A stretch of DNA of 52,923 nucleotides from Acidobacteriota bacterium. Its GTDB lineage: Bacteria; Acidobacteriota; Thermoanaerobaculia; Gp7-AA8. The stretch spans positions 1-52,923 of the forward strand of contig JBDTOZ010000740.1 in the NCBI GenBank assembly GCA_039932995.1, written 5' to 3'. Positions 1 through 52,923 of this stretch are shown here, piece by piece. Position 1 is the first letter of the stretch, and each line of letters starts with the position of its first letter. The position numbers and the translations under genes are program-made. The notes under the pieces were generated by a model. It had not been told where the DNA came from, ran no database searches, and saw nothing but the letters and a program-made list of their open reading frames with translations.

Positions 1-64
1 ACCAGCAACCAGCAACCAGCAACCAGCAACCAGCAACCAGCAACCAGCAACCAGGAACAGCAAC
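1..64. repeat. tandem heptamer array (ACCAGCA)x7 plus degenerate units, ending 5 nt before the rsmH ATG
   Basis: Perfect 7-nt periodicity over 1-49, degenerate over 50-63. It probably forms the 3' arm of a hairpin whose 5' arm lies outside the window. Confidence 0.9.
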
Positions 65-69
65 TCCAG

Positions 70-990
70 ATGACACACGAACCTGTTCTTTTAAGCGAAG
101 TGATGAGGCTCCTCGAGCCCAACCGTCCGGACGGCGTGATCGTCGACGCAACGGTGGGGCTGGGCGGACACGCGGAAGCGCTACTGGAGCGCCATTCCGA
201 GGTCCGCTTGATCGCCATCGACCGCGATCCTGAGGCGCTGGAACGGTCGCGGGTGCGGCTGAGCCGTTTTCCGGGCCGGGTGACGTTCGTGGGCGGACGT
301 CATGAATCGCTCATTGACATCCTGAAGCAGTGCGGCACGGAGCGCATCAGCGGTCTGCTGGCCGACCTGGGCGTCTCCTCGATGCAGCTCGATGATGCGG
401 CGCGTGGCTTCTCGTTTCGTTTCGAGGGGCCGCTGGACATGCGCATGGGCTCCGAGGGGAGAAGCGCGGCGGACCTGGTCAACGAGCTGGATGAGTGGGA
501 GCTGATGCGGATCATTCGCGAGTATGGCGAGGAGCCGATGGCTCGGCGGATCGCGGCGGCGATCGTGGCGGCGCGGGTGGAAGAGCCCATCACGACGACG
601 GCGAAACTCGCGGAGGTCATTCGCGGCGTGAAGAAAGCCCGCTACCACGAGATTGACCCGTCGACGCTCACCTTTCAGGCACTTCGGATCGCCACGAACG
701 AGGAGCTGATCGGTCTGGACCGGTTCGTCGACGATGCGGTGAGCGTTCTGGAAAATGGAGCGCGCGTGGGCATCATTGCCTTCCACTCCTTGGAAGACCG
801 GATCGTCAAGCGCGCTTTCCGCCGGCTCGCCGGTGAGTGTACCTGCCCGCCCAACATGCCTGTTTGCGGATGCGGGGCGACGCAGTCGGTGAAGGTTCTG
901 ACCGGAAGGCCGGTCACTGCTTCAGAAGAAGAGATGCAACGCAATCCGCGGTCGCGCAGTGCCAAGTTGCGCGTCGCGGAGCGGGTCTAG
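70..990 (+). CDS. rsmH: 16S rRNA (cytosine1402-N4)-methyltransferase RsmH/MraW
   Basis: 306-aa ORF with VGLGGHAEALL and DLGVSSMQLD motifs typical of RsmH. It is the first gene in the canonical dcw order. Confidence 0.95.
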   Translation: MTHEPVLLSEVMRLLEPNRPDGVIVDATVGLGGHAEALLERHSEVRLIAIDRDPEALERSRVRLSRFPGRVTFVGGRHESLIDILKQCGTERISGLLADLGVSSMQLDDAARGFSFRFEGPLDMRMGSEGRSAADLVNELDEWELMRIIREYGEEPMARRIAAAIVAARVEEPITTTAKLAEVIRGVKKARYHEIDPSTLTFQALRIATNEELIGLDRFVDDAVSVLENGARVGIIAFHSLEDRIVKRAFRRLAGECTCPPNMPVCGCGATQSVKVLTGRPVTASEEEMQRNPRSRSAKLRVAERV

Positions 991-1157
991 TTGCTGGTTG
1001 CTGGTTGCTGGTTTCTTGCGGAGGCGCGCGAACAACCAGCGACCAGGAACCAACAAAGTGAAGTTACCAGGCCGCCTGGTGTGAGTTGTTGACTGTCGCG
1101 AGGCTCTCCGGTCGGAGATCCAGCCCGCAGACAACCAGCAACCAGCAACCAGCAACG
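990..1157. repeat. CAACCAG-class composite hairpin: one 5' arm (GTTGCTG)n with two alternative 3' arms
   Basis: 5' arm 990-1021. Proximal partner 1031-1056, imperfect. Distal partner 1125-1156, whose reverse complement matches the 5' arm at 29 of 32 positions. Confidence 0.85.
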
Positions 1158-1368
1158 ACGAAGTGGACGAAGTCGACGAGCAAGGGTGAAGGTTGGGGAA
1201 GGGTTGGGCGTGTGTGTGATGCGGGAGCTCGGGAGGGGTGGAGCGTGGGGTGTGGGCGCGTGTGGATGGCTTCTCGAATCATGCTAGCAGGCAGATCTTC
1301 ACCCTTGTTCGTCGGCTTCGCGCGCGGCACCGGCAGGTGTCGGGTAAGGAACGTTTCAGTCCCCGGTC

Positions 1369-1743
1369 ATGTACACGCAGAAGAAACCCATCGACAACAC
1401 TCACATCGTCCGCGAGAGGGATCGCCGGCGAAACCGTGAGCTCTTTGCCGTCCTGTCCCTCGGCATTCCGATCGGTCTCTTCCTGCTTCTTTTCACCTGG
1501 CAGAACCTCGAGGTGATCCGCCTCGGCCGCGAGGCCACGCGGCTGCAGCGAGACCTCAAGGACGTCGAGGCCCGGCACAAGGCCCTGCAGGCGGAGCTCG
1601 ACCGCAGGACTTCGTTCGATGCCGTGGAAAAGAAAGCCTCTGCGCTCGGCTTCCAGCCCACGGACGCGAAGACCATCGTGCTGGTCGAGCCGGCCGCCAA
1701 CCGCCAATCGCCAGCCACCCATCCGGAAAGCGGAGCGCACTGA
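1369..1743 (+). CDS. ftsL: cell division protein FtsL-like
   Basis: 124 aa. One TM helix (LFAVLSLGIPIGLFLLLFTW) followed by a coiled-coil-like LQRDLKDVEARHKALQAELD. The stop overlaps the ftsI ATG (1741-1745). Sits between rsmH and ftsI. Confidence 0.7.
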   Translation: MYTQKKPIDNTHIVRERDRRRNRELFAVLSLGIPIGLFLLLFTWQNLEVIRLGREATRLQRDLKDVEARHKALQAELDRRTSFDAVEKKASALGFQPTDAKTIVLVEPAANRQSPATHPESGAH

Positions 1744-3683
1744 TGGCGATCTCTCATCGCCGTCTCCTGCAAGTCTTCGCGCTGCTGGCTGCCTGGGGCC
1801 TGATCGTCGTGGGCCGTCTGGCCCAGGTGCAACTCGTGCGGCACGAACACTACGTGACGCGCGCGCAACGGCAGCAGGAGCGCACGCTGGCACTCAATCC
1901 CGTTCGAGGCTCGATTCTCGACTCCCGAGGGCGCGTGCTCGCGGAGAGCATCGCCGCGGAATCGATCTATGCGGACCCGCAGATGATCACCGATCGCCGC
2001 GGCGTGGCCCGCGCTCTGGCGAAGGTGCCGGGCATCGGTCTCACCGCTCGCGACATCGAGACCCGGCTTCGCGCCAACAACAGCTTCGCCTGGATCGCGC
2101 GCCAGCTTCCCCTGGAGACGACCGCGGAAGTGCGCAAGCTGAAGCTCAACGGGATCTATTTCCTGGAGGCGCACCGGCGCAGCTATCCCCGGGCGACGCT
2201 TGGAGCGAACGTCATCGGCTATGTCGGCATCGACGGTGACGGGCTGAGTGGCATCGAGCATACCTTCGATAGCCAGGTGAGGGGCACGCCCGGCAAAGTC
2301 ACGCTGCTCAAGGATGCGCGCCGAGGCATGTACCTGCTCGGCGGAGACGGAGCAAACCGTCCGCGGGACGGCGGTCATGTCGTGCTGACCATCGACACCG
2401 TGGTCCAGTTCATCGCCGAGCGCGCCCTGAATGGCGCGATGGAGCGTTATCACGCCGGCGGCGGGTCGGTGATCGTCATGGATCCGAACAACGGCGACAT
2501 CCTGGCCATGGCCTCCGCCCCCTCGTTCGACCCGAACCATTTCCGCGACTTTCCCCCGGTGTCGTGGAAAAACCGCAATGTGCAGGACACCTACGAGCCG
2601 GGTTCGACATTCAAGATCGTCACCGCGGCCGCAGGTCTCGAGGAGCGGCTGGTCACTCCCTCCCAGGTCCTCGACTGCGGCAACGGCTCCATCACTGTCG
2701 CCAACATCACCATCAATGAGCACGACGGACATCGCTACGGTCTGCTCACCTTCGAAGACGTCATCGTCAACTCCTCGAACGTCGGGACAGTCCGGGTCGG
2801 TCTGGCCCTTGGGCAGGATCGTTTTTACGATTGGATCCGGCGCTTCGGCTTCGGCGAGAAGACAGGCATCACGCTTCCCGGCGAATCGGCCGGGCAGCTC
2901 CGCGGACCGCAGCGCTGGACGCAAGTTTCCCCGGCCAGCATCTCCATCGGCCAGGAGATCGCCGTGACTCCTCTGCAGATCGTGCGGGCCGTGAGCGCCG
3001 TGGCCACGGGAGGACTGCTCGTCGAGCCACGCATCGTGAAGAGGGTGATCGACGACGAAGGGAAGACCGTCTACGAGCCACCCCGTCAGGCGGCGAAGCG
3101 GGTCATGTCGGAAAAGACCGCGGCCGTGCTGAACGAGATTCTCAAGAACGTCGTCTCGCGCGGGACCGGCGAGCACGCGGCCCTGGCCGAGCACGTGGTG
3201 GCGGGCAAGACCGGGACGGCCCAGAAGGCCGTCGGCCGCATGGGATACATCGACGGCCGCTACGTCGGGTCGTTCACGGGCTACGTGCCGGCCGATCGCC
3301 CCCGGCTGGCCATCCTGGTCGTCATCGACGAGCCGCATGGGGAGTATTACGGCGGCACGGTGGCCGCGCCGGTGTTCCGCGAAGTGGCCGAGGGGACCTT
3401 GCGATACCTGGGTGTTCCCCCCTCGCGGCCTTCCCGATCGATCGACGTCTCGGAGCCGTTACTGGCCGCATTCTCGCAACCTGCTGCACCAGCCGGTTCG
3501 ACCTCGGGCGTGCCTGACTTGCGAGGGCTCGACGCGCGTGCGGCGGTGGCCCGTGCAGTGTCGCGCGGGTTCGTCGTTCGGACCATTGGAAGCGGAGTGG
3601 TGACCTCACAAGATCCTCAACCAGGCGGAGCTGCATCCGTGGACCGCAGAATCATGACCTTGCGGCTGGAGGCGCGCGGATGA
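1743..3683 (+). CDS. ftsI: class B penicillin-binding protein (division transpeptidase FtsI) with C-terminal PASTA-like domain
   Basis: SxxK (GSTFKIV), SxN (NSSNVG) and KTG (AGKTGTA) motifs, plus an N-terminal TM. The C-terminus VPDLRGLDARAAVARAVSRGFVVRTIGSGVVTSQDPQPG looks like a PASTA domain. Confidence 0.9.
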   Translation: MAISHRRLLQVFALLAAWGLIVVGRLAQVQLVRHEHYVTRAQRQQERTLALNPVRGSILDSRGRVLAESIAAESIYADPQMITDRRGVARALAKVPGIGLTARDIETRLRANNSFAWIARQLPLETTAEVRKLKLNGIYFLEAHRRSYPRATLGANVIGYVGIDGDGLSGIEHTFDSQVRGTPGKVTLLKDARRGMYLLGGDGANRPRDGGHVVLTIDTVVQFIAERALNGAMERYHAGGGSVIVMDPNNGDILAMASAPSFDPNHFRDFPPVSWKNRNVQDTYEPGSTFKIVTAAAGLEERLVTPSQVLDCGNGSITVANITINEHDGHRYGLLTFEDVIVNSSNVGTVRVGLALGQDRFYDWIRRFGFGEKTGITLPGESAGQLRGPQRWTQVSPASISIGQEIAVTPLQIVRAVSAVATGGLLVEPRIVKRVIDDEGKTVYEPPRQAAKRVMSEKTAAVLNEILKNVVSRGTGEHAALAEHVVAGKTGTAQKAVGRMGYIDGRYVGSFTGYVPADRPRLAILVVIDEPHGEYYGGTVAAPVFREVAEGTLRYLGVPPSRPSRSIDVSEPLLAAFSQPAAPAGSTSGVPDLRGLDARAAVARAVSRGFVVRTIGSGVVTSQDPQPGGAASVDRRIMTLRLEARG

Positions 3684-5158
3684 AACTCGCCGACCTCCTC
3701 AACGGCGTGCCGGTCCGCGAGCTCCGCGGCGACACCGAAGTCGAGATCACCCAGGTGACGCCCGACTCGCGTCTGGTTACTCGCGGCTCCCTCTTCGTGG
3801 CCATTCCGGGAACCGCGAAGGACGGCACGGCCTTCATCCCTCAGGCCGTGCAGCGCGGCGCGGCGGCCATCGTCATGGCGGGCTCGCATTCGACCGACAC
3901 TTCGCCATCGACCACGGTCATCACCGATGATCCGCGCGCCGCCCTTGCAGTTCTCGCGGCCAACTTCTATGGGCGTCCGGCTGACCACCTCTCGCTGGTC
4001 GGGGTCACCGGCACGTCCGGCAAGACCACCACCGCCCGGATGATCGAGTCGGTGTTCGACGCTCCGGTGAACGGCGTGTCCGAGCCCGTCGGTCTCATCG
4101 GCACCATCGAATACCGGGCCGGAGACGAGAAGCTGATGGCCGACCGCACCACTCCGGATGCGGTCGTCCTGCAGGGCTGGTTCTCCAAGATGGTCCGCGC
4201 CGGCGTGAGGCACGCCGTCATGGAAGTGTCCTCGCACGCTCTGGCCCTCAAGCGGACTTTCGGAATCCATTTTGCGGCGGCCGTTTTCACCAATCTCTCC
4301 CGCGAGCACTTCGACTTCCACAAAGACTTCGAAGACTACTTCGCGGCCAAGCGCATCCTCTTCGACCAGATCGACCGCACCCGTCAGACGGCGGTCGTCA
4401 ACATCGACGACGAATACGGCCGGCGCCTTGCCGCGGAACTGGGACCGGGCGCGATGACCTTCGGCCGCGCAGGAGACATTCGTCCCGGCGCCGACCTGGC
4501 CATCACCGTGGAAGGGCTGCACGGGACGGTGCACACACCGCGGGGCGATGTGCGCATGGAGTCGACGCTGCTGGGCTTGCCGAATCTCTACAACTGGATG
4601 GGGGCCATCGGCGCCGCTCTGGTCGTGGGAATCCCCATCCCGCGCATCGAGGACGGCATTCGGAACCTCCAGTCCGTCCGCGGCCGCTTCGAACGGGTGG
4701 GCGCGACGGCGCCGACGGTGATCGTCGACTACGCACACAAGCCCGATGCCCTGGAAAAGCTCCTGCAGGCGGTTCGGGAGATCGCCGGTGAACGGCGGGT
4801 GACGGTGGTCTTCGGGTGCGGGGGTGATCGGGACCGCGGCAAGCGTCCGCAGATGGGGGAGATCGCCTCGCGTCTGGCCGACCGTGTGGTCATCACCAGC
4901 GACAACCCCCGCAGTGAGGAGCCGCAGTCGATCATCGACGAGATCAGGAAGGGGATCACCGGCACGAACGCGATCACGATCGCGGACCGCCGCGAGGCGA
5001 TCGCCCGGACCATCGCCGAGGCCCAACCGGAGGACGTGATCGTCATCGCCGGCAAGGGTCACGAAACCTATCAGGTCATCGGCGACGACGTCGTCCACTT
5101 CGACGATCGCGAAGAGGCAGAATTCGCGATTAAAAAGCAGCACGGAAAAGCATCTTGA
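3680..5158 (+). CDS. murE: UDP-N-acetylmuramoyl-L-alanyl-D-glutamate--2,6-diaminopimelate ligase
   Basis: Mur ligase P-loop GVTGTSGKTTT and the MurE-type DNPRSE motif. ATG 3680 overlaps the ftsI TGA (ATGA). Confidence 0.95.
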   Translation: MKLADLLNGVPVRELRGDTEVEITQVTPDSRLVTRGSLFVAIPGTAKDGTAFIPQAVQRGAAAIVMAGSHSTDTSPSTTVITDDPRAALAVLAANFYGRPADHLSLVGVTGTSGKTTTARMIESVFDAPVNGVSEPVGLIGTIEYRAGDEKLMADRTTPDAVVLQGWFSKMVRAGVRHAVMEVSSHALALKRTFGIHFAAAVFTNLSREHFDFHKDFEDYFAAKRILFDQIDRTRQTAVVNIDDEYGRRLAAELGPGAMTFGRAGDIRPGADLAITVEGLHGTVHTPRGDVRMESTLLGLPNLYNWMGAIGAALVVGIPIPRIEDGIRNLQSVRGRFERVGATAPTVIVDYAHKPDALEKLLQAVREIAGERRVTVVFGCGGDRDRGKRPQMGEIASRLADRVVITSDNPRSEEPQSIIDEIRKGITGTNAITIADRREAIARTIAEAQPEDVIVIAGKGHETYQVIGDDVVHFDDREEAEFAIKKQHGKAS

Positions 5159-5184
5159 TATTCAATATGAAAATCGCTTACTAT
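5155..5184 (+). promoter_or_regulatory. sigma70-like promoter candidate at the murE stop (-35 TTGATA, 18-nt spacer, -10 TACTAT)
   Basis: AT-rich island in GC-rich DNA. It shares the TTGATATTCA and CTTACTAT blocks with the ftsZ-proximal candidate at 15676-15704. Confidence 0.5.
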
Positions 5185-5468
5185 TACGGGGTTCCGGCTC
5201 CGTCGGCCGGTTTCGGCGAGGGTGGACGGTGGGGTTTCGCCAGGCAGTTCTCGGGGAAGGGGACGAGCAATGGCGACGAAACGCGGCGGAGCCGGACGTT
5301 TCTGTTGGCAGGTCGCAGCGGGCAGTCGGCTGGAGGCCGCGGCCCGCTCCTCGAGCAACGTTCAATCAGGAACCCGGCCAGCTCCCCATCGACCAACTGT
5401 CGATTTTCGGCTCGTCGGGCAGAGGAGCCTGCCAACCGCCAGGCGCCAACCGCCGACTGGGGAACGCC

Positions 5469-6836
5469 ATGCCCACGCTGACCTTCACCCAGCTCGCCGA
5501 AATGATCGGCGGCACTGTCATTCAGGGCGGTGGCGTCGAGAGCTCCTCGGTGGTCATCGACTCGCGCGAAGTCCGGCCGGATTCGGTGTTCTTCGCCATC
5601 AAGGGCGATCGCCTCGACGGTCACGCGTTTCTGCCGCAGGCGTTGACCACGGCGCGGGGCGCGGTGGTCACGCAGGTGCCGGAGCAGACGGACAAGGCCA
5701 TCGTGCAAGTGGCCGATACGACCGTCGCCCTGCAGCGACTGGCCAGTGCCATTCGCGACCGCTTCCCCTTCCTGCTCATCGGCATCACCGGCTCCGCGGG
5801 GAAGACCACCACCAAGGAGATGATCGCCACGCTGACGGCCACCGAGCGCGCCACGCACAAGTCGTGGGGCAATTTCAACAACCAGATCGGCGCGCCGCTT
5901 TGTCTCGACAACATGCCCGACGGGGCGCAGGTGGTGGTCAGCGAGATGGGGATGAACCACGCCGGTGAGATCGCCGAGATCGCCGGTCTGATGCGTCCCG
6001 ACGTGGGCGTCTACACGAACATCGCTCCCGTGCACATCGAGTTCTTCGGCACGATCGAGAAGATCGCCGCTGCCAAGAGGGAGCTGCTCGAGAATCTCGC
6101 ACCGCAGGGGATCGTGGTCGTGAACAACGACAACGAGCATGTGGTGCGCATCAGCAGCGACTACGACGGGCCCAAGGTGTCCTATGGCATCGAGCATGAG
6201 GCGGACTATCGCGCGACGAACATTCGTGAGCGCGGTCTGCTGGGAACGCGCTTCACCCTGCAGGCCGAGGATGCGACGCGCGAGCTCGAGCTCGTGCTCC
6301 CGGGACGGCACAACCTCGACAACCTGCTGGCGGCCATCGCGGCCGCGCGAGCGGTGGGCATCTCGTGGGAGGGCATCGAGCGCGGCGTGCGCGAGGTGAA
6401 GCCCGCCTATCACCGCGGCGTGATTCTTCCGTGGCGTGGCGCGACCCTCTACGACGACACGTACAACTCGAATCCGTATGCGCTGGGCCGGACGCTGGAG
6501 TTGATGGCCCAGGCCGAAGCAGCCGGCCGGCGCATCGCGGTGATCGGCGACATGCTCGAGCTGGGAGAGCAAGAGCTCGCGTTTCATCGGGAGGCCGGAC
6601 GGGCCATCCCGAAAGCGATCGATGTCGTGGTGGGCGTGGGGAGACGTTCGCGGACCCTGCTCGAAGGTGCGCTGGAGGCGGGATTCGCCGCCGGCGCGTT
6701 GCACCACTTCGAGGATGCCGCCGGTGCCGGACGGTTCCTGGCAGGAGAGATCCGCCCAGGGGATCTCGTGTTGCTCAAGGGGTCTCGCGGCGTCGGACTC
6801 GACAAAGCGGTGGCCCTGCTGGAGGAGTCGCAATGA
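5469..6836 (+). CDS. murF: UDP-N-acetylmuramoyl-tripeptide--D-alanyl-D-alanine ligase
   Basis: The track ORF begins at 5229, but a MurF-like N-terminus (MPTLTFTQLAEMIGG) begins at ATG 5469. P-loop GITGSAGKTTTKEM. The upstream extension lies in repeat-rich non-coding DNA. Confidence 0.9.
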   Translation: MPTLTFTQLAEMIGGTVIQGGGVESSSVVIDSREVRPDSVFFAIKGDRLDGHAFLPQALTTARGAVVTQVPEQTDKAIVQVADTTVALQRLASAIRDRFPFLLIGITGSAGKTTTKEMIATLTATERATHKSWGNFNNQIGAPLCLDNMPDGAQVVVSEMGMNHAGEIAEIAGLMRPDVGVYTNIAPVHIEFFGTIEKIAAAKRELLENLAPQGIVVVNNDNEHVVRISSDYDGPKVSYGIEHEADYRATNIRERGLLGTRFTLQAEDATRELELVLPGRHNLDNLLAAIAAARAVGISWEGIERGVREVKPAYHRGVILPWRGATLYDDTYNSNPYALGRTLELMAQAEAAGRRIAVIGDMLELGEQELAFHREAGRAIPKAIDVVVGVGRRSRTLLEGALEAGFAAGALHHFEDAAGAGRFLAGEIRPGDLVLLKGSRGVGLDKAVALLEESQ

Positions 6837-6885
6837 CCCGGTCCTTCGTTCCCCGTTCACCCTTCATCGTTCGGGAGAGTGCCTG

Positions 6886-7974
6886 ATGCTGTACTACCTC
6901 CTCTTCGAGCTGCGCGACGTCTTCGTCGGCTTCAACGTCTTTCGCTACATCACCTTCCGGACGGCGTTTGCCGCTCTCACGGCCCTGCTCATCTCGCTGG
7001 TGCTGGGGCCGTGGCTGATCGAGCGGATGCGCCGCATCAAGCTCGGCCAGTACATTCGTGAGGAGGGGCCGAAGTCGCACCAGGCCAAGGCCGGCACGCC
7101 GACGATGGGGGGCATCCTCATCAATGTGGCCATCATCATCCCGACCATCCTCTGGGCCGACATCCGCAATCCGTACATCTGGATCGTGCTGTTCGTCACG
7201 GCGGCCTATGCCGCGATCGGGTTCGTCGACGACTACCGGAAGCTGGCCAAGAAACGCAATCTCGGTCTCACGCCGGCCGAGAAATTCGGCGCGCAGTTCA
7301 CGGTGGCCTTCCTGGCGGGAGCGGCCATCGCCTATCTGCCGATGCTGAAGAACAACTACTCCACGGCCATCACCTTTCCGTTTCTCAAGGACGTCACCCT
7401 CGATCTCGGACCGGTGTACATCCTCTTCATCGCGGTGATCCTGGTGGGAACGTCCAACGCCGTCAATCTCACCGATGGGCTGGACGGGCTGGCCATCGGC
7501 TCGGTGCTCGTGGCCGCTGTGACGTACACCGTCCTCACTTACGCGGCCGGGCACGCCCGCATCGCGGAGTACCTGCGCATCGCCTGGGTTCCGCAGACCG
7601 GAGAGCTGGCGGTGTTCTGCGGGGCCATGGTGGGGGCCTCGCTGGGATTCCTCTGGTTCAACGCGCACCCGGCGGAGATCTTCATGGGCGACGTTGGCTC
7701 GCTGGCTCTGGGCGGCGCGATCGGCTGTGTGGCCGTGACCATCAAGCAGGAGCTGCTACTCGTGCTGGTGGGCGGTCTGTTCGTCCTGGAGGCGCTGTCG
7801 GTCATCCTGCAGGTGGCGTCGTTCAAGATCACCGGCCGGCGCATCTTCAAGATGTCGCCGTTGCATCACCACTTCGAGCTTTCAGGTTGGAAGGAGACCA
7901 AGGTCGTCGTGCGGTTCTGGATCATCGCCATCATTTTCGCGATGGTCTCGCTGGCCACTTTGAAACTGAGATGA
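6886..7974 (+). CDS. mraY: phospho-N-acetylmuramoyl-pentapeptide transferase
   Basis: ATG 6886 (MLYYLLFELRDVF) preceded by GGGAGAG. NAVNLTDGLDGLA and PLHHHFE motifs. Polytopic membrane protein. Confidence 0.95.
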   Translation: MLYYLLFELRDVFVGFNVFRYITFRTAFAALTALLISLVLGPWLIERMRRIKLGQYIREEGPKSHQAKAGTPTMGGILINVAIIIPTILWADIRNPYIWIVLFVTAAYAAIGFVDDYRKLAKKRNLGLTPAEKFGAQFTVAFLAGAAIAYLPMLKNNYSTAITFPFLKDVTLDLGPVYILFIAVILVGTSNAVNLTDGLDGLAIGSVLVAAVTYTVLTYAAGHARIAEYLRIAWVPQTGELAVFCGAMVGASLGFLWFNAHPAEIFMGDVGSLALGGAIGCVAVTIKQELLLVLVGGLFVLEALSVILQVASFKITGRRIFKMSPLHHHFELSGWKETKVVVRFWIIAIIFAMVSLATLKLR

Positions 7975-8230
7975 GTCTTCGAGTCTTCGAGTCTTCGAGT
8001 CGTCGCGCCTGCAGTCGTCGGGTCGTTTTCATCGATGGAGTCTCACAGTCTCATAGGCTCACAGTCTCATAGACGCCGGAGCCAACGACACCTATGAGAT
8101 GAGACTCGACGACTCGACGACTCGACGACCCGAAGACTTGACGACTTGACGACCCGAAGGCCCGACGACCCGAAGACCCGAAGACTTGACGACTCGAAGA
8201 CTCGACGACCCGAAGACTCGAAGACTAGAC
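7973..8230. repeat. nested octamer-unit hairpin element, copy 1 (mraY-murD gap)
   Basis: Left outer arm (GAGTCTTC/GAGTCGTC)n and inner arms (TCTCACAG/TCTCATAG)n. The long right arm holds about 16 GACTCGAC/GACCCGAA/GACTTGAC octamers. The core is shared with 39151-39226. Confidence 0.9.
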
Positions 8231-8239
8231 AAAGACACA

Positions 8240-9553
8240 ATGAGCAAGACCCTGATCATAGGAGCAGCGAAATCCGGCGTGGCCGCGGCGAACTTTCTGG
8301 CGGCACGTAGGGAGTCCGTCATCCTGGCGGACAAAGCGATCCAGCCGTCGCTTCCTTACGCACTCGACGAGCGCGTGCAGCGGGCCTTCGGACGCGACGA
8401 CGCCGCTCTCCTCGATCAGGTCTCGCAGGTCGTGCTCAGTCCCGGTGTGCCGATGACACTGCCCTTGCTGCAGGAAGCGTCGTCGCGTGGGATCCCGGTT
8501 CTGGGCGAGATCGAGCTCGCTTACCGGCACCTCGAGGGCACGGTCATCGCCATCACGGGATCGAACGGCAAGTCCACCACCACGGCGCTCATCGGCGAGA
8601 TTCTGAAGGTGGCCGGCCGGCAGCCGATCGTGGCCGGCAACATCGGCGAGCCGCTGATCGCAGCGCTCGATCAGGAACGTGCACGGAACTACGTCGTCGA
8701 GCTCTCCTCCTTTCAACTGGAGGGAGTGGACACGTTTCGGGCGAACGTAGCCCTGTTGCTCAACGTGACGCCCGACCACATGGACCGTTATGCGACTTTC
8801 GACGCCTACGCCGCGGCGAAGGACCGGATCTTCCGCAACCAGCAGTCCGGAGACACGGCCATCGTGAACGCCTCCGAGCGGCGCGATTCCTCGCATGCTG
8901 GCGGAGTCCGGCCGTGGCGCTTTTCCGCCAGCCAGGTCGTCGAGGACGGCGCCTGGCTCGACGGCGACATGATGGTGATGTCCGTGGGGAGTGAAGAGCG
9001 CCGCATCCCGCGCACCTCCCTGCGGCTCCAGGGGACGGCCAATGTCGAGAATGCACTGGCGGCGTGGCTGGCCGCCCGGGCCGTGGGTGTCAGCGATGCG
9101 GACGTGCAGACTGCTTTCGGCACGTTTGCGGGACTGCCGCACCGGATGGTGCCGGTCCGCGACCGCAACGGCGTGCATTGGGTCAACGACTCCAAAGGAA
9201 CGAACGTCGATGCCACCTTGAAGTCGCTGGAGGGTTTCGCGGCGGGGAGCGTCCTCCTCATCCTGGGAGGCAAGGACAAGGCCGGCGAGTTCGAGCGGAT
9301 GCGCGAGCTGGTATCCGCGAAGGCCCCGATCGTTCTGACCATTGGATCGGCAGCGGACAGGATCGCCGCCGCATTGCAAGGTGCCACTGAGATCGTGGCC
9401 GCCGGCGATCTCGGCAAGGCCGTGCAGTGGGCCGGCCAGAACGCGAAGCCCGGGCAGACCGTGCTCCTTTCCCCCGCGTGCGCGAGCTTCGACCAATACC
9501 GCAATTTCGAGCATCGCGGCGAGCACTTCGAAGAACTGGTGAGGGCGTTATGA
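8240..9553 (+). CDS. murD: UDP-N-acetylmuramoylalanine--D-glutamate ligase
   Basis: ATG 8240 (MSKTLIIGAAKSGVAAANFL) and ITGSNGKSTTT. The in-frame upstream extension from 8186 lies inside the octamer repeat array. Confidence 0.9.
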   Translation: MSKTLIIGAAKSGVAAANFLAARRESVILADKAIQPSLPYALDERVQRAFGRDDAALLDQVSQVVLSPGVPMTLPLLQEASSRGIPVLGEIELAYRHLEGTVIAITGSNGKSTTTALIGEILKVAGRQPIVAGNIGEPLIAALDQERARNYVVELSSFQLEGVDTFRANVALLLNVTPDHMDRYATFDAYAAAKDRIFRNQQSGDTAIVNASERRDSSHAGGVRPWRFSASQVVEDGAWLDGDMMVMSVGSEERRIPRTSLRLQGTANVENALAAWLAARAVGVSDADVQTAFGTFAGLPHRMVPVRDRNGVHWVNDSKGTNVDATLKSLEGFAAGSVLLILGGKDKAGEFERMRELVSAKAPIVLTIGSAADRIAAALQGATEIVAAGDLGKAVQWAGQNAKPGQTVLLSPACASFDQYRNFEHRGEHFEELVRAL

Positions 9554-9555
9554 AC

Positions 9556-9712
9556 GGTTGCCGGTTGGCGGTTGGCAGTTGGCGGGAGCGACGTGGCAAC
9601 GCGCAGCTCCGTCCCGCAACGAGCGACGCGTCATCCCAGTCGTCATCCCGCCAGGCGTCATCCCGCCAACCGCCATCCCGCCAACCGTCAACCGCCAACC
9701 GCCAACCACCCA
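9556..9712. repeat. GGTTGGC/GCCAACC-class heptamer hairpin (murD-ftsW gap)
   Basis: 5' arm 9556-9585 (GGTTGCC GGTTGGC GGTTGGC AGTTGGC). 3' arm GCCAACC units at 9665-9707, interleaved with GTCATCCC units. It ends 9 nt before the ftsW ATG. Confidence 0.9.
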
Positions 9713-9716
9713 CCCC

Positions 9717-10811
9717 ATGAGCAGAAAACTGACCTACGACACCTGGCTCTTCTCCATCGCGACGCTGATCGTGGTGGTGGGCCTGGTCATGATCTACAGC
9801 GCCTCGGCGATGATCGCCACGCAGCGCTTCGGGCATGGGCCGTATTACTTTCTCATCCGCCAGGGCGCGTTTCTCGTGGCCGGCGCCCTGCTGACCGTGT
9901 TTCTCATGCATCTCAATCCGGCGGTGCTCCAGGACAAGCGGGTGCTGTATGGCGGTCTGGGAGTCGTGGCTCTGGGGTTGATCGTGGCGCTGTTTCAGTC
10001 GCCGATCAATGGAACGCACCGGTGGATCGCCCTGCCGTGGTTCCACCTCCAGCCCTCGGAGTTCGCCAAGCCGGCCATGATTCTCTTTCTGGCGTCGTTT
10101 CTCTCGCGACGAGAGGAGCGGATCAACGACGTGACCACCACGTTGCTGCCGATGGGATTCATGCTCTCCCTCTTCGCGGGCCTGATTCTTCTGGGCCGCG
10201 ACTTCGGGACGGCGACGACTCTGCTCCTGGTGGCCTGCGGGATGATCTTCGCGGCAGGGTTGTCGTGGCGCATCATCGCCGTGGTCGGTCTGGCCCTGGT
10301 TCCGACGGCGGGCTACCTCGTGCTCAGCGCGGCCTACCGGCGCGAGCGTCTGCTCACATTTCTCAATCCCGAGTCCGATCCGCTCGGGGCCGGCTTTCAG
10401 CCGATGCAGTCGCTGATCGCCCTGGGCACGGGCGGCTTCCAGGGTTTGGGCATCGGGAACGGACGACAGAAGCTCTTCTTTCTCCCGGAACCGCATACCG
10501 ATTTCATCTTCTCCATCATCGGCGAAGAGCTTGGGTTCCTGGGGGCTGTGCTGCTGCTGGCCGCGTTCGCTCTGCTCGTGTGGCGCGGGTACCGGATCGC
10601 ACGATTCAGTCAGAACCGTTTTGCGTTCTACGCCGCCCTCGGCTGCACGCTCATGATCGCCATCCAGGCATTGGTCAACGTCAGTGTCACGCTCTGTCTT
10701 TTGCCGACGAAGGGAATCCCTCTGCCGCTGGTGAGTTATGGCGGGTCGTCCCTTCTGGTCAGTCTCATCGCGGTGGGACTGCTTCTGAATTTTTCGCAGC
10801 AATCGGGATAG
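9717..10811 (+). CDS. ftsW: SEDS-family peptidoglycan glycosyltransferase FtsW
   Basis: ATG 9717 (MSRKLTYDTWLFSIATLIVV). SEDS motifs LQPSEFAKPA and LPTKGIPLPLVSYGGSS. The track ORF start at 9558 lies in the heptamer array. Confidence 0.9.
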   Translation: MSRKLTYDTWLFSIATLIVVVGLVMIYSASAMIATQRFGHGPYYFLIRQGAFLVAGALLTVFLMHLNPAVLQDKRVLYGGLGVVALGLIVALFQSPINGTHRWIALPWFHLQPSEFAKPAMILFLASFLSRREERINDVTTTLLPMGFMLSLFAGLILLGRDFGTATTLLLVACGMIFAAGLSWRIIAVVGLALVPTAGYLVLSAAYRRERLLTFLNPESDPLGAGFQPMQSLIALGTGGFQGLGIGNGRQKLFFLPEPHTDFIFSIIGEELGFLGAVLLLAAFALLVWRGYRIARFSQNRFAFYAALGCTLMIAIQALVNVSVTLCLLPTKGIPLPLVSYGGSSLLVSLIAVGLLLNFSQQSG

Positions 10812-10833
10812 GGGATGGGTGTGATGGGCGGAC

Positions 10834-10987
10834 AGTTGGCGAATGGCGGTTGGCGGTGGGCGGTGGACGCCGCGACCTGTTGCGTGCTCGCGCAACAGCA
10901 CCGGACATTCGCAGCCTGCCGCGTGCAATCCCGTCACGCGACGCGTGCCGACCTTCTCCGCCAACCGCCAACCGCCAACCGCCAAGC
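10834..10987. repeat. GGTTGGC/GCCAACC-class heptamer hairpin (ftsW-murG gap)
   Basis: 5' arm 10834-10868. Inner hairpin CTGTTGCG...CGCAACAG at 10877-10898. 3' arm (GCCAACC)x3 plus GCCAAGC at 10960-10987, abutting the murG GGAGG. Confidence 0.9.
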
Positions 10988-10996
10988 GGAGGCCCA

Positions 10997-12079
10997 ATGA
11001 CCACACTCCTGATTGCCGGAGGTGGTACCGGTGGCCACATTTACCCGGCCATCGCCATTGCCGGCGAATACGTGCGGCGTGATCCCGCCCGACGGGTCGT
11101 GTTCGTCGGCACGGAGAAGGGACTCGAAAAGCAGATCGTGCCGAAGGCGGGATTCCCGCTCGAGTTCATCGACGTCGGCGGCCTGAAAGGAAAAGGCGGC
11201 CTCGATCTGATCCGCAACATCCTGCGCGTCCCGAAGGGATTCGTGCAGGCCTGGCGTCTCATCGGAAAGCATCGCCCTGATGTGGTGCTGGGCGTGGGTG
11301 GCTACTCGTCCGGTCCCGTGCTCGTGGCCGCGAAGCTGCGGGGCGTGCCGACCATCATCCACGAGGCCAACGCGTTTCCCGGTCTCGCCAACCGTGTCGT
11401 GGCCCGCTTCGTGACCGCCGTGGCCGTGGCCTTCGACGAAGCCCTGCCGCGTCTGAAACGGAAAGACGGAGTGGTCACCGGCAACCCGATCCGTCAGGAG
11501 TTTTTCGAAGCGACCCGCGAGCAGCCGGCCGGCGATCTGAAACGGCTGCTGATTTTCGGCGGTTCCCAGGGCTCACGCATCCTCAACGACACCATGACCG
11601 GCGCGCTGCAGTTTCTCGCGCCGCTGCAGCGCACGTTGGAAATCGTTCATCAGACCGGACCGGCCGAATTGGAGAAGGTGCAGATCGCTTACCGCCAGTC
11701 CGCTTTTCCGGGCGCCCGCGTCGTTCCCTACCTCGATCCCATCGTGGACGAGATCGCGAACGCCGATCTGGTGGTCTGCCGGGCCGGAGCCATGACCATC
11801 GGCGAGCTTTGCGCGATCGGCCGCGGGGCCGTCCTCGTTCCTTTTGCCGCGGCCACGAACAACCATCAGGAGCTGAACGCGCGCGTCGTGGAGCGGGCTG
11901 GCGGCGCCGTGGTCATCACCGAATCCGGCCTTTCCCCGGAGCAGTTGGCCTCGGCCGTCACCGAAATTCTCAGCGATCCCGAACGGGCCGCGCGCATGGG
12001 CGGAGCGGCCAAAACCCTGGCCTTGCCGCTGGCTACGAAAAACATTGTCGATTTGATCGACAAAATCGAGAGAAATTAA
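10997..12079 (+). CDS. murG: UDP-N-acetylglucosamine--N-acetylmuramyl-(pentapeptide) pyrophosphoryl-undecaprenol GlcNAc transferase
   Basis: ATG 10997 preceded by GGAGG (10988-10992). G-loop GGTGGHIYPA. The 835-aa track ORF from 9572 is an artefactual upstream extension. Confidence 0.92.
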   Translation: MTTLLIAGGGTGGHIYPAIAIAGEYVRRDPARRVVFVGTEKGLEKQIVPKAGFPLEFIDVGGLKGKGGLDLIRNILRVPKGFVQAWRLIGKHRPDVVLGVGGYSSGPVLVAAKLRGVPTIIHEANAFPGLANRVVARFVTAVAVAFDEALPRLKRKDGVVTGNPIRQEFFEATREQPAGDLKRLLIFGGSQGSRILNDTMTGALQFLAPLQRTLEIVHQTGPAELEKVQIAYRQSAFPGARVVPYLDPIVDEIANADLVVCRAGAMTIGELCAIGRGAVLVPFAAATNNHQELNARVVERAGGAVVITESGLSPEQLASAVTEILSDPERAARMGGAAKTLALPLATKNIVDLIDKIERN

Positions 12080-12108
12080 TTGCTCTACTGCTTCCGTAAA
12101 CTTAAACT
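12080..12108 (+). promoter_or_regulatory. weak promoter candidate upstream of murC (-35 TTGCTC, 17 nt, -10 TAAACT)
   Basis: AT-rich 54-nt murG-murC gap. Hexamers are only moderately close to consensus. Confidence 0.3.
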
Positions 12109-12133
12109 TTCGGATTAAGACACCGCAACCATA

Positions 12134-13489
12134 ATGAATTTTGGTGACATTAAGCACGTTCATTTCGTCGGGATCGGCGGGATCGGCATGAGCGGCATCG
12201 CCGAGCTGCTGGCCAGCTCCGGCGTATCCGTGTCCGGATGTGATGCGAAACCGTCGGCGTCCACCGATCTTCTGAGGCGCCGCGGCATCACGGTTTCGAT
12301 CGGGCACGACCCCGCGCACCTCCATGGAGTGGACTTGGTGGTGGTGACCGCGGCAGTGAAGGGAGAGCACGCGGAAGTGGACGCGGCTCGTGCCCTCGGC
12401 ATTCGCATCATGAAACGGGCCGAGGCTCTCGGCGCCCTGGTGAACCCGAAGCGCGCCATTGGCGTCTCGGGCACGCATGGAAAAACCACCACCTCCGCCA
12501 TGATCTCGGTCGTCCTCGACGAAGCGGGGCTCGACCCCACCGTCCTGGTGGGCGGCATGCTGCGCAACCTCAACACCAACGCGCGCGGCGGTCTGGGCGA
12601 CCTGCTGGTGGTGGAGGCCGATGAGTATGCGCGGACGTTCCACCATCTCCACCCCGAGGTGGCGGTGGTCACGAACATCGAGGCCGATCACCTGGAGTAC
12701 TACGGTTCCTTCGAAGCCATCTTCGAGGCGTTCCGGATCTATCTGCAAGGCGTGAAGCCGGAGGGCGTGATCATCGCGTGCGTCGACGATGCTCAGGTCG
12801 AGCGGCTGCTCGAGCAGTTGGACGGGCATCTCCCGGTCGTCCGCTATGGGCTCTCGGACGCGGCCGAGCTGCGCGCCGTCAACGTCGAATTTCACGATCG
12901 CGGAACGCGCTTCGACGTCCCCGGCCTGGGGTCGTTCAAGCTGTTTCTGCCGGGCGAGCACAACGTACGCAACGCTCTTGCGGCCATTGGTGTGGCCCGC
13001 CATCTCGGTGTCCCCACCGAACGGATCGTGTCGGGACTGGCCAAATTCCTGGGAGTGGATCGGCGCTTCCAGATTCTCGGCGACTACCTCGGCGCCATCG
13101 TCGTGGACGACTATGCGCACCATCCCACGGAGATCCGAGCCACCCTCAACGCTGCCCGCGGCGGCTATCCCGAGCGGCGCCTGGTGGCCCTCTTTCAGCC
13201 GCACCTCTTCTCGCGCACGCGCGATTTTGCCCGTGAGTTCGGAGAGGCACTGAAGGTGGCCGACGTGCCCATCGTCGCGCCCATCTATGCCGCGCGCGAG
13301 GAGCCGGTGGACGGCTTGTCCGCTCGCATCATCTCGGAGTCGGTCCCGGGCATCGAATTCCTCGACCGCAGCAACTCCGAGATCGTGAACGAGATGCGGC
13401 GACGGCTGGGACCCAAAGACATCTTCATCACCATGGGCGCGGGTGACGTAAACGAGATCGCCGAGCAGCTCGTGCGGGGGGAGGGGTGA
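12134..13489 (+). CDS. murC: UDP-N-acetylmuramate--L-alanine ligase
   Basis: GIGGIGMSGIAELL N-terminal fold and P-loop GVSGTHGKTTT. Confidence 0.95.
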   Translation: MNFGDIKHVHFVGIGGIGMSGIAELLASSGVSVSGCDAKPSASTDLLRRRGITVSIGHDPAHLHGVDLVVVTAAVKGEHAEVDAARALGIRIMKRAEALGALVNPKRAIGVSGTHGKTTTSAMISVVLDEAGLDPTVLVGGMLRNLNTNARGGLGDLLVVEADEYARTFHHLHPEVAVVTNIEADHLEYYGSFEAIFEAFRIYLQGVKPEGVIIACVDDAQVERLLEQLDGHLPVVRYGLSDAAELRAVNVEFHDRGTRFDVPGLGSFKLFLPGEHNVRNALAAIGVARHLGVPTERIVSGLAKFLGVDRRFQILGDYLGAIVVDDYAHHPTEIRATLNAARGGYPERRLVALFQPHLFSRTRDFAREFGEALKVADVPIVAPIYAAREEPVDGLSARIISESVPGIEFLDRSNSEIVNEMRRRLGPKDIFITMGAGDVNEIAEQLVRGEG

Positions 13490-14373
13490 TGGACACGACG
13501 GCCTCGCGGTTCCTTCGTCCGACCGACCTGACCCGGCTGCGCCGCAATCAGCGGCGCATTCAGGTGCAGCGTCTGTTCATCATTCTGCGCAACCTCACCG
13601 TCGCGGCGCTGCTGGTGGCCGGCGCGTGGTGGGGCTGGCGGCTCACCCAGTCCGACCCACGCTTTGGGGTGCACACCATCGAGATCGCCGGGGCCGCGCA
13701 TACACCGCGACCCGCTCTGGACCGCGCCACGGCGAGCTACATCGGCTTGAATCTCTTTCAGATCGACATCGAGCGCGTCCAGCGCGACCTCGGCGGGTTG
13801 GGATGGGTGCGCAGCGTTCGGATCGAGAAGGCCCTGCCGGACACGCTGCGCATTCACATCACCGAGCGGAAGCCGGTGGCCCTGGCCCAGGTGAACGATC
13901 GGCTGATGTATGTCGACGAAGCAGGAGTGACCTTCGCCGAGCTCTCGCCCGCCGTTGGCAATGACGACCTGCCTCTCATCGCGGACGCGTCGGGGGCGGA
14001 GCTGACGCGCAGCGTGCAGCTCCTCAACGAGTTACGCGCACAGGACCAGCCCCTCTACGAACGCATCTCCGAGGTGTGGCCCATCCCGCCGCGGGGCTTC
14101 GCGTTGTACGACCGCGACCTCGGGGCCGTGGTCTATGCGAATGCAGAGGATGTCTCATCGAAGTACCGCAACCTCCGCGCCGTGCTGCGCGCGGACGACA
14201 ATCCGAAGATTGAATACGCGGACCTCCGGTTCGCGGATCGAGTGATCGTGAGACCCGCGCGTGTCCCGAGCCCGAGCCCGGGACACGCGGCCGGCGGCCA
14301 CATGGATCCTCCCGGGACTCCATCCTCAGCCGAAGGTGCTTTCGCACAAGGAGCAATGCATGTCCAGAACTGA
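13486..14373 (+). CDS. ftsQ: cell division protein FtsQ (POTRA domain)
   Basis: GTG 13486 / ATG 13489 overlaps the murC stop. N-terminal TM ([15 protein letters not shown]). POTRA-like IEIAGAAHT...IHITERKPVA. Sits before ftsA. Confidence 0.8.
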   Translation: MMDTTASRFLRPTDLTRLRRNQRRIQVQRLFIILRNLTVAALLVAGAWWGWRLTQSDPRFGVHTIEIAGAAHTPRPALDRATASYIGLNLFQIDIERVQRDLGGLGWVRSVRIEKALPDTLRIHITERKPVALAQVNDRLMYVDEAGVTFAELSPAVGNDDLPLIADASGAELTRSVQLLNELRAQDQPLYERISEVWPIPPRGFALYDRDLGAVVYANAEDVSSKYRNLRAVLRADDNPKIEYADLRFADRVIVRPARVPSPSPGHAAGGHMDPPGTPSSAEGAFAQGAMHVQN

Positions 14374-15589
14374 AGAGAAGTACGTCGTGGCACTCGACAT
14401 CGGCACGTCGAAGGTCTGCGCCCTGGTGGCGGAAGTCAGCGATCGCGGACAGCTCGAGATCATCGGCAAAGGCACTTCGCCGATGAAGGGCACCCGCCGC
14501 GGCAACATCATCAATCTCGACCAGGCCGTCGAAGCGGTGAAGAAAGCCGTCGATGAAGCCGAGGTCATGGCCGGCCTGCAGATCGAATCCGTGTACGTGG
14601 GCGTAGCCGGCGACCACATTCGCTCGGTCAACTCCCGGGGCGTAGTCTCGGTGATGGGGAAGCACAAAGAGATCGCGCGGGAAGACATCGACCGCGTCAT
14701 CGAAGCCTCGAAATCCATCAACGTGCCCGCGGAGCTGGAACTGCTGCACGTCATCCCGCGCGAGTTCGTCGTGGATGGGCAGGACGGAATCCACGATCCG
14801 CTGGGCATGACCGCCACCCGGCTGGAAGCAAACGTCCACATCGTCACGGGTGCACGGACGCACAACCAGAACGTCCTGACCTGTGTGAACAAGGCAGGCA
14901 TCGCCGTTCAGGAGCTCGTGCTCGAGCAACTCGCCGCCGCGGAGGCGGTGCTCACTCAGGACGAGCGGGAGATGGGCGTGCTGCTCATGGACCTGGGCGG
15001 AGGAACGACGGACTACGCGGTCTTCCTGGAAGGCAACGTCGTGCACACCAACGTCCTTCCGGTCGGAGCGGGCCACTTCACGAGCGACATCTCCGTGGTC
15101 TTGCGCACGCCGATGGAAGACGCGGAACGGATCAAGAGGCGCTATGGCTGCGCACTGTCGTCCCTGGTGCGCGATGACGACCCGATCGAGGTGCCCACCG
15201 TCGGTGGGCGTGCACCGAAGATCCTCAGCCGCCAGGAGCTGACGGGCATCCTCGAGCCTCGGGCCGCGGAGATCGCCAAACTCGTCTACCGCGACCTGGA
15301 GAAGGTCGGACTGGAGAAAGAGATCCGCTCCGGAGTGGTCGTCGTCGGAGGCGGCGCGGAGATGGACGGGATCGTCGAGATGGTCGAACAGGTGTTCGAT
15401 CAGCAGGCTCGGAAGGGTGTGCCGCGCGGCATGGGCGGGCTCTCCGATACGGTCAGTGGTCCCGAGTGGGCGGCCGCCTGCGGCCTGCTGCTGTGGGGGA
15501 TGCGCGATCAGTCACGCATCCGCAAACGCCCCCGCAAGGGTCTGTCCAAGGTTGCGGACTCGGTCAAGCAGTGGTTTGCATGGAGCTGA
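14360..15589 (+). CDS. ftsA: cell division protein FtsA
   Basis: ATG 14360 (MSRTEEKYVVALDIGTSKVCALVAE) overlaps the ftsQ 3' end by 14 nt. Actin-fold LMDLGGGTTDYAVF. Confidence 0.92.
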   Translation: MSRTEEKYVVALDIGTSKVCALVAEVSDRGQLEIIGKGTSPMKGTRRGNIINLDQAVEAVKKAVDEAEVMAGLQIESVYVGVAGDHIRSVNSRGVVSVMGKHKEIAREDIDRVIEASKSINVPAELELLHVIPREFVVDGQDGIHDPLGMTATRLEANVHIVTGARTHNQNVLTCVNKAGIAVQELVLEQLAAAEAVLTQDEREMGVLLMDLGGGTTDYAVFLEGNVVHTNVLPVGAGHFTSDISVVLRTPMEDAERIKRRYGCALSSLVRDDDPIEVPTVGGRAPKILSRQELTGILEPRAAEIAKLVYRDLEKVGLEKEIRSGVVVVGGGAEMDGIVEMVEQVFDQQARKGVPRGMGGLSDTVSGPEWAAACGLLLWGMRDQSRIRKRPRKGLSKVADSVKQWFAWS

Positions 15590-15590
15590 T

Positions 15591-15666
15591 GAGTCGCCGA
15601 GCCAACAAGTCGCCGAGTCGACGGGGAGCTCCTCAAAGACTCGACGGCTGGACGGCTCGACGACTG
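15591..15666. repeat. GAGTCG/CGACTC-class imperfect hairpin (ftsA-ftsZ gap)
   Basis: Left arm 15591-15624, palindromic loop GGAGCTCC, right arm 15637-15666. Confidence 0.8.
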
Positions 15667-15675
15667 AAATTCAAA

Positions 15676-15704
15676 TTGATATTCATCATAGAAACACTTA
15701 CTAT
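15676..15704 (+). promoter_or_regulatory. sigma70-like ftsZ-proximal promoter candidate (-35 TTGATA, 17-nt spacer, -10 TACTAT)
   Basis: AT-rich island 16 nt upstream of the ftsZ ATG (measured from the -10 end), followed by RBS GGAGA. Sequence similarity to 5155-5184. Confidence 0.55.
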
Positions 15705-15719
15705 CCTGGAGAACGGTAA

Positions 15720-17021
15720 ATGATCACGTTTGACGAAAGATCAGGCGACGGGACGCTCGGGGTCACTCTGAGCGAGGAACTTCATCTCGGCGCAAAGATC
15801 AAGGTCGTAGGGGTTGGTGGGGGTGGTGGGAACGCCGTCAACCGGATGATTCAGGCCGGAATCAAGGGTGTCGAGTTCCTCGTCGCCAACACCGACTTGC
15901 AGGCCATGCGCACTTCGCTGGCGCCGGTGAAGTTGCAGATCGGCGGGAAGCTGACCAAGGGTCTGGGCGCGGGCGCCAACCCCGAGGTGGGCAAACAGGC
16001 CGCGCTGGAAGACACCGACCGCATTCTGGAGGCGCTCAGCGGCGCCGACATGATCTTCATCACGACGGGGATGGGGGGCGGGACTGGAACCGGGGCCGCG
16101 CCGATCATCGCCTCGCTTGCCGCGGAACTGGGCTCGCTGACGGTGGCCGTGGTCACCAAGCCCTTCGGCTTCGAAGGGAAGCGACGCCGCGTCCAGGCCG
16201 AGCAGGGGATTCGCGCCTTGCGCGAGACCGTGGACACGCTCATCACCATTCCGAACGAGCGCCTGCTGAACTTCGTGGAGCGCGGCACCTCGCTCAGCGA
16301 GGCCTTCAAGATCGCTGACGACATTCTCCGCCAGGCCGTGCAGGGCATTTCGGATCTGATCACCGTGCCGGGTGAGATCAACCTCGATTTCGCGGATGTG
16401 AAGACGATCATGCACGGCATGGGCATGGCCCTCATGGGGACAGGAGTCTCCTCGGGCGAGCATCGCGCCGTCGAAGCAGCGCAACGGGCCATCTCCTCGC
16501 CTCTCCTCGAAGAGGCGTCGATCGAAGGTGCCAAGGGTGTGCTGATCAACGTGACCGGCGGTCCGGACATGACCCTCTTCGAAGTCCACGAAGCCGCCTC
16601 GGTCATTCAGGAAGCGGCGGATGAAGAGGCCAACATCATCTTCGGTACGGTCATCGACCCGCGCATGAAGGACGAGATCAAGGTCACGGTGATCGCCACC
16701 GGCTTCGACTCGGCCACCAAGGGACTGCTGAACTCGCGGGGCGAATCGTTGTCGTCGTCGACGGGCGGAGGTCGTACGCAGGAGCGTCCTGCGCCGTCAC
16801 CGTACCGGCCGTTTGCGCCGCCCAAAGAAAAAGAGATCGCCGCGCAACACGAAGAGCCGGCGCAACCGCAGGTGGGTGCGGAGGGGGAGATCTACGATCC
16901 CCCGTTTTTTCGCAGAGGGTTCAGCCGCGCCGACGGCAGCGGAGGCTTCGGGCCGATGGCGTCGAGTGATTTCGGCAGTGACCTCGATATTCCGACGGTG
17001 ATCCGCAACTTGAGCGACTAG
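15720..17021 (+). CDS. ftsZ: cell division GTPase FtsZ
   Basis: Tubulin signature [20 protein letters not shown], and the conserved C-terminal peptide [21 protein letters not shown] at 15708-15712. Confidence 0.97.
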
Positions 17022-17033
17022 ATGCTGTCATCC

Positions 17034-17102
17034 CGGGGCTTGCCCCGGCCAGGCGCACCCCTCAGTGCGCCGTGCGATCCCGGGGGGAGGGCCCCGGGAT
17101 CA
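17034..17102 (+). repeat. three consecutive GC-rich hairpins directly after ftsZ
   Basis: CCGGGG-cttg-CCCCGG (17034-17049). GGCGCAC-ccctca-GTGCGCC (17053-17072). GATCCCGGGG-ggaggg-CCCCGGGATC (17077-17102). Confidence 0.85.
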
Positions 17103-17112
17103 CTGCTCCCAG

Positions 17113-17152
17113 GTGGGGCGTGGTACTTCCGACCACGCCCCACCGCTTTTGT
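17113..17152 (+). terminator. intrinsic terminator of the dcw operon
   Basis: 13-bp stem GGTGGGGCGTGGT / ACCACGCCCCACC with a 7-nt loop, followed by GCTTTTGTCTT. Confidence 0.75.
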
Positions 17153-17189
17153 CTTAACGCCTCATTCCACTCCCGCCCGGAGAGCCCTC

Positions 17190-18335
17190 ATGAAGATCAG
17201 TGAGAGATTTCTCAACACCAAAGCTGCCGTCTTTGCGCTGGTGGCGGGAGTGTTCGGTGCCGTCGCGGCCATGAGCACGCCCGTGATCTCCAGCGACACC
17301 CACTTCTACATGTCTCTGGCCCGCGCCATAGTGGAGGGGAAGAGCGACGTCTTTCTCACGTCGAGGTCAGCCACATGGACGGTGCTGACCTTCCCGGCGC
17401 TGCTTGCTCTCGCACAGCGCATTGCTCCGACGCACTGGGCCGCGGTGATGGTGGCCCTGAATGTGGTCGTCGGTGCGCTGACGGCGGTGCTGCTTCTGTG
17501 GGTCGTGACTTTTGTCACGCGATCCCAACTCGCGTTGGGTGTGGCGCTTTTGTTCTACGTCAGTGCTTACGACATTCTGGCCTGGCTGAAATTCGTGCTC
17601 ACGGACATGGTGTACAGCTGCATCGCACTGGCGGCTTTTGGGGTGGCTTTGCAGGGCATCATGCGGGAGAAGTCGACGATGCGACGCCGCATTCTTCTGG
17701 GCGTCCTGCTCCTGGCGAGCTTCATCACCCGGCCGGCGGGTGCGATCCTCGTTCCCTTGGTCCTCCTCACCGAATGGATGGCGGTGAAGCGCCGGGCGCC
17801 CTGGCTGCTGTTGATGGTGTTGGCGCTGGTTGTTTTCTTCATCCGCGCGTACGTGTACGACGACATGCGACGTTGGCCCTTCGACTTCATGAAGCCGAAA
17901 CTGGAAGAGTACGCCCTTCGCGAAAGTACGGGCGAAGTGGTCTGGGGACGGCAGGAGTCATTCCGCCCGCCACCATCCTCGGTCCTCGACCGGCTGACCA
18001 TCCAGACGGATCGGTTCGTCCGATTCTTCCAGATCACCACGTCGGGATTCTCGCGAGCCCACAATCTCATCAATCTCGGGTACTACGTGCCGCTCTATCT
18101 TCTGGCGCTCCTCGGCGTCATCGGCGGATTCCGTTCGTCGGACTGGCGCGTTTGCGTGGCCGTTCAGGCGACGGTGATTTGGATTCTTGGGTCGGCGTGG
18201 TTCCACGCCATCACCATTCTCGACTTTGATTGGCGCTACCGGCTGCCCGTGATGCCGCAGCTCATTCTGCTCGCGGCGGCTGGCGTCGACGCAATCGTGC
18301 GCCGATTCGCACCTCAGCCTTGGCCGGAGCGATAG
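17190..18335 (+). CDS. polytopic membrane protein, putative GT-C/ArnT-like glycosyltransferase
   Basis: ATG 17190 preceded by GGAGAG. About 381 aa with many TM helices and one large soluble loop (YDDMRRWPFDFMKPKLEEYALRESTG...). The family assignment comes from architecture and context only. Confidence 0.5.
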   Translation: MKISERFLNTKAAVFALVAGVFGAVAAMSTPVISSDTHFYMSLARAIVEGKSDVFLTSRSATWTVLTFPALLALAQRIAPTHWAAVMVALNVVVGALTAVLLLWVVTFVTRSQLALGVALLFYVSAYDILAWLKFVLTDMVYSCIALAAFGVALQGIMREKSTMRRRILLGVLLLASFITRPAGAILVPLVLLTEWMAVKRRAPWLLLMVLALVVFFIRAYVYDDMRRWPFDFMKPKLEEYALRESTGEVVWGRQESFRPPPSSVLDRLTIQTDRFVRFFQITTSGFSRAHNLINLGYYVPLYLLALLGVIGGFRSSDWRVCVAVQATVIWILGSAWFHAITILDFDWRYRLPVMPQLILLAAAGVDAIVRRFAPQPWPER

Positions 18336-19126
18336 AAGCGGTCCGCGCTGTAAAACTGTTCCAGCGAGGCTGGGACGCGCGTATGCCAGCCCAGAAGTTG
18401 TCGGACGCGTTCCGCCTGTCGGAGGAGCGAGGCGTCGCCAATGCAGCGGACATAGTCGATTTGCTGTTTGAAGTACGAGCGGGTGAACTGTTCATTGACC
18501 GCGCAGCGATCGTGCCCCGTGGTGTTGGCGCCGGCCGCATGCCAAAGTGTGGAATCGAACACCACCACCGATCCGGCCGCGCACTCGGCGGGAACGGCGA
18601 CGTTCAGGCCCTCATCCGGCCGCGTGGCCGAAGACTGATGGGAGCCGAGGACCACCATTGTCGCGCCGTTTTCTTCGGCGAACTCGTCCACCGCGATTAA
18701 GACGTTGAGTGAGCACACGTAGCCATTCAAGACGCGGTTGAAATCGCGGTGGAGATTTCTTTGAAATGATGGGCCGTCGGAGGGGACTGAAGGTTGAAGG
18801 ATGAGGCCGTTTTGGAGGTGCAGCACCGCGGTCGGAGAGAGTACTGCGTCGACGATCTTGAGGATCGCGGGCGATTCGAGGAGATGGAAGAAGACGTCAT
18901 CCGCCAGCATCGGCGCACGCACGACGCCGAGTTCACCCGCGCGCCGGAGCACCTCTTCACTGACCCGCTGCTTCACTAAGGCCAGGCCGCGGTAGAGACC
19001 GCTGCGTACGGTTTCCATGAACTTTCTTTCAAATACCTCCTCCACGATCACGCATCCCGTCGTACGGAGCGCGAGGAGGATCATCGGAAGGGCATCGTGC
19101 TGGCGGAGGGCCACTCGCGGAATCAC
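18314..19126 (-). CDS. phytanoyl-CoA dioxygenase (PhyH) family Fe(II)/2-oxoglutarate oxygenase
   Basis: HRDFN and LWHAAGANTTGHDR segments typical of the PhyH family, about 270 aa. The GTG start at 19126 is uncertain; an alternative ATG lies at 19084. Confidence 0.75.
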   Translation of the reverse strand: MIPRVALRQHDALPMILLALRTTGCVIVEEVFERKFMETVRSGLYRGLALVKQRVSEEVLRRAGELGVVRAPMLADDVFFHLLESPAILKIVDAVLSPTAVLHLQNGLILQPSVPSDGPSFQRNLHRDFNRVLNGYVCSLNVLIAVDEFAEENGATMVVLGSHQSSATRPDEGLNVAVPAECAAGSVVVFDSTLWHAAGANTTGHDRCAVNEQFTRSYFKQQIDYVRCIGDASLLRQAERVRQLLGWHTRVPASLEQFYSADRFYRSGQG

Positions 19127-19150
19127 GCTTGCGGATTATAGTGAACCCGC

Positions 19151-19918
19151 TTGATCCGCCTCGATCCGCCAGGAACCTTCTGCCAGATTTCGGCCGTTCT
19201 CGACATGCTCGATAACGGCGCGAGGTCGTTCGTCGACGTCGGGTGTGGCTCCGGAAGCGTCTCCGCGGAACTCTGCCGCCGCGGTCTTACAGGGATGGGC
19301 ATCGATTCCTCTCCGGATGCGGTGAACGTCACGCGCTCGATGCTCCGCCAGTACGTCGATGCGGGACGGTTCGAAGCGTACTGCGTGGACGTTCACGAGG
19401 TTGTGGCGAATCGTGAAGAAGACGTTGCAATCAGCATGATGGTGGCCGAGCACGTGATCGACGACGTGCGATTCGTCCGCGCCGTGGAGAGGATGGTCAG
19501 ACCCGGTGGACAGGTCATCATTGGGGTTCCAGGTCGCCGCGATCATTGGGGGTTCGAGGATGAAGTGGTGGGCCACCTCCGTCGTTATGAACGCGAGGAT
19601 CTCCGTAAACTGCTGGTGAGCGCGGGGCTTACCGAGGTGCGGGTCTGGTCCGTAGCTGTTCCGGTCGCGAACCTGCTCTATCACTTGGGCAACCGGCTGG
19701 TTCGCCGCGCGACGGGAGCCGGGATCATGGCGCAGAGTTCGAAGGAGCAGACGAGCAGCAGCGGAATCCGGGATGTGCCGTGGAAGACCGTTTTTCCCGG
19801 GTGGTGCGCCGCGATCCTCAATCGCCGTACGCTCTATCCCTTGTTCCTCCTGCAGCGGCTGTTTTATCGAACTCGATACGGAGTCACTCTGCTGGCGTCG
19901 GGTCGGGTTCCACGTTGA
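19151..19918 (+). CDS. class I SAM-dependent methyltransferase
   Basis: Motif I VDVGCGSG, followed by MMVAEHV and VRPGGQVII. The TTG start at 19151 is uncertain; an alternative ATG lies at 19205. Confidence 0.7.
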   Translation: MIRLDPPGTFCQISAVLDMLDNGARSFVDVGCGSGSVSAELCRRGLTGMGIDSSPDAVNVTRSMLRQYVDAGRFEAYCVDVHEVVANREEDVAISMMVAEHVIDDVRFVRAVERMVRPGGQVIIGVPGRRDHWGFEDEVVGHLRRYEREDLRKLLVSAGLTEVRVWSVAVPVANLLYHLGNRLVRRATGAGIMAQSSKEQTSSSGIRDVPWKTVFPGWCAAILNRRTLYPLFLLQRLFYRTRYGVTLLASGRVPR

Positions 19919-21158
19919 TCGTCTCTTCGATGACATACAGCGGCCGCGCGCGCACCTGATCGAAGATCTTGCCGACGTAGATGCCGAGCACGCCGAGGGA
20001 GATCAGGATCGAGCCAGTGCTCACCAGAATCAAGACCACGAGCGAAGGCCATCCCTGCGCAAACCCGTGAAGGAAATAGAGGATCACCACGAGAAGTGCT
20101 CCGGCGAAGGCGCTCAGAAGAAAGAAGGAACCGAGGGCGACCGACGCGTACAACAGACGATTCGAATGGGACACCCAGCCGTCCAGCGCATGGCGCGCGA
20201 GCTTAATGAGGCCATAGGAGCTCCTGCCATAATGGCGGGGCCGATGGACCACTGGAACGTGCGCCGCGGGAAAGCCCAGCCAGCGCAGGAGGACGAGATA
20301 GTGGCGATGGGCGTCGCGGATGCGCAGGAATGCGTTCACCGCGCGACGGCTGAGCAGCGAGTAGCCTCCGATCAGCGGGTCGGCCTTCTGTCCGCCGGAC
20401 AGTCGATTCAGAATGCCGGTGAACAACCGCGCGGATGTGTTCTTGACCCAACTGTGAGCGCGCTCGCTACGCGTGGTGAGGACCACGTCGAATCCTTCGC
20501 AGGCTTTTGCGTGGAGGTGGGGGATGAACGAGGGGTCGTCCTGCAGGTCGCAGTCCATGACGACGACCCAGCGACCGCGGGCGTGCTCCAGTCCCGCGGT
20601 GATCGCCGGGTGCTGGCCGAAATTGCGGCTGAGCTTCACGCCTTTGATCCGTGAATCGCTGGCGCAGGCGGCAGTGATCCGGGACCAACTTTCGTCGTCG
20701 CTCCCGTCCTCGACCAGGATGATCTCGTACTCGGAGCTCATGTTTGCGAGTACGACCATCACGCTGCGAACAAACTCCGCGACGATCTCCGCAGCTCGAT
20801 AGACCGGGCTGACGATGGAAATGAGCGGGATGCCATCGCCTGGGGGCAGCCAGCGTTGCGCGAGCTCTTCCAGCAGTTCCGGATTCAGCTCCATCCGAAA
20901 GGCGGCCAGCATCGCCGTGGTTGGACCGGGCTCGAGCGGCTCGATTCCGCAGAAGCGTCGCCACGAAAGGCGGTCATCGAGCTCGCGAAGAAACACCTCA
21001 TCCGGGGCCCCGGTCCAGCGTTGCAGAAGGAGTCCCTTGAGAAGAGGAAGAAGGTCGGGTCGTGGAAGCGCGGCCGCGATCACATCCCAGGGTGCGCTCT
21101 CCCGGACGTGTTCAAGAAACTCTGGTTGCGGGCCGCGAAGCACGACGAGTTGAGGCAT
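19884..21158 (-). CDS. family 2 glycosyltransferase with two C-terminal TM helices (polyprenyl-phosphate sugar transferase type), carrying an N-terminal DUF772-like extension
   Basis: ISIVSPVY...EIILVEDGSDDES...VVMDCDLQDD (the DxD region of GT2). C-terminal TM helices LLYASVALGSFFLLSAFAGALLVVILYF and LVVLILVSTGSILISLGVLGIYV. The longest ATG start is 21158. The internal ATG 20894 would give a canonical protein of about 336 aa. Confidence 0.8.
   Translation of the reverse strand: MPQLVVLRGPQPEFLEHVRESAPWDVIAAALPRPDLLPLLKGLLLQRWTGAPDEVFLRELDDRLSWRRFCGIEPLEPGPTTAMLAAFRMELNPELLEELAQRWLPPGDGIPLISIVSPVYRAAEIVAEFVRSVMVVLANMSSEYEIILVEDGSDDESWSRITAACASDSRIKGVKLSRNFGQHPAITAGLEHARGRWVVVMDCDLQDDPSFIPHLHAKACEGFDVVLTTRSERAHSWVKNTSARLFTGILNRLSGGQKADPLIGGYSLLSRRAVNAFLRIRDAHRHYLVLLRWLGFPAAHVPVVHRPRHYGRSSYGLIKLARHALDGWVSHSNRLLYASVALGSFFLLSAFAGALLVVILYFLHGFAQGWPSLVVLILVSTGSILISLGVLGIYVGKIFDQVRARPLYVIEETINVEPDPTPAE
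20860..21056 (-). pseudogene. IS5-type transposase N-terminal (DUF772-like) remnant, in frame with the GT2 gene
   Basis: LLPLLKGLLLQRWTGAPDEVFLRELDDRLSWRRFCGIEPLEPGPTTAMLAAFRMEL follows the L..L....Q.W......D....L.DR.S.R.F.G.....P...T...FR..L pattern of InsH-like N-terminal domains. No DDE catalytic domain follows. Confidence 0.55.
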
Positions 21159-21187
21159 TGTATCGTGTATCCTGACTGGCCAGATCC

Positions 21188-21829
21188 ATGGCGAAGAGTG
21201 AACCCATCGCTGCGGTGGTCGAGTACTACGAGGCGAAGCTGGCACTATTCGGCAGCACCGCACGCGGCGTCGACTGGAAGGACGAGCGCTCGCAATTGCT
21301 GCGGTTCGAGCAGCTCATCCGCGCGCTTCGTCTCGACGGCCGCACCGCTCCCTTCACGCTCATCGACTTCGGTTGCGGTTACGGTGCCCTGCGGCCATTC
21401 CTCGAGCGCCAACGATTCACATGCACGTACGTTGGGTACGACCGCTCCCTGCGGATGGTCGAGGAAGCGCGGCGCGAGTTCGGGAGTTTTCCCCGCACCA
21501 CCTTTACGTCGGACTGGGAGGACCTTCCGCACGCCGACTACGTGGTCGCCAGCGGCGTGTTCAACGTCCGGCTGTCCACGTCGGATGAAACGTGGCGTCA
21601 CTACGTACTCGACACGATGGCTGGGATCGACGAAAAGGCGGAGCGGGGATGGGCCGTGAATTTTCTCACCGCCTACGCGGACGAGGATCGCAAGCGGGCC
21701 GATCTCCATTACGCCTCGCCTCAGGAGCTGTTCGACTGGTGTCTTCGATCGGCATCGAGCAAGATCGCGCTTCTCCACGACTACGGTCTGTATGAGTTCA
21801 CCATCGGCATTACGCGGCAATCGAGGTGA
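21188..21829 (+). CDS. class I SAM-dependent methyltransferase
   Basis: Motif I LIDFGCGYGAL, 213 aa. Heads a co-directional, overlapping four-gene run. Confidence 0.7.
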   Translation: MAKSEPIAAVVEYYEAKLALFGSTARGVDWKDERSQLLRFEQLIRALRLDGRTAPFTLIDFGCGYGALRPFLERQRFTCTYVGYDRSLRMVEEARREFGSFPRTTFTSDWEDLPHADYVVASGVFNVRLSTSDETWRHYVLDTMAGIDEKAERGWAVNFLTAYADEDRKRADLHYASPQELFDWCLRSASSKIALLHDYGLYEFTIGITRQSR

Positions 21830-22563
21830 CGGTGGACGGCAAGCAGCGAACGGTCGTGATCGAGCAGCCGAATTTCATCCCCTGGCTCGGCTACTTCGAC
21901 CTGATCCGCCAGTCGGACGTCTTCGTCTGGTATGACGACGTGCAATACACGAAGCGAGACTGGCGCAATCGTAATCACGTGGCGGGCGACGGACAAGCCA
22001 CAAGGCTGACCATCCCGGTGAAGACGAAGGGACGGCGGGAACAACTCATCTGCAGCGTCGAGATCGACTACAGCCAGCCGTGGGAGCGAAAGCATCTCGA
22101 GACTCTCCGGAGCCTGTACGGACGCGCGCCGTTTTTCGATGTAACTTACGATGTTATCAGAAAAGCCGTTGAGGCCAGGCCGGCACTTCTGGCGGACCTG
22201 ACCATCGGATTGAACGAAGGATTGTGCGCATTGCTGGGCTTCGTCCGCACCTTTGTGCGCAGCTCGCAGTTGCCGCCCATGGTCGCCGGCCGACAAGAGC
22301 GCTTGATGCAACTCTGCAGCGATGAAGGGGGCGGGGTGTACCTGTCCGGGCCTGCGGCGCGCGCCTATCTCGATCCTGCACCGTTCGGGAAGGCCGGAAT
22401 CGAGCTGCGCTATATCGTTTACGACTATCCGCCCTACGAGCGCGGAGGACCATTCATGCCTAACCTCTCCATCGTCGATGCCCTGGCCTGGCTCGGTCCA
22501 GAGGGCACGGCCGCATTTCTCGGGCAACATGGGCGCTCGGAAGTGGAACCGATCGCGTGCTGA
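21826..22563 (+). CDS. WbqC-like family protein
   Basis: N-terminus VIEQPNFIPWLGYFDLIRQSDVFVWYDDVQYTKRDWRNRN matches the WbqC-family pattern as I remember it. The GTG start overlaps the upstream stop (GTGA). Confidence 0.7.
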   Translation: MTVDGKQRTVVIEQPNFIPWLGYFDLIRQSDVFVWYDDVQYTKRDWRNRNHVAGDGQATRLTIPVKTKGRREQLICSVEIDYSQPWERKHLETLRSLYGRAPFFDVTYDVIRKAVEARPALLADLTIGLNEGLCALLGFVRTFVRSSQLPPMVAGRQERLMQLCSDEGGGVYLSGPAARAYLDPAPFGKAGIELRYIVYDYPPYERGGPFMPNLSIVDALAWLGPEGTAAFLGQHGRSEVEPIAC

Positions 22564-23474
22564 ACTGGATCCGACGGGGCCGCGTGTTTCCACCGGTCGA
22601 TGCGGCGCTCCCTGCGTGGATGGGTGTCTATGGATCGCTGCCCTTCGCCGTGACTGATACGCCGAGAAGCGCGCGTATCTTCTTTTCGGGACGGGACGAG
22701 GGCAACCGCGCAAGCATTGCGGCCTGCTCCTTCGATCTAGACCGGCTCGCGGTCATTTCAGACAGCATCACGACGGAACCGTTGGTGGGTCCGGGTCCGG
22801 CCGGTACATTCGACGAGAGTGGGTGTTCAGTCTCCTGCCTGGTGCGAGAAAAGGGTCGCTGGTTTCTGTATTACACGGGTTGGATGTTGGGCCGTACGGT
22901 ACCGTTCTATCTGGCAGTGGGGTTGGCCATCAGCGATGATGGCGGGCGTACCTTCGTCAAGCATTCCATGGCTCCCATCCTCGATCGTAATGAAGTCGAT
23001 CCGATTCTGACCGCGTCCCCCTCGGTGCTCGTGGTCGATGGCCTCTGGCGCATGTGGTACGTGTCGGCGGTGCGATGGGAAGGAGGGCGGGACGGATCCC
23101 GCCATCATTACCTGATCAAGTACGCGCAGTCGCGCGACGGCATTCGGTGGGATCGCGACGGGAGGTTGGCCATCCCCTTTCGGACTCCTGACGAATACGC
23201 GATGGGGCGTCCACATGTCGTCCGCGACGCCGGTCTTTATCGGATGTGGTATTGCATTCGAGGAGACCGATACCGTCTCGCCTATGCGGAGTCGAACGAC
23301 GGTCTGGTGTGGCGGCGGTGCGACGCCGGATTTCCCGCGCGTGCGGATTGGGATGCGGAGATGCAAGCCTACCCGATGGTTCTGCGCGACGGAGGTCGCT
23401 GGCTGATGTTCTACAACGGCAACCGCTATGGGGCGACGGGGTTCGGATGCGCGACGGCCGAGGCCGAGCCTTGA
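22557..23474 (+). CDS. putative five-bladed beta-propeller glycoside-hydrolase-like protein
   Basis: Repeated blade-like segments: WFLYYTGW, WRMWYVS, YRMWYCIRG, WLMFYNGN, and DGG.TF / DG..W turns. The fold assignment is inferred. Confidence 0.5.
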   Translation: MLNWIRRGRVFPPVDAALPAWMGVYGSLPFAVTDTPRSARIFFSGRDEGNRASIAACSFDLDRLAVISDSITTEPLVGPGPAGTFDESGCSVSCLVREKGRWFLYYTGWMLGRTVPFYLAVGLAISDDGGRTFVKHSMAPILDRNEVDPILTASPSVLVVDGLWRMWYVSAVRWEGGRDGSRHHYLIKYAQSRDGIRWDRDGRLAIPFRTPDEYAMGRPHVVRDAGLYRMWYCIRGDRYRLAYAESNDGLVWRRCDAGFPARADWDAEMQAYPMVLRDGGRWLMFYNGNRYGATGFGCATAEAEP

Positions 23475-24616
23475 AGAAGATTCCGTTCAACATGCCTGCC
23501 ATCGTGGGCCGTGAGCTTCAATACATCGAGGAGGCCGTGAGGAGCGGCCATCTCGCAGGCGATGGGGAGTTCACGAAGCGTTGCGAGCGCTGGCTCGAAG
23601 AACAGGGTGGTGCGCAAAGGGTTTTGCTCACGCACTCCTGCACGGCTGCGTTGGAGATCGCGGCCATGCTGTGCGGCCTGGGGGAAGGTGACGAGGTGAT
23701 CTTGCCCTCCTTCACCTTCGTTTCCACCGCCAATGCCTTTGTGCTGCGCGGGGCCACCCCGGTGTTCGTGGACATCGACGAACAGACCTTGAATATCGAT
23801 CCGGCTCTCATCGAAGAAGCCATCACCGACCGGACGCGCGCCATCGTTCCCGTGCACTACGCCGGGGTTGGGTGTGACATGGATGCCATCGTGAACATTG
23901 CCTCCAGGCATCATCTGCGTGTGGTGGAGGACGCGGCGCAGGCGCTCGGCGGGAAGTATCGCGGCCGAAGCCTTGGCGCCATCGGGGACTTGGGATGTTG
24001 GAGCTTCCACGAGACGAAGAACTTCATCAGCGGAGAGGGTGGTGCGCTGGTCGTTCAGGATCCCGCGCTGGTCGAGCGGGCTGAGATCATCCGAGAGAAG
24101 GGGACCGATCGATCGCGGTTCTTTCGCGGACAGGTGGACAAATACACGTGGATCGACATCGGGTCGTCCTATCTGCCGTCCGAACTGGTGGCCGCGTATC
24201 TCTATGCTCAACTCGAGCGAGCGGAGGCCATCCTGGCCAAGCGGCGGAGCATCTTCGCCCGATACCATGAGGCATTCGGGCCCCTGCAGACGGAAGGGCG
24301 GCTCCGGCTTCCTACGGTTCCCCCAGGCTGCGAGCCGAACGGGCACCTCTTCTACCTCATCCTGAACAGCGAGCAGGAGCGCGACGGGCTGCTCACCTAT
24401 CTCAACGCTGCGGGCGTGAACGCGGTGTTTCACTATGTGCCGCTGCACGACTCTCCGGCAGGAGAGCGTTACGGCCGGACCAGCGGCAGCCTGCGAATCA
24501 CGGATGACATCAGCCGGCGTCTGCTGCGGCTTCCCTGCTACTTCGCTCTCGGCGAGCACGAACAGCAGCGCGTCCTAGAGACCGTTGGAGGCTTCTTCCG
24601 AGGCGGTGTGTCCTAA
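23471..24616 (+). CDS. wecE: dTDP-4-amino-4,6-dideoxygalactose transaminase-like (DegT/DnrJ/EryC1 family)
   Basis: Extended collinear similarity to E. coli WecE as remembered: IPFN.P..G.EL.Y...A...G.L.GDG.FT.RC..WLE, LPSFTFVSTANAFVLRGA, VPVHYAGV, FHETKN, REKGT.RS.FFRGQVDKYTW.DIGSSYL. TTG 23471 overlaps the upstream TGA. Confidence 0.9.
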   Translation: MKKIPFNMPAIVGRELQYIEEAVRSGHLAGDGEFTKRCERWLEEQGGAQRVLLTHSCTAALEIAAMLCGLGEGDEVILPSFTFVSTANAFVLRGATPVFVDIDEQTLNIDPALIEEAITDRTRAIVPVHYAGVGCDMDAIVNIASRHHLRVVEDAAQALGGKYRGRSLGAIGDLGCWSFHETKNFISGEGGALVVQDPALVERAEIIREKGTDRSRFFRGQVDKYTWIDIGSSYLPSELVAAYLYAQLERAEAILAKRRSIFARYHEAFGPLQTEGRLRLPTVPPGCEPNGHLFYLILNSEQERDGLLTYLNAAGVNAVFHYVPLHDSPAGERYGRTSGSLRITDDISRRLLRLPCYFALGEHEQQRVLETVGGFFRGGVS

Positions 24617-24708
24617 GAACGCGCAGGTAAGCGGCGTTCAACGGCCGATCTGACGGCGCACGAGATTGGCGACCTCTGAGCCGTGGAATCGCCGCCGGCC
24701 TGCAGCTC

Positions 24709-24769
24709 AAAAAAGTCGTGCCGCCCGTGCGGATTCCGGTGTTGCGGGAACCCGCACGGCGCGGCGCGG
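24709..24769 (-). terminator. intrinsic terminator downstream of the S74-domain gene
   Basis: On the minus strand: a long GC stem (CCGCGCCGCGCCGTGCGGG ... CCGCACGGGCGGCACGAC) followed by TTTTTT (24709-24714). Confidence 0.65.
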
Positions 24770-24784
24770 TAAGGGGAAACTACC

Positions 24785-26524
24785 TTACTGGTTCTTTTCC
24801 TTCTCCAGTTGTGCAATCCGCTCGTTGAGCTGCTCGATGGTCTTCTGCTGCTCCTGCACGACCTTCGTGACGACGGCGACGATGTCGAGAGCGCTGAGGC
24901 CATCACGTTCCGGAGTGGCCACGAGGTCCGGCACGTCCTCGGCGATGAAGCCGACCTTCGGGTCCGCCGGGAGGACCTTGTAGTTGTACGTAACGGGAGT
25001 GAGATCGTGAAGCGCCTGCATCGCACTCTCGGCAGAGAGATCGACGATGTGCTCCTTGGCGATGCGCGACGAATTGTCCTGCCAGACGCCGGCCGCGGTA
25101 AGGCGAGCGGTGACGGCGCCGTTCGTGTATTGGATCGGCGAGGTCGGATTTCCACCGCTGGACGCCGTGTCACCGAGGCCGATGAAACCTTCGTTGTCGA
25201 TCAACAGACGAGTGGTGTTGCCGGTGGCGAAGCGCAGCGATGGATTCGGAGCGGTCGCGTTCGAGTCGGGGCGTACGTTGAAGAAACCCGCGGCGCGGCC
25301 GAAAGAATTGCCGGCGTGGCCGATGTTGAGGGCCGACAGGGTGCCGCTCTCTCCACCCGGATCTTCGCCGATGCCGATGAACGTGTCCGTGGTGCTGGTG
25401 CCGAAGACATGCAGCTTGGCTTCCGGGCTCGCGGTCCCGATGCCCACGCTACCCGACGCGTTGATGTCGATCGAGCTGGTCGGCGCTCCCGGACGAATCC
25501 GGAACGGGAGGCGTGAGCCGCCGGTCACGTCGCGGACGAAGAAGTTGGCTTCGTTGCCGGCCACGTCCCAGGTCTGGGCGGTGAAGCCGCCGGCGTTGGT
25601 CTGCTCGAGGCGGATCGCCGGGGTGTTGCTGGTGGAGACGTGCAGGTCGAGGACCGGCGTGGAAGTCCGGAAGCCGACCCGGCCCGTGCTGTCGACGAAG
25701 ATGGAGTTGGTGGCCGCGCCGGCCGTGACGGTCACCGGAACCTTGGCGCCGGTGATGTCCTCGATCGAGAACTTGTTGGCCCCGCCGCTGGCAGAGTCGT
25801 TCGCGGTGAGCTGCCAGTCGTTGCTGGGGAAGGAGCCCACGCTGGTGTCCTCGAACTTGATCCGCGTGCTGTTCTCCTTGAGACGGATCGTGTCGAAGCC
25901 GAAGCTCTCGCCGTTGACGCAGTCGAGGCCGACGCAGGTGCTGCCCTGGACGATCAGATCGTCGGCGATGACCTGGTCATTCACCGCGACCTTGCCCGGT
26001 GCCCTTGCAGCAGGGGTCCGAGGTGCCGGCGTTCCGTCCGTGATGGACTCAACCGCGCCCGCGGCCGAAGCGCCTGGCTCAATGGCGTCGGTGTCGACGA
26101 TCGAGCCGCGCAGAATCGTGAACGCGCCGGACTGTCCCGTCGCCGTCAGTCCCGCATCCCGCATGATCTTCTTGGCGGCGGCGTCATCGTTCGCGGCGCG
26201 CGCGTTCTCGAGGCTCTTGGCCACGGCCGGCGAGACCTTCTGGTAGATGCGCAATTCGTACTGGTACGTTCCGTCTTCGAGATCGCTGCCGAGGTCCTGC
26301 AGGCGAAGGGACGGATTCTGACCGGCCTTGAACTCCCGGGTGATGAGATCGCCGCTGGGACTCACGACCCGCAATTCGATGCGGTCGTGACCGGTGGTCG
26401 AAAGCTGCCAGTCGATGGTCGACCCGCCTCCGCGGGCCTTCGCAACCGGTTCGCCGAAGGCGGCGAACGGAATCGCGAGGATCATCGCAATAGTGACTAG
26501 ACGCGTTAGCGAGAACCGAATCAT
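24785..26524 (-). CDS. secreted tail-fibre-like protein with C-terminal intramolecular chaperone (peptidase S74) domain
   Basis: Signal peptide MIRFSLTRLVTIAMILAIPFAAFGEP and RBS GAGGAGG. The C-terminal part, NSSRIAKEHIVDL...PVTYNYK...GFIAEDV...LDIVAVVTKVVQEQQKTIEQLNERIAQLE, fits the S-x4-K dyad and coiled tail of the endosialidase chaperone domain. Confidence 0.75.
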   Translation of the reverse strand: MIRFSLTRLVTIAMILAIPFAAFGEPVAKARGGGSTIDWQLSTTGHDRIELRVVSPSGDLITREFKAGQNPSLRLQDLGSDLEDGTYQYELRIYQKVSPAVAKSLENARAANDDAAAKKIMRDAGLTATGQSGAFTILRGSIVDTDAIEPGASAAGAVESITDGTPAPRTPAARAPGKVAVNDQVIADDLIVQGSTCVGLDCVNGESFGFDTIRLKENSTRIKFEDTSVGSFPSNDWQLTANDSASGGANKFSIEDITGAKVPVTVTAGAATNSIFVDSTGRVGFRTSTPVLDLHVSTSNTPAIRLEQTNAGGFTAQTWDVAGNEANFFVRDVTGGSRLPFRIRPGAPTSSIDINASGSVGIGTASPEAKLHVFGTSTTDTFIGIGEDPGGESGTLSALNIGHAGNSFGRAAGFFNVRPDSNATAPNPSLRFATGNTTRLLIDNEGFIGLGDTASSGGNPTSPIQYTNGAVTARLTAAGVWQDNSSRIAKEHIVDLSAESAMQALHDLTPVTYNYKVLPADPKVGFIAEDVPDLVATPERDGLSALDIVAVVTKVVQEQQKTIEQLNERIAQLEKEKNQ

Positions 26525-26748
26525 GTTGTTCCTCCTCTGATGAAACCATACGCACAGGGGACAAATCCCCGGTGCCCCACTCCCACTCTCGTGGGTCTGA
26601 CGACAGTTACGGCAAGACGCGGATGGGTAACTATACGCGCGACATCGTCACGGACGAATGTGATTTCTCTCACGCTCGGGGGACGGACCGCAAGATTTTG
26701 GTAAGCAGACGACGCTTTTGATGGTCCGGTCTGGTCCCTCGGAGGCGC

Positions 26749-28290
26749 TCACTCCCACTCGATGGTGCCCGGAGGCTTGGAGGAGATGTCGTAGACGACG
26801 CGGTTGATCCCGCGAACTTCGTTCACGATGCGCCGGGAGATGCGGTCGAGGAGCTCGTGGGGCATCCGAAACCAGTCGGCGGTCATGAAGTCCGCGGTGG
26901 TCACGGCCCGAACGGCGCAGACGTTTTCATAGGTTCGCTCGTCGCCCATGACGCCGACGCTCTTGACCGGCAGGAGGACGGCGAAGGCCTGGGCGATCTC
27001 CCGATAGAGGCCGGCGGCGCGGATCTCCTCGATGACGATCTGATCGGCGTTTTGAAGGATGTTCACCCGCGCCTCAGTGACTTCGCCGAGGATCCGCACG
27101 GCCAGACCGGGCCCGGGAAAGGGGTGGCGCCAGACGAATTCCTCTTCCAGGCCAAGCTCCAGTCCGAGCTGGCGCACCTCGTCTTTGAAGAGCTCTCGCA
27201 CCGGCTCGATGAGTTTGAGACCCATCTTCTCCGGCAGGCCGCCGACGTTGTGATGGGTCTTGATGACCGCGGAAGGTCCCTTGATGGAGACGGATTCGAT
27301 GACGTCGGGATAGAGAGTGCCCTGCACGAGAAACTCGACGTCCGGAATTCTCTTCGCCTCTTCCTCGAAGATGGCGATGAACTCGTTGCCGATGCGCTTG
27401 CGCTTCGCCTCCGGATCTTCGATCCCGGCCAGGCGCTCGTAGAAGCGCTGGCGGGCATCGACCTGCAGGAAACGCAATCCCAGGCGATCGCTGAGGCGCG
27501 CACCGACCTGCACGGACTCGTTTTTCCGGAGGACACCGTTGTCGACGAAGACCGCAGTGAGTTGATCGCCGATGGCCTCGGCGACGAGCAGAGCGGCCAC
27601 CGTGGAATCGACGCCCCCGCTGACGGCCACGATGGCGCGCCGATCGCCGACCTGGCGCCGGATCTCTTCCACCTTGCGGCGGCGAAAGTCCCCCAGGTCC
27701 CAGGAGGGCTCACATCGGGCGATGCCGAACAGAAAGTTGCGCAGAATCTCCGTGCCCGCTTCGGTGTGCGTGACCTCGGGATGAAACTGGATGCCATAGC
27801 ACTGGCGTTCCGCGTTTTCGAATGCCGTCACCGGCGCGCTGGGCGAAGTGGCGGTCGTGTGAAAGCCGGGCGGTCCGGCCAGAATGTGGTCTCCGTGACT
27901 GGCCCACACCCGCTGATGTTTCGGGGTCCCGGCGAAGAGGGGAGAGTCAGCGAGGATGTCGATCTCGGCGCGGCCGTACTCGCGCTCGGAGGCGGCCTCG
28001 ACCCTCCCCTTCAGGAAGTATGCGGTGAGCTGCATCCCGTAGCAAATGCCGAGGATGGGGACGCCGAGCTCGAAGATCTCCCTCGAACAGTATGGGGCTC
28101 CCTCGGCGTAGACCGACTGGGGGCCGCCCGACAGAATGATGGCGCGAGGACTGAGCTCACGAATCTTTTCGATCGGATGATCGAATGGATGAACGACCGA
28201 GTAGACACTCTGTTCGCGGATGCGCCGAGCGATCAGTTGCGTGTATTGGGAGCCGAAGTCGAGGACGAGGACGGTCTGCGCAGGGAGCAC
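26749..28290 (-). CDS. guaA: glutamine-hydrolysing GMP synthase
   Basis: GATase [11 protein letters not shown]-PPase P-loop SGGVDSTV, and C-terminal KPPGTIEWE. Confidence 0.97.
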
Positions 28291-28351
28291 GCGCGCATTC
28301 TAGTGCAGGGGGCGAAGGGGTAGGTGGCAGGGCGCAGCCCCAAGGTCATTC

Positions 28352-28399
28352 GACAAAAAGGAAGGGGCCGCCTGCGCATTGCCTGGTGCGCGGCGGCCC
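28352..28399 (-). terminator. intrinsic terminator downstream of the HU/IHF gene
   Basis: On the minus strand: GGGCCGCCGCGCA-ccaggcaa-TGCGCAGGCGGCCC followed by CTTCCTTTTTG. Confidence 0.75.
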
Positions 28400-28516
28400 G
28401 GAAGGTGGGAGGTGCATCACGGGGGTTTGTGTGATGCGGTGTGCTTCGTTCGTCACTACCTATGACGATGGCCACGCCGCGATGTTGCGCCCTCCGGACG
28501 TTCGGTTGCCGGTTGT

Positions 28517-28786
28517 TTACAACAGGTTCCTGAGCTCCTTGCCCGGCTTGAAGCGGATGGTGTTGCCGGGTGGGATTTTCACCTCGACCCCGGTCTTGGG
28601 GTTGCGGCCGATGCCCTTCTTACGCTGTTTGACCTGGAAAACGCCGAAGCCACGCAACTCGATGCGCTGCCCCCGCGCCAGAGCGTTCCGGAGACCTTCG
28701 ATCACGGTGTCGACCGCCTGGGCTGCCTTGACGCGGGAAATTTCCGACTCTTCCGCGACTTTGTTGACGATGTCCGCCTTGATCAT
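28517..28786 (-). CDS. HU/IHF family DNA-binding protein
   Basis: 89 aa from ATG 28786, preceded by GGAGGAAAG. RIELRGFGVFQVKQRKKGIGRNPKTGVEVKIPPGNTIRFKPGKELR is the classical HU/IHF arm. Confidence 0.9.
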   Translation of the reverse strand: MIKADIVNKVAEESEISRVKAAQAVDTVIEGLRNALARGQRIELRGFGVFQVKQRKKGIGRNPKTGVEVKIPPGNTIRFKPGKELRNLL

Positions 28787-28805
28787 CTTTCCTCCGAAGG
28801 CGCTG

Positions 28806-28811
28806 ATTATA
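28806..28811 (-). promoter_or_regulatory. perfect -10 box TATAAT upstream of the HU/IHF gene
   Basis: The minus strand reads CTTTTGTATAATCAGCGCCTTCGGAGGAAAGATG. No convincing -35 is seen. Confidence 0.4.
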
Positions 28812-28832
28812 CAAAAGTTGCGGACCGACACC

Positions 28833-29207
28833 ATGGAACGACACAGGATCGATGTCTGGCTCAAGCTGGTCTGTCTGGTCAAACACCGGGCGGATGCGAC
28901 GGAGGCGTGCAAAGGCGGGAAGGTCAAGATCAACGGCCTGCGGGTGAAGCCCGCGGCGGCCGTGAGCAAAAATGACCTCGTGGAGTTCTACGACGGAGCG
29001 GACCATTACCGCCGCGTCGTCGTTCAGGCGCTGCCCGCCGGAAATGTCTCGAAGGAAGACGCCAGAACGATGTATCTCGATCAGACTCCGGAGCGAACCA
29101 CCGTCGAAAAGGTGGCCATGTCGCGCGAGCGCGGCATGGGCCGGCCCACCAAACGGGACCGGCGGGAGATCGACAAGGTCAGGGCGCAGGGCCCGGAGCA
29201 GGAATGA
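28833..29207 (+). CDS. S4-domain RNA-binding protein (Hsp15-like)
   Basis: ATG 28833. RIDVWLKLVCLVKHRADATEACKGGKVKINGLRVKPAAAVSKNDLVEF fits the S4 fold. The track ORF from 28185 is an upstream extension that runs antisense over the HU/IHF gene and the guaA start. Confidence 0.75.
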   Translation: MERHRIDVWLKLVCLVKHRADATEACKGGKVKINGLRVKPAAAVSKNDLVEFYDGADHYRRVVVQALPAGNVSKEDARTMYLDQTPERTTVEKVAMSRERGMGRPTKRDRREIDKVRAQGPEQE

Positions 29208-29241
29208 AGCGCTCCCCGTTCCTCTACCGTTGATTTCCTGC

Positions 29242-29272
29242 GAACGCGCCCTGAAAAAGTCAGGGCGCGTTC
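29242..29272. terminator. perfect 13-bp hairpin between the convergent S4-domain gene and rodA (overlaps the last rodA codons)
   Basis: GAACGCGCCCTGA-aaaag-TCAGGGCGCGTTC. There is no clear U-tract on either strand, so terminator function is uncertain. Confidence 0.45.
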
Positions 29273-30360
29273 ACGAACCTGCGCATCTCGACATTTGCGA
29301 TCAGGCCGATGGCGATGAAGAACATCATCGTCGATGAGCCGCCATAGGAGATCAGCGGAAGCGGAATGCCCGTCGTCGGCAGGATGCCGATCTGCATCGA
29401 GACGTTGATCAGGATGTGAAAGACGAAGAAGGCCACAAGGCCGATGATCAGGAATGTGCCTCCTCGGTCACGGGCATGCTTGGCGAACGTCAAGGCCAGA
29501 ATGACGAAATAGAGGTAAAGCCCCAGCACGACCGTCACCCCGATGAATCCCCACTCTTCCCCCAGCACCGAGAAGATGAAGTCCGTGTGATGTTCGGGGA
29601 CGAACCCGAATTTCCCCTGCGTTCCGTGACGGAATCCCTTGCCGTGGATGCCACCCGAGCCGATGGCGATCTTGGCTTGCGTGACCTGGTATCCCGATCC
29701 GAGAGGATCTCTCTCCGGGTTGAGGAAGATCATCACCCGTTCCTTCTGATACGGCTTGAGGAACAGGAACCACCCGGCCGGGAGAGCCAGCGCGGCGATG
29801 AGGATCATGGCCACCCATACCTTCGGACGGATGCCGCCGAAGAACATGGCCACGGCATACAGCGGAAAGAAGGACGCCGCCGTTCCGAAGTCGGGCTGAA
29901 TGATGATCATCCCCACCGGCAGACTGATGATGCCCATCACGATCACGAAAGAGCGTACGTCGAGATAGGCCCGGTCATTCGAGTCGAAGAAGCGCGCCAC
30001 CATGAGCGCGGTGAAGATCTTCATGAACTCCGAGGGTTGGAACTGGAAGCCGCCGATGTGGATCCATGAGCGCACGTTGGCGGTCAGTCGCCCGAAGACC
30101 ATCAGGTAGAGCAAGAGGGCGATCCCCACGCCGTAGAGGATGGGGGCGATGTCGAAGAGGACGTGGTAGTCGACGATCATGAAGGCCACCATCAGGGCGA
30201 TGCCGATGCAGACCCAGAGCACCTGCTTTTTGGCGGTGTTCAGCGTGGGATCGCCGTAGAAGGTGGCGCTGTAAACGAGCAGCACGCCGATGCAGGCCAG
30301 GACGATGGCCGTGCCGAGGAAGTTCCAGTCGATGTTCGGGCCGCGGTCTCTGAAGATCAT
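29260..30360 (-). CDS. rodA: SEDS-family peptidoglycan glycosyltransferase RodA
   Basis: FQPSEFMK and LPTTGIPLPLISYGGSS motifs. Immediately downstream of mrdA, with overlapping stop and start. Confidence 0.92.
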   Translation of the reverse strand: MIFRDRGPNIDWNFLGTAIVLACIGVLLVYSATFYGDPTLNTAKKQVLWVCIGIALMVAFMIVDYHVLFDIAPILYGVGIALLLYLMVFGRLTANVRSWIHIGGFQFQPSEFMKIFTALMVARFFDSNDRAYLDVRSFVIVMGIISLPVGMIIIQPDFGTAASFFPLYAVAMFFGGIRPKVWVAMILIAALALPAGWFLFLKPYQKERVMIFLNPERDPLGSGYQVTQAKIAIGSGGIHGKGFRHGTQGKFGFVPEHHTDFIFSVLGEEWGFIGVTVVLGLYLYFVILALTFAKHARDRGGTFLIIGLVAFFVFHILINVSMQIGILPTTGIPLPLISYGGSSTMMFFIAIGLIANVEMRRFVNAP

Positions 30361-32291
30361 CGTGTGCTCGGAAGGGGCAGTTCCCCTTCCCGGATTTGCT
30401 CGAGCGTTTCGGGGTTGTTGAGGTCGAGCCGCGCGCCCTGGACTTTGTCGCGGAAGCCGGACTCGTAGAGGAGCTTGGCCAGCGGGGCTGCGTCGGCGCC
30501 CCCCGCTCCGCCGTGTTCCACGAAGACCACCACCACCATCTGCGGGTTGTCTCGGGGAGCAAAAGACGCGAACCAGGCGTGGTCACGGTATTTGAACGGG
30601 AGCGAGTTGGCCTTGATCCAGCCGGAGTAGGCGATGACCTGCACCGAGCCGGTCTTGCCGGCGATGTCCAGACCTTCGACGCGGGCATTGGCGCCGGTTC
30701 CGCCCTGCTCGTTGACGACGGCCCACAGTCCCTGGCGAACGGCCTTGAGCGCGGAGGGGGAGAGCTGGACCTCGTGCAGGACGCGGCTGGGAACCCGGAA
30801 GCGTTTGTACGAACCGTCCTTCTGCACCCGGTCGACGAATTTGACGACGTGGGGTTGGAAGACTTTGCCACCGTTGGCCACGGCCGCGGCCATGTTTGCC
30901 ACCTGCAGGGGAGTGACGATGAGCGGCCCCTGGCCGATGGCGACCGAAATGGTCTCCGAGGGATACCACTTGCGATTCTGTTTCACGCGCGCCCACTCGG
31001 TGGAGGGGACGATGCCGGCGCGCTCACCATCGAGGTCGATGTGAGAGATCTCGCCGAAACTCAACTTGCGCGCGTAGTCATGGATCCGATCGACGCCCAG
31101 GCGGCCGCCGGTGTTGTAGAAATAGATGTCACAGGAGACTTTGAGGGCGCGCTCGACGTTGACGGCGCCGTGCCCCTCTTTCTTCCAGCAACGGAAGCGG
31201 CGGCCGAAGAAGACGCCGCTGCCGCCGCAGTTGAACGTGGTCTGAGGATCGACAGCCCCTTCGGAGAGTCCGGCCATGGCCATGACGATCTTGAAGACCG
31301 AGCCGGGGGAGTAGAGGCCCTGAATGGCGCGATTCAGCTCGATCTTGAAGGGATTGCTGGTGATGGTCTTGTAGACGTCGGGGGCGAAGCGGCGCGAGTA
31401 GACGTTGGGATTGTAGGCGGGGGAGGAGACCATGGCCAGGACTTCGCCGTTGCGGGGATCGAGCACGACGGCCGAGCCCACCATCTCGTTCTCGACGAAG
31501 TACTGCTCGGCGCGGCGCTGGAGCTCGAAGTCGAGCGTGAGATAGATGTTGTCGCCCGGAACGGGCTGCTTCTTGGCCGGGACGTATTCGCTGAGCCGGC
31601 GTCCGTCGGCGTCGTACTCCCAGTATTCGGCGCCACCGCGGCCGCGAAGGTACTGGTCGTACATCAGCTCGACCCCGCGCTTGCCGATCAGTTGTCCCTG
31701 CTCCAGGTCGCGGTTCTGCTTCATGTCGCGCTCGTTGACCTCGCCGATGAAGCCGAGAACATGCGCGGCCATGGTGCCGTAGGGGTAGTTGCGACGCTGG
31801 ACCGGGACCACGTTCAGCTCCGGGAAGGCAATCGACTGTGCCTGCACGGAGGCCACTTGAGACATGCTCACGTCTTCGCCGACCGTGAAGGGCTCCGTGA
31901 AGGGCGTCCCTTTCGTCTCTTTGTCCCAGCGGGCCAGCATCTCCAGGGGAGGCTTGTTGAGCACCTGGGAGAGGAAGGCGATCAGCTTGTCACGTCGTTT
32001 CTTGTCCGCCTTCAGCAGCGGCTTCATGACCACGCGATCGACCTGCAGGCGGTAGGCGGGCTGGTTGTCGGCGAGGATCTTCCCGTGCCGGTCCATGATC
32101 AAACCGCGTTTGGGAGGGATCTCGATCTCGCGCAGGGCGTTGGCCTCGGAGAGGCCGCGGTACTTCTCGGCCTGCACGCCCTGAACGAACCAGAACGAGC
32201 CGGCCAGGAAGACGAAGGCGGCTACGATCGCCCACAGGATGGCGTTGATGCGGAACTGCAGAAATTTCTGGTCGTCGCGATAGACACGCAT
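30357..32291 (-). CDS. mrdA: penicillin-binding protein 2 (elongasome transpeptidase)
   Basis: SxxK GSVFKIV, SxD/N KVSCDIYF, KTG AGKTGSV, and an N-terminal TM. Sits between mreD and rodA. Confidence 0.92.
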   Translation of the reverse strand: MRVYRDDQKFLQFRINAILWAIVAAFVFLAGSFWFVQGVQAEKYRGLSEANALREIEIPPKRGLIMDRHGKILADNQPAYRLQVDRVVMKPLLKADKKRRDKLIAFLSQVLNKPPLEMLARWDKETKGTPFTEPFTVGEDVSMSQVASVQAQSIAFPELNVVPVQRRNYPYGTMAAHVLGFIGEVNERDMKQNRDLEQGQLIGKRGVELMYDQYLRGRGGAEYWEYDADGRRLSEYVPAKKQPVPGDNIYLTLDFELQRRAEQYFVENEMVGSAVVLDPRNGEVLAMVSSPAYNPNVYSRRFAPDVYKTITSNPFKIELNRAIQGLYSPGSVFKIVMAMAGLSEGAVDPQTTFNCGGSGVFFGRRFRCWKKEGHGAVNVERALKVSCDIYFYNTGGRLGVDRIHDYARKLSFGEISHIDLDGERAGIVPSTEWARVKQNRKWYPSETISVAIGQGPLIVTPLQVANMAAAVANGGKVFQPHVVKFVDRVQKDGSYKRFRVPSRVLHEVQLSPSALKAVRQGLWAVVNEQGGTGANARVEGLDIAGKTGSVQVIAYSGWIKANSLPFKYRDHAWFASFAPRDNPQMVVVVFVEHGGAGGADAAPLAKLLYESGFRDKVQGARLDLNNPETLEQIREGELPLPSTR

Positions 32292-32296
32292 GTGAG

Positions 32297-32364
32297 GGTT
32301 CCTGGTTTCTGGTTGCGGGTCGCTGGTGGAGGGCCAGCAACCGGCAACCAGTAACTAGCAACGG
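32297..32364. repeat. CAACCAG-class heptamer hairpin (mreD-mrdA gap)
   Basis: GGTTCCTGGTTTCTGGTTGCGGGTCGCTGGT ... CCAGCAACCGGCAACCAGTAACTAGCAACGG. It starts 6 nt from the mrdA start codon. Confidence 0.8.
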
Positions 32365-32369
32365 TTTGG

Positions 32370-32876
32370 TCACCAGGCCGTCTTGCTGCGCGTGGCCGCG
32401 ATCGGCTCCTCGCGCAGGAACAACGTCAGGAGCTGATAGACGAGCATTCCGAACAGGAGCGTGAAGATGGTCTTGACGAGCAGAGCCTGCTCGAACATCT
32501 CCACGCGCTGTTTCATGAGGATGTTCACCAGCACGTAAATCACCAGCTCATTCACGATGACCGCGCCACCCAGGCACGCGCCGAACGCCAAGGCACCGCG
32601 GAGGGCCAGGCGGGCGTTGATGGAGGAGACGATGTAGGCGCAGACCGTGAGGGAGAAGGCGTGCAAGCCGAAGGGGGCATTCGAAAACGCGTCCTGAACG
32701 AATCCGGCCAGCACGCCGGCAGCAATCGCGCCGAGGACGTTGCCGCCCATCGAGTAGTAGATGACCAGGATGACGTAGGGATTGAAGAAGGCCAGAGCGT
32801 TCGGATAGAAGCTGTCCAGCAGTGAGTGCAGGGTCAGCGCGAGCAGCAGGCCAATGGCGAACCTCAGCCACCTCAC
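32370..32876 (-). CDS. mreD: rod shape-determining protein MreD
   Basis: 168-aa polytopic membrane protein. The GTG start overlaps the mreC stop (GTGA). Sits after mreC. Confidence 0.75.
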   Translation of the reverse strand: MRWLRFAIGLLLALTLHSLLDSFYPNALAFFNPYVILVIYYSMGGNVLGAIAAGVLAGFVQDAFSNAPFGLHAFSLTVCAYIVSSINARLALRGALAFGACLGGAVIVNELVIYVLVNILMKQRVEMFEQALLVKTIFTLLFGMLVYQLLTLFLREEPIAATRSKTAW

Positions 32877-33733
32877 GGCTCGTACCTCACGACCTGCGAC
32901 GGGATCTTGCGGGTATGGATCACGATCACTTCCTCGATGGTCCCGAAATCGACGGCCGGCTTGACCGTGATGGTTTTGAAGAGAGATTGTCCCGGGTCGG
33001 AGCGGACCACCGTGCCGATGGGAATGCCTTTGGGGAAGATGCCGTCGATGCCGGCGGTCAGGACGCGGTCCCCGGGCTGCACGTCGGCCAGGGAGGGGAT
33101 GTCCAGCATCTGCACGATGGAGCCCCCTGTGCCGCGCACCACGCCCTGGCGGCGGGTGCGCTCCACGAGCGAGCCCACCGAGCAGTTGTTGTCGGTGACC
33201 AGTTGCACCTTGGCCAGATCGTTGGTGGTGAGCACGACTCTGCCGATCAGGCCATTGGCGTTGGCCACGATGTCGTTGACCTGCACACCGTCCGCGGAGC
33301 CGTGGTCGATGATCACGGATTTGAAGCGTCCGGCCGTGTCCAGCATGATGGTCTGGGCCATGGACGTCTCGAAGTCGAATTGTTCGGAGTAGGCGAGCAG
33401 GCTGCGCAGCCTGCGCAGATCGCTGCCGGACTGGCGGAGCTTGAGGTTCTCGCTAGTGAGGGTGCCCACCTTGCGGCGAAGGTCGACGTTCTCATTCACG
33501 GCCCGGCGCATGTCGATGTAGCCGGAATGAATGTCCTGCAGCGTGCCTCCCACCCAATTGACGAACTTGGGAACGGGCGAGAAAACGGTCATGACCGTCC
33601 GCTCGAACATCGTGCGGGTCTCTCCGATGTATCGCGTCCTGCTGCTGACGCTCATCAAAAAGAAGAGCAGCGAGAGGACGACGATGAAGAGGAGGGTGGG
33701 GCGGCGCGGGATGACGTCAGTCGGTACAGCCAT
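32873..33733 (-). CDS. mreC: rod shape-determining protein MreC
   Basis: N-terminal TM, a coiled-coil (LRRKVGTLTSENLKLRQ) and a beta-rich C-terminal region (GDRVLTAGIDGIFPKGIPIGTV). Sits after mreB. Confidence 0.85.
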   Translation of the reverse strand: MAVPTDVIPRRPTLLFIVVLSLLFFLMSVSSRTRYIGETRTMFERTVMTVFSPVPKFVNWVGGTLQDIHSGYIDMRRAVNENVDLRRKVGTLTSENLKLRQSGSDLRRLRSLLAYSEQFDFETSMAQTIMLDTAGRFKSVIIDHGSADGVQVNDIVANANGLIGRVVLTTNDLAKVQLVTDNNCSVGSLVERTRRQGVVRGTGGSIVQMLDIPSLADVQPGDRVLTAGIDGIFPKGIPIGTVVRSDPGQSLFKTITVKPAVDFGTIEEVIVIHTRKIPSQVVRYEP

Positions 33734-33775
33734 GGTTTTCGCCAGCGAAGCTCAGCAGGATTCCTGCCACTCCAT

Positions 33776-33862
33776 GTTGCTGGTTGTTGGTTGTCGGTTC
33801 TCTGCGGAAGTCGGGTGTTGGGCCAAGGCCCCGCAAGCAACCAGCAACCAGTCACCAGTAAC
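33776..33862. repeat. CAACCAG-class heptamer hairpin (mreB-mreC gap)
   Basis: GTTGCTGGTTGTTGGTTGTCGGTTCTCTGCGG ... CCGCAAGCAACCAGCAACCAGTCACCAGTAAC, with a central GGCCAAGGCC palindrome. Confidence 0.85.
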
Positions 33863-33864
33863 CG

Positions 33865-34917
<1,053 letters not shown>

Positions 34918-35044
34918 TTACCCAGCGACGAGCGGGCTTTGTGCAAAAGGGGAACCAGTTGCGTGTTGATGGTTGGTGGCTGCTGAAGAGACGAGGTTGT
35001 GGGGGCGGCGGAACCTCCGCCAACGGCCAGGTGTCTACAGCGAG

Positions 35045-36472
35045 CTATTCTTCGACGATCACGATCTGCGATTCTACCTTTTGATTGCCAGCGGAATCGA
35101 CGGCTTTGATGACCACGACGTTCCGCCCCACTTTGTCGAAGGCCACCAGCTTCTGAAAGGAGCCGTTGGATTCGACATCCACTTCTTCATCATTGATGAA
35201 GACCGTGGCTCCCGGCTCGGTCGTTCCGGCGATCGTATAGAACTGGCCTCCCACGTGGAAAGGCGCCTTCATCCGGAGGGCCGGCGCACTGCGATCCTGT
35301 CCGTCAGGCAGGGACTTGGTTCCGCCCGCCACCCGGAAGCGGCGGTACGCGGAGAAGGGCCCCACGTCGCCGTCCGGACCGACCGAAGCGACGCGCCAGT
35401 AGAAGGAGCCTTCCTGCGTCACTCCGGCGATGGCCGAGGTCTTGGGCATCCGCTTGTTGATCTCCTGGGTCGAGAAGAGGCGGGACCGGGACACCTGCAG
35501 CACGTAGGCCGTGCCCTGGAGTTGCGGTTGCCACATCATCTGCACGGTCAGCTCAGGAGAGAGTTGAAAGACCTGATTGTCTCCGGGCGACAACAGGGCT
35601 GGAGGCATGGTCAGTTTCTTCACAGGAGAGATCGCTCCCTCGCGCGAAGCGCTCACTTTCTCGCCGGAGGTGAGGCGGATGGCTGCGCCTCCCTTCTCCG
35701 GGGACACCGAGGCGGCGCCCCGTGTGTTGACGATGGACGTGGCCTTGTCGCCCACTCCGACCTGCGTGGTGGACTGCGATTCGATCACCACCTGCGTCCC
35801 TGGTGTGCGGACGGTGGAGGCATCGCTGGTCGTGGCCACCTCAACGGAACCGACGCGCATCTGCACCACGTTGGTCTTGGCGTTCGTGCCGGGGGTGATG
35901 GCGGAGTAGATCTCGAGCAAGGCATTGGACCCCACGGTGTAGAGGGTGCCACTGGAGAAAATGAGCTCGGCGGAGGCGCGGTCCCCGGTCTTCACCCAGT
36001 CGCCGTTGATCAGGGCGGTGCGCGGATCGGCATCTTTCCAGTCGCCGGCCGCTCCCTTCTGATACTTGACGTCGCCTTCCACCGTGAGGAACTGCGCGTC
36101 ACTCTCCTGGTCGCCGGCACCGCTGAGGGCGGCCCGGCTGATGGTCTGGGACTCGACGGCGGCGTTATGCGCATCCTCGAAGCGAGTGGCGTTGAAATGC
36201 GTGTTGGCGGCGTCCAGCTTCTGCTGGGCGCGGTTGAATTCGTTGCGGTGGGAGTTGAAGTCCGCCGAAGAGGCGAGGGTGTTGAGCGCCTGCCGGGCCG
36301 AGGCGATGGCGGACTCGGCTTTCTCCTTCGGATTGGCCTGCTGGCTGTGCCAGAACCACCAACCCGCTCCACCCAGGGCCAGGAGAAGCACCACCAGACC
36401 GATCTGCTTGAGGCGATCGATCGAGATCAGATACCAGTCGATATCCGCGCCGGTGACTCGTTTCCTGGCCAT
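35045..36472 (-). CDS. membrane-anchored FecR-domain protein with C-terminal Ig-like regions
   Basis: ATG 36472 (MARKRVTG...) and TM IGLVVLLLALGGAGWWFW. FecR-like segment LINGDWVKTGDRASAELIFSSGTLYTVGSNALLEI. The 912-aa track ORF is an upstream extension antisense to ppiD. Confidence 0.6.
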   Translation of the reverse strand: MARKRVTGADIDWYLISIDRLKQIGLVVLLLALGGAGWWFWHSQQANPKEKAESAIASARQALNTLASSADFNSHRNEFNRAQQKLDAANTHFNATRFEDAHNAAVESQTISRAALSGAGDQESDAQFLTVEGDVKYQKGAAGDWKDADPRTALINGDWVKTGDRASAELIFSSGTLYTVGSNALLEIYSAITPGTNAKTNVVQMRVGSVEVATTSDASTVRTPGTQVVIESQSTTQVGVGDKATSIVNTRGAASVSPEKGGAAIRLTSGEKVSASREGAISPVKKLTMPPALLSPGDNQVFQLSPELTVQMMWQPQLQGTAYVLQVSRSRLFSTQEINKRMPKTSAIAGVTQEGSFYWRVASVGPDGDVGPFSAYRRFRVAGGTKSLPDGQDRSAPALRMKAPFHVGGQFYTIAGTTEPGATVFINDEEVDVESNGSFQKLVAFDKVGRNVVVIKAVDSAGNQKVESQIVIVEE

Positions 36473-36483
36473 TTCAGACGAGG

Positions 36484-36550
36484 CGGCAGAGGGCAGGGCG
36501 CAGGGCGCAGAGTGTCGCTCCGCTGCGCCTTGCGCCCTGCATGCTGCCCT
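36484..36550. repeat. GGCGCAG/CTGCGCC-class heptamer hairpin in the divergent FecR-like/ppiD gap
   Basis: GGCAGAGGGCAGGGCGCAGGGCGCAG - agtgtcgctcc - GCTGCGCCTTGCGCCCTGCATGCTGCCCTC. Confidence 0.85.
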
Positions 36551-36670
36551 CGACGAGTTATAGCACACGGAACACAATGGTTGCCGCTCGCGCCCGGGAA
36601 TAGGTAGACTGCGCCGCTTTTTCTTGAGCGACGGCCGGATTTCCCAACTGGTCCTCGAAAGGTAGTCTCC

Positions 36671-38629
36671 ATGCTCAAAGTAATGCGCGATAGCTTTCAC
36701 CACCTCAAGTGGGTCCTCCTCATCGTTGTGGCGGCCTTCATCTTCGGCTTTGTTTTCGTCAACATGGGCATGGGCGGTAGCGGAGTCAGCAGCAAGGACG
36801 AAGCCCTCACTTATGCGGCCCGTGTCAACGGCGAGACCATCACCTACAGCGACTACTACCGCGCGCTGAAGAACGTGGAGTCGATGTACCAGCAGCAGTT
36901 CGGGCAGCAGTTCACGCCCGAGATGGCGGCGTCGCTGAACCTGCCGCAGCAGGTCATCAACATGCTCGTCGATCAGCGGCTGATGACCCAGCAGGCCAGC
37001 CGTCTTCATCTCGACGCCAGTCCGGAAGAGGTGCGCCGGAAACTGCTCTCCATCCCCACCTTCTCCGAGAACGGGAAGTTCATCGGCATGGAGCTGTATA
37101 ACCGCTACATCACCGGCCCACTGGGCTATGCCAGTGCGGCGGAGTTCGAGGCCGACCTGGGCCGCGACATCTCTCTCCAGAAGATGGAGAGCGCGCTGCA
37201 GAATTCGGTGGTCCTCTCGCCGAAAGCCGTCGACGCGGAGTACCGCCGCGCCAATGAGAGCGCCAAGGTCCGTTACGTGCTGATGCCCGCTGCGGCCGGT
37301 GCGAACGTCACCGTGGCTCCGGCCGAGGTGGATGCGTATTACAAGCAGAATCAGGCCGACTACACGCATGGAGAGCAGCGCCGGGTCCGGTATCTCGTAG
37401 CGGATTTCGCGAAGATCCGCGCCGAGGTGAAGCCGACCGATGCCGAGTTGCGCAAGCTGTATGAGGCCAGCAAAGACACCCTCAAGCGTCCGGGCTCGGC
37501 GCACGTGCTGCACATCCTGGTGAAGTCGGAGCCGGGGGCGACCCCTCAGGCCGATGCCGCCGCTCGCGCGAAAGCGGAGGCGTTGGTGAAGCAGCTTCGC
37601 GGCGGAGCCGATTTCGCGACGCTGGCCCGTGTGAATTCCGAGGATCCGTCGTCGTCCGGCAACGGCGGCGACATGGGTTGGGTGGACATGGGCCGGACGG
37701 TGGAACCGTTCGAGCGCGCCATCTTCTCGGTGCCTCTGAATACGGTCAGCGATCCGGTGCGGTCTGCCGAGTACGGCTACCACATCGTCAAGGTGACCGA
37801 GCGCCGTCAGGAGAGCGTGCAGTCCTTCGAGGAGGCCCGTCCGGCGCTGGAAGCCCGCGCCGCGAACGACATGTCCAAGGACATCGCCCGCGCCGAGATC
37901 AACCGCGTGAACGCGGCCATCAAGCAGAAGAAGCCCGCCAACGCCTTGGAGTTCTCGGCGCTCGGAACGGGTCGTCTGACCTCCAACGACGCCGGTTGGA
38001 TCGGCCGCTCCGAGGCCGTCGGTGGCCTGGGCAACAATGCGCCGCTCTCGCAGTGGATTTTCGCCGCGAAGGACGGGGACACCAGCGATCCCATCGGAAC
38101 CTCCAAGGGCATCGCCATGGCCTACGTCGAGGCGCAGCGCACGGGAGGGGTGGCCGCGCTATCCGAGGTGCGTGATCGGGTGGAGCAGGACGTGAAGAGC
38201 CAGAAGGCGCGCGAGGCCGCGCGCGATCAACTCGCGCAGATGGTGGCCGGCTCGCCGAACGTGGATGCAATCGGGCAGAAGAGCGGCCGTCCCGCGCAGG
38301 ATGCGACCATCGATCGCCAGGGCACGATCCCGGGACTGAACGGGGACACCACGCAGTTCGTGGAGGCGGCTCTGAAAGGAAACGCCGGCCAGATCCAGGG
38401 TCCGGTCGTGGTCGGAGACGGTGCGGTGGTCTTCCAGATCCTCGAGCAGAAGAAGGTGACGCCGGAAGATCTGGCCGCCAATCGAACCGCATTCGCGGAT
38501 CGCCTGCGCGACCAGCAGGCTCGCCAGTTGCGCTCGGTGCTGGTCGAGAAACTGCGCAAGGGTGCGCGTGTGGAGATCAACGACACCATCACCCGTCCGA
38601 CGACCGCACCGCCGCCGGCAGGAGTGTAG
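36671..38629 (+). CDS. ppiD: periplasmic chaperone/peptidyl-prolyl isomerase PpiD-like
   Basis: N-terminal anchor MLKVMRDSFHHLKWVLLIVVAAFIFGF, a SurA_N-like region, and a parvulin segment AHVLHILVK...GGDMGWVDMGRTVEPFERAIFSV. Confidence 0.8.
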   Translation: MLKVMRDSFHHLKWVLLIVVAAFIFGFVFVNMGMGGSGVSSKDEALTYAARVNGETITYSDYYRALKNVESMYQQQFGQQFTPEMAASLNLPQQVINMLVDQRLMTQQASRLHLDASPEEVRRKLLSIPTFSENGKFIGMELYNRYITGPLGYASAAEFEADLGRDISLQKMESALQNSVVLSPKAVDAEYRRANESAKVRYVLMPAAAGANVTVAPAEVDAYYKQNQADYTHGEQRRVRYLVADFAKIRAEVKPTDAELRKLYEASKDTLKRPGSAHVLHILVKSEPGATPQADAAARAKAEALVKQLRGGADFATLARVNSEDPSSSGNGGDMGWVDMGRTVEPFERAIFSVPLNTVSDPVRSAEYGYHIVKVTERRQESVQSFEEARPALEARAANDMSKDIARAEINRVNAAIKQKKPANALEFSALGTGRLTSNDAGWIGRSEAVGGLGNNAPLSQWIFAAKDGDTSDPIGTSKGIAMAYVEAQRTGGVAALSEVRDRVEQDVKSQKAREAARDQLAQMVAGSPNVDAIGQKSGRPAQDATIDRQGTIPGLNGDTTQFVEAALKGNAGQIQGPVVVGDGAVVFQILEQKKVTPEDLAANRTAFADRLRDQQARQLRSVLVEKLRKGARVEINDTITRPTTAPPPAGV

Positions 38630-39043
38630 TTGACCGTATCCGGAATCGCCCCGAAGTGGGATGAGCCTGCGATCCGCGTGCTGATGATGCCGCGGGATAC
38701 GAACGCGCACGGCACGATCTTCGGCGGCGTGATCCTTTCGTACATCGACCAGGCCGGCGCGATCGAAGCGCGCCGGCAGGGTCTGCACTTCATGGTCACC
38801 GTGTCGATGGACAAGGTCGTGTTTCACGAGCCTGTCTTCGTCGGCGACCTGGTGAGCTTCTGGACCGAGACCCTGCGTATCGGAACCACCTCGATCACGA
38901 CAAAAGTCGTGGTCGAGGCCATCCGTGCCGGAGATCCCAAGCAGCGGGTCACCGTGACCGAGGCGCACGTGGTCTACGTGAATATGGGGCTGGACGGGAA
39001 GAAGGCGACGATCCGGCGCGAGACGAACGCGTACGACGAGTAG
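38630..39043 (+). CDS. acyl-CoA thioesterase (hot-dog fold, YciA-like)
   Basis: [28 protein letters not shown] motif. The TTG start lies directly after the ppiD stop. Confidence 0.8.
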
Positions 39044-39358
39044 TCTTCTTCCTTCGTCTTCGTCTTCGTCTTGTCGTCTTGTCGCCAAGTCGCCAAGTCG
39101 CCAAGTCGTCGAGTCGCCAAGTCGTCGAGTCGTCGAGTCGTCCATTTTCGTCGATGGAGTCTCACAGGCTCATAGGCTCATAGGCTCACAGTCGCATAGA
39201 CGCCTGGGCCAACGACACCTATGAGACTGTGAGACTGTGAACCTATGAGACTTCGTGGCGCCTGAGGGGACACTCGACGACGCGAAGACTCGACGACTCG
39301 ACGACGCGAAGAAGACGGGAAGACGCGAAGAAGACCCGACGACTCGAAGACGAGAGGA
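39044..39358. repeat. nested octamer-unit hairpin element, copy 2 (thioesterase-rarA convergent gap)
   Basis: Left arm (GTCTTC/GTCGCCAA/GTCGTCGA)n and inner arms (CTCACAGG/CTCATAGG)n versus (CCTATGAG/ACTGTGAG)n. Right arm (ACTCGACG/ACGCGAAG)n. Core blocks are identical to copy 1. Confidence 0.9.
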
Positions 39359-40708
39359 CTACTTCTTCCGCGCAGACCGCGCAGACCGCACAGACCGCAT
39401 CCTGTCCAGCCTTTCGCGGATGGCGCTCTCCGCTCCGCTGTCTTTGGGCTCGTAGAATCGCCGTCCGGTCAGGGACTCGGGGAGGCAGTCCATGGCCGCG
39501 GTCTGTTCCTCGAAGTCGTGGGCGTACTGATAACCGCTGCCATAGCCGAGGTTCTTCATCAGTCGTGTCGGGGCATTCCGGATGTGCAGGGGGACGGGCG
39601 GGTTGTCACCGCGGCGAACTTCGCGGACCGCTTCGCCATAGCCGGCATAGGCTGCATTCGATTTCGGGGCCGCCGCCAGATACGTCACCAATTGCGCCAG
39701 GGCCACGCCGGCTTCGGGCATCCCGATGAAGTGCACGGCTTCCTTCACGGACACGGCCAGCATGAGCGCCCGCGGATCCGCATTGCCGATGTCTTCCGAC
39801 GCCGCCCGGACCATGCGCCTCGTGATGTAGAGAGGGTCTTCGCCCCCTTCCAGCATGCGCACCAGCCAGTAGACGGCGGCATCCGCGTCGCCGTTGCGAA
39901 TCGATTTGTGCAGCGCGGAAATGATGTTGTAGTGCTCGTCGCCGGCCTTGTCGTACATGAGCGAGCGTCGTTGCAGGACCTCCTGGACCTGTCCGACGTC
40001 CGCGGGCTCCTCGGATGGGGTGGCGGTTTCGACGACCAGTTGCAGGCTGGTCAGTGCCTGGCGGGCGTCGCCCGCCGAGGTGGCGGCGATGAAGTCGAGC
40101 GCCGCATCCGACAGCGTGACACCGAACGATTTGACGCTGGGGTGCTCGGCAGCGCGCCGGAGGATCCGGACCACCTGTTCGCGTTCCAGTGCCGGGATGA
40201 CCACCACCTTGGACCGGGACAGCAGTGCGGAATTCACTTCGAAGGAAGGGTTCTCCGTGGTCGCCCCGATGAGCGTGATGTCGCCCGATTCGACGTAGGG
40301 TAGAAACGCGTCCTGCTGGGCCTTGTTGAAGCGGTGGATCTCATCGATGAACACGATGGTCTTCGAGCCGCGGGTCTGCCGGGCCTTGCGCGCCTCTTCC
40401 ATCAGGGCCTTGATGTCCTTGATGGAGCTCGAGGTGGCCGAGAACGTGACGAAGCGTGCCCGCGTCGTGCGCGCGATGATCCGGGCCACGGTCGTTTTTC
40501 CGGAGCCCGGCGGCCCCCAGAAAATCATGGAGGGGATGCGGTCGTTCTCAATGGCGTTGCGCAGGAACTTCTTTTCGCCCAGAAGGTCTTCGAGGCCGAC
40601 CACTTCATCCAGCGAGGAAGGGCGAAGACGTTCCGCGAGGGGAGCGTCGGCGGATTGGACAGCCGGCGCAGGAACGTTGTCGTCGTCGCCGAAGAGAGAC
40701 CCGGTCAT
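39359..40708 (-). CDS. rarA: replication-associated recombination protein A (AAA+ ATPase)
   Basis: Walker A GPPGSGKTT, Walker B IFIDEIHRFNK, and a MgsA C-terminal region (HYNIISALHKSIRNGDADAAVYWL). Confidence 0.93.
   Translation of the reverse strand: MTGSLFGDDDNVPAPAVQSADAPLAERLRPSSLDEVVGLEDLLGEKKFLRNAIENDRIPSMIFWGPPGSGKTTVARIIARTTRARFVTFSATSSSIKDIKALMEEARKARQTRGSKTIVFIDEIHRFNKAQQDAFLPYVESGDITLIGATTENPSFEVNSALLSRSKVVVIPALEREQVVRILRRAAEHPSVKSFGVTLSDAALDFIAATSAGDARQALTSLQLVVETATPSEEPADVGQVQEVLQRRSLMYDKAGDEHYNIISALHKSIRNGDADAAVYWLVRMLEGGEDPLYITRRMVRAASEDIGNADPRALMLAVSVKEAVHFIGMPEAGVALAQLVTYLAAAPKSNAAYAGYGEAVREVRRGDNPPVPLHIRNAPTRLMKNLGYGSGYQYAHDFEEQTAAMDCLPESLTGRRFYEPKDSGAESAIRERLDRMRSVRSARSARKK
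39370..39396. repeat. 3 x 9-nt tandem repeat (GCGCAGACC GCGCAGACC GCACAGACC) inside the 3' end of rarA
   Basis: Encodes the ...RSVRSARSARKK tail on the minus strand. It lies immediately adjacent to the intergenic repeat element. Confidence 0.85.
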
Positions 40709-40733
40709 TCTCCGATCTTATCCCGCCCTTCAC

Positions 40734-40782
40734 TGGGCAGGTGGCAGTGGGCAGGCCGCGGTGGGAAGCGGGCAGGAGCCGT
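40734..40782. repeat. heptamer-periodic array (TGGGCAG GTGGCAG TGGGCAG GCCGCGG TGGGAAG CGGGCAG) with no obvious inverted partner
   Basis: 7-nt periodicity is visible in the 84-nt gap between the threonine dehydratase stop and the rarA start. Confidence 0.75.
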
Positions 40783-40792
40783 CCCCTGCTCC

Positions 40793-41752
40793 TCAGGCCA
40801 GCAGCGAGAAATCGATGTTGCCTCCGCTGACCACGATGGCCACCGGACCGCGCGGGCGGATCTTGCCGGTGAGTAATGCAGCGATGCCGAGGGCGCCCGT
40901 CGGCTCGATGACCAGTTTGGTGCGGTACATCGCCCACTTCACCGTTTCCAGCAGGACCTCGTCGTCCACGCTCACCACGTCGCGGACTCGCTCCCGGATG
41001 ATGGCGAAGTTTCGCTTTCCGAGAGCCAGCGTGCGGGCTCCGTCGGCGATCGTCTTCGGCGGCTCGATCTCGACGATGTGGCCGCTGTGGAAGGATTGTT
41101 CGCCGTCGTTGCCCAGTGCCGGCTCGACGCCGTAGACGTCGATGTCCTCGCGCAGGGAAGTGGCGGCCAGTGCCGTGCCTGAGAGCAGTCCTCCTCCGCC
41201 GAGAGGGGTGATGATGGTCGTCACCTCAGGCCACGCTTCAACGATCTCCAGGCCGACGGTTCCGGCCCCGGCGATGATTCGTTCGTCGTCGAACGGCGGG
41301 ATGACTGCCGCGCCCGTTCGGGCGGCGATCTCACGGGCCACGGTGTCGCGTGTCGCCGCGGTGACGCCCGCCTGCACGACCTCGGCACCGTAGGCGCGGG
41401 TGGCTTCGACTTTCGAGGCCACCGAGTTCTCCGGCATGACGATCGTGGCCGGGATCCCCAGGATTCTGGCCGCCAGCGCGACGCCCTGGGCGTGGTTCCC
41501 GGAGGAGAAGGCGACCACGCCCCGGGGACGCTGCTCGTCGTCGAGTTGCAGAAGTGCGTTCATGGCGCCCCGGATCTTGAACGAGCCGGCACGCTGGAGG
41601 TTTTCGCACTTCAGCCGCACTTCCACGCCCGCGCGCTCGGAGAGGGAGCGGCTGGGAAGGAGCGGTGTTTCATGGATGCGGCCGAGGATCCGCGCGGCCG
41701 CGGCCCGGATGGCGGCTAAGTCGATGTTGTGGTTGAAGTTTGGCGAACTCAC
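40793..41752 (-). CDS. threonine ammonia-lyase / threonine dehydratase (PLP-dependent, short form)
   Basis: PLP-lysine motif GSFKIRGA and SSGNHAQGVALAA. The start is uncertain: GTG 41752 gives a typical N-terminus, while the track ORF starts at GTG 41809. Confidence 0.85.
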   Translation of the reverse strand: MSSPNFNHNIDLAAIRAAAARILGRIHETPLLPSRSLSERAGVEVRLKCENLQRAGSFKIRGAMNALLQLDDEQRPRGVVAFSSGNHAQGVALAARILGIPATIVMPENSVASKVEATRAYGAEVVQAGVTAATRDTVAREIAARTGAAVIPPFDDERIIAGAGTVGLEIVEAWPEVTTIITPLGGGGLLSGTALAATSLREDIDVYGVEPALGNDGEQSFHSGHIVEIEPPKTIADGARTLALGKRNFAIIRERVRDVVSVDDEVLLETVKWAMYRTKLVIEPTGALGIAALLTGKIRPRGPVAIVVSGGNIDFSLLA

Positions 41753-41829
41753 CCGCGGTAGTATAAACTCCTGTCGATTATTTGATTTACTGAGCAGCAC
41801 CAAGGACACTCGGGTTGGAGGTTGGGGTT

Positions 41830-43440
41830 ATGTGGCGATGGGTTACCCGCGGCCTGGTTCTCACCATTGTAGCGGTCTGTGCTTCGGTACTGGCCGCACA
41901 GACATTTGAGTTCAGGGGCGACGTCGATTCTCCCGATCCGACGCGTCCGCAGTCGGGCCTGATTCTCGTGAAGGGATGGGCTCTGGATCCGACGACGATC
42001 AATCGGATCGAGCTCTGGGTGGACGACACCTATCAGCATCAGGCGATCATGTTCCTGCCACGCATCGACGTGGAACAGGCCTATCCGGATTGGCCGGGCA
42101 TCCACTCGGCGCGTCCCGGGTTCATCACCGGCTTCCTGGCCAGTCGCTTCTCCGACGGTTCTCACACCGTGGAGATCCGCGTCTACACGGCGGACGGCAA
42201 AGTGCACGGCGTCGGGCGGCGCAGCATCAACATCAACAACAGCATCAATCAGCCGCCGTTCGGGTTCCTGGACATCCCGGACGGAAAGGGTGTGTACAAC
42301 GTCTCCGGTGCCTTCCCGGTCTCGGGCTGGGCCGCGGATACGGACGGCATCCAGCGCATCGAGGTGCTCGTCGACAACGGCATCCTCCAGGGCGGCATCC
42401 ACGGTGACGCCCGTCCGGACGTCGGGGCCACGTTCCCCGACTTTACCGGCGCCATGTTCAGTGGCTGGGTCGCGAATGTCGACTCCACGCGGATCGAGAA
42501 CGGCATCCACACCTTGACCATCCGCGCCGTCGACCGTCAGGGCATCGAAAACACCATCGGTCACCGGACGGTCCAGGTCATCAACAACGACTCGTTCCTC
42601 AAGCCGTTCGGATATCTCGACGAACCGCAGCGCGATGCCATCCTGTTCGGCACCTCCTGCAGCGGCGACGATTCGCCGCCCATCGTTTCGCCCCCCATCC
42701 GTCCTGAGGAGCACCTCACCGCCGTCCGCGGTTGGGCTCTGGACCTCGGAACGCGCGGCGGCACAGGCCGGGTCGGCTATGCCGAGCTCCTGGTCGACGG
42801 CGTGCCCTGGATCACCACCGACAACTGCGGTGCCGTGGCCGGTCGCTACTCGAACTGTCTTGGCGTGCCCCGGTACGACGTGGCTCGCTATTACCCGACC
42901 TTCCCCGACGCACCTCGCGCCGGCTTCATCTTCACGCTCGATGTGGGCGCCTTGATCACCCTGGGTGTTTCGCCCGGCCTGCACAATCTGATGGTGCGGG
43001 TCGGCGATGTCGAGCAGACGTTCGCCGAGCTTCCCAATCGCGACGGCATTCCGGTCTTCTTCCAGTGCGTGCAGGATTCGTTCAATTTCTCCGGCTACGG
43101 GTTCATCGAGTTCCCTCAGACGTCTGACTATGTGAGCGGTGACGTGTTGTTCCGCGGCTGGACGTTCGGCGACAACAGCAACGTCAGCGTCGTGGAAGTG
43201 ATCGTCGACGGAAACTTCGTGGGACAGGCGCAGTATGGTTACCCGCGCCCCGATGTCGAAGACCAGTATCCGACCCAGGCCCTGCGCGCCCGGAACTCGG
43301 GGTGGATCTTCAACATGGACACGCGCAAGCTGACCAACTCGCGGCACCGCCTCACGGTTCGCTCCGTCACCTCGCAAGGCCAGCGGTGGGAGATCGGCTC
43401 CGTCGACTTCTACGTGACCAACGGCGCCCCGCAACCCTGA
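41830..43440 (+). CDS. secreted protein with four tandem Ig-like repeats
   Basis: ATG 41830 lies 8 nt after GGAGG. Signal peptide MWRWVTRGLVLTIVAVCASVLAAQT. Four repeats of about 110-150 aa share G.V...GWA....I..IE..VD......RPDV...YP...H.L.VR. Confidence 0.6.
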   Translation: MWRWVTRGLVLTIVAVCASVLAAQTFEFRGDVDSPDPTRPQSGLILVKGWALDPTTINRIELWVDDTYQHQAIMFLPRIDVEQAYPDWPGIHSARPGFITGFLASRFSDGSHTVEIRVYTADGKVHGVGRRSININNSINQPPFGFLDIPDGKGVYNVSGAFPVSGWAADTDGIQRIEVLVDNGILQGGIHGDARPDVGATFPDFTGAMFSGWVANVDSTRIENGIHTLTIRAVDRQGIENTIGHRTVQVINNDSFLKPFGYLDEPQRDAILFGTSCSGDDSPPIVSPPIRPEEHLTAVRGWALDLGTRGGTGRVGYAELLVDGVPWITTDNCGAVAGRYSNCLGVPRYDVARYYPTFPDAPRAGFIFTLDVGALITLGVSPGLHNLMVRVGDVEQTFAELPNRDGIPVFFQCVQDSFNFSGYGFIEFPQTSDYVSGDVLFRGWTFGDNSNVSVVEVIVDGNFVGQAQYGYPRPDVEDQYPTQALRARNSGWIFNMDTRKLTNSRHRLTVRSVTSQGQRWEIGSVDFYVTNGAPQP

Positions 43441-43460
43441 TTCGCTTTCTTCGCACCAGC

Positions 43461-43487
43461 AAAAAGCCCGGCGATTGCCGGGCTTTT
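43461..43487. terminator. bidirectional intrinsic terminator after the Ig-like repeat gene
   Basis: AAAAA-GCCCGGC-gatt-GCCGGGC-TTTT. Confidence 0.8.
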
Positions 43488-43492
43488 CATTT

Positions 43493-43628
43493 GTTGCTGG
43501 TTACTGGTTACTGGTTACTGGTTGCTGGTTGCTGGTTACTGGTTGTCTGCGGTTTCTGGCCTTGGCAGTTTCCGGAGTGCGGTCCAGGCGACGAACCGCA
43601 GACAACCAGCAACCAGCAACCAGTTAAC
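43493..43628. repeat. CAACCAG-class heptamer hairpin with unequal arms (8 versus 4 units)
   Basis: Left arm (GTTGCTG/GTTACTG)x7 + GTTGTCT + GCGG over 43493-43552. Right arm CCGCAGACAACCAGCAACCAGCAACCAGTTAAC over 43596-43628. Confidence 0.9.
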
Positions 43629-43640
43629 ATTCACCGCCGG

Positions 43641-46469
43641 CTAGAAGAGTTTGAGGAACACTACGTTTGCCACGAACCCCTCCTGCGCATTGCGGCCGAT
43701 GGTCTTGCCGATGTCGAGGCGGAGCAGGGTGCCGTAAGGGCCGACGGTCTGGCCTGCGATCCCAAGACCTTGAAAGGGCTCCTTACTGAGGCCCGCGGTC
43801 GCGTCGTCGATGAAGGCTTGATCGTAGAAGGCCTCCATGCGGAACTGCTGGGAGAAGACGAAGCCGTAGGAGAGATGTCCGATGATGGCTTTCTCGGCAC
43901 GGACCGATCCCGACTTCACGCCGTGGACGCGTTGCGATCCGAAGAAGCCCAGCTCGTATTTCGAGAAGCGATCCAGTCTCTGACCGTCGAGATAGCCGAC
44001 GTCGATTCCGATGCGCTGAAACTTCGGCAGGAAGAAGCTCTTGCCGATCGAGCCGCCGAAACGCGTATAGGTTTTCTGATCGGGATTGTATTCAGCCGGA
44101 TCACCCCACGGCTCCCACTCGCTCCGGCGGCTGTAGTCGTAGAAGGAAGTGAGGGTGTACCCGTGCCGCGCGTAAGTGAAGCTGACCGAGGGGCTGAGCG
44201 TGAAGGTGTCGGACGGCACGACGAAGTCTGCCGCCGTGTCCTCGGAACGTTGATAGGTTGCGTGAGCGATTCCCATCGAGAAGTCGAGCTTCCCGAACTG
44301 GAAGATCGGATGTCCGACGCGGAGGGTGAGACCGAGAGGCACGTTCTTGACCGTCTCCTCCAGGTGCTCTTCGCCGTTCCGGAACATCGTGTTCGACACC
44401 GGCACGGCGATGCCGAAGAAGTCCGCGCCTACGTTCGTGCGTGTTCCTCCGACGTTGGGATGCGTTGCATTGGCCGCCACGACGACGCCGGCGAAGAAGA
44501 CGTTGGTCTGGATGCCCTTGTTGAACAGGTTGAAGTTGAAGTAGTTCAGACCGCCCAGGGGGACCACCGGGAAGTCCAGGCCCGCGTCGTGATGCACGCC
44601 CCCGAGCAGGAAGAGCTGCGAAGTGTCGAAGCCCTCCTTGACCACGCGCTCCCCGTTGCCGCGCTTCTCGAGATAGCGAAGGCCGCCTTCCGTCTCGCGG
44701 ACCATCCGCGCGTCGGACGCCGACGCGGAGGCCAGCAAAGCCTGGAACTCCTGGGGGTCGAGACGGAAGTTGGTGAAGCTCGTGGATCGCTGCACGACAT
44801 TGGCGCGTCCCGCGGCCGAGACCACCTGCTGCGCGTTCACTTCGTAAGGAAGCCAGATCAGCTCGCGCGCGTCGGTACCGGCCACTTCCGCGGAGGTGAG
44901 TGCGCTCCTGGTCGAGCGCGCGAACGGCACGAAGTCGACACGCTCTTCGTTCGACAGCACTTCGCCGGTCAGGTTCAGTTGCACCATGGAGATCCGCACG
45001 CGCGCCCAGGTCCGGCTGTCGATCCAGACCGTCCCCCGGTACAGCGGCAGGCTCTCGGGAGCGTTGGCCGGCGGGGAGAACCGCACTTCGTACACGTGAT
45101 AGCCGAGCATGTCCGTGGGACGGACCAGTTCGTACCGGTATTCGTTGGTGAGATGGATGTCCAACGGAAGCTGGGTCACCTTCTCCGGCTGAATCAGCGG
45201 CAGCTCGGGGATGCGTCCGTACTTCCACTTCACGCCGTTGATGAAGAAGTCCTGCCACACCCAATCGGCGCGGCCGGTCGGATCCGAGAAGTAGTCCCCG
45301 GAGATGGCGGCCTCGAGAGCTTCCGCGCCTCCACCGATCTCGAATCGGAGCTTGGTGGTGTTTCGGGCGATGTAGCGGGGTTGAATCGATTCTTGGTAGG
45401 CGTCGTATGCCTGATGGTTGCGGATGATCTCTTCGACGGTGATGGCGCGCGCGGTGGCGATGTCGAGGGTCTCCCGGATCGCCGACTTGTCGGTCTTCTG
45501 CGTATAGTCGACGAGGACCGCGTACGCGTCCTTGGCCGGCGGTGCGCCGACGAGGAGCCGTCCGCCCCTGCTGCCCGTATCGGTGACGTCGCGCTCTCCC
45601 GCTGCATCGATGCGCCGCGGCCGGGCGTAGCGATCGGCTGGAAGAGAGAGGATGGTCGCCGCGCCGGCATCTCCCCGGGCCACGACGAGCGTGCGCAGGT
45701 CCTCCCCGCGGACGAAGGTCAGCACGGGCATGTCCACGGGGGCACCCTTGGCGTCCAGCACGGGAACTTTGGCCGTCGAGTCATACGCCCAGTCGCCGGT
45801 CATCGTGCGGTTGAACTGCGCCAGAGCCGAAGCCGACACGGTGCCGCTCGCATAGGCCCGCGTGGCTCCTTTGGTCAGGGCCGCGGCCAGGTCGTAGAGG
45901 GCATTCGGAGCTTCGACCGGCACGACCGCGAAGATTTTCTTGGCAGGATCGCGCTCCGCAAGCCAGGCGAAGAGCTCTTCCACGCGTGGGCCGTCGACGA
46001 CGAGCGCATCGAAATACGTGTTGGCCCCGTTGTCGAACAACGCAGGAAGGCCTTCGCTCCAGGGCAGGACGATGCGCTTCGCGATCTCCAGGCCCTGCGC
46101 GGAGACGGCCAGACGTTTGATGGCGTAGGCCGTCGTGACCGGGTCGGCATTGCTGACCGCCACACCGAGTCCGTCGAACGGTCCATGGGCCTTGGCCCAG
46201 GCCAGGATGTGCTTGGTGTGCTCTTCGACATCGAGCAGAGCGTCGCCGGTGCCGGCCACGCTGTACTCGACGATGATGGTCGTCTCACCAGGGCGTGACG
46301 GGACGAAGGTCTCGAGCTCGGACTCCGCGACCCGCGCGAGAGTGTAGATGCCCGGAGAGTCCGGGGACTGATTCGTGGCCACACCGGCGCACAGGCTGCA
46401 CTCGGCGGCCTGGGCGGGAAATTGCAGAAGGGCGGCCAGAAGAAAGACGACGATCAAGAGCTTTTGCAT
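43641..46469 (-). CDS. large outer-membrane protein: unknown N-terminal domain, LolA-like middle domain and Omp85-type beta-barrel
   Basis: ATG 46469 and signal peptide MQKLLIVVFLLAALLQFPAQA. The middle segment YHVYEVRFSPP...LPLYRGTVWIDSRTWARVR resembles lipoprotein-sorting/LolA-like domains. The C-terminal alternating beta pattern has an FFGSQRVHGV (VRGY-like) loop and a terminal F. Confidence 0.6.
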   Translation of the reverse strand: MQKLLIVVFLLAALLQFPAQAAECSLCAGVATNQSPDSPGIYTLARVAESELETFVPSRPGETTIIVEYSVAGTGDALLDVEEHTKHILAWAKAHGPFDGLGVAVSNADPVTTAYAIKRLAVSAQGLEIAKRIVLPWSEGLPALFDNGANTYFDALVVDGPRVEELFAWLAERDPAKKIFAVVPVEAPNALYDLAAALTKGATRAYASGTVSASALAQFNRTMTGDWAYDSTAKVPVLDAKGAPVDMPVLTFVRGEDLRTLVVARGDAGAATILSLPADRYARPRRIDAAGERDVTDTGSRGGRLLVGAPPAKDAYAVLVDYTQKTDKSAIRETLDIATARAITVEEIIRNHQAYDAYQESIQPRYIARNTTKLRFEIGGGAEALEAAISGDYFSDPTGRADWVWQDFFINGVKWKYGRIPELPLIQPEKVTQLPLDIHLTNEYRYELVRPTDMLGYHVYEVRFSPPANAPESLPLYRGTVWIDSRTWARVRISMVQLNLTGEVLSNEERVDFVPFARSTRSALTSAEVAGTDARELIWLPYEVNAQQVVSAAGRANVVQRSTSFTNFRLDPQEFQALLASASASDARMVRETEGGLRYLEKRGNGERVVKEGFDTSQLFLLGGVHHDAGLDFPVVPLGGLNYFNFNLFNKGIQTNVFFAGVVVAANATHPNVGGTRTNVGADFFGIAVPVSNTMFRNGEEHLEETVKNVPLGLTLRVGHPIFQFGKLDFSMGIAHATYQRSEDTAADFVVPSDTFTLSPSVSFTYARHGYTLTSFYDYSRRSEWEPWGDPAEYNPDQKTYTRFGGSIGKSFFLPKFQRIGIDVGYLDGQRLDRFSKYELGFFGSQRVHGVKSGSVRAEKAIIGHLSYGFVFSQQFRMEAFYDQAFIDDATAGLSKEPFQGLGIAGQTVGPYGTLLRLDIGKTIGRNAQEGFVANVVFLKLF

Positions 46470-46598
46470 AGTTGGACTCGGATACGAGGCGGAGACGAGT
46501 GCTGCTCGCCGCGAGGGTGACCAGCGGCCCCCGTTCTCAACGCGCAGCACCGACCTTCCCATGTGACGGCGAGTTGAACGCCCCATCTACAGCCGAAA

Positions 46599-47486
46599 TT
46601 GCCAGCCAGGGCCACGCTTTTTCTGAACCGTAACGCCGGTGCGAGGCTCCCTCCGGGGGAGTTGGACGCGTTGCGTGCGGCCGCGCGAGATGCGGATGTC
46701 GAGATCGTCGAGCTGTCGGCGGCCATCGATTGCGCGGCGGAGATCCGTGATCGGATCCGGCGGGGCATCACGACCTTCATCGCGGCCGGAGGAGATGGGA
46801 CTGTGAATCACGTGCTGCAGGCCGTGGTTCACACCGAGGCCCGGCTGGCAGTGCTACCGCTCGGAACGTACAACCATTTCGCCCGCGACCTCGGCATTCC
46901 GCTGACCTGGCGGGACGCTTTGGCGGTCGCGCTCACGGGCGAGTCGCGGCAGATCGACACGGGACGCGTCAACGACCGTTTCTTCATCAACAACGTCTCG
47001 CTCGGTCTCTATCCCGAACTGGTGGCGCGCCGCGAGGAACGGGGTCGCGACTACCCGCGCTGGAAAGCACGCCTTTACGCCTTCTACACCACGCTCCGGA
47101 AGTATCCCCACGTCCATCTGGCCGTGGAGGCCGAGCATCATCACGAGAGCATCCGCACCCACCTCTTCATGGTCTCGAACAATCCGTACGAGTTGGAGCG
47201 GTTTGGTGTGGAGGCGCCCAGGAGCTCGCTCACCCAGGGCCGCCTCTCGGTCTACTGGCTTCCGCACATGTCGCGGTGGCGGCTCATGAGGATGGCCGCG
47301 CGCTACGCGGCCGGCCGGGTGCGCACGATTCCGGGGTTTCGTTCCTTCCGCACCCTCCGCCTGCGCGTGCAGTCGTCCCGTCCGGAAGTGAAAGTGGGCA
47401 TCGACGGGGAGTTGTTCGCGCTGGCCACACCGCTGATCGTGACGACTGTTCCGCAGTCGCTCCTGGTACGCGTGCCGCGCGGCTGA
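46599..47486 (+). CDS. diacylglycerol/lipid kinase family protein (YegS/BmrU-like)
   Basis: AAGGDGTVNHVLQAV and LGTYNHFARDLG motifs. TTG start. Confidence 0.8.
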   Translation: MPARATLFLNRNAGARLPPGELDALRAAARDADVEIVELSAAIDCAAEIRDRIRRGITTFIAAGGDGTVNHVLQAVVHTEARLAVLPLGTYNHFARDLGIPLTWRDALAVALTGESRQIDTGRVNDRFFINNVSLGLYPELVARREERGRDYPRWKARLYAFYTTLRKYPHVHLAVEAEHHHESIRTHLFMVSNNPYELERFGVEAPRSSLTQGRLSVYWLPHMSRWRLMRMAARYAAGRVRTIPGFRSFRTLRLRVQSSRPEVKVGIDGELFALATPLIVTTVPQSLLVRVPRG

Positions 47487-47819
47487 GCGGGTTCGATCCA
47501 TCCGCTCTTCGCTCTCGGTCCGGTGACGGGTGCGCGTCGTCGTCGTTACCAAAATCCACCCAGGGGTTACCGAATGGCGAAGGCTCTGTTGGGTGACCCT
47601 TCGCCGGTTCTCCGGATGGACGCCACCATAAAAATGAATTGACGAGTGGTGTGATTCTGCGTAACTGTAAGGGAACACATATATTTTTCGCGTCTCTCGC
47701 ATGGTGAGAGAGATGCATTTCCTCCCCGAACCAACGTCCTCGGTGTGATGGGGTTGAGTGAACCTCCAGTTACGTTTTCGTTCAGGCCCGGTAACAGAAA
47801 ATTCGAAAGGACCGAACAC

Positions 47820-50813
47820 ATGATGGCGAGATCCGTCCGCAGCTTTGCATTTTTCACCGTCCTCCTCCTCCTCGTAGCTCTTCCCATGTTCGGGCAAGGT
47901 ACTTCGGGGTCCTTGACCGGAACGATCATTCATCAGGGGTCACCCCTTCCCGGCGTCACGGTGACGATCTCTTCCCCTGCCATGCAGGGAACGAAGACCG
48001 CGATCTCGAACGAGGCCGGCGATTACAACTTCGCGGCGCTCCCGCCAGGTCAGTACACCGTGAAGGCGGAGATGGAAGGGATGCAGCCGGCGACGAGCTC
48101 CATGCGCGTCAACCTGGCGCAGACCTCGCGCGTGGACTTGGAGCTCAGTCTGAGCGCGATGTCCGAGGCCATCACGGTCACCGCGGAATCGAACGCCGTC
48201 ATGGAGACGACGGAGGTGCAGTCGAACTACACGGCTGAGCTCATTGCGAACCTTCCGATCGGACGCACGCTCGTGGCCACGACGCAACTCGCCCCGGGTG
48301 TGGTCGCGGGGGTGAACGGTCTGGCGATCTCCGGCTCCAATTCGTACGACAACCTCTGGACCGTCAACGGTGCCGTGGTCAACGAGAACATCCGCGGCCA
48401 ACCGCACAACCTCTTCATCGAGGACGCCATTCAGGAGACGACCATCCAGACCGGCGGAGTCTCCGCGGAGTACGGCAATTTCACCGGCGGCGTGATCAAC
48501 GCCATCACGAAGTCCGGTGGCAACGAATTCAGCGGCTCGTTCCGCGACAGCTTGACGAACCCGGCCTGGACGGCCGACTCCTCATTCAGAAACCCCACCA
48601 CCGGCGCTCCGCCGGCCCGTCCGCCCGACCAGTTGAACGAGACGTATGAAGCCACCCTCGGCGGGCGGATTCTTCGGGACCGGCTCTGGTTCTTCCTGGC
48701 CGGCCGTCAGGCCGACACCGCCAACGTGCGGAACTTCTCGAACAGCGAAACGACGTTCGTCAACACCATCAAGGACGAGCGACTCGAGGTCAAGCTCACC
48801 GGCGCGATCACTCCGAATCACTCGATCATCGGTTCCTACCTCGAGGCTCCCGTGGACGAGGCGAACAACTGCCAGATCGGATGCTTCGACGTCTCCACGC
48901 TCAACCCCTCACGCAGCCTGCCCAACGATTTCAAGTCCGCGCACTACAACGGACTGTTCGGCAGCGGCTTTCTCGCCGAGGTGCGCTACTCCGAGAAGAG
49001 TTTCCAGTTCGTGAATTCCGGCGGTCTGGACAAGGACCTGGCCACCGGAACGCCGGTCCGTTTGGTGGCCCCCGGTTTCGGGACAGTGACCAATGAGCCG
49101 TATTTCTGCGGTTCGTGCGGTCCTGAGGACCGCAACAACAAGTCCTTTGCGGTCAAGGGGACGTATTTCCTCGGGACCAAGGGCATGGGCACGCACAACA
49201 TCGTGGCCGGCGGCGAACGGTTCCATGAGGACCGCCTGTCGAACAACTATCAGTCGCCGACCAATTTCGTCGGTTTCTTCCGCAGCTTCGCTCCCACCCG
49301 CGACGCCAGCGGCAACACGCTGATCTCGGTCGGCAACAACGACATCCTCATCTATTTCCCGATCCTGCAATTGTCCGAGGGATCCGATCTGAATACGAAC
49401 GGCTACTACGTCAACGACAAGTGGGACCTGAACGACAAGTGGTCGTTCCAGATCGGCGCCCGCTACGACAAGAACGATTCGAAGGACAGCGCCGGCAACG
49501 TCACGGCCAGCGACGACAAGGTCAGCCCCCGTCTCGGCCTCAACTACGACATCTTCGGGAACGGACGCCTTCGCCTGAATGCGAGCTACGGCGTTTACGT
49601 CAACCGTCTGTCGGAAGGCGTCTCCGGCGCCGGTTCCGCCGCCGGAAATCCGGCCACGTTCCAGTACCTCTACGGCGGCACTCCGATCACCAACAAGCCG
49701 CCCGCCGAGGCCATGGCCACGGTCTTTGCGTGGCTCGCCGGCGCCGGCGGTCTCAGCGCGCTCTCTCCCTGCTCCGCAGCCCAGCCCACCGGGTGTCTGC
49801 TCAGCTCATCCGTCCCGGGCTTCAACTCCAAGCTTGCGGGCAAGCTCGTCTCGCCGAGTGTCGACGAGTACACGCTCGGCGCCGGCACGCAGATCGGCTC
49901 CGGTTTCCTCCGCGCGGACTACATCCATCGGGATTGGCAGGACTTCTATACGCAGCAGGCCAGTCTGGCCATCGGTAACGTGACCAGCTCCACCGGTGCC
50001 CGTGCCGATCTCCTGCTGACCGGCAACTCCGATGATTTCGAGCGCAGCTACGATGCGATCGAGCTGCAGGGCCAGTATCGCCTGCTGAGCCGCATCAACA
50101 TCGGCGCGAACTACACCTGGTCCGAGCTCAAAGGCAACATCGTCGGCGAAACCACGGCCCTCGGCCCGGCCAGCGTCGGCGGACGTGATTTCTATGCCGA
50201 GTACCTTGGATTCCCGCAGAACAATCCATCCGGCTTCCTTCCCCAGGACCAGACCCACAAAGCGCGCGTCTGGGCCGGTATCGATATCCCGTCGATGATC
50301 GGCGACTTCAACGTCAGCGTTCTCGAGCGTTTCGATTCAGGGCAGCGGTACTCGCTGACCGGCTCGGTCAATCCGACCTTCAACGCCAACTTCTACGGAG
50401 CGGGCCTGCCGGGCGGAATCGTCAACCCCGGTTACGTCAGCACGCAGACCGCGGCCACTTATTACTTCAGCGACCGCGGTGAGTTCCGCTTCGACAATCT
50501 GACGGCCACTGACCTGGCGCTGAACTATGTGACCAAGCCGGGCTGGCTGTTCGGTGCGCAGGTCTTCGTGCAGAGTGAAGTGATCAACCTCCTCGATGAG
50601 GATGCGCTGATCGCGTTCGACACGTCCGTCCTGACCGCCAGCAATGACGCGTCCCTGAAGCGCTTCAATCCGAAGGCCGGGGACGTTCCGGTGGAAGGCG
50701 TTCATTGGAGGAAGGGGCCGAACTTCGGCAAGGCCACGGCCGACTACACCGCGACCATCCCCCACGTTCAGCAGCCCCGCACCTACCGTCTCTCGCTCGG
50801 CGTTCGTTTCTAA
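47820..50813 (+). CDS. TonB-dependent receptor with N-terminal carboxypeptidase-regulatory-like domain
   Basis: ATG 47820 and signal peptide MMARSVRSFAFFTVLLLLVALPMFGQG. CarboxypepD_reg segment GTIIHQGSPLPGVTVTISS...EAGDYNFAALPPGQYTV. Long beta-rich barrel ending YRLSLGVRF. Confidence 0.85.
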   Translation: MMARSVRSFAFFTVLLLLVALPMFGQGTSGSLTGTIIHQGSPLPGVTVTISSPAMQGTKTAISNEAGDYNFAALPPGQYTVKAEMEGMQPATSSMRVNLAQTSRVDLELSLSAMSEAITVTAESNAVMETTEVQSNYTAELIANLPIGRTLVATTQLAPGVVAGVNGLAISGSNSYDNLWTVNGAVVNENIRGQPHNLFIEDAIQETTIQTGGVSAEYGNFTGGVINAITKSGGNEFSGSFRDSLTNPAWTADSSFRNPTTGAPPARPPDQLNETYEATLGGRILRDRLWFFLAGRQADTANVRNFSNSETTFVNTIKDERLEVKLTGAITPNHSIIGSYLEAPVDEANNCQIGCFDVSTLNPSRSLPNDFKSAHYNGLFGSGFLAEVRYSEKSFQFVNSGGLDKDLATGTPVRLVAPGFGTVTNEPYFCGSCGPEDRNNKSFAVKGTYFLGTKGMGTHNIVAGGERFHEDRLSNNYQSPTNFVGFFRSFAPTRDASGNTLISVGNNDILIYFPILQLSEGSDLNTNGYYVNDKWDLNDKWSFQIGARYDKNDSKDSAGNVTASDDKVSPRLGLNYDIFGNGRLRLNASYGVYVNRLSEGVSGAGSAAGNPATFQYLYGGTPITNKPPAEAMATVFAWLAGAGGLSALSPCSAAQPTGCLLSSSVPGFNSKLAGKLVSPSVDEYTLGAGTQIGSGFLRADYIHRDWQDFYTQQASLAIGNVTSSTGARADLLLTGNSDDFERSYDAIELQGQYRLLSRINIGANYTWSELKGNIVGETTALGPASVGGRDFYAEYLGFPQNNPSGFLPQDQTHKARVWAGIDIPSMIGDFNVSVLERFDSGQRYSLTGSVNPTFNANFYGAGLPGGIVNPGYVSTQTAATYYFSDRGEFRFDNLTATDLALNYVTKPGWLFGAQVFVQSEVINLLDEDALIAFDTSVLTASNDASLKRFNPKAGDVPVEGVHWRKGPNFGKATADYTATIPHVQQPRTYRLSLGVRF

Positions 50814-50835
50814 GCGGGTTCGCATCGTTCGACGA

Positions 50836-50866
50836 AGCCCCGGCGCCAAGCCGGGGCTTTTTCTTT
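50836..50866 (+). terminator. intrinsic terminator after the TonB-dependent receptor gene
   Basis: AGCCCCGGC-gccaa-GCCGGGGCT followed by TTTTTCTTT. Confidence 0.8.
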
Positions 50867-50984
50867 GACGCCCGCTCCGCCCCGGACGCCGGAGTAGAAT
50901 TCCGGCGGCGTTCCTGCAACGAAGGTTCCCCTAGGATGGATCCGCGATGAAGAAGAAGCCGGGTCCGTCTCCCGATCTCTGACG

Positions 50985-52724
50985 ATGGCCGGTATTTTCG
51001 ATAGCGTAGTCGACCCGAACGTGCAGGCACTGCTGCGGCGTGAGCAACGTCTGCTGGTCGAGCTGCGCGAGACGTTCGAGCACGAGCAGGCCGACGAACG
51101 TCGCCGCGTCGAGGATCTGCTCGCCACACTCGAGGATCTGTTCACGATCGTGGTGGTCGGCGAGTTCAACGCCGGCAAGTCGTCGCTGATCAACGCCCTC
51201 TTCGGTGAGAAGCTTCGCGTGGAAGGTCCGATCCCGGTCGACGATGTCATCTCGGTCCTCCGCCACGGCGAACAGGCCACCCAGAAGCGTCTGTCCGATT
51301 ATGTGGTCGAGCAGTCTTATCCGGTCGAGTTCCTGCGGAACATCACCTTGGTGGACACTCCCGGCACCAACTCCATCGTGCAGCGGCATCAGGAGATCAC
51401 CGAGGACTACATCCCCCGGGCGGACCTGATCCTGTTCGTGACCTCCATCGACCGGCCGCTCTCGGAGTCCGAGCGGCGCTTTCTCGAGTACATCCGCGAG
51501 TGGGGCAAGAAGGTCGTCTTCGTGCTCAACAAGATCGATACGAAGAGCGAGGAAGAGGTCGCGCAGGTGGTCGAGTATCTGACGACCCATGTGCGGGCCA
51601 TCTTCGGGTTCGATCCGGTCATCCATCCGGTGGCGGCCAAGCCGGCGCTGGAGTCGAAGCTGGGCAACGCCTCCCCGCGCGAATGGACGCGCAGCCGTTT
51701 CGAAGCCCTCGAGGACTACATCTTTCACGTGCTCTCGGAGAAGGAGCGCGTGCGCATCAAGCTCACCGCCCCCCTGGACGTCATCGTCAGCCTGGCCAAA
51801 AAGCAGTTCCGGATGATCGAGTCGCGCCGGGAAGTGCTGGCCACGGACAAGGTTCGCATCGACGGGATCAACGATCAATTGGAGAGAGCCCGGGCCGATC
51901 TGGCGGGCAACTTCCGGCAGTTCGTCGTGCGCATCGATAACCTGCTGCTGGACCTGGAGCGCCGCGGCCTGGAATTTCTCGACCGCTACGTGCGCATCCA
52001 GCACGTGATGATGCTCCGCGATGCCTCGCGTTTCCGCGAGGAGTTCGAACGGCAGGTGTTCCAGGGCTGGAAGGGGAACATCGACACGACCATCCAGGAA
52101 GCGGTGGATTGGCTGGTGAAGGAGAACCTCAAGCTCTGGAATGGGACGGTGGATGCGTTCCACCGGCGCGCCGAGGCGGACGCCAAGAATGACGAGGTCA
52201 TCGGACGCGTGGGCCGGGAGTTCGCCTACAACCGGGAAGAGGTCTACGCCCGCATGCGCCGCAACGCGGAGCAGCGACTCTCCTCGTACGACGTGAATGT
52301 GGAGAGCCGCCGCATCATCGACAACGCCATGCGCGCCGTCCTGCACTCGTTCGGCCTCGGCGCCGGAGCACTCGGTCTCGGCTACCTGCTCACCACCGCG
52401 GTCAGCAGCACCGCCGTGGACGTGACCGGCCTCACCGCCGCGACCATGCTCCTCGTGACCAGCTTCCTCATCCTTCCGTACAAGCGCACCAAGGCCAAAG
52501 AAGAGTTCCGGCGCCGGATCGAGGAGCTCCGTACGCACCTGCAGGAATCGCTCGACCGCGAGTCCACCATCGAGATCGACCGCATGCTTCGGGGCATCAC
52601 CAGCGCATTCGAGCCCTACCAGCGTTTCTACGCCGCCGAATCCGAGAAGATCGAGCGCTTTGCCGAAAAGCTCACGAAGATCGAAAAGGAAACCAACGAG
52701 ATCATGGCGTTAGCGGGGGTGTGA
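50985..52724 (+). CDS. bacterial dynamin-like GTPase
   Basis: G1 GEFNAGKSSLINAL, G3 DTPGTNS and G4 LNKID. Hydrophobic paddle GLGAGALGLGYLLTTAV...LTAATMLLVTSFLILPY near the C-terminus. Confidence 0.85.
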   Translation: MAGIFDSVVDPNVQALLRREQRLLVELRETFEHEQADERRRVEDLLATLEDLFTIVVVGEFNAGKSSLINALFGEKLRVEGPIPVDDVISVLRHGEQATQKRLSDYVVEQSYPVEFLRNITLVDTPGTNSIVQRHQEITEDYIPRADLILFVTSIDRPLSESERRFLEYIREWGKKVVFVLNKIDTKSEEEVAQVVEYLTTHVRAIFGFDPVIHPVAAKPALESKLGNASPREWTRSRFEALEDYIFHVLSEKERVRIKLTAPLDVIVSLAKKQFRMIESRREVLATDKVRIDGINDQLERARADLAGNFRQFVVRIDNLLLDLERRGLEFLDRYVRIQHVMMLRDASRFREEFERQVFQGWKGNIDTTIQEAVDWLVKENLKLWNGTVDAFHRRAEADAKNDEVIGRVGREFAYNREEVYARMRRNAEQRLSSYDVNVESRRIIDNAMRAVLHSFGLGAGALGLGYLLTTAVSSTAVDVTGLTAATMLLVTSFLILPYKRTKAKEEFRRRIEELRTHLQESLDRESTIEIDRMLRGITSAFEPYQRFYAAESEKIERFAEKLTKIEKETNEIMALAGV

Positions 52725-52748
52725 ACGCGCTGAGCGTCGAGTGAAGGA

Positions 52749-52891
52749 GCCTCGGCGGCGAGACGCCGCCGGGCCAGCCGGCGGGACGCCAGCGTTCCGA
52801 GAAGCAGCGTTCCGAGGCGCCGTTCCGGCAGCGTCTCCGCGGGAGCGCCGGCGTCTCGCCGGCTGGCCCGGCGGCGTCTCGCCGCCGAGGC
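52749..52891. repeat. 42-bp inverted repeat (41/42 complementary) with a 59-nt spacer containing direct repeats
   Basis: GCCTCGGCGGCGAGACGCCGCCGGGCCAGCCGGCGGGACGCC (52749-52790) versus GGCGTCTCGCCGGCTGGCCCGGCGGCGTCTCGCCGCCGAGGC (52850-52891). The spacer carries AGCGTTCCGAG twice. Confidence 0.9.
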
Positions 52892-52923
52892 CCGCAGCCA
52901 CGCCAACAACCCGCAGCGCCAGG

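Follow-up and report, generated by a model that had tools for sequence, protein, structure and literature searches.

Palindromic arrays of 7- and 8-nt units between cell-division and cell-shape genes of a soil acidobacterium

Paired inverted arms built from short tandem units are not a new architecture, having been noted in a few other bacteria. The class 1-3 "global regulator binding sites" of Geobacter metallireducens (Aklujkar et al. 2009, PMC2700814) resemble the hairpins described here in comprising three to five tandem units of 7-9 nt, in being paired on opposite strands at variable distance, in forming several unit classes per genome with dozens of copies, and in lying between genes, even within operons (proB-proA); the class 1 consensus, GTTGCTYN, is close to our GTTGCTG class. 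Geobacter belongs to another phylum, however, its sites were read as putative IHF/HU sites, and the paper does not analyze polarity, stop-codon abutment or turnover. The GGGAATC heptamer repeats of Xanthomonas (Rehm et al. 2015, PMC4692102) likewise form intergenic tandem arrays, mostly of four units, that lie on average 28 nt from the upstream ORF, closer than to the downstream one, include 70-75 convergent inverted pairs with the G-rich arm first, and vary in length between species at conserved positions. They differ from ours in having a single unit class, picked for its G-quadruplex potential, whereas most of our units (GTTGCTG, GGTTGGC, GAGTCGTC) are unable to form G4. These two reports contradict an earlier note on this DNA, which had found no described family that matched.

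Three other systems share some of these features. In Haemophilus influenzae, the transcribed (ATCTTTC)n array in the 5' UTR of hmw1A forms one arm of a long hairpin that is processed by RNase III, and hairpin and RNase III control expression, even repeat-number change (PMC12721329). Among mechanisms for structures of this kind it alone has experimental backing, but hmw1A is a single locus in a phase-variation system, its hairpin lies in a 5' UTR rather than between cistrons, and the second arm is a G-rich region, not a reverse-complement array. The STRR sequences of heterocystous cyanobacteria and the TAACTGA repeats of Beggiatoaceae are also intergenic tandem heptamers, often just 5' of start codons, but they occur in different phyla and are essentially direct arrays of fixed units, with 169 direct sets against one indirect set in a Beggiatoa genome (PMC4679880). 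REP/REPIN-RAYT elements are, like the tandem-armed hairpins, intergenic, hairpin-forming, multicopy and arranged as inverted doublets; the arm of a REP is a 20-40-nt imperfect palindrome, whereas the arm of a tandem-armed hairpin is a direct tandem array.

The window, which is the entire 52,923-nt stretch analyzed, comes from a Thermoanaerobaculia-like soil acidobacterium that has hairpin palindromes in most gaps between its cell-division and cell-shape genes. The earlier note had listed 14 hairpins in which an array of tandem 7- or 8-nt units is followed, after a loop, by an array of the reverse complement. Direct inspection, together with TRF and an inverted-repeat search, bears out this arrangement at ten of the loci, but 1-64, 5431-5455, 40734-40782 and 52749-52891 are otherwise built. 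RNA folding energies of all ten hairpins are in excess of those of dinucleotide shuffles (z from -4.3 to -8.5), as are the DNA-parameter energies of the five that were folded in that way (z from -2.5 to -7.7). The observation in the note is thus partly confirmed and its interpretation partly supported. We use the term "palindromic microsatellite" for two inverted arms of about four tandem 7-nt (less often 8-nt) units with a variable interior.

Five of the ten hairpins lie in the dcw cluster. The GTTGCTG/CAACCAG hairpin at 990-1157 (z -8.0) begins in the rsmH stop codon, and its arms, 990-1021 and 1125-1156, are 32 nt long and 91% complementary in the inverted-repeat search. An octamer hairpin, GAGTCKTC/GACGACTC, occupies the mraY-murD gap at 7973-8230 (z -7.0); its 5' arm has about four to six units and its 3' arm (8103-8230) has 16 as assembled in the window, its inner core (8039-8100) itself consists of AGTCTCAY octamers, and the same unit class is present at the orthologous junction of a relative (L011). 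The murD-ftsW gap is occupied by a GGTTGGC/GCCAACC hairpin at 9555-9712 (z -8.5), a class found at this junction in another relative (L003) as well, and the ftsW-murG gap holds a GTTGGCG/CCGCCAA hairpin at 10825-10996 (z -4.9) that ends 9-11 nt 5' of the murG ATG. An octamer hairpin of GAGTCGCC type lies directly 3' of the ftsA stop codon at 15591-15666 (z -4.3), with a promoter-like site for ftsZ 3' of it. The distances of 5-14 nt given in the note between 3' arms and the next dcw start codons are right, but the suggestion that the arrays displace Shine-Dalgarno sequences is not supported: about half of the genes in the window have no Shine-Dalgarno-like motif, with or without a neighboring array, and murF and murG (GGAGG) still carry one past the arm. 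That almost every gap is filled was overstated, since murF-mraY (49 nt), murG-murC (54 nt) and most of murE-murF (310 nt) are array-free.

The remaining hairpins are at mre and other loci. A GTTGCTG-class hairpin at 32297-32364 (z -5.7) occupies the mreD-mrdA gap, where the genes are on the minus strand; relatives vary at this junction, some having a complete hairpin, others a remnant of one unit or just 6 nt. Another, of class GTTRCTG, begins 2 nt past the mreB stop codon, 5' of a conserved mreC leader (33776-33863; z -4.7). Between divergent genes, the GGGCGCA/CTGCGCC hairpin at 36484-36550 (z -5.8) precedes the ATG of the minus-strand gene at 35045-36471 by 12 nt. The convergent gap between the thioesterase gene and rarA is filled from stop codon to stop codon by an octamer hairpin at 39044-39358 (z -6.7), which has an orthologous element in a relative (L090). 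The GTTACTG/CAACCAG hairpin at 43493-43628, also between convergent genes (RNA z -8.0, DNA z -7.7), is adjoined by a separate canonical terminator at 43463-43490.

Each of the four other loci differs from this pattern in its own way. At 1-64 the window holds only a C-rich arm of the GTTGCTG/CAACCAG class (ACCAGCA x9.3), which stops 5 nt short of the rsmH start codon (ATG at 70) and does not fold alone (z +0.8); the window edge truncates the element, whose other arm must be located further upstream, and an orthologue (L003) has both arms upstream of rsmH. On the plus strand before murF, 5431-5455 is a weak remnant of two spaced GCCAACC units with no partner arm, hence not a hairpin, and no folding excess (RNA z -0.6, DNA z +0.5); relatives have full hairpins at this position. 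The degenerate GGGCAGN run at 40734-40782 (plus strand) is a weak single arm, again with no inverted partner, and shows no folding excess (RNA z +0.7, DNA z -0.4). The locus at 52749-52891 had been taken for a tandem-unit array; it is a near-perfect palindrome with no tandem units, a REPIN-like doublet of inverted 50-nt arms (94% complementary; z -11.3), each containing two short palindromes, GGCGGCGAGACGCCGCC and GCCGGCGGGACGCC. In a relative (L083), these motifs are found on both sides of a 180-aa Y1_Tnp gene at the corresponding position, and the element is a classical REP doublet of a RAYT transposase system.

A survey of 45 related loci (783 kb, 91% coding) showed that the arrays are no chance pattern. 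Arrays were about 30-fold enriched in intergenic DNA, with 137 intergenic and 44 coding for period 7 and 43 and 14 for period 8; arrays of period 6, 9 and 12 were nearly all coding. The hairpins are non-coding, as the note had argued. Tandem-armed hairpins accounted for 62 inverted pairs (50 of period 7 and 10 of period 8), direct pairs being rare; a separate pair count gave 44 inverted versus 4 direct. Arm lengths peak sharply near 30 nt. In 50 of the 54 skewed hairpins (versus 4) the G-rich arm comes first, a strand-symmetric polarity. The distance from the upstream stop codon to the hairpin is at most 15 nt in 33 of 46 cases, and arrays intrude into the third base of that codon. Just 3 of 58 have a T-rich tail, and canonical terminators are found elsewhere; without U-tracts, the hairpins are not intrinsic terminators.

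Relatives indicate that the hairpins are insertions that turn over. The earlier note had supposed such insertion from tight coupling elsewhere in the operons; the mraY-murD and murD-ftsW junctions of relatives are either a -4 ATGA overlap (17 relatives at murD-ftsW) or a hairpin of 60-280 nt, and filled dcw junctions retain ATGA(G) on both sides. The unit at murD-ftsW is GGTTGGC, CTCTCGG, GTGCTGC, GTGGCCG, GTGTCAG, CAGCGAT or GCGCGGTT, depending on the genome, and among genomes with identical MreB the units of the mreB-mreC gap are 7, 8, 9 or 10 nt long. The position past mreB holds a hairpin in 10 of 10 distinct genomes, tandem-armed in nine, with differing units. Hairpins thus persist at fixed junctions across species while unit sequence turns over quickly. 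The insertions occupy permissive non-coding slots, beginning at the upstream stop codon or a few nt from it and stopping a short way 5' of the following start codon or leader. Variants of the unit spread within a single arm, and a genome can carry copies of the same family at several loci.

We assign a probability of roughly 55% to the reading that the ten hairpins are palindromic microsatellites, shaped at the DNA level by slippage, arm-to-arm copying and occasional dispersal, that become intercistronic stems when transcribed. The best reading of the class as a whole is that of a widespread, little-studied group of bacterial intergenic repeats. Replication slippage would add, remove and homogenize units within an arm, as an instance of a general prokaryotic bias toward heptamer repeats (PMC4679880, PMC4692102). 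The spacing between stem mismatches is a multiple of the unit length in 87 of 349 pairs (48.8 expected, p = 7e-8), which points to concerted evolution within an arm. Unequal arms had been offered as a sign of slippage; the periodic mismatches and a one-unit difference between strains in one 3' arm support such tandem-repeat dynamics, but the inequality has no direction (3' longer in 13, 5' longer in 9, similar in 23; p = 0.19). Complementarity would be preserved by template switching from one arm of the quasi-palindrome to the other, which would also extend the arms outward until halted by coding constraint. Breakage and repair at the palindrome center may rewrite the interior, as suggested by a 7.9-kb comparison with another strain (L160) in which all 24 differences fall within 1020-1138, inside 990-1157. 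Occasional copying to new sites would disperse the family; a core of about 100 nt is some 90% identical between 7973-8230 and 39044-39358 (39135-39255), 31 kb apart. Sense-strand mismatches show no excess of G.U over A.C (40 versus 46, p = 0.59) and occupancy is similar at co-directional (8.6%), convergent (10.9%) and divergent (6.4%) junctions, a DNA-level signature rather than one of selection on sense RNA. In dcw and mre transcripts, the stems of about 30 bp would form intercistronic double-stranded RNA, plausibly cut by RNase III or blocking 3' exonucleases. If so, the polycistronic mRNA would be divided into segments and the expression of neighboring genes tuned relative to one another.

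Neutral slippage does not predict the G-rich-first polarity, the 30-nt peak or the constant post-mreB hairpin, which hint at selection or a dedicated generating mechanism. Selected RNA elements, stem-loops that set operon stoichiometry (for example, MreB above MreC and MreD) by processing with RNase III, by protecting 3' ends or by restoring translational coupling, with tandem units as a means of tuning stem length, are an alternative that we rate as rather unlikely. The mreB position, kept despite unit turnover, and the abutment of stop codons speak for it, as does the H. influenzae hmw heptamer hairpin, whose RNase III cleavage affects expression (PMC12721329). Stems of about 30 bp suffice for RNase III, and with the G-rich arm first the C-rich arm would never be unpaired during transcription, a possible link to Rho. 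Selection on RNA is harder to reconcile with the lack of a G.U excess, the tolerance of periodic uncompensated mismatches, and equal frequency in divergent gaps, which are presumably untranscribed or 5'. No Rfam family matches the hairpins. Each dcw junction is also empty in many relatives, so no single site is essential.

Dispersal could also reflect non-autonomous mobile elements (MITE- or REPIN-like) whose tandem-unit arms would serve as terminal inverted repeats for a transposase from another part of the genome, which we consider doubtful. The two octamer elements with their shared core fit such mobility, and Geobacter has IS elements at a fixed distance from tandem-unit sites (PMC2700814). 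Mobility is also favored by the recurrence of one class with the same loop-proximal clamp at four or five loci in the window; the note had called the clamp conserved, but it is specific to this genome and missing in relatives with the same unit class. Duplication of ATGA(G) on either side of insertions suggests a target site, but at overlapping junctions it is needed for viability anyway, and there is no consistent target-site duplication elsewhere. The clade does have a RAYT with its own REPs, but the only RAYT found has GGCGGCGnnnCGCCGCC REPs on its flanks instead of heptamer arms, and no hairpin-associated transposase is present in the window. Arm length and unit vary continuously, and units that drift while the orthologous position stays fixed are more easily explained by vertical descent than by insertion time after time.

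DNA-level binding and structural roles are precedent hypotheses for REP/BIME elements. That the hairpins are sites for nucleoid proteins (IHF/HU), gyrase or cruciform extrusion, acting as topological or regulatory insulators, is distinctly improbable. Their presence at all junction types, divergent ones included, and the missing RNA-strand signature agree with it, as does the Geobacter proposal (PMC2700814), but unit sequence is near-arbitrary across loci and genomes, which argues against a sequence-specific protein, and a 7-nt step is out of register with the helical repeat of DNA.

The idea that the hairpins are assembly artefacts of repetitive reads is largely refuted, for although short-read contigs from the same species are interrupted within the longest arrays (1-64, 7973-8005 and near 39130), four hairpins recur base for base in independent assemblies from other runs, 990-1157 in its arms, and dozens of MAGs from unrelated projects, long-read chromosomes included, have the same architecture at the same junctions. 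Two of these contigs (L160 and L161) begin inside the 1-64 array and two (L190 and L191) stop inside the 5' arm of 39044-39358; for the longest arrays (8103-8230 and both arms of 39044-39358), copy numbers come from the window assembly and are provisional. The hairpins recovered in other short-read assemblies of this species are 32297-32364, 33776-33862 and 36484-36550, along with the 990-1157 arms; 32297-32364 is identical in L158 and L159, and 36484-36550 is unchanged in L190 and L191. Three of the four hairpins compared are unchanged between strains, so the class is not uniformly hypervariable. The architecture also occurs at loci from Bacteroidota and Gammaproteobacteria, Flavisolibacter and Steroidobacter among them.

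The tandem-armed hairpins of the window are real and striking. Sequence reading, TRF and an inverted-repeat search confirmed ten of the 14 hairpin loci proposed in the earlier note (990-1157, 7973-8230, 9556-9712, 10834-10987, 15591-15666, 32297-32364, 33776-33862, 36484-36550, 39044-39358 and 43493-43628), each of which has tandem 7- or 8-nt units, then 12-160 nt of interior sequence and lastly tandem units of the reverse complement. The folding energies of the ten as RNA lie well below those of dinucleotide shuffles (z -4.3 to -8.5), and the five that were folded with DNA parameters gave z values of -2.5 to -7.7. The remaining four loci did not hold up: 1-64 is a C-rich arm only, truncated by the window edge, that does not fold alone; 5431-5455 and 40734-40782 are degenerate single arms for which no folding excess over shuffles was found; and 52749-52891 is a long palindrome that is not made of tandem units. 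Both arms of this palindrome are composed of GGCGGCGnnnCGCCGCC and GCCGGCGnnnCGCCGGC motifs, an inverted doublet of small palindromic REPs. On L083, one of the fetched loci compared with the window (these carry L numbers), inverted GGCGGCGnnnCGCCGCC and GCCGGCGnnnCGCCGGC flank a gene for a 180-aa RAYT-like Y1 transposase (gene 988-1530, with flanks 853-1577; PF01797 match, E 3.8e-8) behind the orthologous dynamin-like GTPase gene, and the REP motif is dispersed in L031, L084 and L085 too. A tblastn search of the window returned no Y1_Tnp homologue, and by its motifs 52749-52891 is a RAYT-less REP doublet, a family other than that of the tandem-armed hairpins; the arrangement in L083 is the classical REP/RAYT one.

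The window (52.9 kb, 63.6% G+C) carries a complete dcw cluster on the plus strand, with rsmH (70-990) followed by ftsL, ftsI and murE, then murF (5469-6836), mraY (6886-7974), murD (8240-9553), ftsW (9717-10811) and murG (10997-12079), then murC, ftsQ and ftsA, and ftsZ (15720-17021); the mreB-mreC-mreD-mrdA-rodA operon lies on the minus strand (34890-29260). The nearest genomes of a species-level collection, with MurD identities of 68-77%, are MAGs from soil that carry the label Thermoanaerobaculia or Acidobacteriota. Nucleotide identity to the fetched relatives is 82% at best, gene order is kept in 34 relatives, and short-read contigs of the same species were found in three sequencing runs. 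The claim that arrays fill almost every gap of the two operons was too broad, since the murF-mraY (49 nt) and murG-murC (54 nt) junctions have none and the 310-nt murE-murF gap holds a promoter-like site and a leader instead of a hairpin. The distances of 5-14 nt quoted between the 3' ends of arrays and the next start codons in dcw are right. Displacement of Shine-Dalgarno sequences by the arrays, which had been suggested from these distances, is not borne out, as Shine-Dalgarno use is patchy all through the window.

Heptamer and octamer arrays are concentrated between genes. In a pooled set made up of the window and 44 related loci (783 kb, 91% coding by a codon-usage gene caller), period-7 arrays numbered 44 in coding and 137 in intergenic DNA, which makes them about 30-fold denser in the latter. 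The corresponding coding and intergenic counts were 14 and 43 for period 8, 54 and 2 for period 6, 125 and 16 for period 9, and 104 and 6 for period 12. Counting as a hairpin any two arrays with reverse-complement units no more than 300 nt apart yielded 62 hairpins: 50 had period 7 and ten period 8, while periods 9 and 10 were represented once each. They are intergenic, multicopy and fall into several unit classes in the pooled loci, which include 53 kb of this genome. In an earlier set of loci, 44 inverted pairs compared with four in the same orientation. Such pairing is not automatic, because none of 27 arrays of at least three GGTTGCT copies on viral contigs had an exact inverted partner within 300 nt. 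The array pattern is not due to chance.

The hairpins are not an assembly artefact, as independent assemblies of the same species show. Contig L158 matches 32297-32364 and 33776-33862 at 100% identity, and L159 is likewise exact at both, with three SNPs, all in genes; 36484-36550 is reproduced in L190 and L191, and the arms of 990-1157 are reproduced in L160 and L161. Contig ends fall inside long arrays, at 1-64 and 7973-8005 for L160 and L161 (window 25-8001) and at about 39130 for L190 and L191 (window 34649-39133), as short reads are expected to behave where repeats are real; for the longest arms, copy numbers are therefore those of the window assembly only. Exact-protein look-ups for MurD, RarA and FtsW gave no matches, likely because short-read contigs break at the flanking arrays. 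MurD and FtsW, with two flanking hairpins each, have no complete gene on record, and this, together with the contigs that end in arrays, indicates that the repeats fragment MAG assemblies.

Several regularities run through the 62 hairpins. Arms have a median of 4.1-4.2 copies and a median length of 30 nt (TRF was also applied within the window), and arm length is sharply peaked, with 45 of 116 arms at 4.0-4.5 units. The reverse-complement array lies on the opposite strand at a variable distance, the median spacer being 31 nt long (10th-90th percentiles, 14-77 nt). Fifty hairpins have a G-rich 5' arm, four a C-rich one and eight a neutral one, and of 17 pairs from other phyla 14 likewise begin with the G-rich arm; since the polarity of a palindrome survives reverse-complementing, this G-rich-first rule is intrinsic and independent of strand. 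Inequality between arms, read previously as a mark of slippage, had no direction (13, 9 and 23; p 0.19), and the longer 3' arm expected from the idea of a single-stranded CA-rich leader was not significant.

Hairpins also abut stop codons. Among 46 co-directional hairpins, 33 start no more than 15 nt from the upstream stop codon, 20 of them between 5 nt before the end of the stop codon and less than 5 nt after it, and 40 have one end within 15 nt of a gene end; in several hairpins the unit begins on the third base of the stop codon. Occupancy is similar across junction types (co-directional 43/501, convergent 6/55, divergent 3/47), and no depletion was found in divergent gaps. Of 349 pairs of stem mismatches, 87 are spaced by a multiple of the period, where 48.8 would be expected (p 7e-8), indicating that a unit variant spreads within one arm and is not mirrored in the other, as in L073, where (GGCTGGA)4 faces (CCTACAG)4. 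The mismatch types (G.U 40, A.C 46, transversion-type 92) lack a sense-strand RNA signature.

Comparison of orthologous junctions, which are either ATGA overlaps or filled by hairpins, supports the view that the arrays are insertions into tightly coupled operons. The mraY-murD and murD-ftsW junctions are 4-nt ATGA overlaps in most genomes; elsewhere a tandem-armed hairpin takes up the junction, which then measures 60-280 nt and keeps ATGA(G) on either side. Looked at as a candidate target-site duplication of the MITE kind, this doubling of ATGA(G) occurs at formerly overlapping junctions, where viability requires it anyway, and other hairpin copies have no flanking direct repeats. The units at murD-ftsW are GGTTGGC in the window and L003, CTCTCGG in L005, GTGCTGC in L007, GTGGCCG in L008, GTGTCAG in L009, CAGCGAT in L013 and GCGCGGTT in L021. 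In ten distinct genomes with identical MreB, a hairpin begins 0-9 nt past the mreB stop codon in all ten, and after it comes an mreC leader of about 45 nt that is conserved. Tandem arms are present in nine of the ten, with GGTTRCT, GTTGCCS, GGTTGTC, GGTACGA, AGAGTCKT (8 nt), ATAGGACRA (9 nt) or GAGTTCCTCG (10 nt) as the unit. At mreD-mrdA some genomes have a 6-nt gap, others a remnant of one unit and others again a full hairpin. The octamer GAGTCKTC is found at mraY-murD in both the window and L011, and in the rarA/thioesterase gap in both the window and L090; some classes thus persist. We would add that the insertions are old, fixed in place and drifting.

Arms are also met within reading frames. 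A GCCAACC-type array lies at 1694-1713 in the weakly conserved 3' end of the ftsL ORF, and in L007 (about 3546-3652) the ftsL frame enters a (GAAGGCA)n hairpin, passes its 5' arm and ends in the loop, so that C-terminal tails, being tolerant, can take in such arms. Methylation-type motifs are found in several unit classes, namely GANTC in GAGTCGTC and AGAGTCKT and GATC in AGAGATC and AGCGATC (window 7973-8230 and 39044-39358; L013, L018, L027, L028 and L082). Most classes have neither, and we treat these motifs as coincidence.

One hairpin, 990-1157, varies between strains. Over 7.9 kb, L160 and the window disagree at 24 positions, all of them in the interior of this hairpin (1020-1138). In L160 an unrelated stretch takes the place of about 80 nt, and the 3' arm has one unit fewer; no donor of the alternative interior was found in the window. 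Three other hairpins are the same between strains. (L082 and L086 have the same sequence, and this pair gives no information on variation.) Within the genome, two octamer elements 31 kb apart have a common core of about 100 nt at about 90% identity and different outer arms, and the clamp TCTGCGG/CCGCAGA is common to the GTTGCTG-class copies of the window and missing in relatives of the same class. The shared core and the genome-specific clamp indicate that families are copied or homogenised within one genome, and they demonstrate dispersal of hairpin families within it. A metagenome scan with GCCAACGACACCTATGAG, an 18-mer from the shared octamer core, returned 67 loci, none of which shared the core by blastn, so that these were chance matches. 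Among 90 fetched loci the octamer core and (GGTTGCT)2.5 were nearly absent.

The earlier note could match the paired architecture to no described family, but it has precedents in Geobacter (PMC2700814) and Xanthomonas (PMC4692102). Geobacter metallireducens has three classes of sites, each with 3-5 tandem octa- or heptanucleotides (GTTGCTYN, 24 pairs; TCTCCGTS[Y], 21 pairs; MTYCTGA, 8 pairs), which form opposite-strand pairs with variable spacing (the proB-proA gap holds an example) and were proposed, though not tested there, as IHF or HU binding sites (PMC2700814). Xanthomonas has 70-75 convergent (GGGAATC)~4 pairs that are intergenic, lie nearer the upstream ORF and differ in length by species (PMC4692102). 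Both resemble the present hairpins in having about 3-5 tandem 7-8-nt copies per arm, an inverted partner and intergenic location; the Geobacter sites also come in several unit classes, and the Xanthomonas pairs also place the G-rich arm first on either strand. The same architecture occurs in fetched loci of a gammaproteobacterium, Steroidobacter and Flavisolibacter. Units are alike across unrelated phyla (GCGGTTR/CCAACCG in Steroidobacter, L049 18990-19095; GTTGCTYN in Geobacter, PMC2700814), which could reflect convergence or horizontal spread. Heptamers have been described as the most over-represented long simple repeats in prokaryotes and ascribed to polymerase slippage (as cited in PMC4692102 and PMC4679880). 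We found no Rfam match at gathering thresholds, and in the open-access literature neither a systematic treatment of such repeats nor anything on Acidobacteriota. The hairpins are thus a known, uncharacterised kind of repeat that is new for this phylum.

Other known systems were compared as well. The H. influenzae precedent is a 5'-UTR hairpin in which one arm is a transcribed (ATCTTTC)n array; RNase III cuts this hairpin, and the cleavage affects both expression and change in repeat number (PMC12721329). For the hairpins here, the stem of about 30 bp and the in-operon position are the points compatible with such processing. The tandem-armed hairpins are not REPs, as their arms are direct tandem arrays and lack the internal 20-40-nt imperfect palindrome, nor do they form a REPIN-RAYT system, as the RAYT gene of L083 is flanked by GGCGGCGnnnCGCCGCC motifs and not by heptamer arms. 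They are not intrinsic terminators, because a T-rich tail (6 or more T among the 12 nt past the 3' arm) is present in just 3 of 58. STRR, the tandem heptamers of heterocystous cyanobacteria, are dismissed on units (GTTGCTG, GGTTGGC, GAGTCGTC and others) and on the host, which is an acidobacterium.

The evidence favours origin and maintenance of the hairpins at the DNA level. Supporting this are the slippage-typical period preference, the homogenisation within an arm, the missing RNA-strand signature, the similar occupancy across junction types, the rewriting of an interior between strains, and the growth of arrays until they are stopped by coding constraint. The preservation of arm complementarity despite full unit turnover requires selection or arm-to-arm copying, the latter perhaps by quasi-palindrome template switching. 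Three regularities are unexplained by neutral dynamics, namely the G-first polarity, the arms of about 30 nt and the universal post-mreB hairpin, and these leave room for a reading in terms of function or mechanism. A C-rich arm might, if it came first in the transcript, expose a Rho-loading site, or the stems of about 30 bp might serve as RNase III substrates. Should the stems act as processing sites, bacteria would have in them a common, evolvable means to uncouple genes in polycistronic mRNAs.

The boldest reading, to which we give odds of about one in seven, is that these palindromic microsatellites form a class of self-propagating DNA in its own right, one that spans phyla, is generated by a dedicated mechanism and is used by the cell as processing sites. 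Three features would then be the footprint of that mechanism and not of neutral slippage: the step of 7 nt, an arm fixed at about 30 nt, and a G-rich-first polarity that is the same on either strand. Head-to-head telomere fusions show the same G-rich-first polarity. As a candidate mechanism, the hairpin might break at its centre and then undergo repair synthesis of a snap-back or repeat-adding kind; alternatively, expansion might depend on transcription and RNase III, as at H. influenzae hmw. The cell would use such elements as tunable intercistronic processing sites that set protein ratios in essential operons, among them mreBCD and dcw.

The hairpins occupy junctions of the most conserved operons in abundant, mostly uncultured soil bacteria. 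By breaking short-read assemblies the arrays contribute to MAG fragmentation, and they would mislead gene-start and operon prediction; they could also be used as strain markers. New relative to earlier single-genome notes are the rules of G-rich-first polarity, arms of about 30 nt, stop-codon abutment, unit turnover at fixed positions and one-arm homogenisation, and such comparative rules make the origin and function of bacterial heptamer repeats testable.

Other features of the window were recorded. Two near-identical sigma-70-like promoter matches (TTGATA, 17-18 nt spacer, TACTAT), at 5155-5184 just past the murE stop codon and at 15676-15704 just ahead of ftsZ, are the only plus-strand matches in 18 kb. 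Canonical intrinsic terminators with a GC stem and a T-run follow ftsZ (17112-17154) and a Big_7 gene (43463-43490), and the first of these suggests that the true start of ORF 17022-18335 lies near 17190. The rsmH-ftsL gap contains a non-tandem inverted repeat (1168-1320; 24-nt arms, 92% complementary) around a very G-rich, C-poor stretch (about 1185-1265). In a GT2 glycosyltransferase gene (19884-21263, minus strand), the N-terminal part of the longest ORF matches the DUF772 transposase domain and may be an IS remnant; the codon-usage caller places the start at 20912, downstream of that part. A 579-aa protein with a C-terminal Peptidase_S74 domain (endosialidase chaperone, tail-fibre type) is encoded next to guaA (24785-26524, minus strand), a position kept in several relatives.

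Follow-up and report, generated by a model that had tools for sequence, protein, structure and literature searches.

Nested octamer hairpins in the mraY-murD junction and at a second site of an acidobacterial genome are likely gene-less, MITE-like foldback repeats related to a PF05635 cassette

The stretch of DNA analyzed here, referred to as the window, comprises 52,923 nucleotides from a soil acidobacterium. Genes in the window were called with a codon-usage-based ORF caller. Within the dcw operon the stop codon of mraY is located at 7972-7974 and murD starts at 8240, leaving a gap of 265 nt. A second gap of 315 nt lies between a plus-strand gene with its stop at 39043 and a convergent minus-strand gene whose stop codon occupies 39359-39361. 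Both gap lengths had been given correctly in a first, sequence-only reading of the window, which described a nested hairpin element in the two gaps. Its three core blocks were found to be letter-identical (8032-8048 and 39151-39167, 8068-8077 and 39195-39204, 8081-8099 and 39208-39226). The two copies were composed of the following features:

7971-7975, plus strand: left ATGAG, including the mraY stop TGA (7972-7974); left copy of the apparently duplicated junction
7973-8026, plus strand: copy 1 outer 5' arm; GAGTCTTC three times, GAGTCGTC and degenerate units (AGTCGTCG, GGTCG); period 8, 4.1 copies, 96% match
8027-8038, plus strand: copy 1 hinge TTTTCATCGATGG, unpaired; sub-family-specific and without a 3' partner
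8039-8072, plus strand: copy 1 inner 5' arm; four octamers AGTCTCAC AGTCTCAT AGGCTCAC AGTCTCAT (AG)
8073-8091, plus strand: copy 1 loop, 19 nt; ACGCCGGAGCCAACGACAC
8092-8104, plus strand: copy 1 inner 3' arm, truncated; CTATGAGA TGAGA, about 1.5 units against four on the 5' side
8103-8230, plus strand: copy 1 outer 3' arm; 16 octamers of the GACGACTC / GAAGACTC / GACGACCC / GACGACTT type; period 8, 16.0 copies
8240-8244, plus strand: right ATGAG, including the murD start codon; right copy of the apparently duplicated junction
39044-39142, plus strand: copy 2 outer 5' arm; begins with units of the GTCTTC type (39043-39072), followed by 8.8 octamers GTCGTCGA/GTCGCCAA (39073-39142)
39143-39157, plus strand: copy 2 hinge; CATTTTCGTCGATGG
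39158-39199, plus strand: copy 2 inner 5' arm; five octamers AGTCTCAC AGGCTCAT AGGCTCAT AGGCTCAC AGTCGCAT AG; 39161-39199 with period 8, 4.9 copies
39200-39218, plus strand: copy 2 loop, 19 nt; ACGCCTGGGCCAACGACAC
39219-39252, plus strand: copy 2 inner 3' arm; four octamers CTATGAGA CTGTGAGA CTGTGAAC CTATGAGA CT; array at 39222-39252
39272-39358, plus strand: copy 2 outer 3' arm; units of the ACTCGACG / GAAGACGC type, reaching as far as the convergent gene's stop codon

In the 5' half of both copies the outer arm consisted of GAGTCGTC/GAGTCTTC units and the inner arm of CTCAYAG units; in the 3' half these were GACGACTC/GAAGACTC and CTRTGAG units, respectively. In both copies the loop was the 19-nt ACGCCNGNGCCAACGACAC, which holds no gene. 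The elements were 258 nt (copy 1) and 315 nt (copy 2) in size. Outer arms, inner arms and loop were present as proposed before, but the clean nested stem was not, as copy 1 is lopsided: its outer arms have approximately 6 units (left) and 16 (right), its inner arms 4 and approximately 1.5.

Folding of the gaps yielded -119.3 kcal/mol for copy 1 (z = -6.74) and -161.9 kcal/mol for copy 2 (z = -8.30), and no shuffled sequence folded as well in either case. The predicted fold of copy 2 joins GUAGUC (39040-39045) to GACUAC (39356-39361). The inner unit variants had been expected to pair through G-U wobbles. This applies to a U of the 5' arm opposite a G of the 3' arm, but a C opposite an A does not pair. 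The other common variant, found in the outer arm (G/T versus C/A), is a transversion and unable to wobble.

The element had been reported as present twice. Both window copies are real, but further cores were found at C426 and, two to three times, at C814. In total, this core sub-family (hinge, four CTCAYAG units and 19-nt loop) comprised six core copies at four loci, namely the two in the window, C426 and C814, with unrelated flanks. The copies were 85-100% identical across the core and differed in their arm unit counts. The conserved core with variable arms, first seen in the window, was kept across dispersed copies; the free variation in the number of arm units agrees with slippage. In relation to the flanking genes the core was orientated in sense at two loci and in antisense at one or two. 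A strict pattern search for the loop gave 5 matches in this genome, whereas 34 further species of the genus gave none; these counts rest on the strict pattern, and a looser search with 12-mers and one mismatch returned mostly chance matches in coding DNA.

The two arm types were also found outside this sub-family. We refer to GAGTCGTC-type outer arrays as A and to CTCAYAG-type inner arrays as B. Elements of the form 'A< B> B< A>' and partial forms of it were present at 106 intergenic loci, none of them located to more than 50% inside a gene. They were 150-500 bp in size with arms of 3-20 tandem octamers. A was always outside and B inside, and this order was never reversed among the A/B loci. 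B arms alone were rare, with 4 complete hairpins ('B> B<') and 13 loci carrying only B arrays. The handedness was fixed as well (49 f-loop-r versus 4 r-f arrangements), and a reversed control pattern had no matches. The hinge was common to the window copies, C426, C814a and C814b and was absent from other A/B elements, for example C154 and C932. Over the whole genome TRF listed 1313 arrays of period 7 and 1010 of period 8, with few unit families dominating. Approximately 20% of the contig ends in this assembly fall into arrays of these 7/8-nt families, and the start of ftsW in the window was misplaced inside an array at 9558-9712 by the crude ORF caller. That such arrays end contigs and can mislead gene callers is a practical concern.

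Comparison of the mraY/murD junction with relatives revealed a compact arrangement. The two genes overlapped (ATGA) or abutted in 11 of 16 readable junctions (G013, G008, G005, G023, G004, G009, G006, G016, G021, G007 and G024). Where they overlap, the relatives read ...GAGATGAGC..., in which the mraY TGA runs into the murD ATG. Different hairpins were present at this junction in G045 (AGTCGCAA octamers), G022 (GTTGCTC), G003 (GCAGATC) and G020 (ACCAGCA). The junction of copy 2 was likewise short in two relatives, with overlapping stop codons (CTAG) in G004 and stop codons 9 nt apart in G016, and held other palindromes in G019, G009 and G005. All these genomes are rather distant, the nearest having approximately 78% MurD identity, and a metagenome scan with MurD gave 79% at best. 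Judged against these junctions, both copies are insertions relative to compact ancestral arrangements, and the left ATGAG at 7971-7975 reads as the fossil trace of an ATGA in which stop and start once overlapped.

ATGA was found at both ends of the mraY/murD insert in G045, G022, G003 and G020, and the longer ATGAG in G045 and this genome. In the window the murD/ftsW junction shows the same pattern, ATGA...ATGA flanking a heptamer hairpin. Altogether, six independent inserts located where an ATGA overlap used to be have ATGA(G) on either side, which is suggestive of a target duplication of 4-5 bp (ATGA or ATGAG) on insertion. However, selection would demand the same pattern, since a stop and a start codon have to be retained for the two essential genes. 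At copy 2 an 8-nt CTTCTTCC is present at 39045-39052 and 39362-39369 and is indistinguishable from arm sequence. Genome-wide, hairpin junctions were not enriched in a fossil ATGA at the upstream stop (22/279 versus 150/1224), nor in ATGA and GTGA combined (88/279 versus 370/1224).

A gene-bearing relative of the element is encoded in the same genome. At C699:10821-11078 a gene of the four-helix-bundle family PF05635 (90 bits; TIGR02436, 95.8 bits) is enclosed by CTCAYAG arms at 10686-10713 and 11176-11209. A second PF05635 cassette, armed with heptamers, is located at C724. The cassette lies on the hslU side, and the same neighbour gene is accompanied by an orthologous cassette in G006 (with the same inner-type arms), in G003 (inner type, degenerate) and in G013 (with outer-type GAGTCGTC arms). 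For each gene-bearing copy in this genome there are approximately 100 without a gene. The loop of copy 1 matched the interior end of the C699 cassette at 13 of 19 positions (p = 0.0005, 2000 shuffles) and the loop of copy 2 at 12 of 19 (p = 0.0095); loop, 3' arm and ACTGCG together matched at 39 of 46. The inner 5' arm of copy 1 was identical to the C699 arm at 33 of 34 positions. Since many inner arms show this order of units, the arm match is unspecific, and the specific evidence for descent from a cassette is therefore confined to the 17-19-nt loop match. According to this match, the 19-nt loop is probably a remnant of the inner end of a gene-bearing cassette and the window copies are probably gene-deleted derivatives. 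Among the A/B elements, the most frequent loop families (e.g. TGCACGTGCCACGAGCC) showed no significant similarity to the C699 interior (p > 0.05), and C699 is therefore not the parent of all A/B elements. No transposase domain was found in the C699 four-helix-bundle protein, no transposase or other enzyme could be linked to the element in this genome, and a distant blastn search returned no plasmid-borne relative.

The element is dispersed and is related to the cassette. We consider it likely that both gaps hold copies of a non-autonomous, MITE-like foldback (hairpin) repeat of the IVS type, that is, of the type of the 23S rRNA intervening sequences, which lacks a gene and most likely derives from a cassette. 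The repeat is probably selfish, occupies approximately 100 loci in this soil acidobacterium and landed in junctions which are gap-free in relatives. Its most likely origin would be a resident cassette with CTCAYAG arms around a PF05635/TIGR02436 four-helix-bundle gene. A near-complete deletion of the interior would have left one arm, approximately 17-19 nt of the inner end and the other arm, and this gene-less remnant would then have been copied to new sites, with the cassette protein or another host factor possibly acting in trans. RNase III may cut the long double-stranded stem within the transcript of mraY and murD, by analogy to the 23S intervening sequences; in that case the insert would punctuate the operon and not terminate it. 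Of the two readings offered before, a MITE-like element and a structured RNA gene, the former is favored by the dispersed core, the approximately 100 intergenic loci, the empty sites in relatives and the gene-bearing relative.

Like MITEs, the window copies are small, non-coding and bounded by inverted repeats, their only ORF (20 codons) being unconserved between the copies. Many dispersed copies exist (the six cores at four loci and the 106 A/B loci), and they probably originated by internal deletion of a longer coding element and may duplicate a short target stretch. In contrast to MITEs, the longer relative encodes a four-helix-bundle protein and no recognised transposase, and the 'terminal inverted repeats' are variable tandem arrays instead of fixed ends. 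The BIMEs of E. coli and the BOX elements of Streptococcus pneumoniae consist of 20-60-bp modules in variable number, are intergenic and affect mRNA stability. They share with the present elements the use of few module types in variable number, the intergenic location, sometimes inside operons, and the stable RNA stem-loops. However, there is no sequence relation, and their modules are neither 8-nt tandem units nor strictly nested inverted layers.

Intervening sequences of 23S rRNA are sporadically distributed, are suspected to be mobile and have stems that are cut by RNase III; examples with an ORF are the helix-45 IVS of Coxiella burnetii, which carries an S23p ORF, and the IVS of Leptospira (PMC4990558). 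A long terminal inverted-repeat stem is present in both window copies and in C699, and the latter, an inverted-repeat stem around a PF05635-family gene, has exactly the build of an IVS. Both IVSs and the present elements insert into a transcribed unit that tolerates the insertion. The window copies differ in carrying no PF05635/TIGR02436 gene, in their location between mraY and murD (copy 1) or between convergent protein genes (copy 2) instead of 23S helix 9, 25 or 45, and in their stems of two layers of tandem octamers, with up to approximately 130 nt per arm. Furthermore, intergenic tandem units of 7-9 nt in inverted convergent pairs near gene ends are known from Xanthomonas and from the cyanobacterial STRR, and their length differs between related strains (PMC4692102). 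The GGGAATC heptamer arrays of Xanthomonas form 70-75 convergent pairs able to fold into stem-loops. Like the STRR/GGGGAYT repeats they are G-rich, and both were investigated for their ability to form quadruplexes (PMC4692102). The present elements share the intergenic tandem units in inverted convergent pairs. The unit found here is 8 nt long and not G-rich, and a nested second unit family, a shared unique loop and a gene-bearing parent are undescribed there (PMC4692102).

The strongest alternative is that the hairpins form a selected operon-punctuation element, kept for setting the relative expression of neighbouring cistrons in polycistronic transcripts, for example those of dcw, mre and nuo. 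They could act as RNase III sites, as 3' exonuclease barriers, or through a fold which places the upstream stop beside the downstream start. This view is compatible with a selfish origin, as it claims that a function now maintains the hairpins. The hairpins fill the junctions almost fully, with a median distance of 12-30 nt from the array to the facing stop codon, they lie inside essential operons without disrupting them, and the same junctions were colonised repeatedly in different species. Their stems are also long enough for RNase III, the cutter of the 23S IVS stems (PMC4990558). However, 11 of 16 relatives manage without a mraY/murD spacer. The families are patchy in the genus (inner type in 8/25 genomes, outer type in 12/35), and the unit families vary by species at one site, so that no sequence is conserved there. 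In addition, left and right arms differ by 4 units on average (rho 0.39), and copy 1 lacks most of its inner 3' arm. Based on this evidence we regard maintenance by selection as unlikely.

That the hairpins grew in place, without movement, appears very unlikely. Duplication, template switching and replication slippage would have acted at each junction, and a shared mutational bias or gene conversion between arrays would explain the similar units. Variable unit numbers between copies and arms would be expected, and the first unit of copy 1 runs seamlessly from the mraY stop (GAT GAG TCTTC). The negative search for a mobilising enzyme and the lack of a genome-wide excess of fossil ATGA would fit as well. 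Slippage cannot, however, independently create a unique 19-nt loop and a 13-nt hinge at 85-100% identity between unrelated flanks, nor does it agree with the few unit families that dominate the genome and with their fixed handedness.

The other reading offered before was a structured small-RNA gene or a cis-regulatory RNA, in which the core is conserved and the helper stems vary. It would account for the core being conserved while the arms vary and for the very stable predicted fold, yet we consider it highly improbable. Comparison with Rfam revealed no known RNA family matching the core at the gathering threshold and no match in the whole window; at E <= 1 copy 1 had no match and copy 2 only sub-threshold eukaryotic miRNA-precursor models, i.e. 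generic hairpins. The core is missing in each of the 34 further species of the genus, occurs in both orientations relative to the flanking genes and is framed by mismatched arms. No promoter-like site was found at the element, which also led us to reject a promoter. A small peptide gene was rejected as well: the ATG in the hinge of copy 1 opens a frame of 20 codons (ATGGAGTCT...TGA), which is unconserved in copy 2 because an extra octamer shifts it into an early TAG. An intrinsic terminator was rejected since the large stem is not followed by a T-run; the only stems listed by the scan were two small ones of 5 bp, one of them in the mraY coding sequence.

It is equally improbable that the hairpins are of the REP/REPIN type and were moved by a RAYT (Y1 tyrosine transposase). 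Three Y1_Tnp proteins (PF01797) are encoded in the genome and the elements are intergenic palindromes, but none of the three genes is flanked by A or B arrays, and IS200/IS605-type transposition is not known to make a target duplication. The outer unit contains CGTC, the tag of one REP super-family, but REPs are single stems of 20-40 bp (5-13 bp stem, loop of 2-20 nt, unpaired GTAG or CGTC tag) with the RAYT gene flanked by repeats (PMC3733652), whereas the elements described here are 150-500 bp in size and armed with tandem units.

The interpretation as gene-less foldback repeats may be extended to the PF05635 cassettes in general, which we propose only tentatively. These cassettes could be the autonomous form of an unrecognised class of bacterial foldback elements. 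By shedding the gene they would give rise to hairpin 'shells', which would be copied into stop/start junctions with the bundle protein or a host factor in trans, would duplicate 4-5 bp of the target and would be removed from the mRNA by RNase III, in the way the intervening sequences leave the 23S rRNA. If true, the C699 cassette and the six gene-less cores would represent the first matched pair of parent and derivative. Gene-less repeat-armed hairpins, so far only curiosities in Xanthomonas and cyanobacteria, would then be tied to the cassettes of the 23S rRNA intervening sequences through such a pair within one genome, and the very common PF05635/TIGR02436 family would gain a testable job. 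Furthermore, essential coupled gene pairs (mraY/murD and murD/ftsW) have repeatedly accepted hairpins of 150-300 nt exactly at the ATGA overlap in different species. The hairpins at these overlaps represent a natural experiment on translational coupling and on the processing of operon mRNA.

The 265-nt gap between mraY (stop TGA, 7972-7974) and murD (start 8240) consisted almost entirely of repeats. The element located here (copy 1) had the following parts:

7973-8026, outer 5' arm: GAGTCTTC x3, GAGTCGTC and two degenerate units
between outer and inner 5' arms, hinge: TTTTCATCGATGG, unpaired
8039-8072, inner 5' arm: four CTCAYAG-type octamers
8073-8091, loop: ACGCCGGAGCCAACGACAC, 19 nt
directly after the loop, inner 3' arm: approximately 1.5 complementary inner units
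8103-8230, outer 3' arm: 16 GACGACTC-type octamers

The arms of copy 1 were thus lopsided (6 versus 16 outer and 4 versus 1.5 inner units). Copy 2 was found in the gap 39044-39358, which is flanked by the stops of two convergent genes. As the sequence-only reading had proposed, it contained the same order of parts with other unit counts, and the three blocks described as common to both copies matched letter for letter. Compared with dinucleotide shuffles, RNA folding of the gaps yielded -119.3 kcal/mol (z = -6.7) for copy 1 and -161.9 kcal/mol (z = -8.3) for copy 2. The outermost pairs of the copy 2 stem, GTAGTC/GACTAC, included both stop codons. An 8-nt direct repeat, CTTCTTCC, brackets copy 2 at 39045-39052 and 39362-39369, the right one representing the final codons of the convergent gene; it may be either a target duplication or a chance likeness to the (GAAGAC)n arm. 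Adjoining copy 2, the coding 3' end of this gene carried a 9-nt tandem repeat (CCGCGCAGA x3.4, 39368-39398).

Taken together with the comparisons below, these features identify the element as a foldback repeat without a gene, copied to several loci and inserted into junctions which are gap-free in relatives. The proposed reading as a structured RNA gene was not borne out, as no Rfam family matched. A REP/RAYT system was rejected on two grounds: the arms are tandem arrays rather than single short stems, and none of the Y1_Tnp genes was flanked by them. A terminator or promoter was rejected by sequence scan, and a coding element because no ORF was kept between the copies. A plasmid relative was not found.

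The murD locus was taken from 30 species of the genus (MurD identity 73-79%) and the stretch upstream of murD was aligned; 16 loci were in readable orientation. In 11 of these mraY and murD overlap (ATGA) or abut (G013, G008, G005, G023, G004, G009, G006, G016, G021, G007 and G024). The junction was filled in the other five, each time with a different hairpin unit:

this genome (G000), 7973-8230: outer (A) and inner (B) octamers
G045 (locus L013, about 1235-1500): AGTCGCAA-type octamers
G022 (locus L014, about 1235-1500): GTTGCTC
G003 (locus L017, about 1235-1500): GCAGATC
G020 (locus L021, about 1235-1500): ACCAGCA

The latter four hairpins were unrelated and placed exactly at the overlap. 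At the copy 2 junction, the stops overlap (CTAG) in G004 and are 9 nt apart in G016, and other palindromic inserts were present in G019, G009 and G005. These alignments provide good evidence that both window sites are insertions and that the same junctions were colonised repeatedly.

ATGA was found at both insert ends in all five filled mraY/murD loci, extended to ATGAG in G000 and G045. The murD/ftsW junction in the window followed the same pattern, TTATGA at the murD stop and ATGAGC at the ftsW start enclosing a heptamer hairpin (9551-9721; arms CGGTTGG x4 and CCGCCAA x6); the rare TTA codon preceding the murD stop resembles the relic of a former ATGA overlap. The ftsW start predicted by the codon-usage caller (9558) fell within the heptamer array. 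With regard to the suggested search for target-site duplications, the repeated ATGA(G) is no more than suggestive of a 4-5-bp duplication on insertion, because selection would retain only inserts leaving a stop and a start, and because fossil ATGA was not enriched at hairpin-bearing junctions in a genome-wide test of G000.

The core of the element, consisting of the hinge, four inner units in identical variant order and the 19-nt loop, was also found on contig C426 and at two places on contig C814, one of the latter being a duplicated composite. The two copies initially reported are therefore real and not the only ones. The core copies were 85-100% identical across 70-85 nt, with different arm counts and flanks, and the asymmetric core had sense orientation to the flanking genes at two loci, with antisense orientation at one or two. 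A search with the loop pattern yielded five places in G000, whereas 34 further species of the genus gave no match. The core of the window copies is a young, dispersed sub-family. A composite of three layers was located at C814:7545-8065, in which heptamer arms (CGGTTGG/CCAACCG) enclose outer octamers and these in turn two successive cores, one with the loop shortened to ACGCGGGAACGACACC.

The G000 assembly comprises 6.78 Mb in 953 contigs with 64.8% G+C, the window being contig C740. Tandem Repeats Finder identified 1313 period-7 and 1010 period-8 arrays, far above neighbouring periods. Few units dominated:

AACCAGC: 390 arrays
AACCGCC: 366 arrays
type A (outer arm), ACGACTCG/AAGACTCG: ~290 arrays
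type B (inner arm), ACAGTCTC and variants: ~160 arrays
ACACAGAG/ACAGAGGC: 125 arrays

Arrays were labelled by unit type and then read as 'sentences'. The build of the window copies, A< B> B< A>, was the standard compound with 19 complete cases. In total 106 A/B loci were present, including many partial or contig-cut forms; as the assembly is fragmented and broken by the arrays themselves, such copy numbers are minimum values, and single elements are in some cases represented by two loci, each holding one half. Only four complete inner-only hairpins (B> B<) were found, and 13 loci had B arrays only. Heptamer arms, where found, always formed the outermost layer, and a reversed layer order did not occur among the labelled arrays. 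The handedness was fixed with CTCAYAG as 5' arm (49 f-loop-r versus 4 r-f, the latter representing neighbouring elements), and the reversed control pattern had no match in 41 genomes. Arm lengths varied freely (left/right difference 4 units on average, rho 0.39).

According to gene calls by a crude codon-usage caller, all A/B loci were intergenic, mostly filling the gap so far that no more than tens of bases separated them from the genes on either side. Away from contig ends they lay between 20 tandem, 18 convergent and 10 divergent gene pairs (background junctions: 2951, 583 and 648, respectively). In total 391 of 1906 contig ends stopped no more than 150 nt from an array of the 7- or 8-nt families, and such arrays count among the chief reasons for the fragmented state of the assembly. 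Further heptamer-armed hairpins in the window were located at 990-1156, 10835-10985, 33776-33863 and 43493-43623 (arms GTTGCTG/CAACCAG, GTTGGCG/CCGCCAA and GTTACTG/CAACCAG, the G/T-rich arm always 5'); these families occupy ~650 loci genome-wide.

Inner-type hairpins were surveyed in 25 genomes of the genus and 16 from other genera. Matches were found in G006 (66), G000 (54), G022 (50) and G010 (27), with few in four further species and none in the 17 remaining same-genus genomes or the 16 of other genera. Outer-type di-units, counted on both strands, were absent from 23 of 35 genomes and present in G020 (457), G000 (430), G043 (201), G010 (168), G045 (123) and G013 (96), among others. The compound form characterises G000, with occurrences in G010 as well. 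As G006 and G022 carried inner hairpins without outer arms, the two unit families wax and wane independently.

A PF05635 (23S_rRNA_IVP) profile search of the genome revealed three genes. Two were enclosed by arrays:

C699:10686-11209 (locus L044, 1366-1889): CTCAYAG arrays (10686-10713), gene (10821-11078), CTRTGAG arrays (11176-11209)
C724:3522-4072: gene between GGTTGGC and CCGCCAA heptamer arrays

The C724 contig stops inside the right arm. The C699 gene encodes 119 aa (TIGR02436 'four helix bundle protein', 95.8 bits), the nearest solved structure being 2GSC of Xanthomonas campestris. From their C-terminal sequences, we take the gene on one side of the cassette to encode an ABC-2-type permease and the one on the other side to be hslU-like. 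Next to the same gene end, ...GGTACGTTTTGTAG, orthologous cassettes were present in three other species, with inner-type arms in G006, degenerate inner-type arms in G003 and outer-type arms (GAGTCGTC/GACGACTC units) in G013. Both unit families thus act as shells of a single cassette that is old and was inherited vertically, and whose arms were replaced over time.

The C699 cassette was turned so that its arms matched the core, and loop plus 3' arm were aligned with the last interior bases plus 3' arm:

core: GCCGGAGCCAACGACAC / CTATGAGACTTTGAGACTATGAGACTGCG
C699 cassette: GCCGGTGCGAAGGAACC / CTATGAGACTGTGAGACTGTGAGACTGCG

In total 39 of 46 positions agreed. The loop alone matched at 13 of 19, which one of 2000 loop shuffles equalled (p = 0.0005); the other two loop variants gave p = 0.006-0.01. 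The 33/34 match of the 5' arm was given no weight since this arm version is common. On this alignment, an internal deletion of ~445 nt removing the gene, followed by copying, would be the simplest reading. The commonest A/B loop families had no match in the C699 interior; their origin requires different parents or deletions of much greater age. Two gene-less inner-type hairpins of G010 (C82:257-305 and C284:3027-3083) have a 19-nt loop, AGGCCGGTGCATGGTTCCC, which by eye shares GCCGGTGC with the cassette inner end.

Inverted pairs of tandem heptamers (70-75 pairs) have been published for Xanthomonas (PMC4692102), as have ORF-bearing stems in 23S rRNA (PMC4990558). The literature searched described neither two nested unit families, nor a unique loop common to dispersed copies, a matched gene-bearing parent or serial colonisation of one ATGA overlap.

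We propose that an internal deletion in the four-helix-bundle cassette gave rise to the element and that 4-5 bp of target would be duplicated at insertion. In transcripts, the long stem would be a substrate of RNase III, leaving the flanking cistrons functional, by analogy with the stems of 23S intervening sequences, which are RNase III substrates (PMC4990558). According to an old suggestion on intervening sequences, the enclosed ORF would provide the copying agent (cited in PMC4990558); this idea is now testable.
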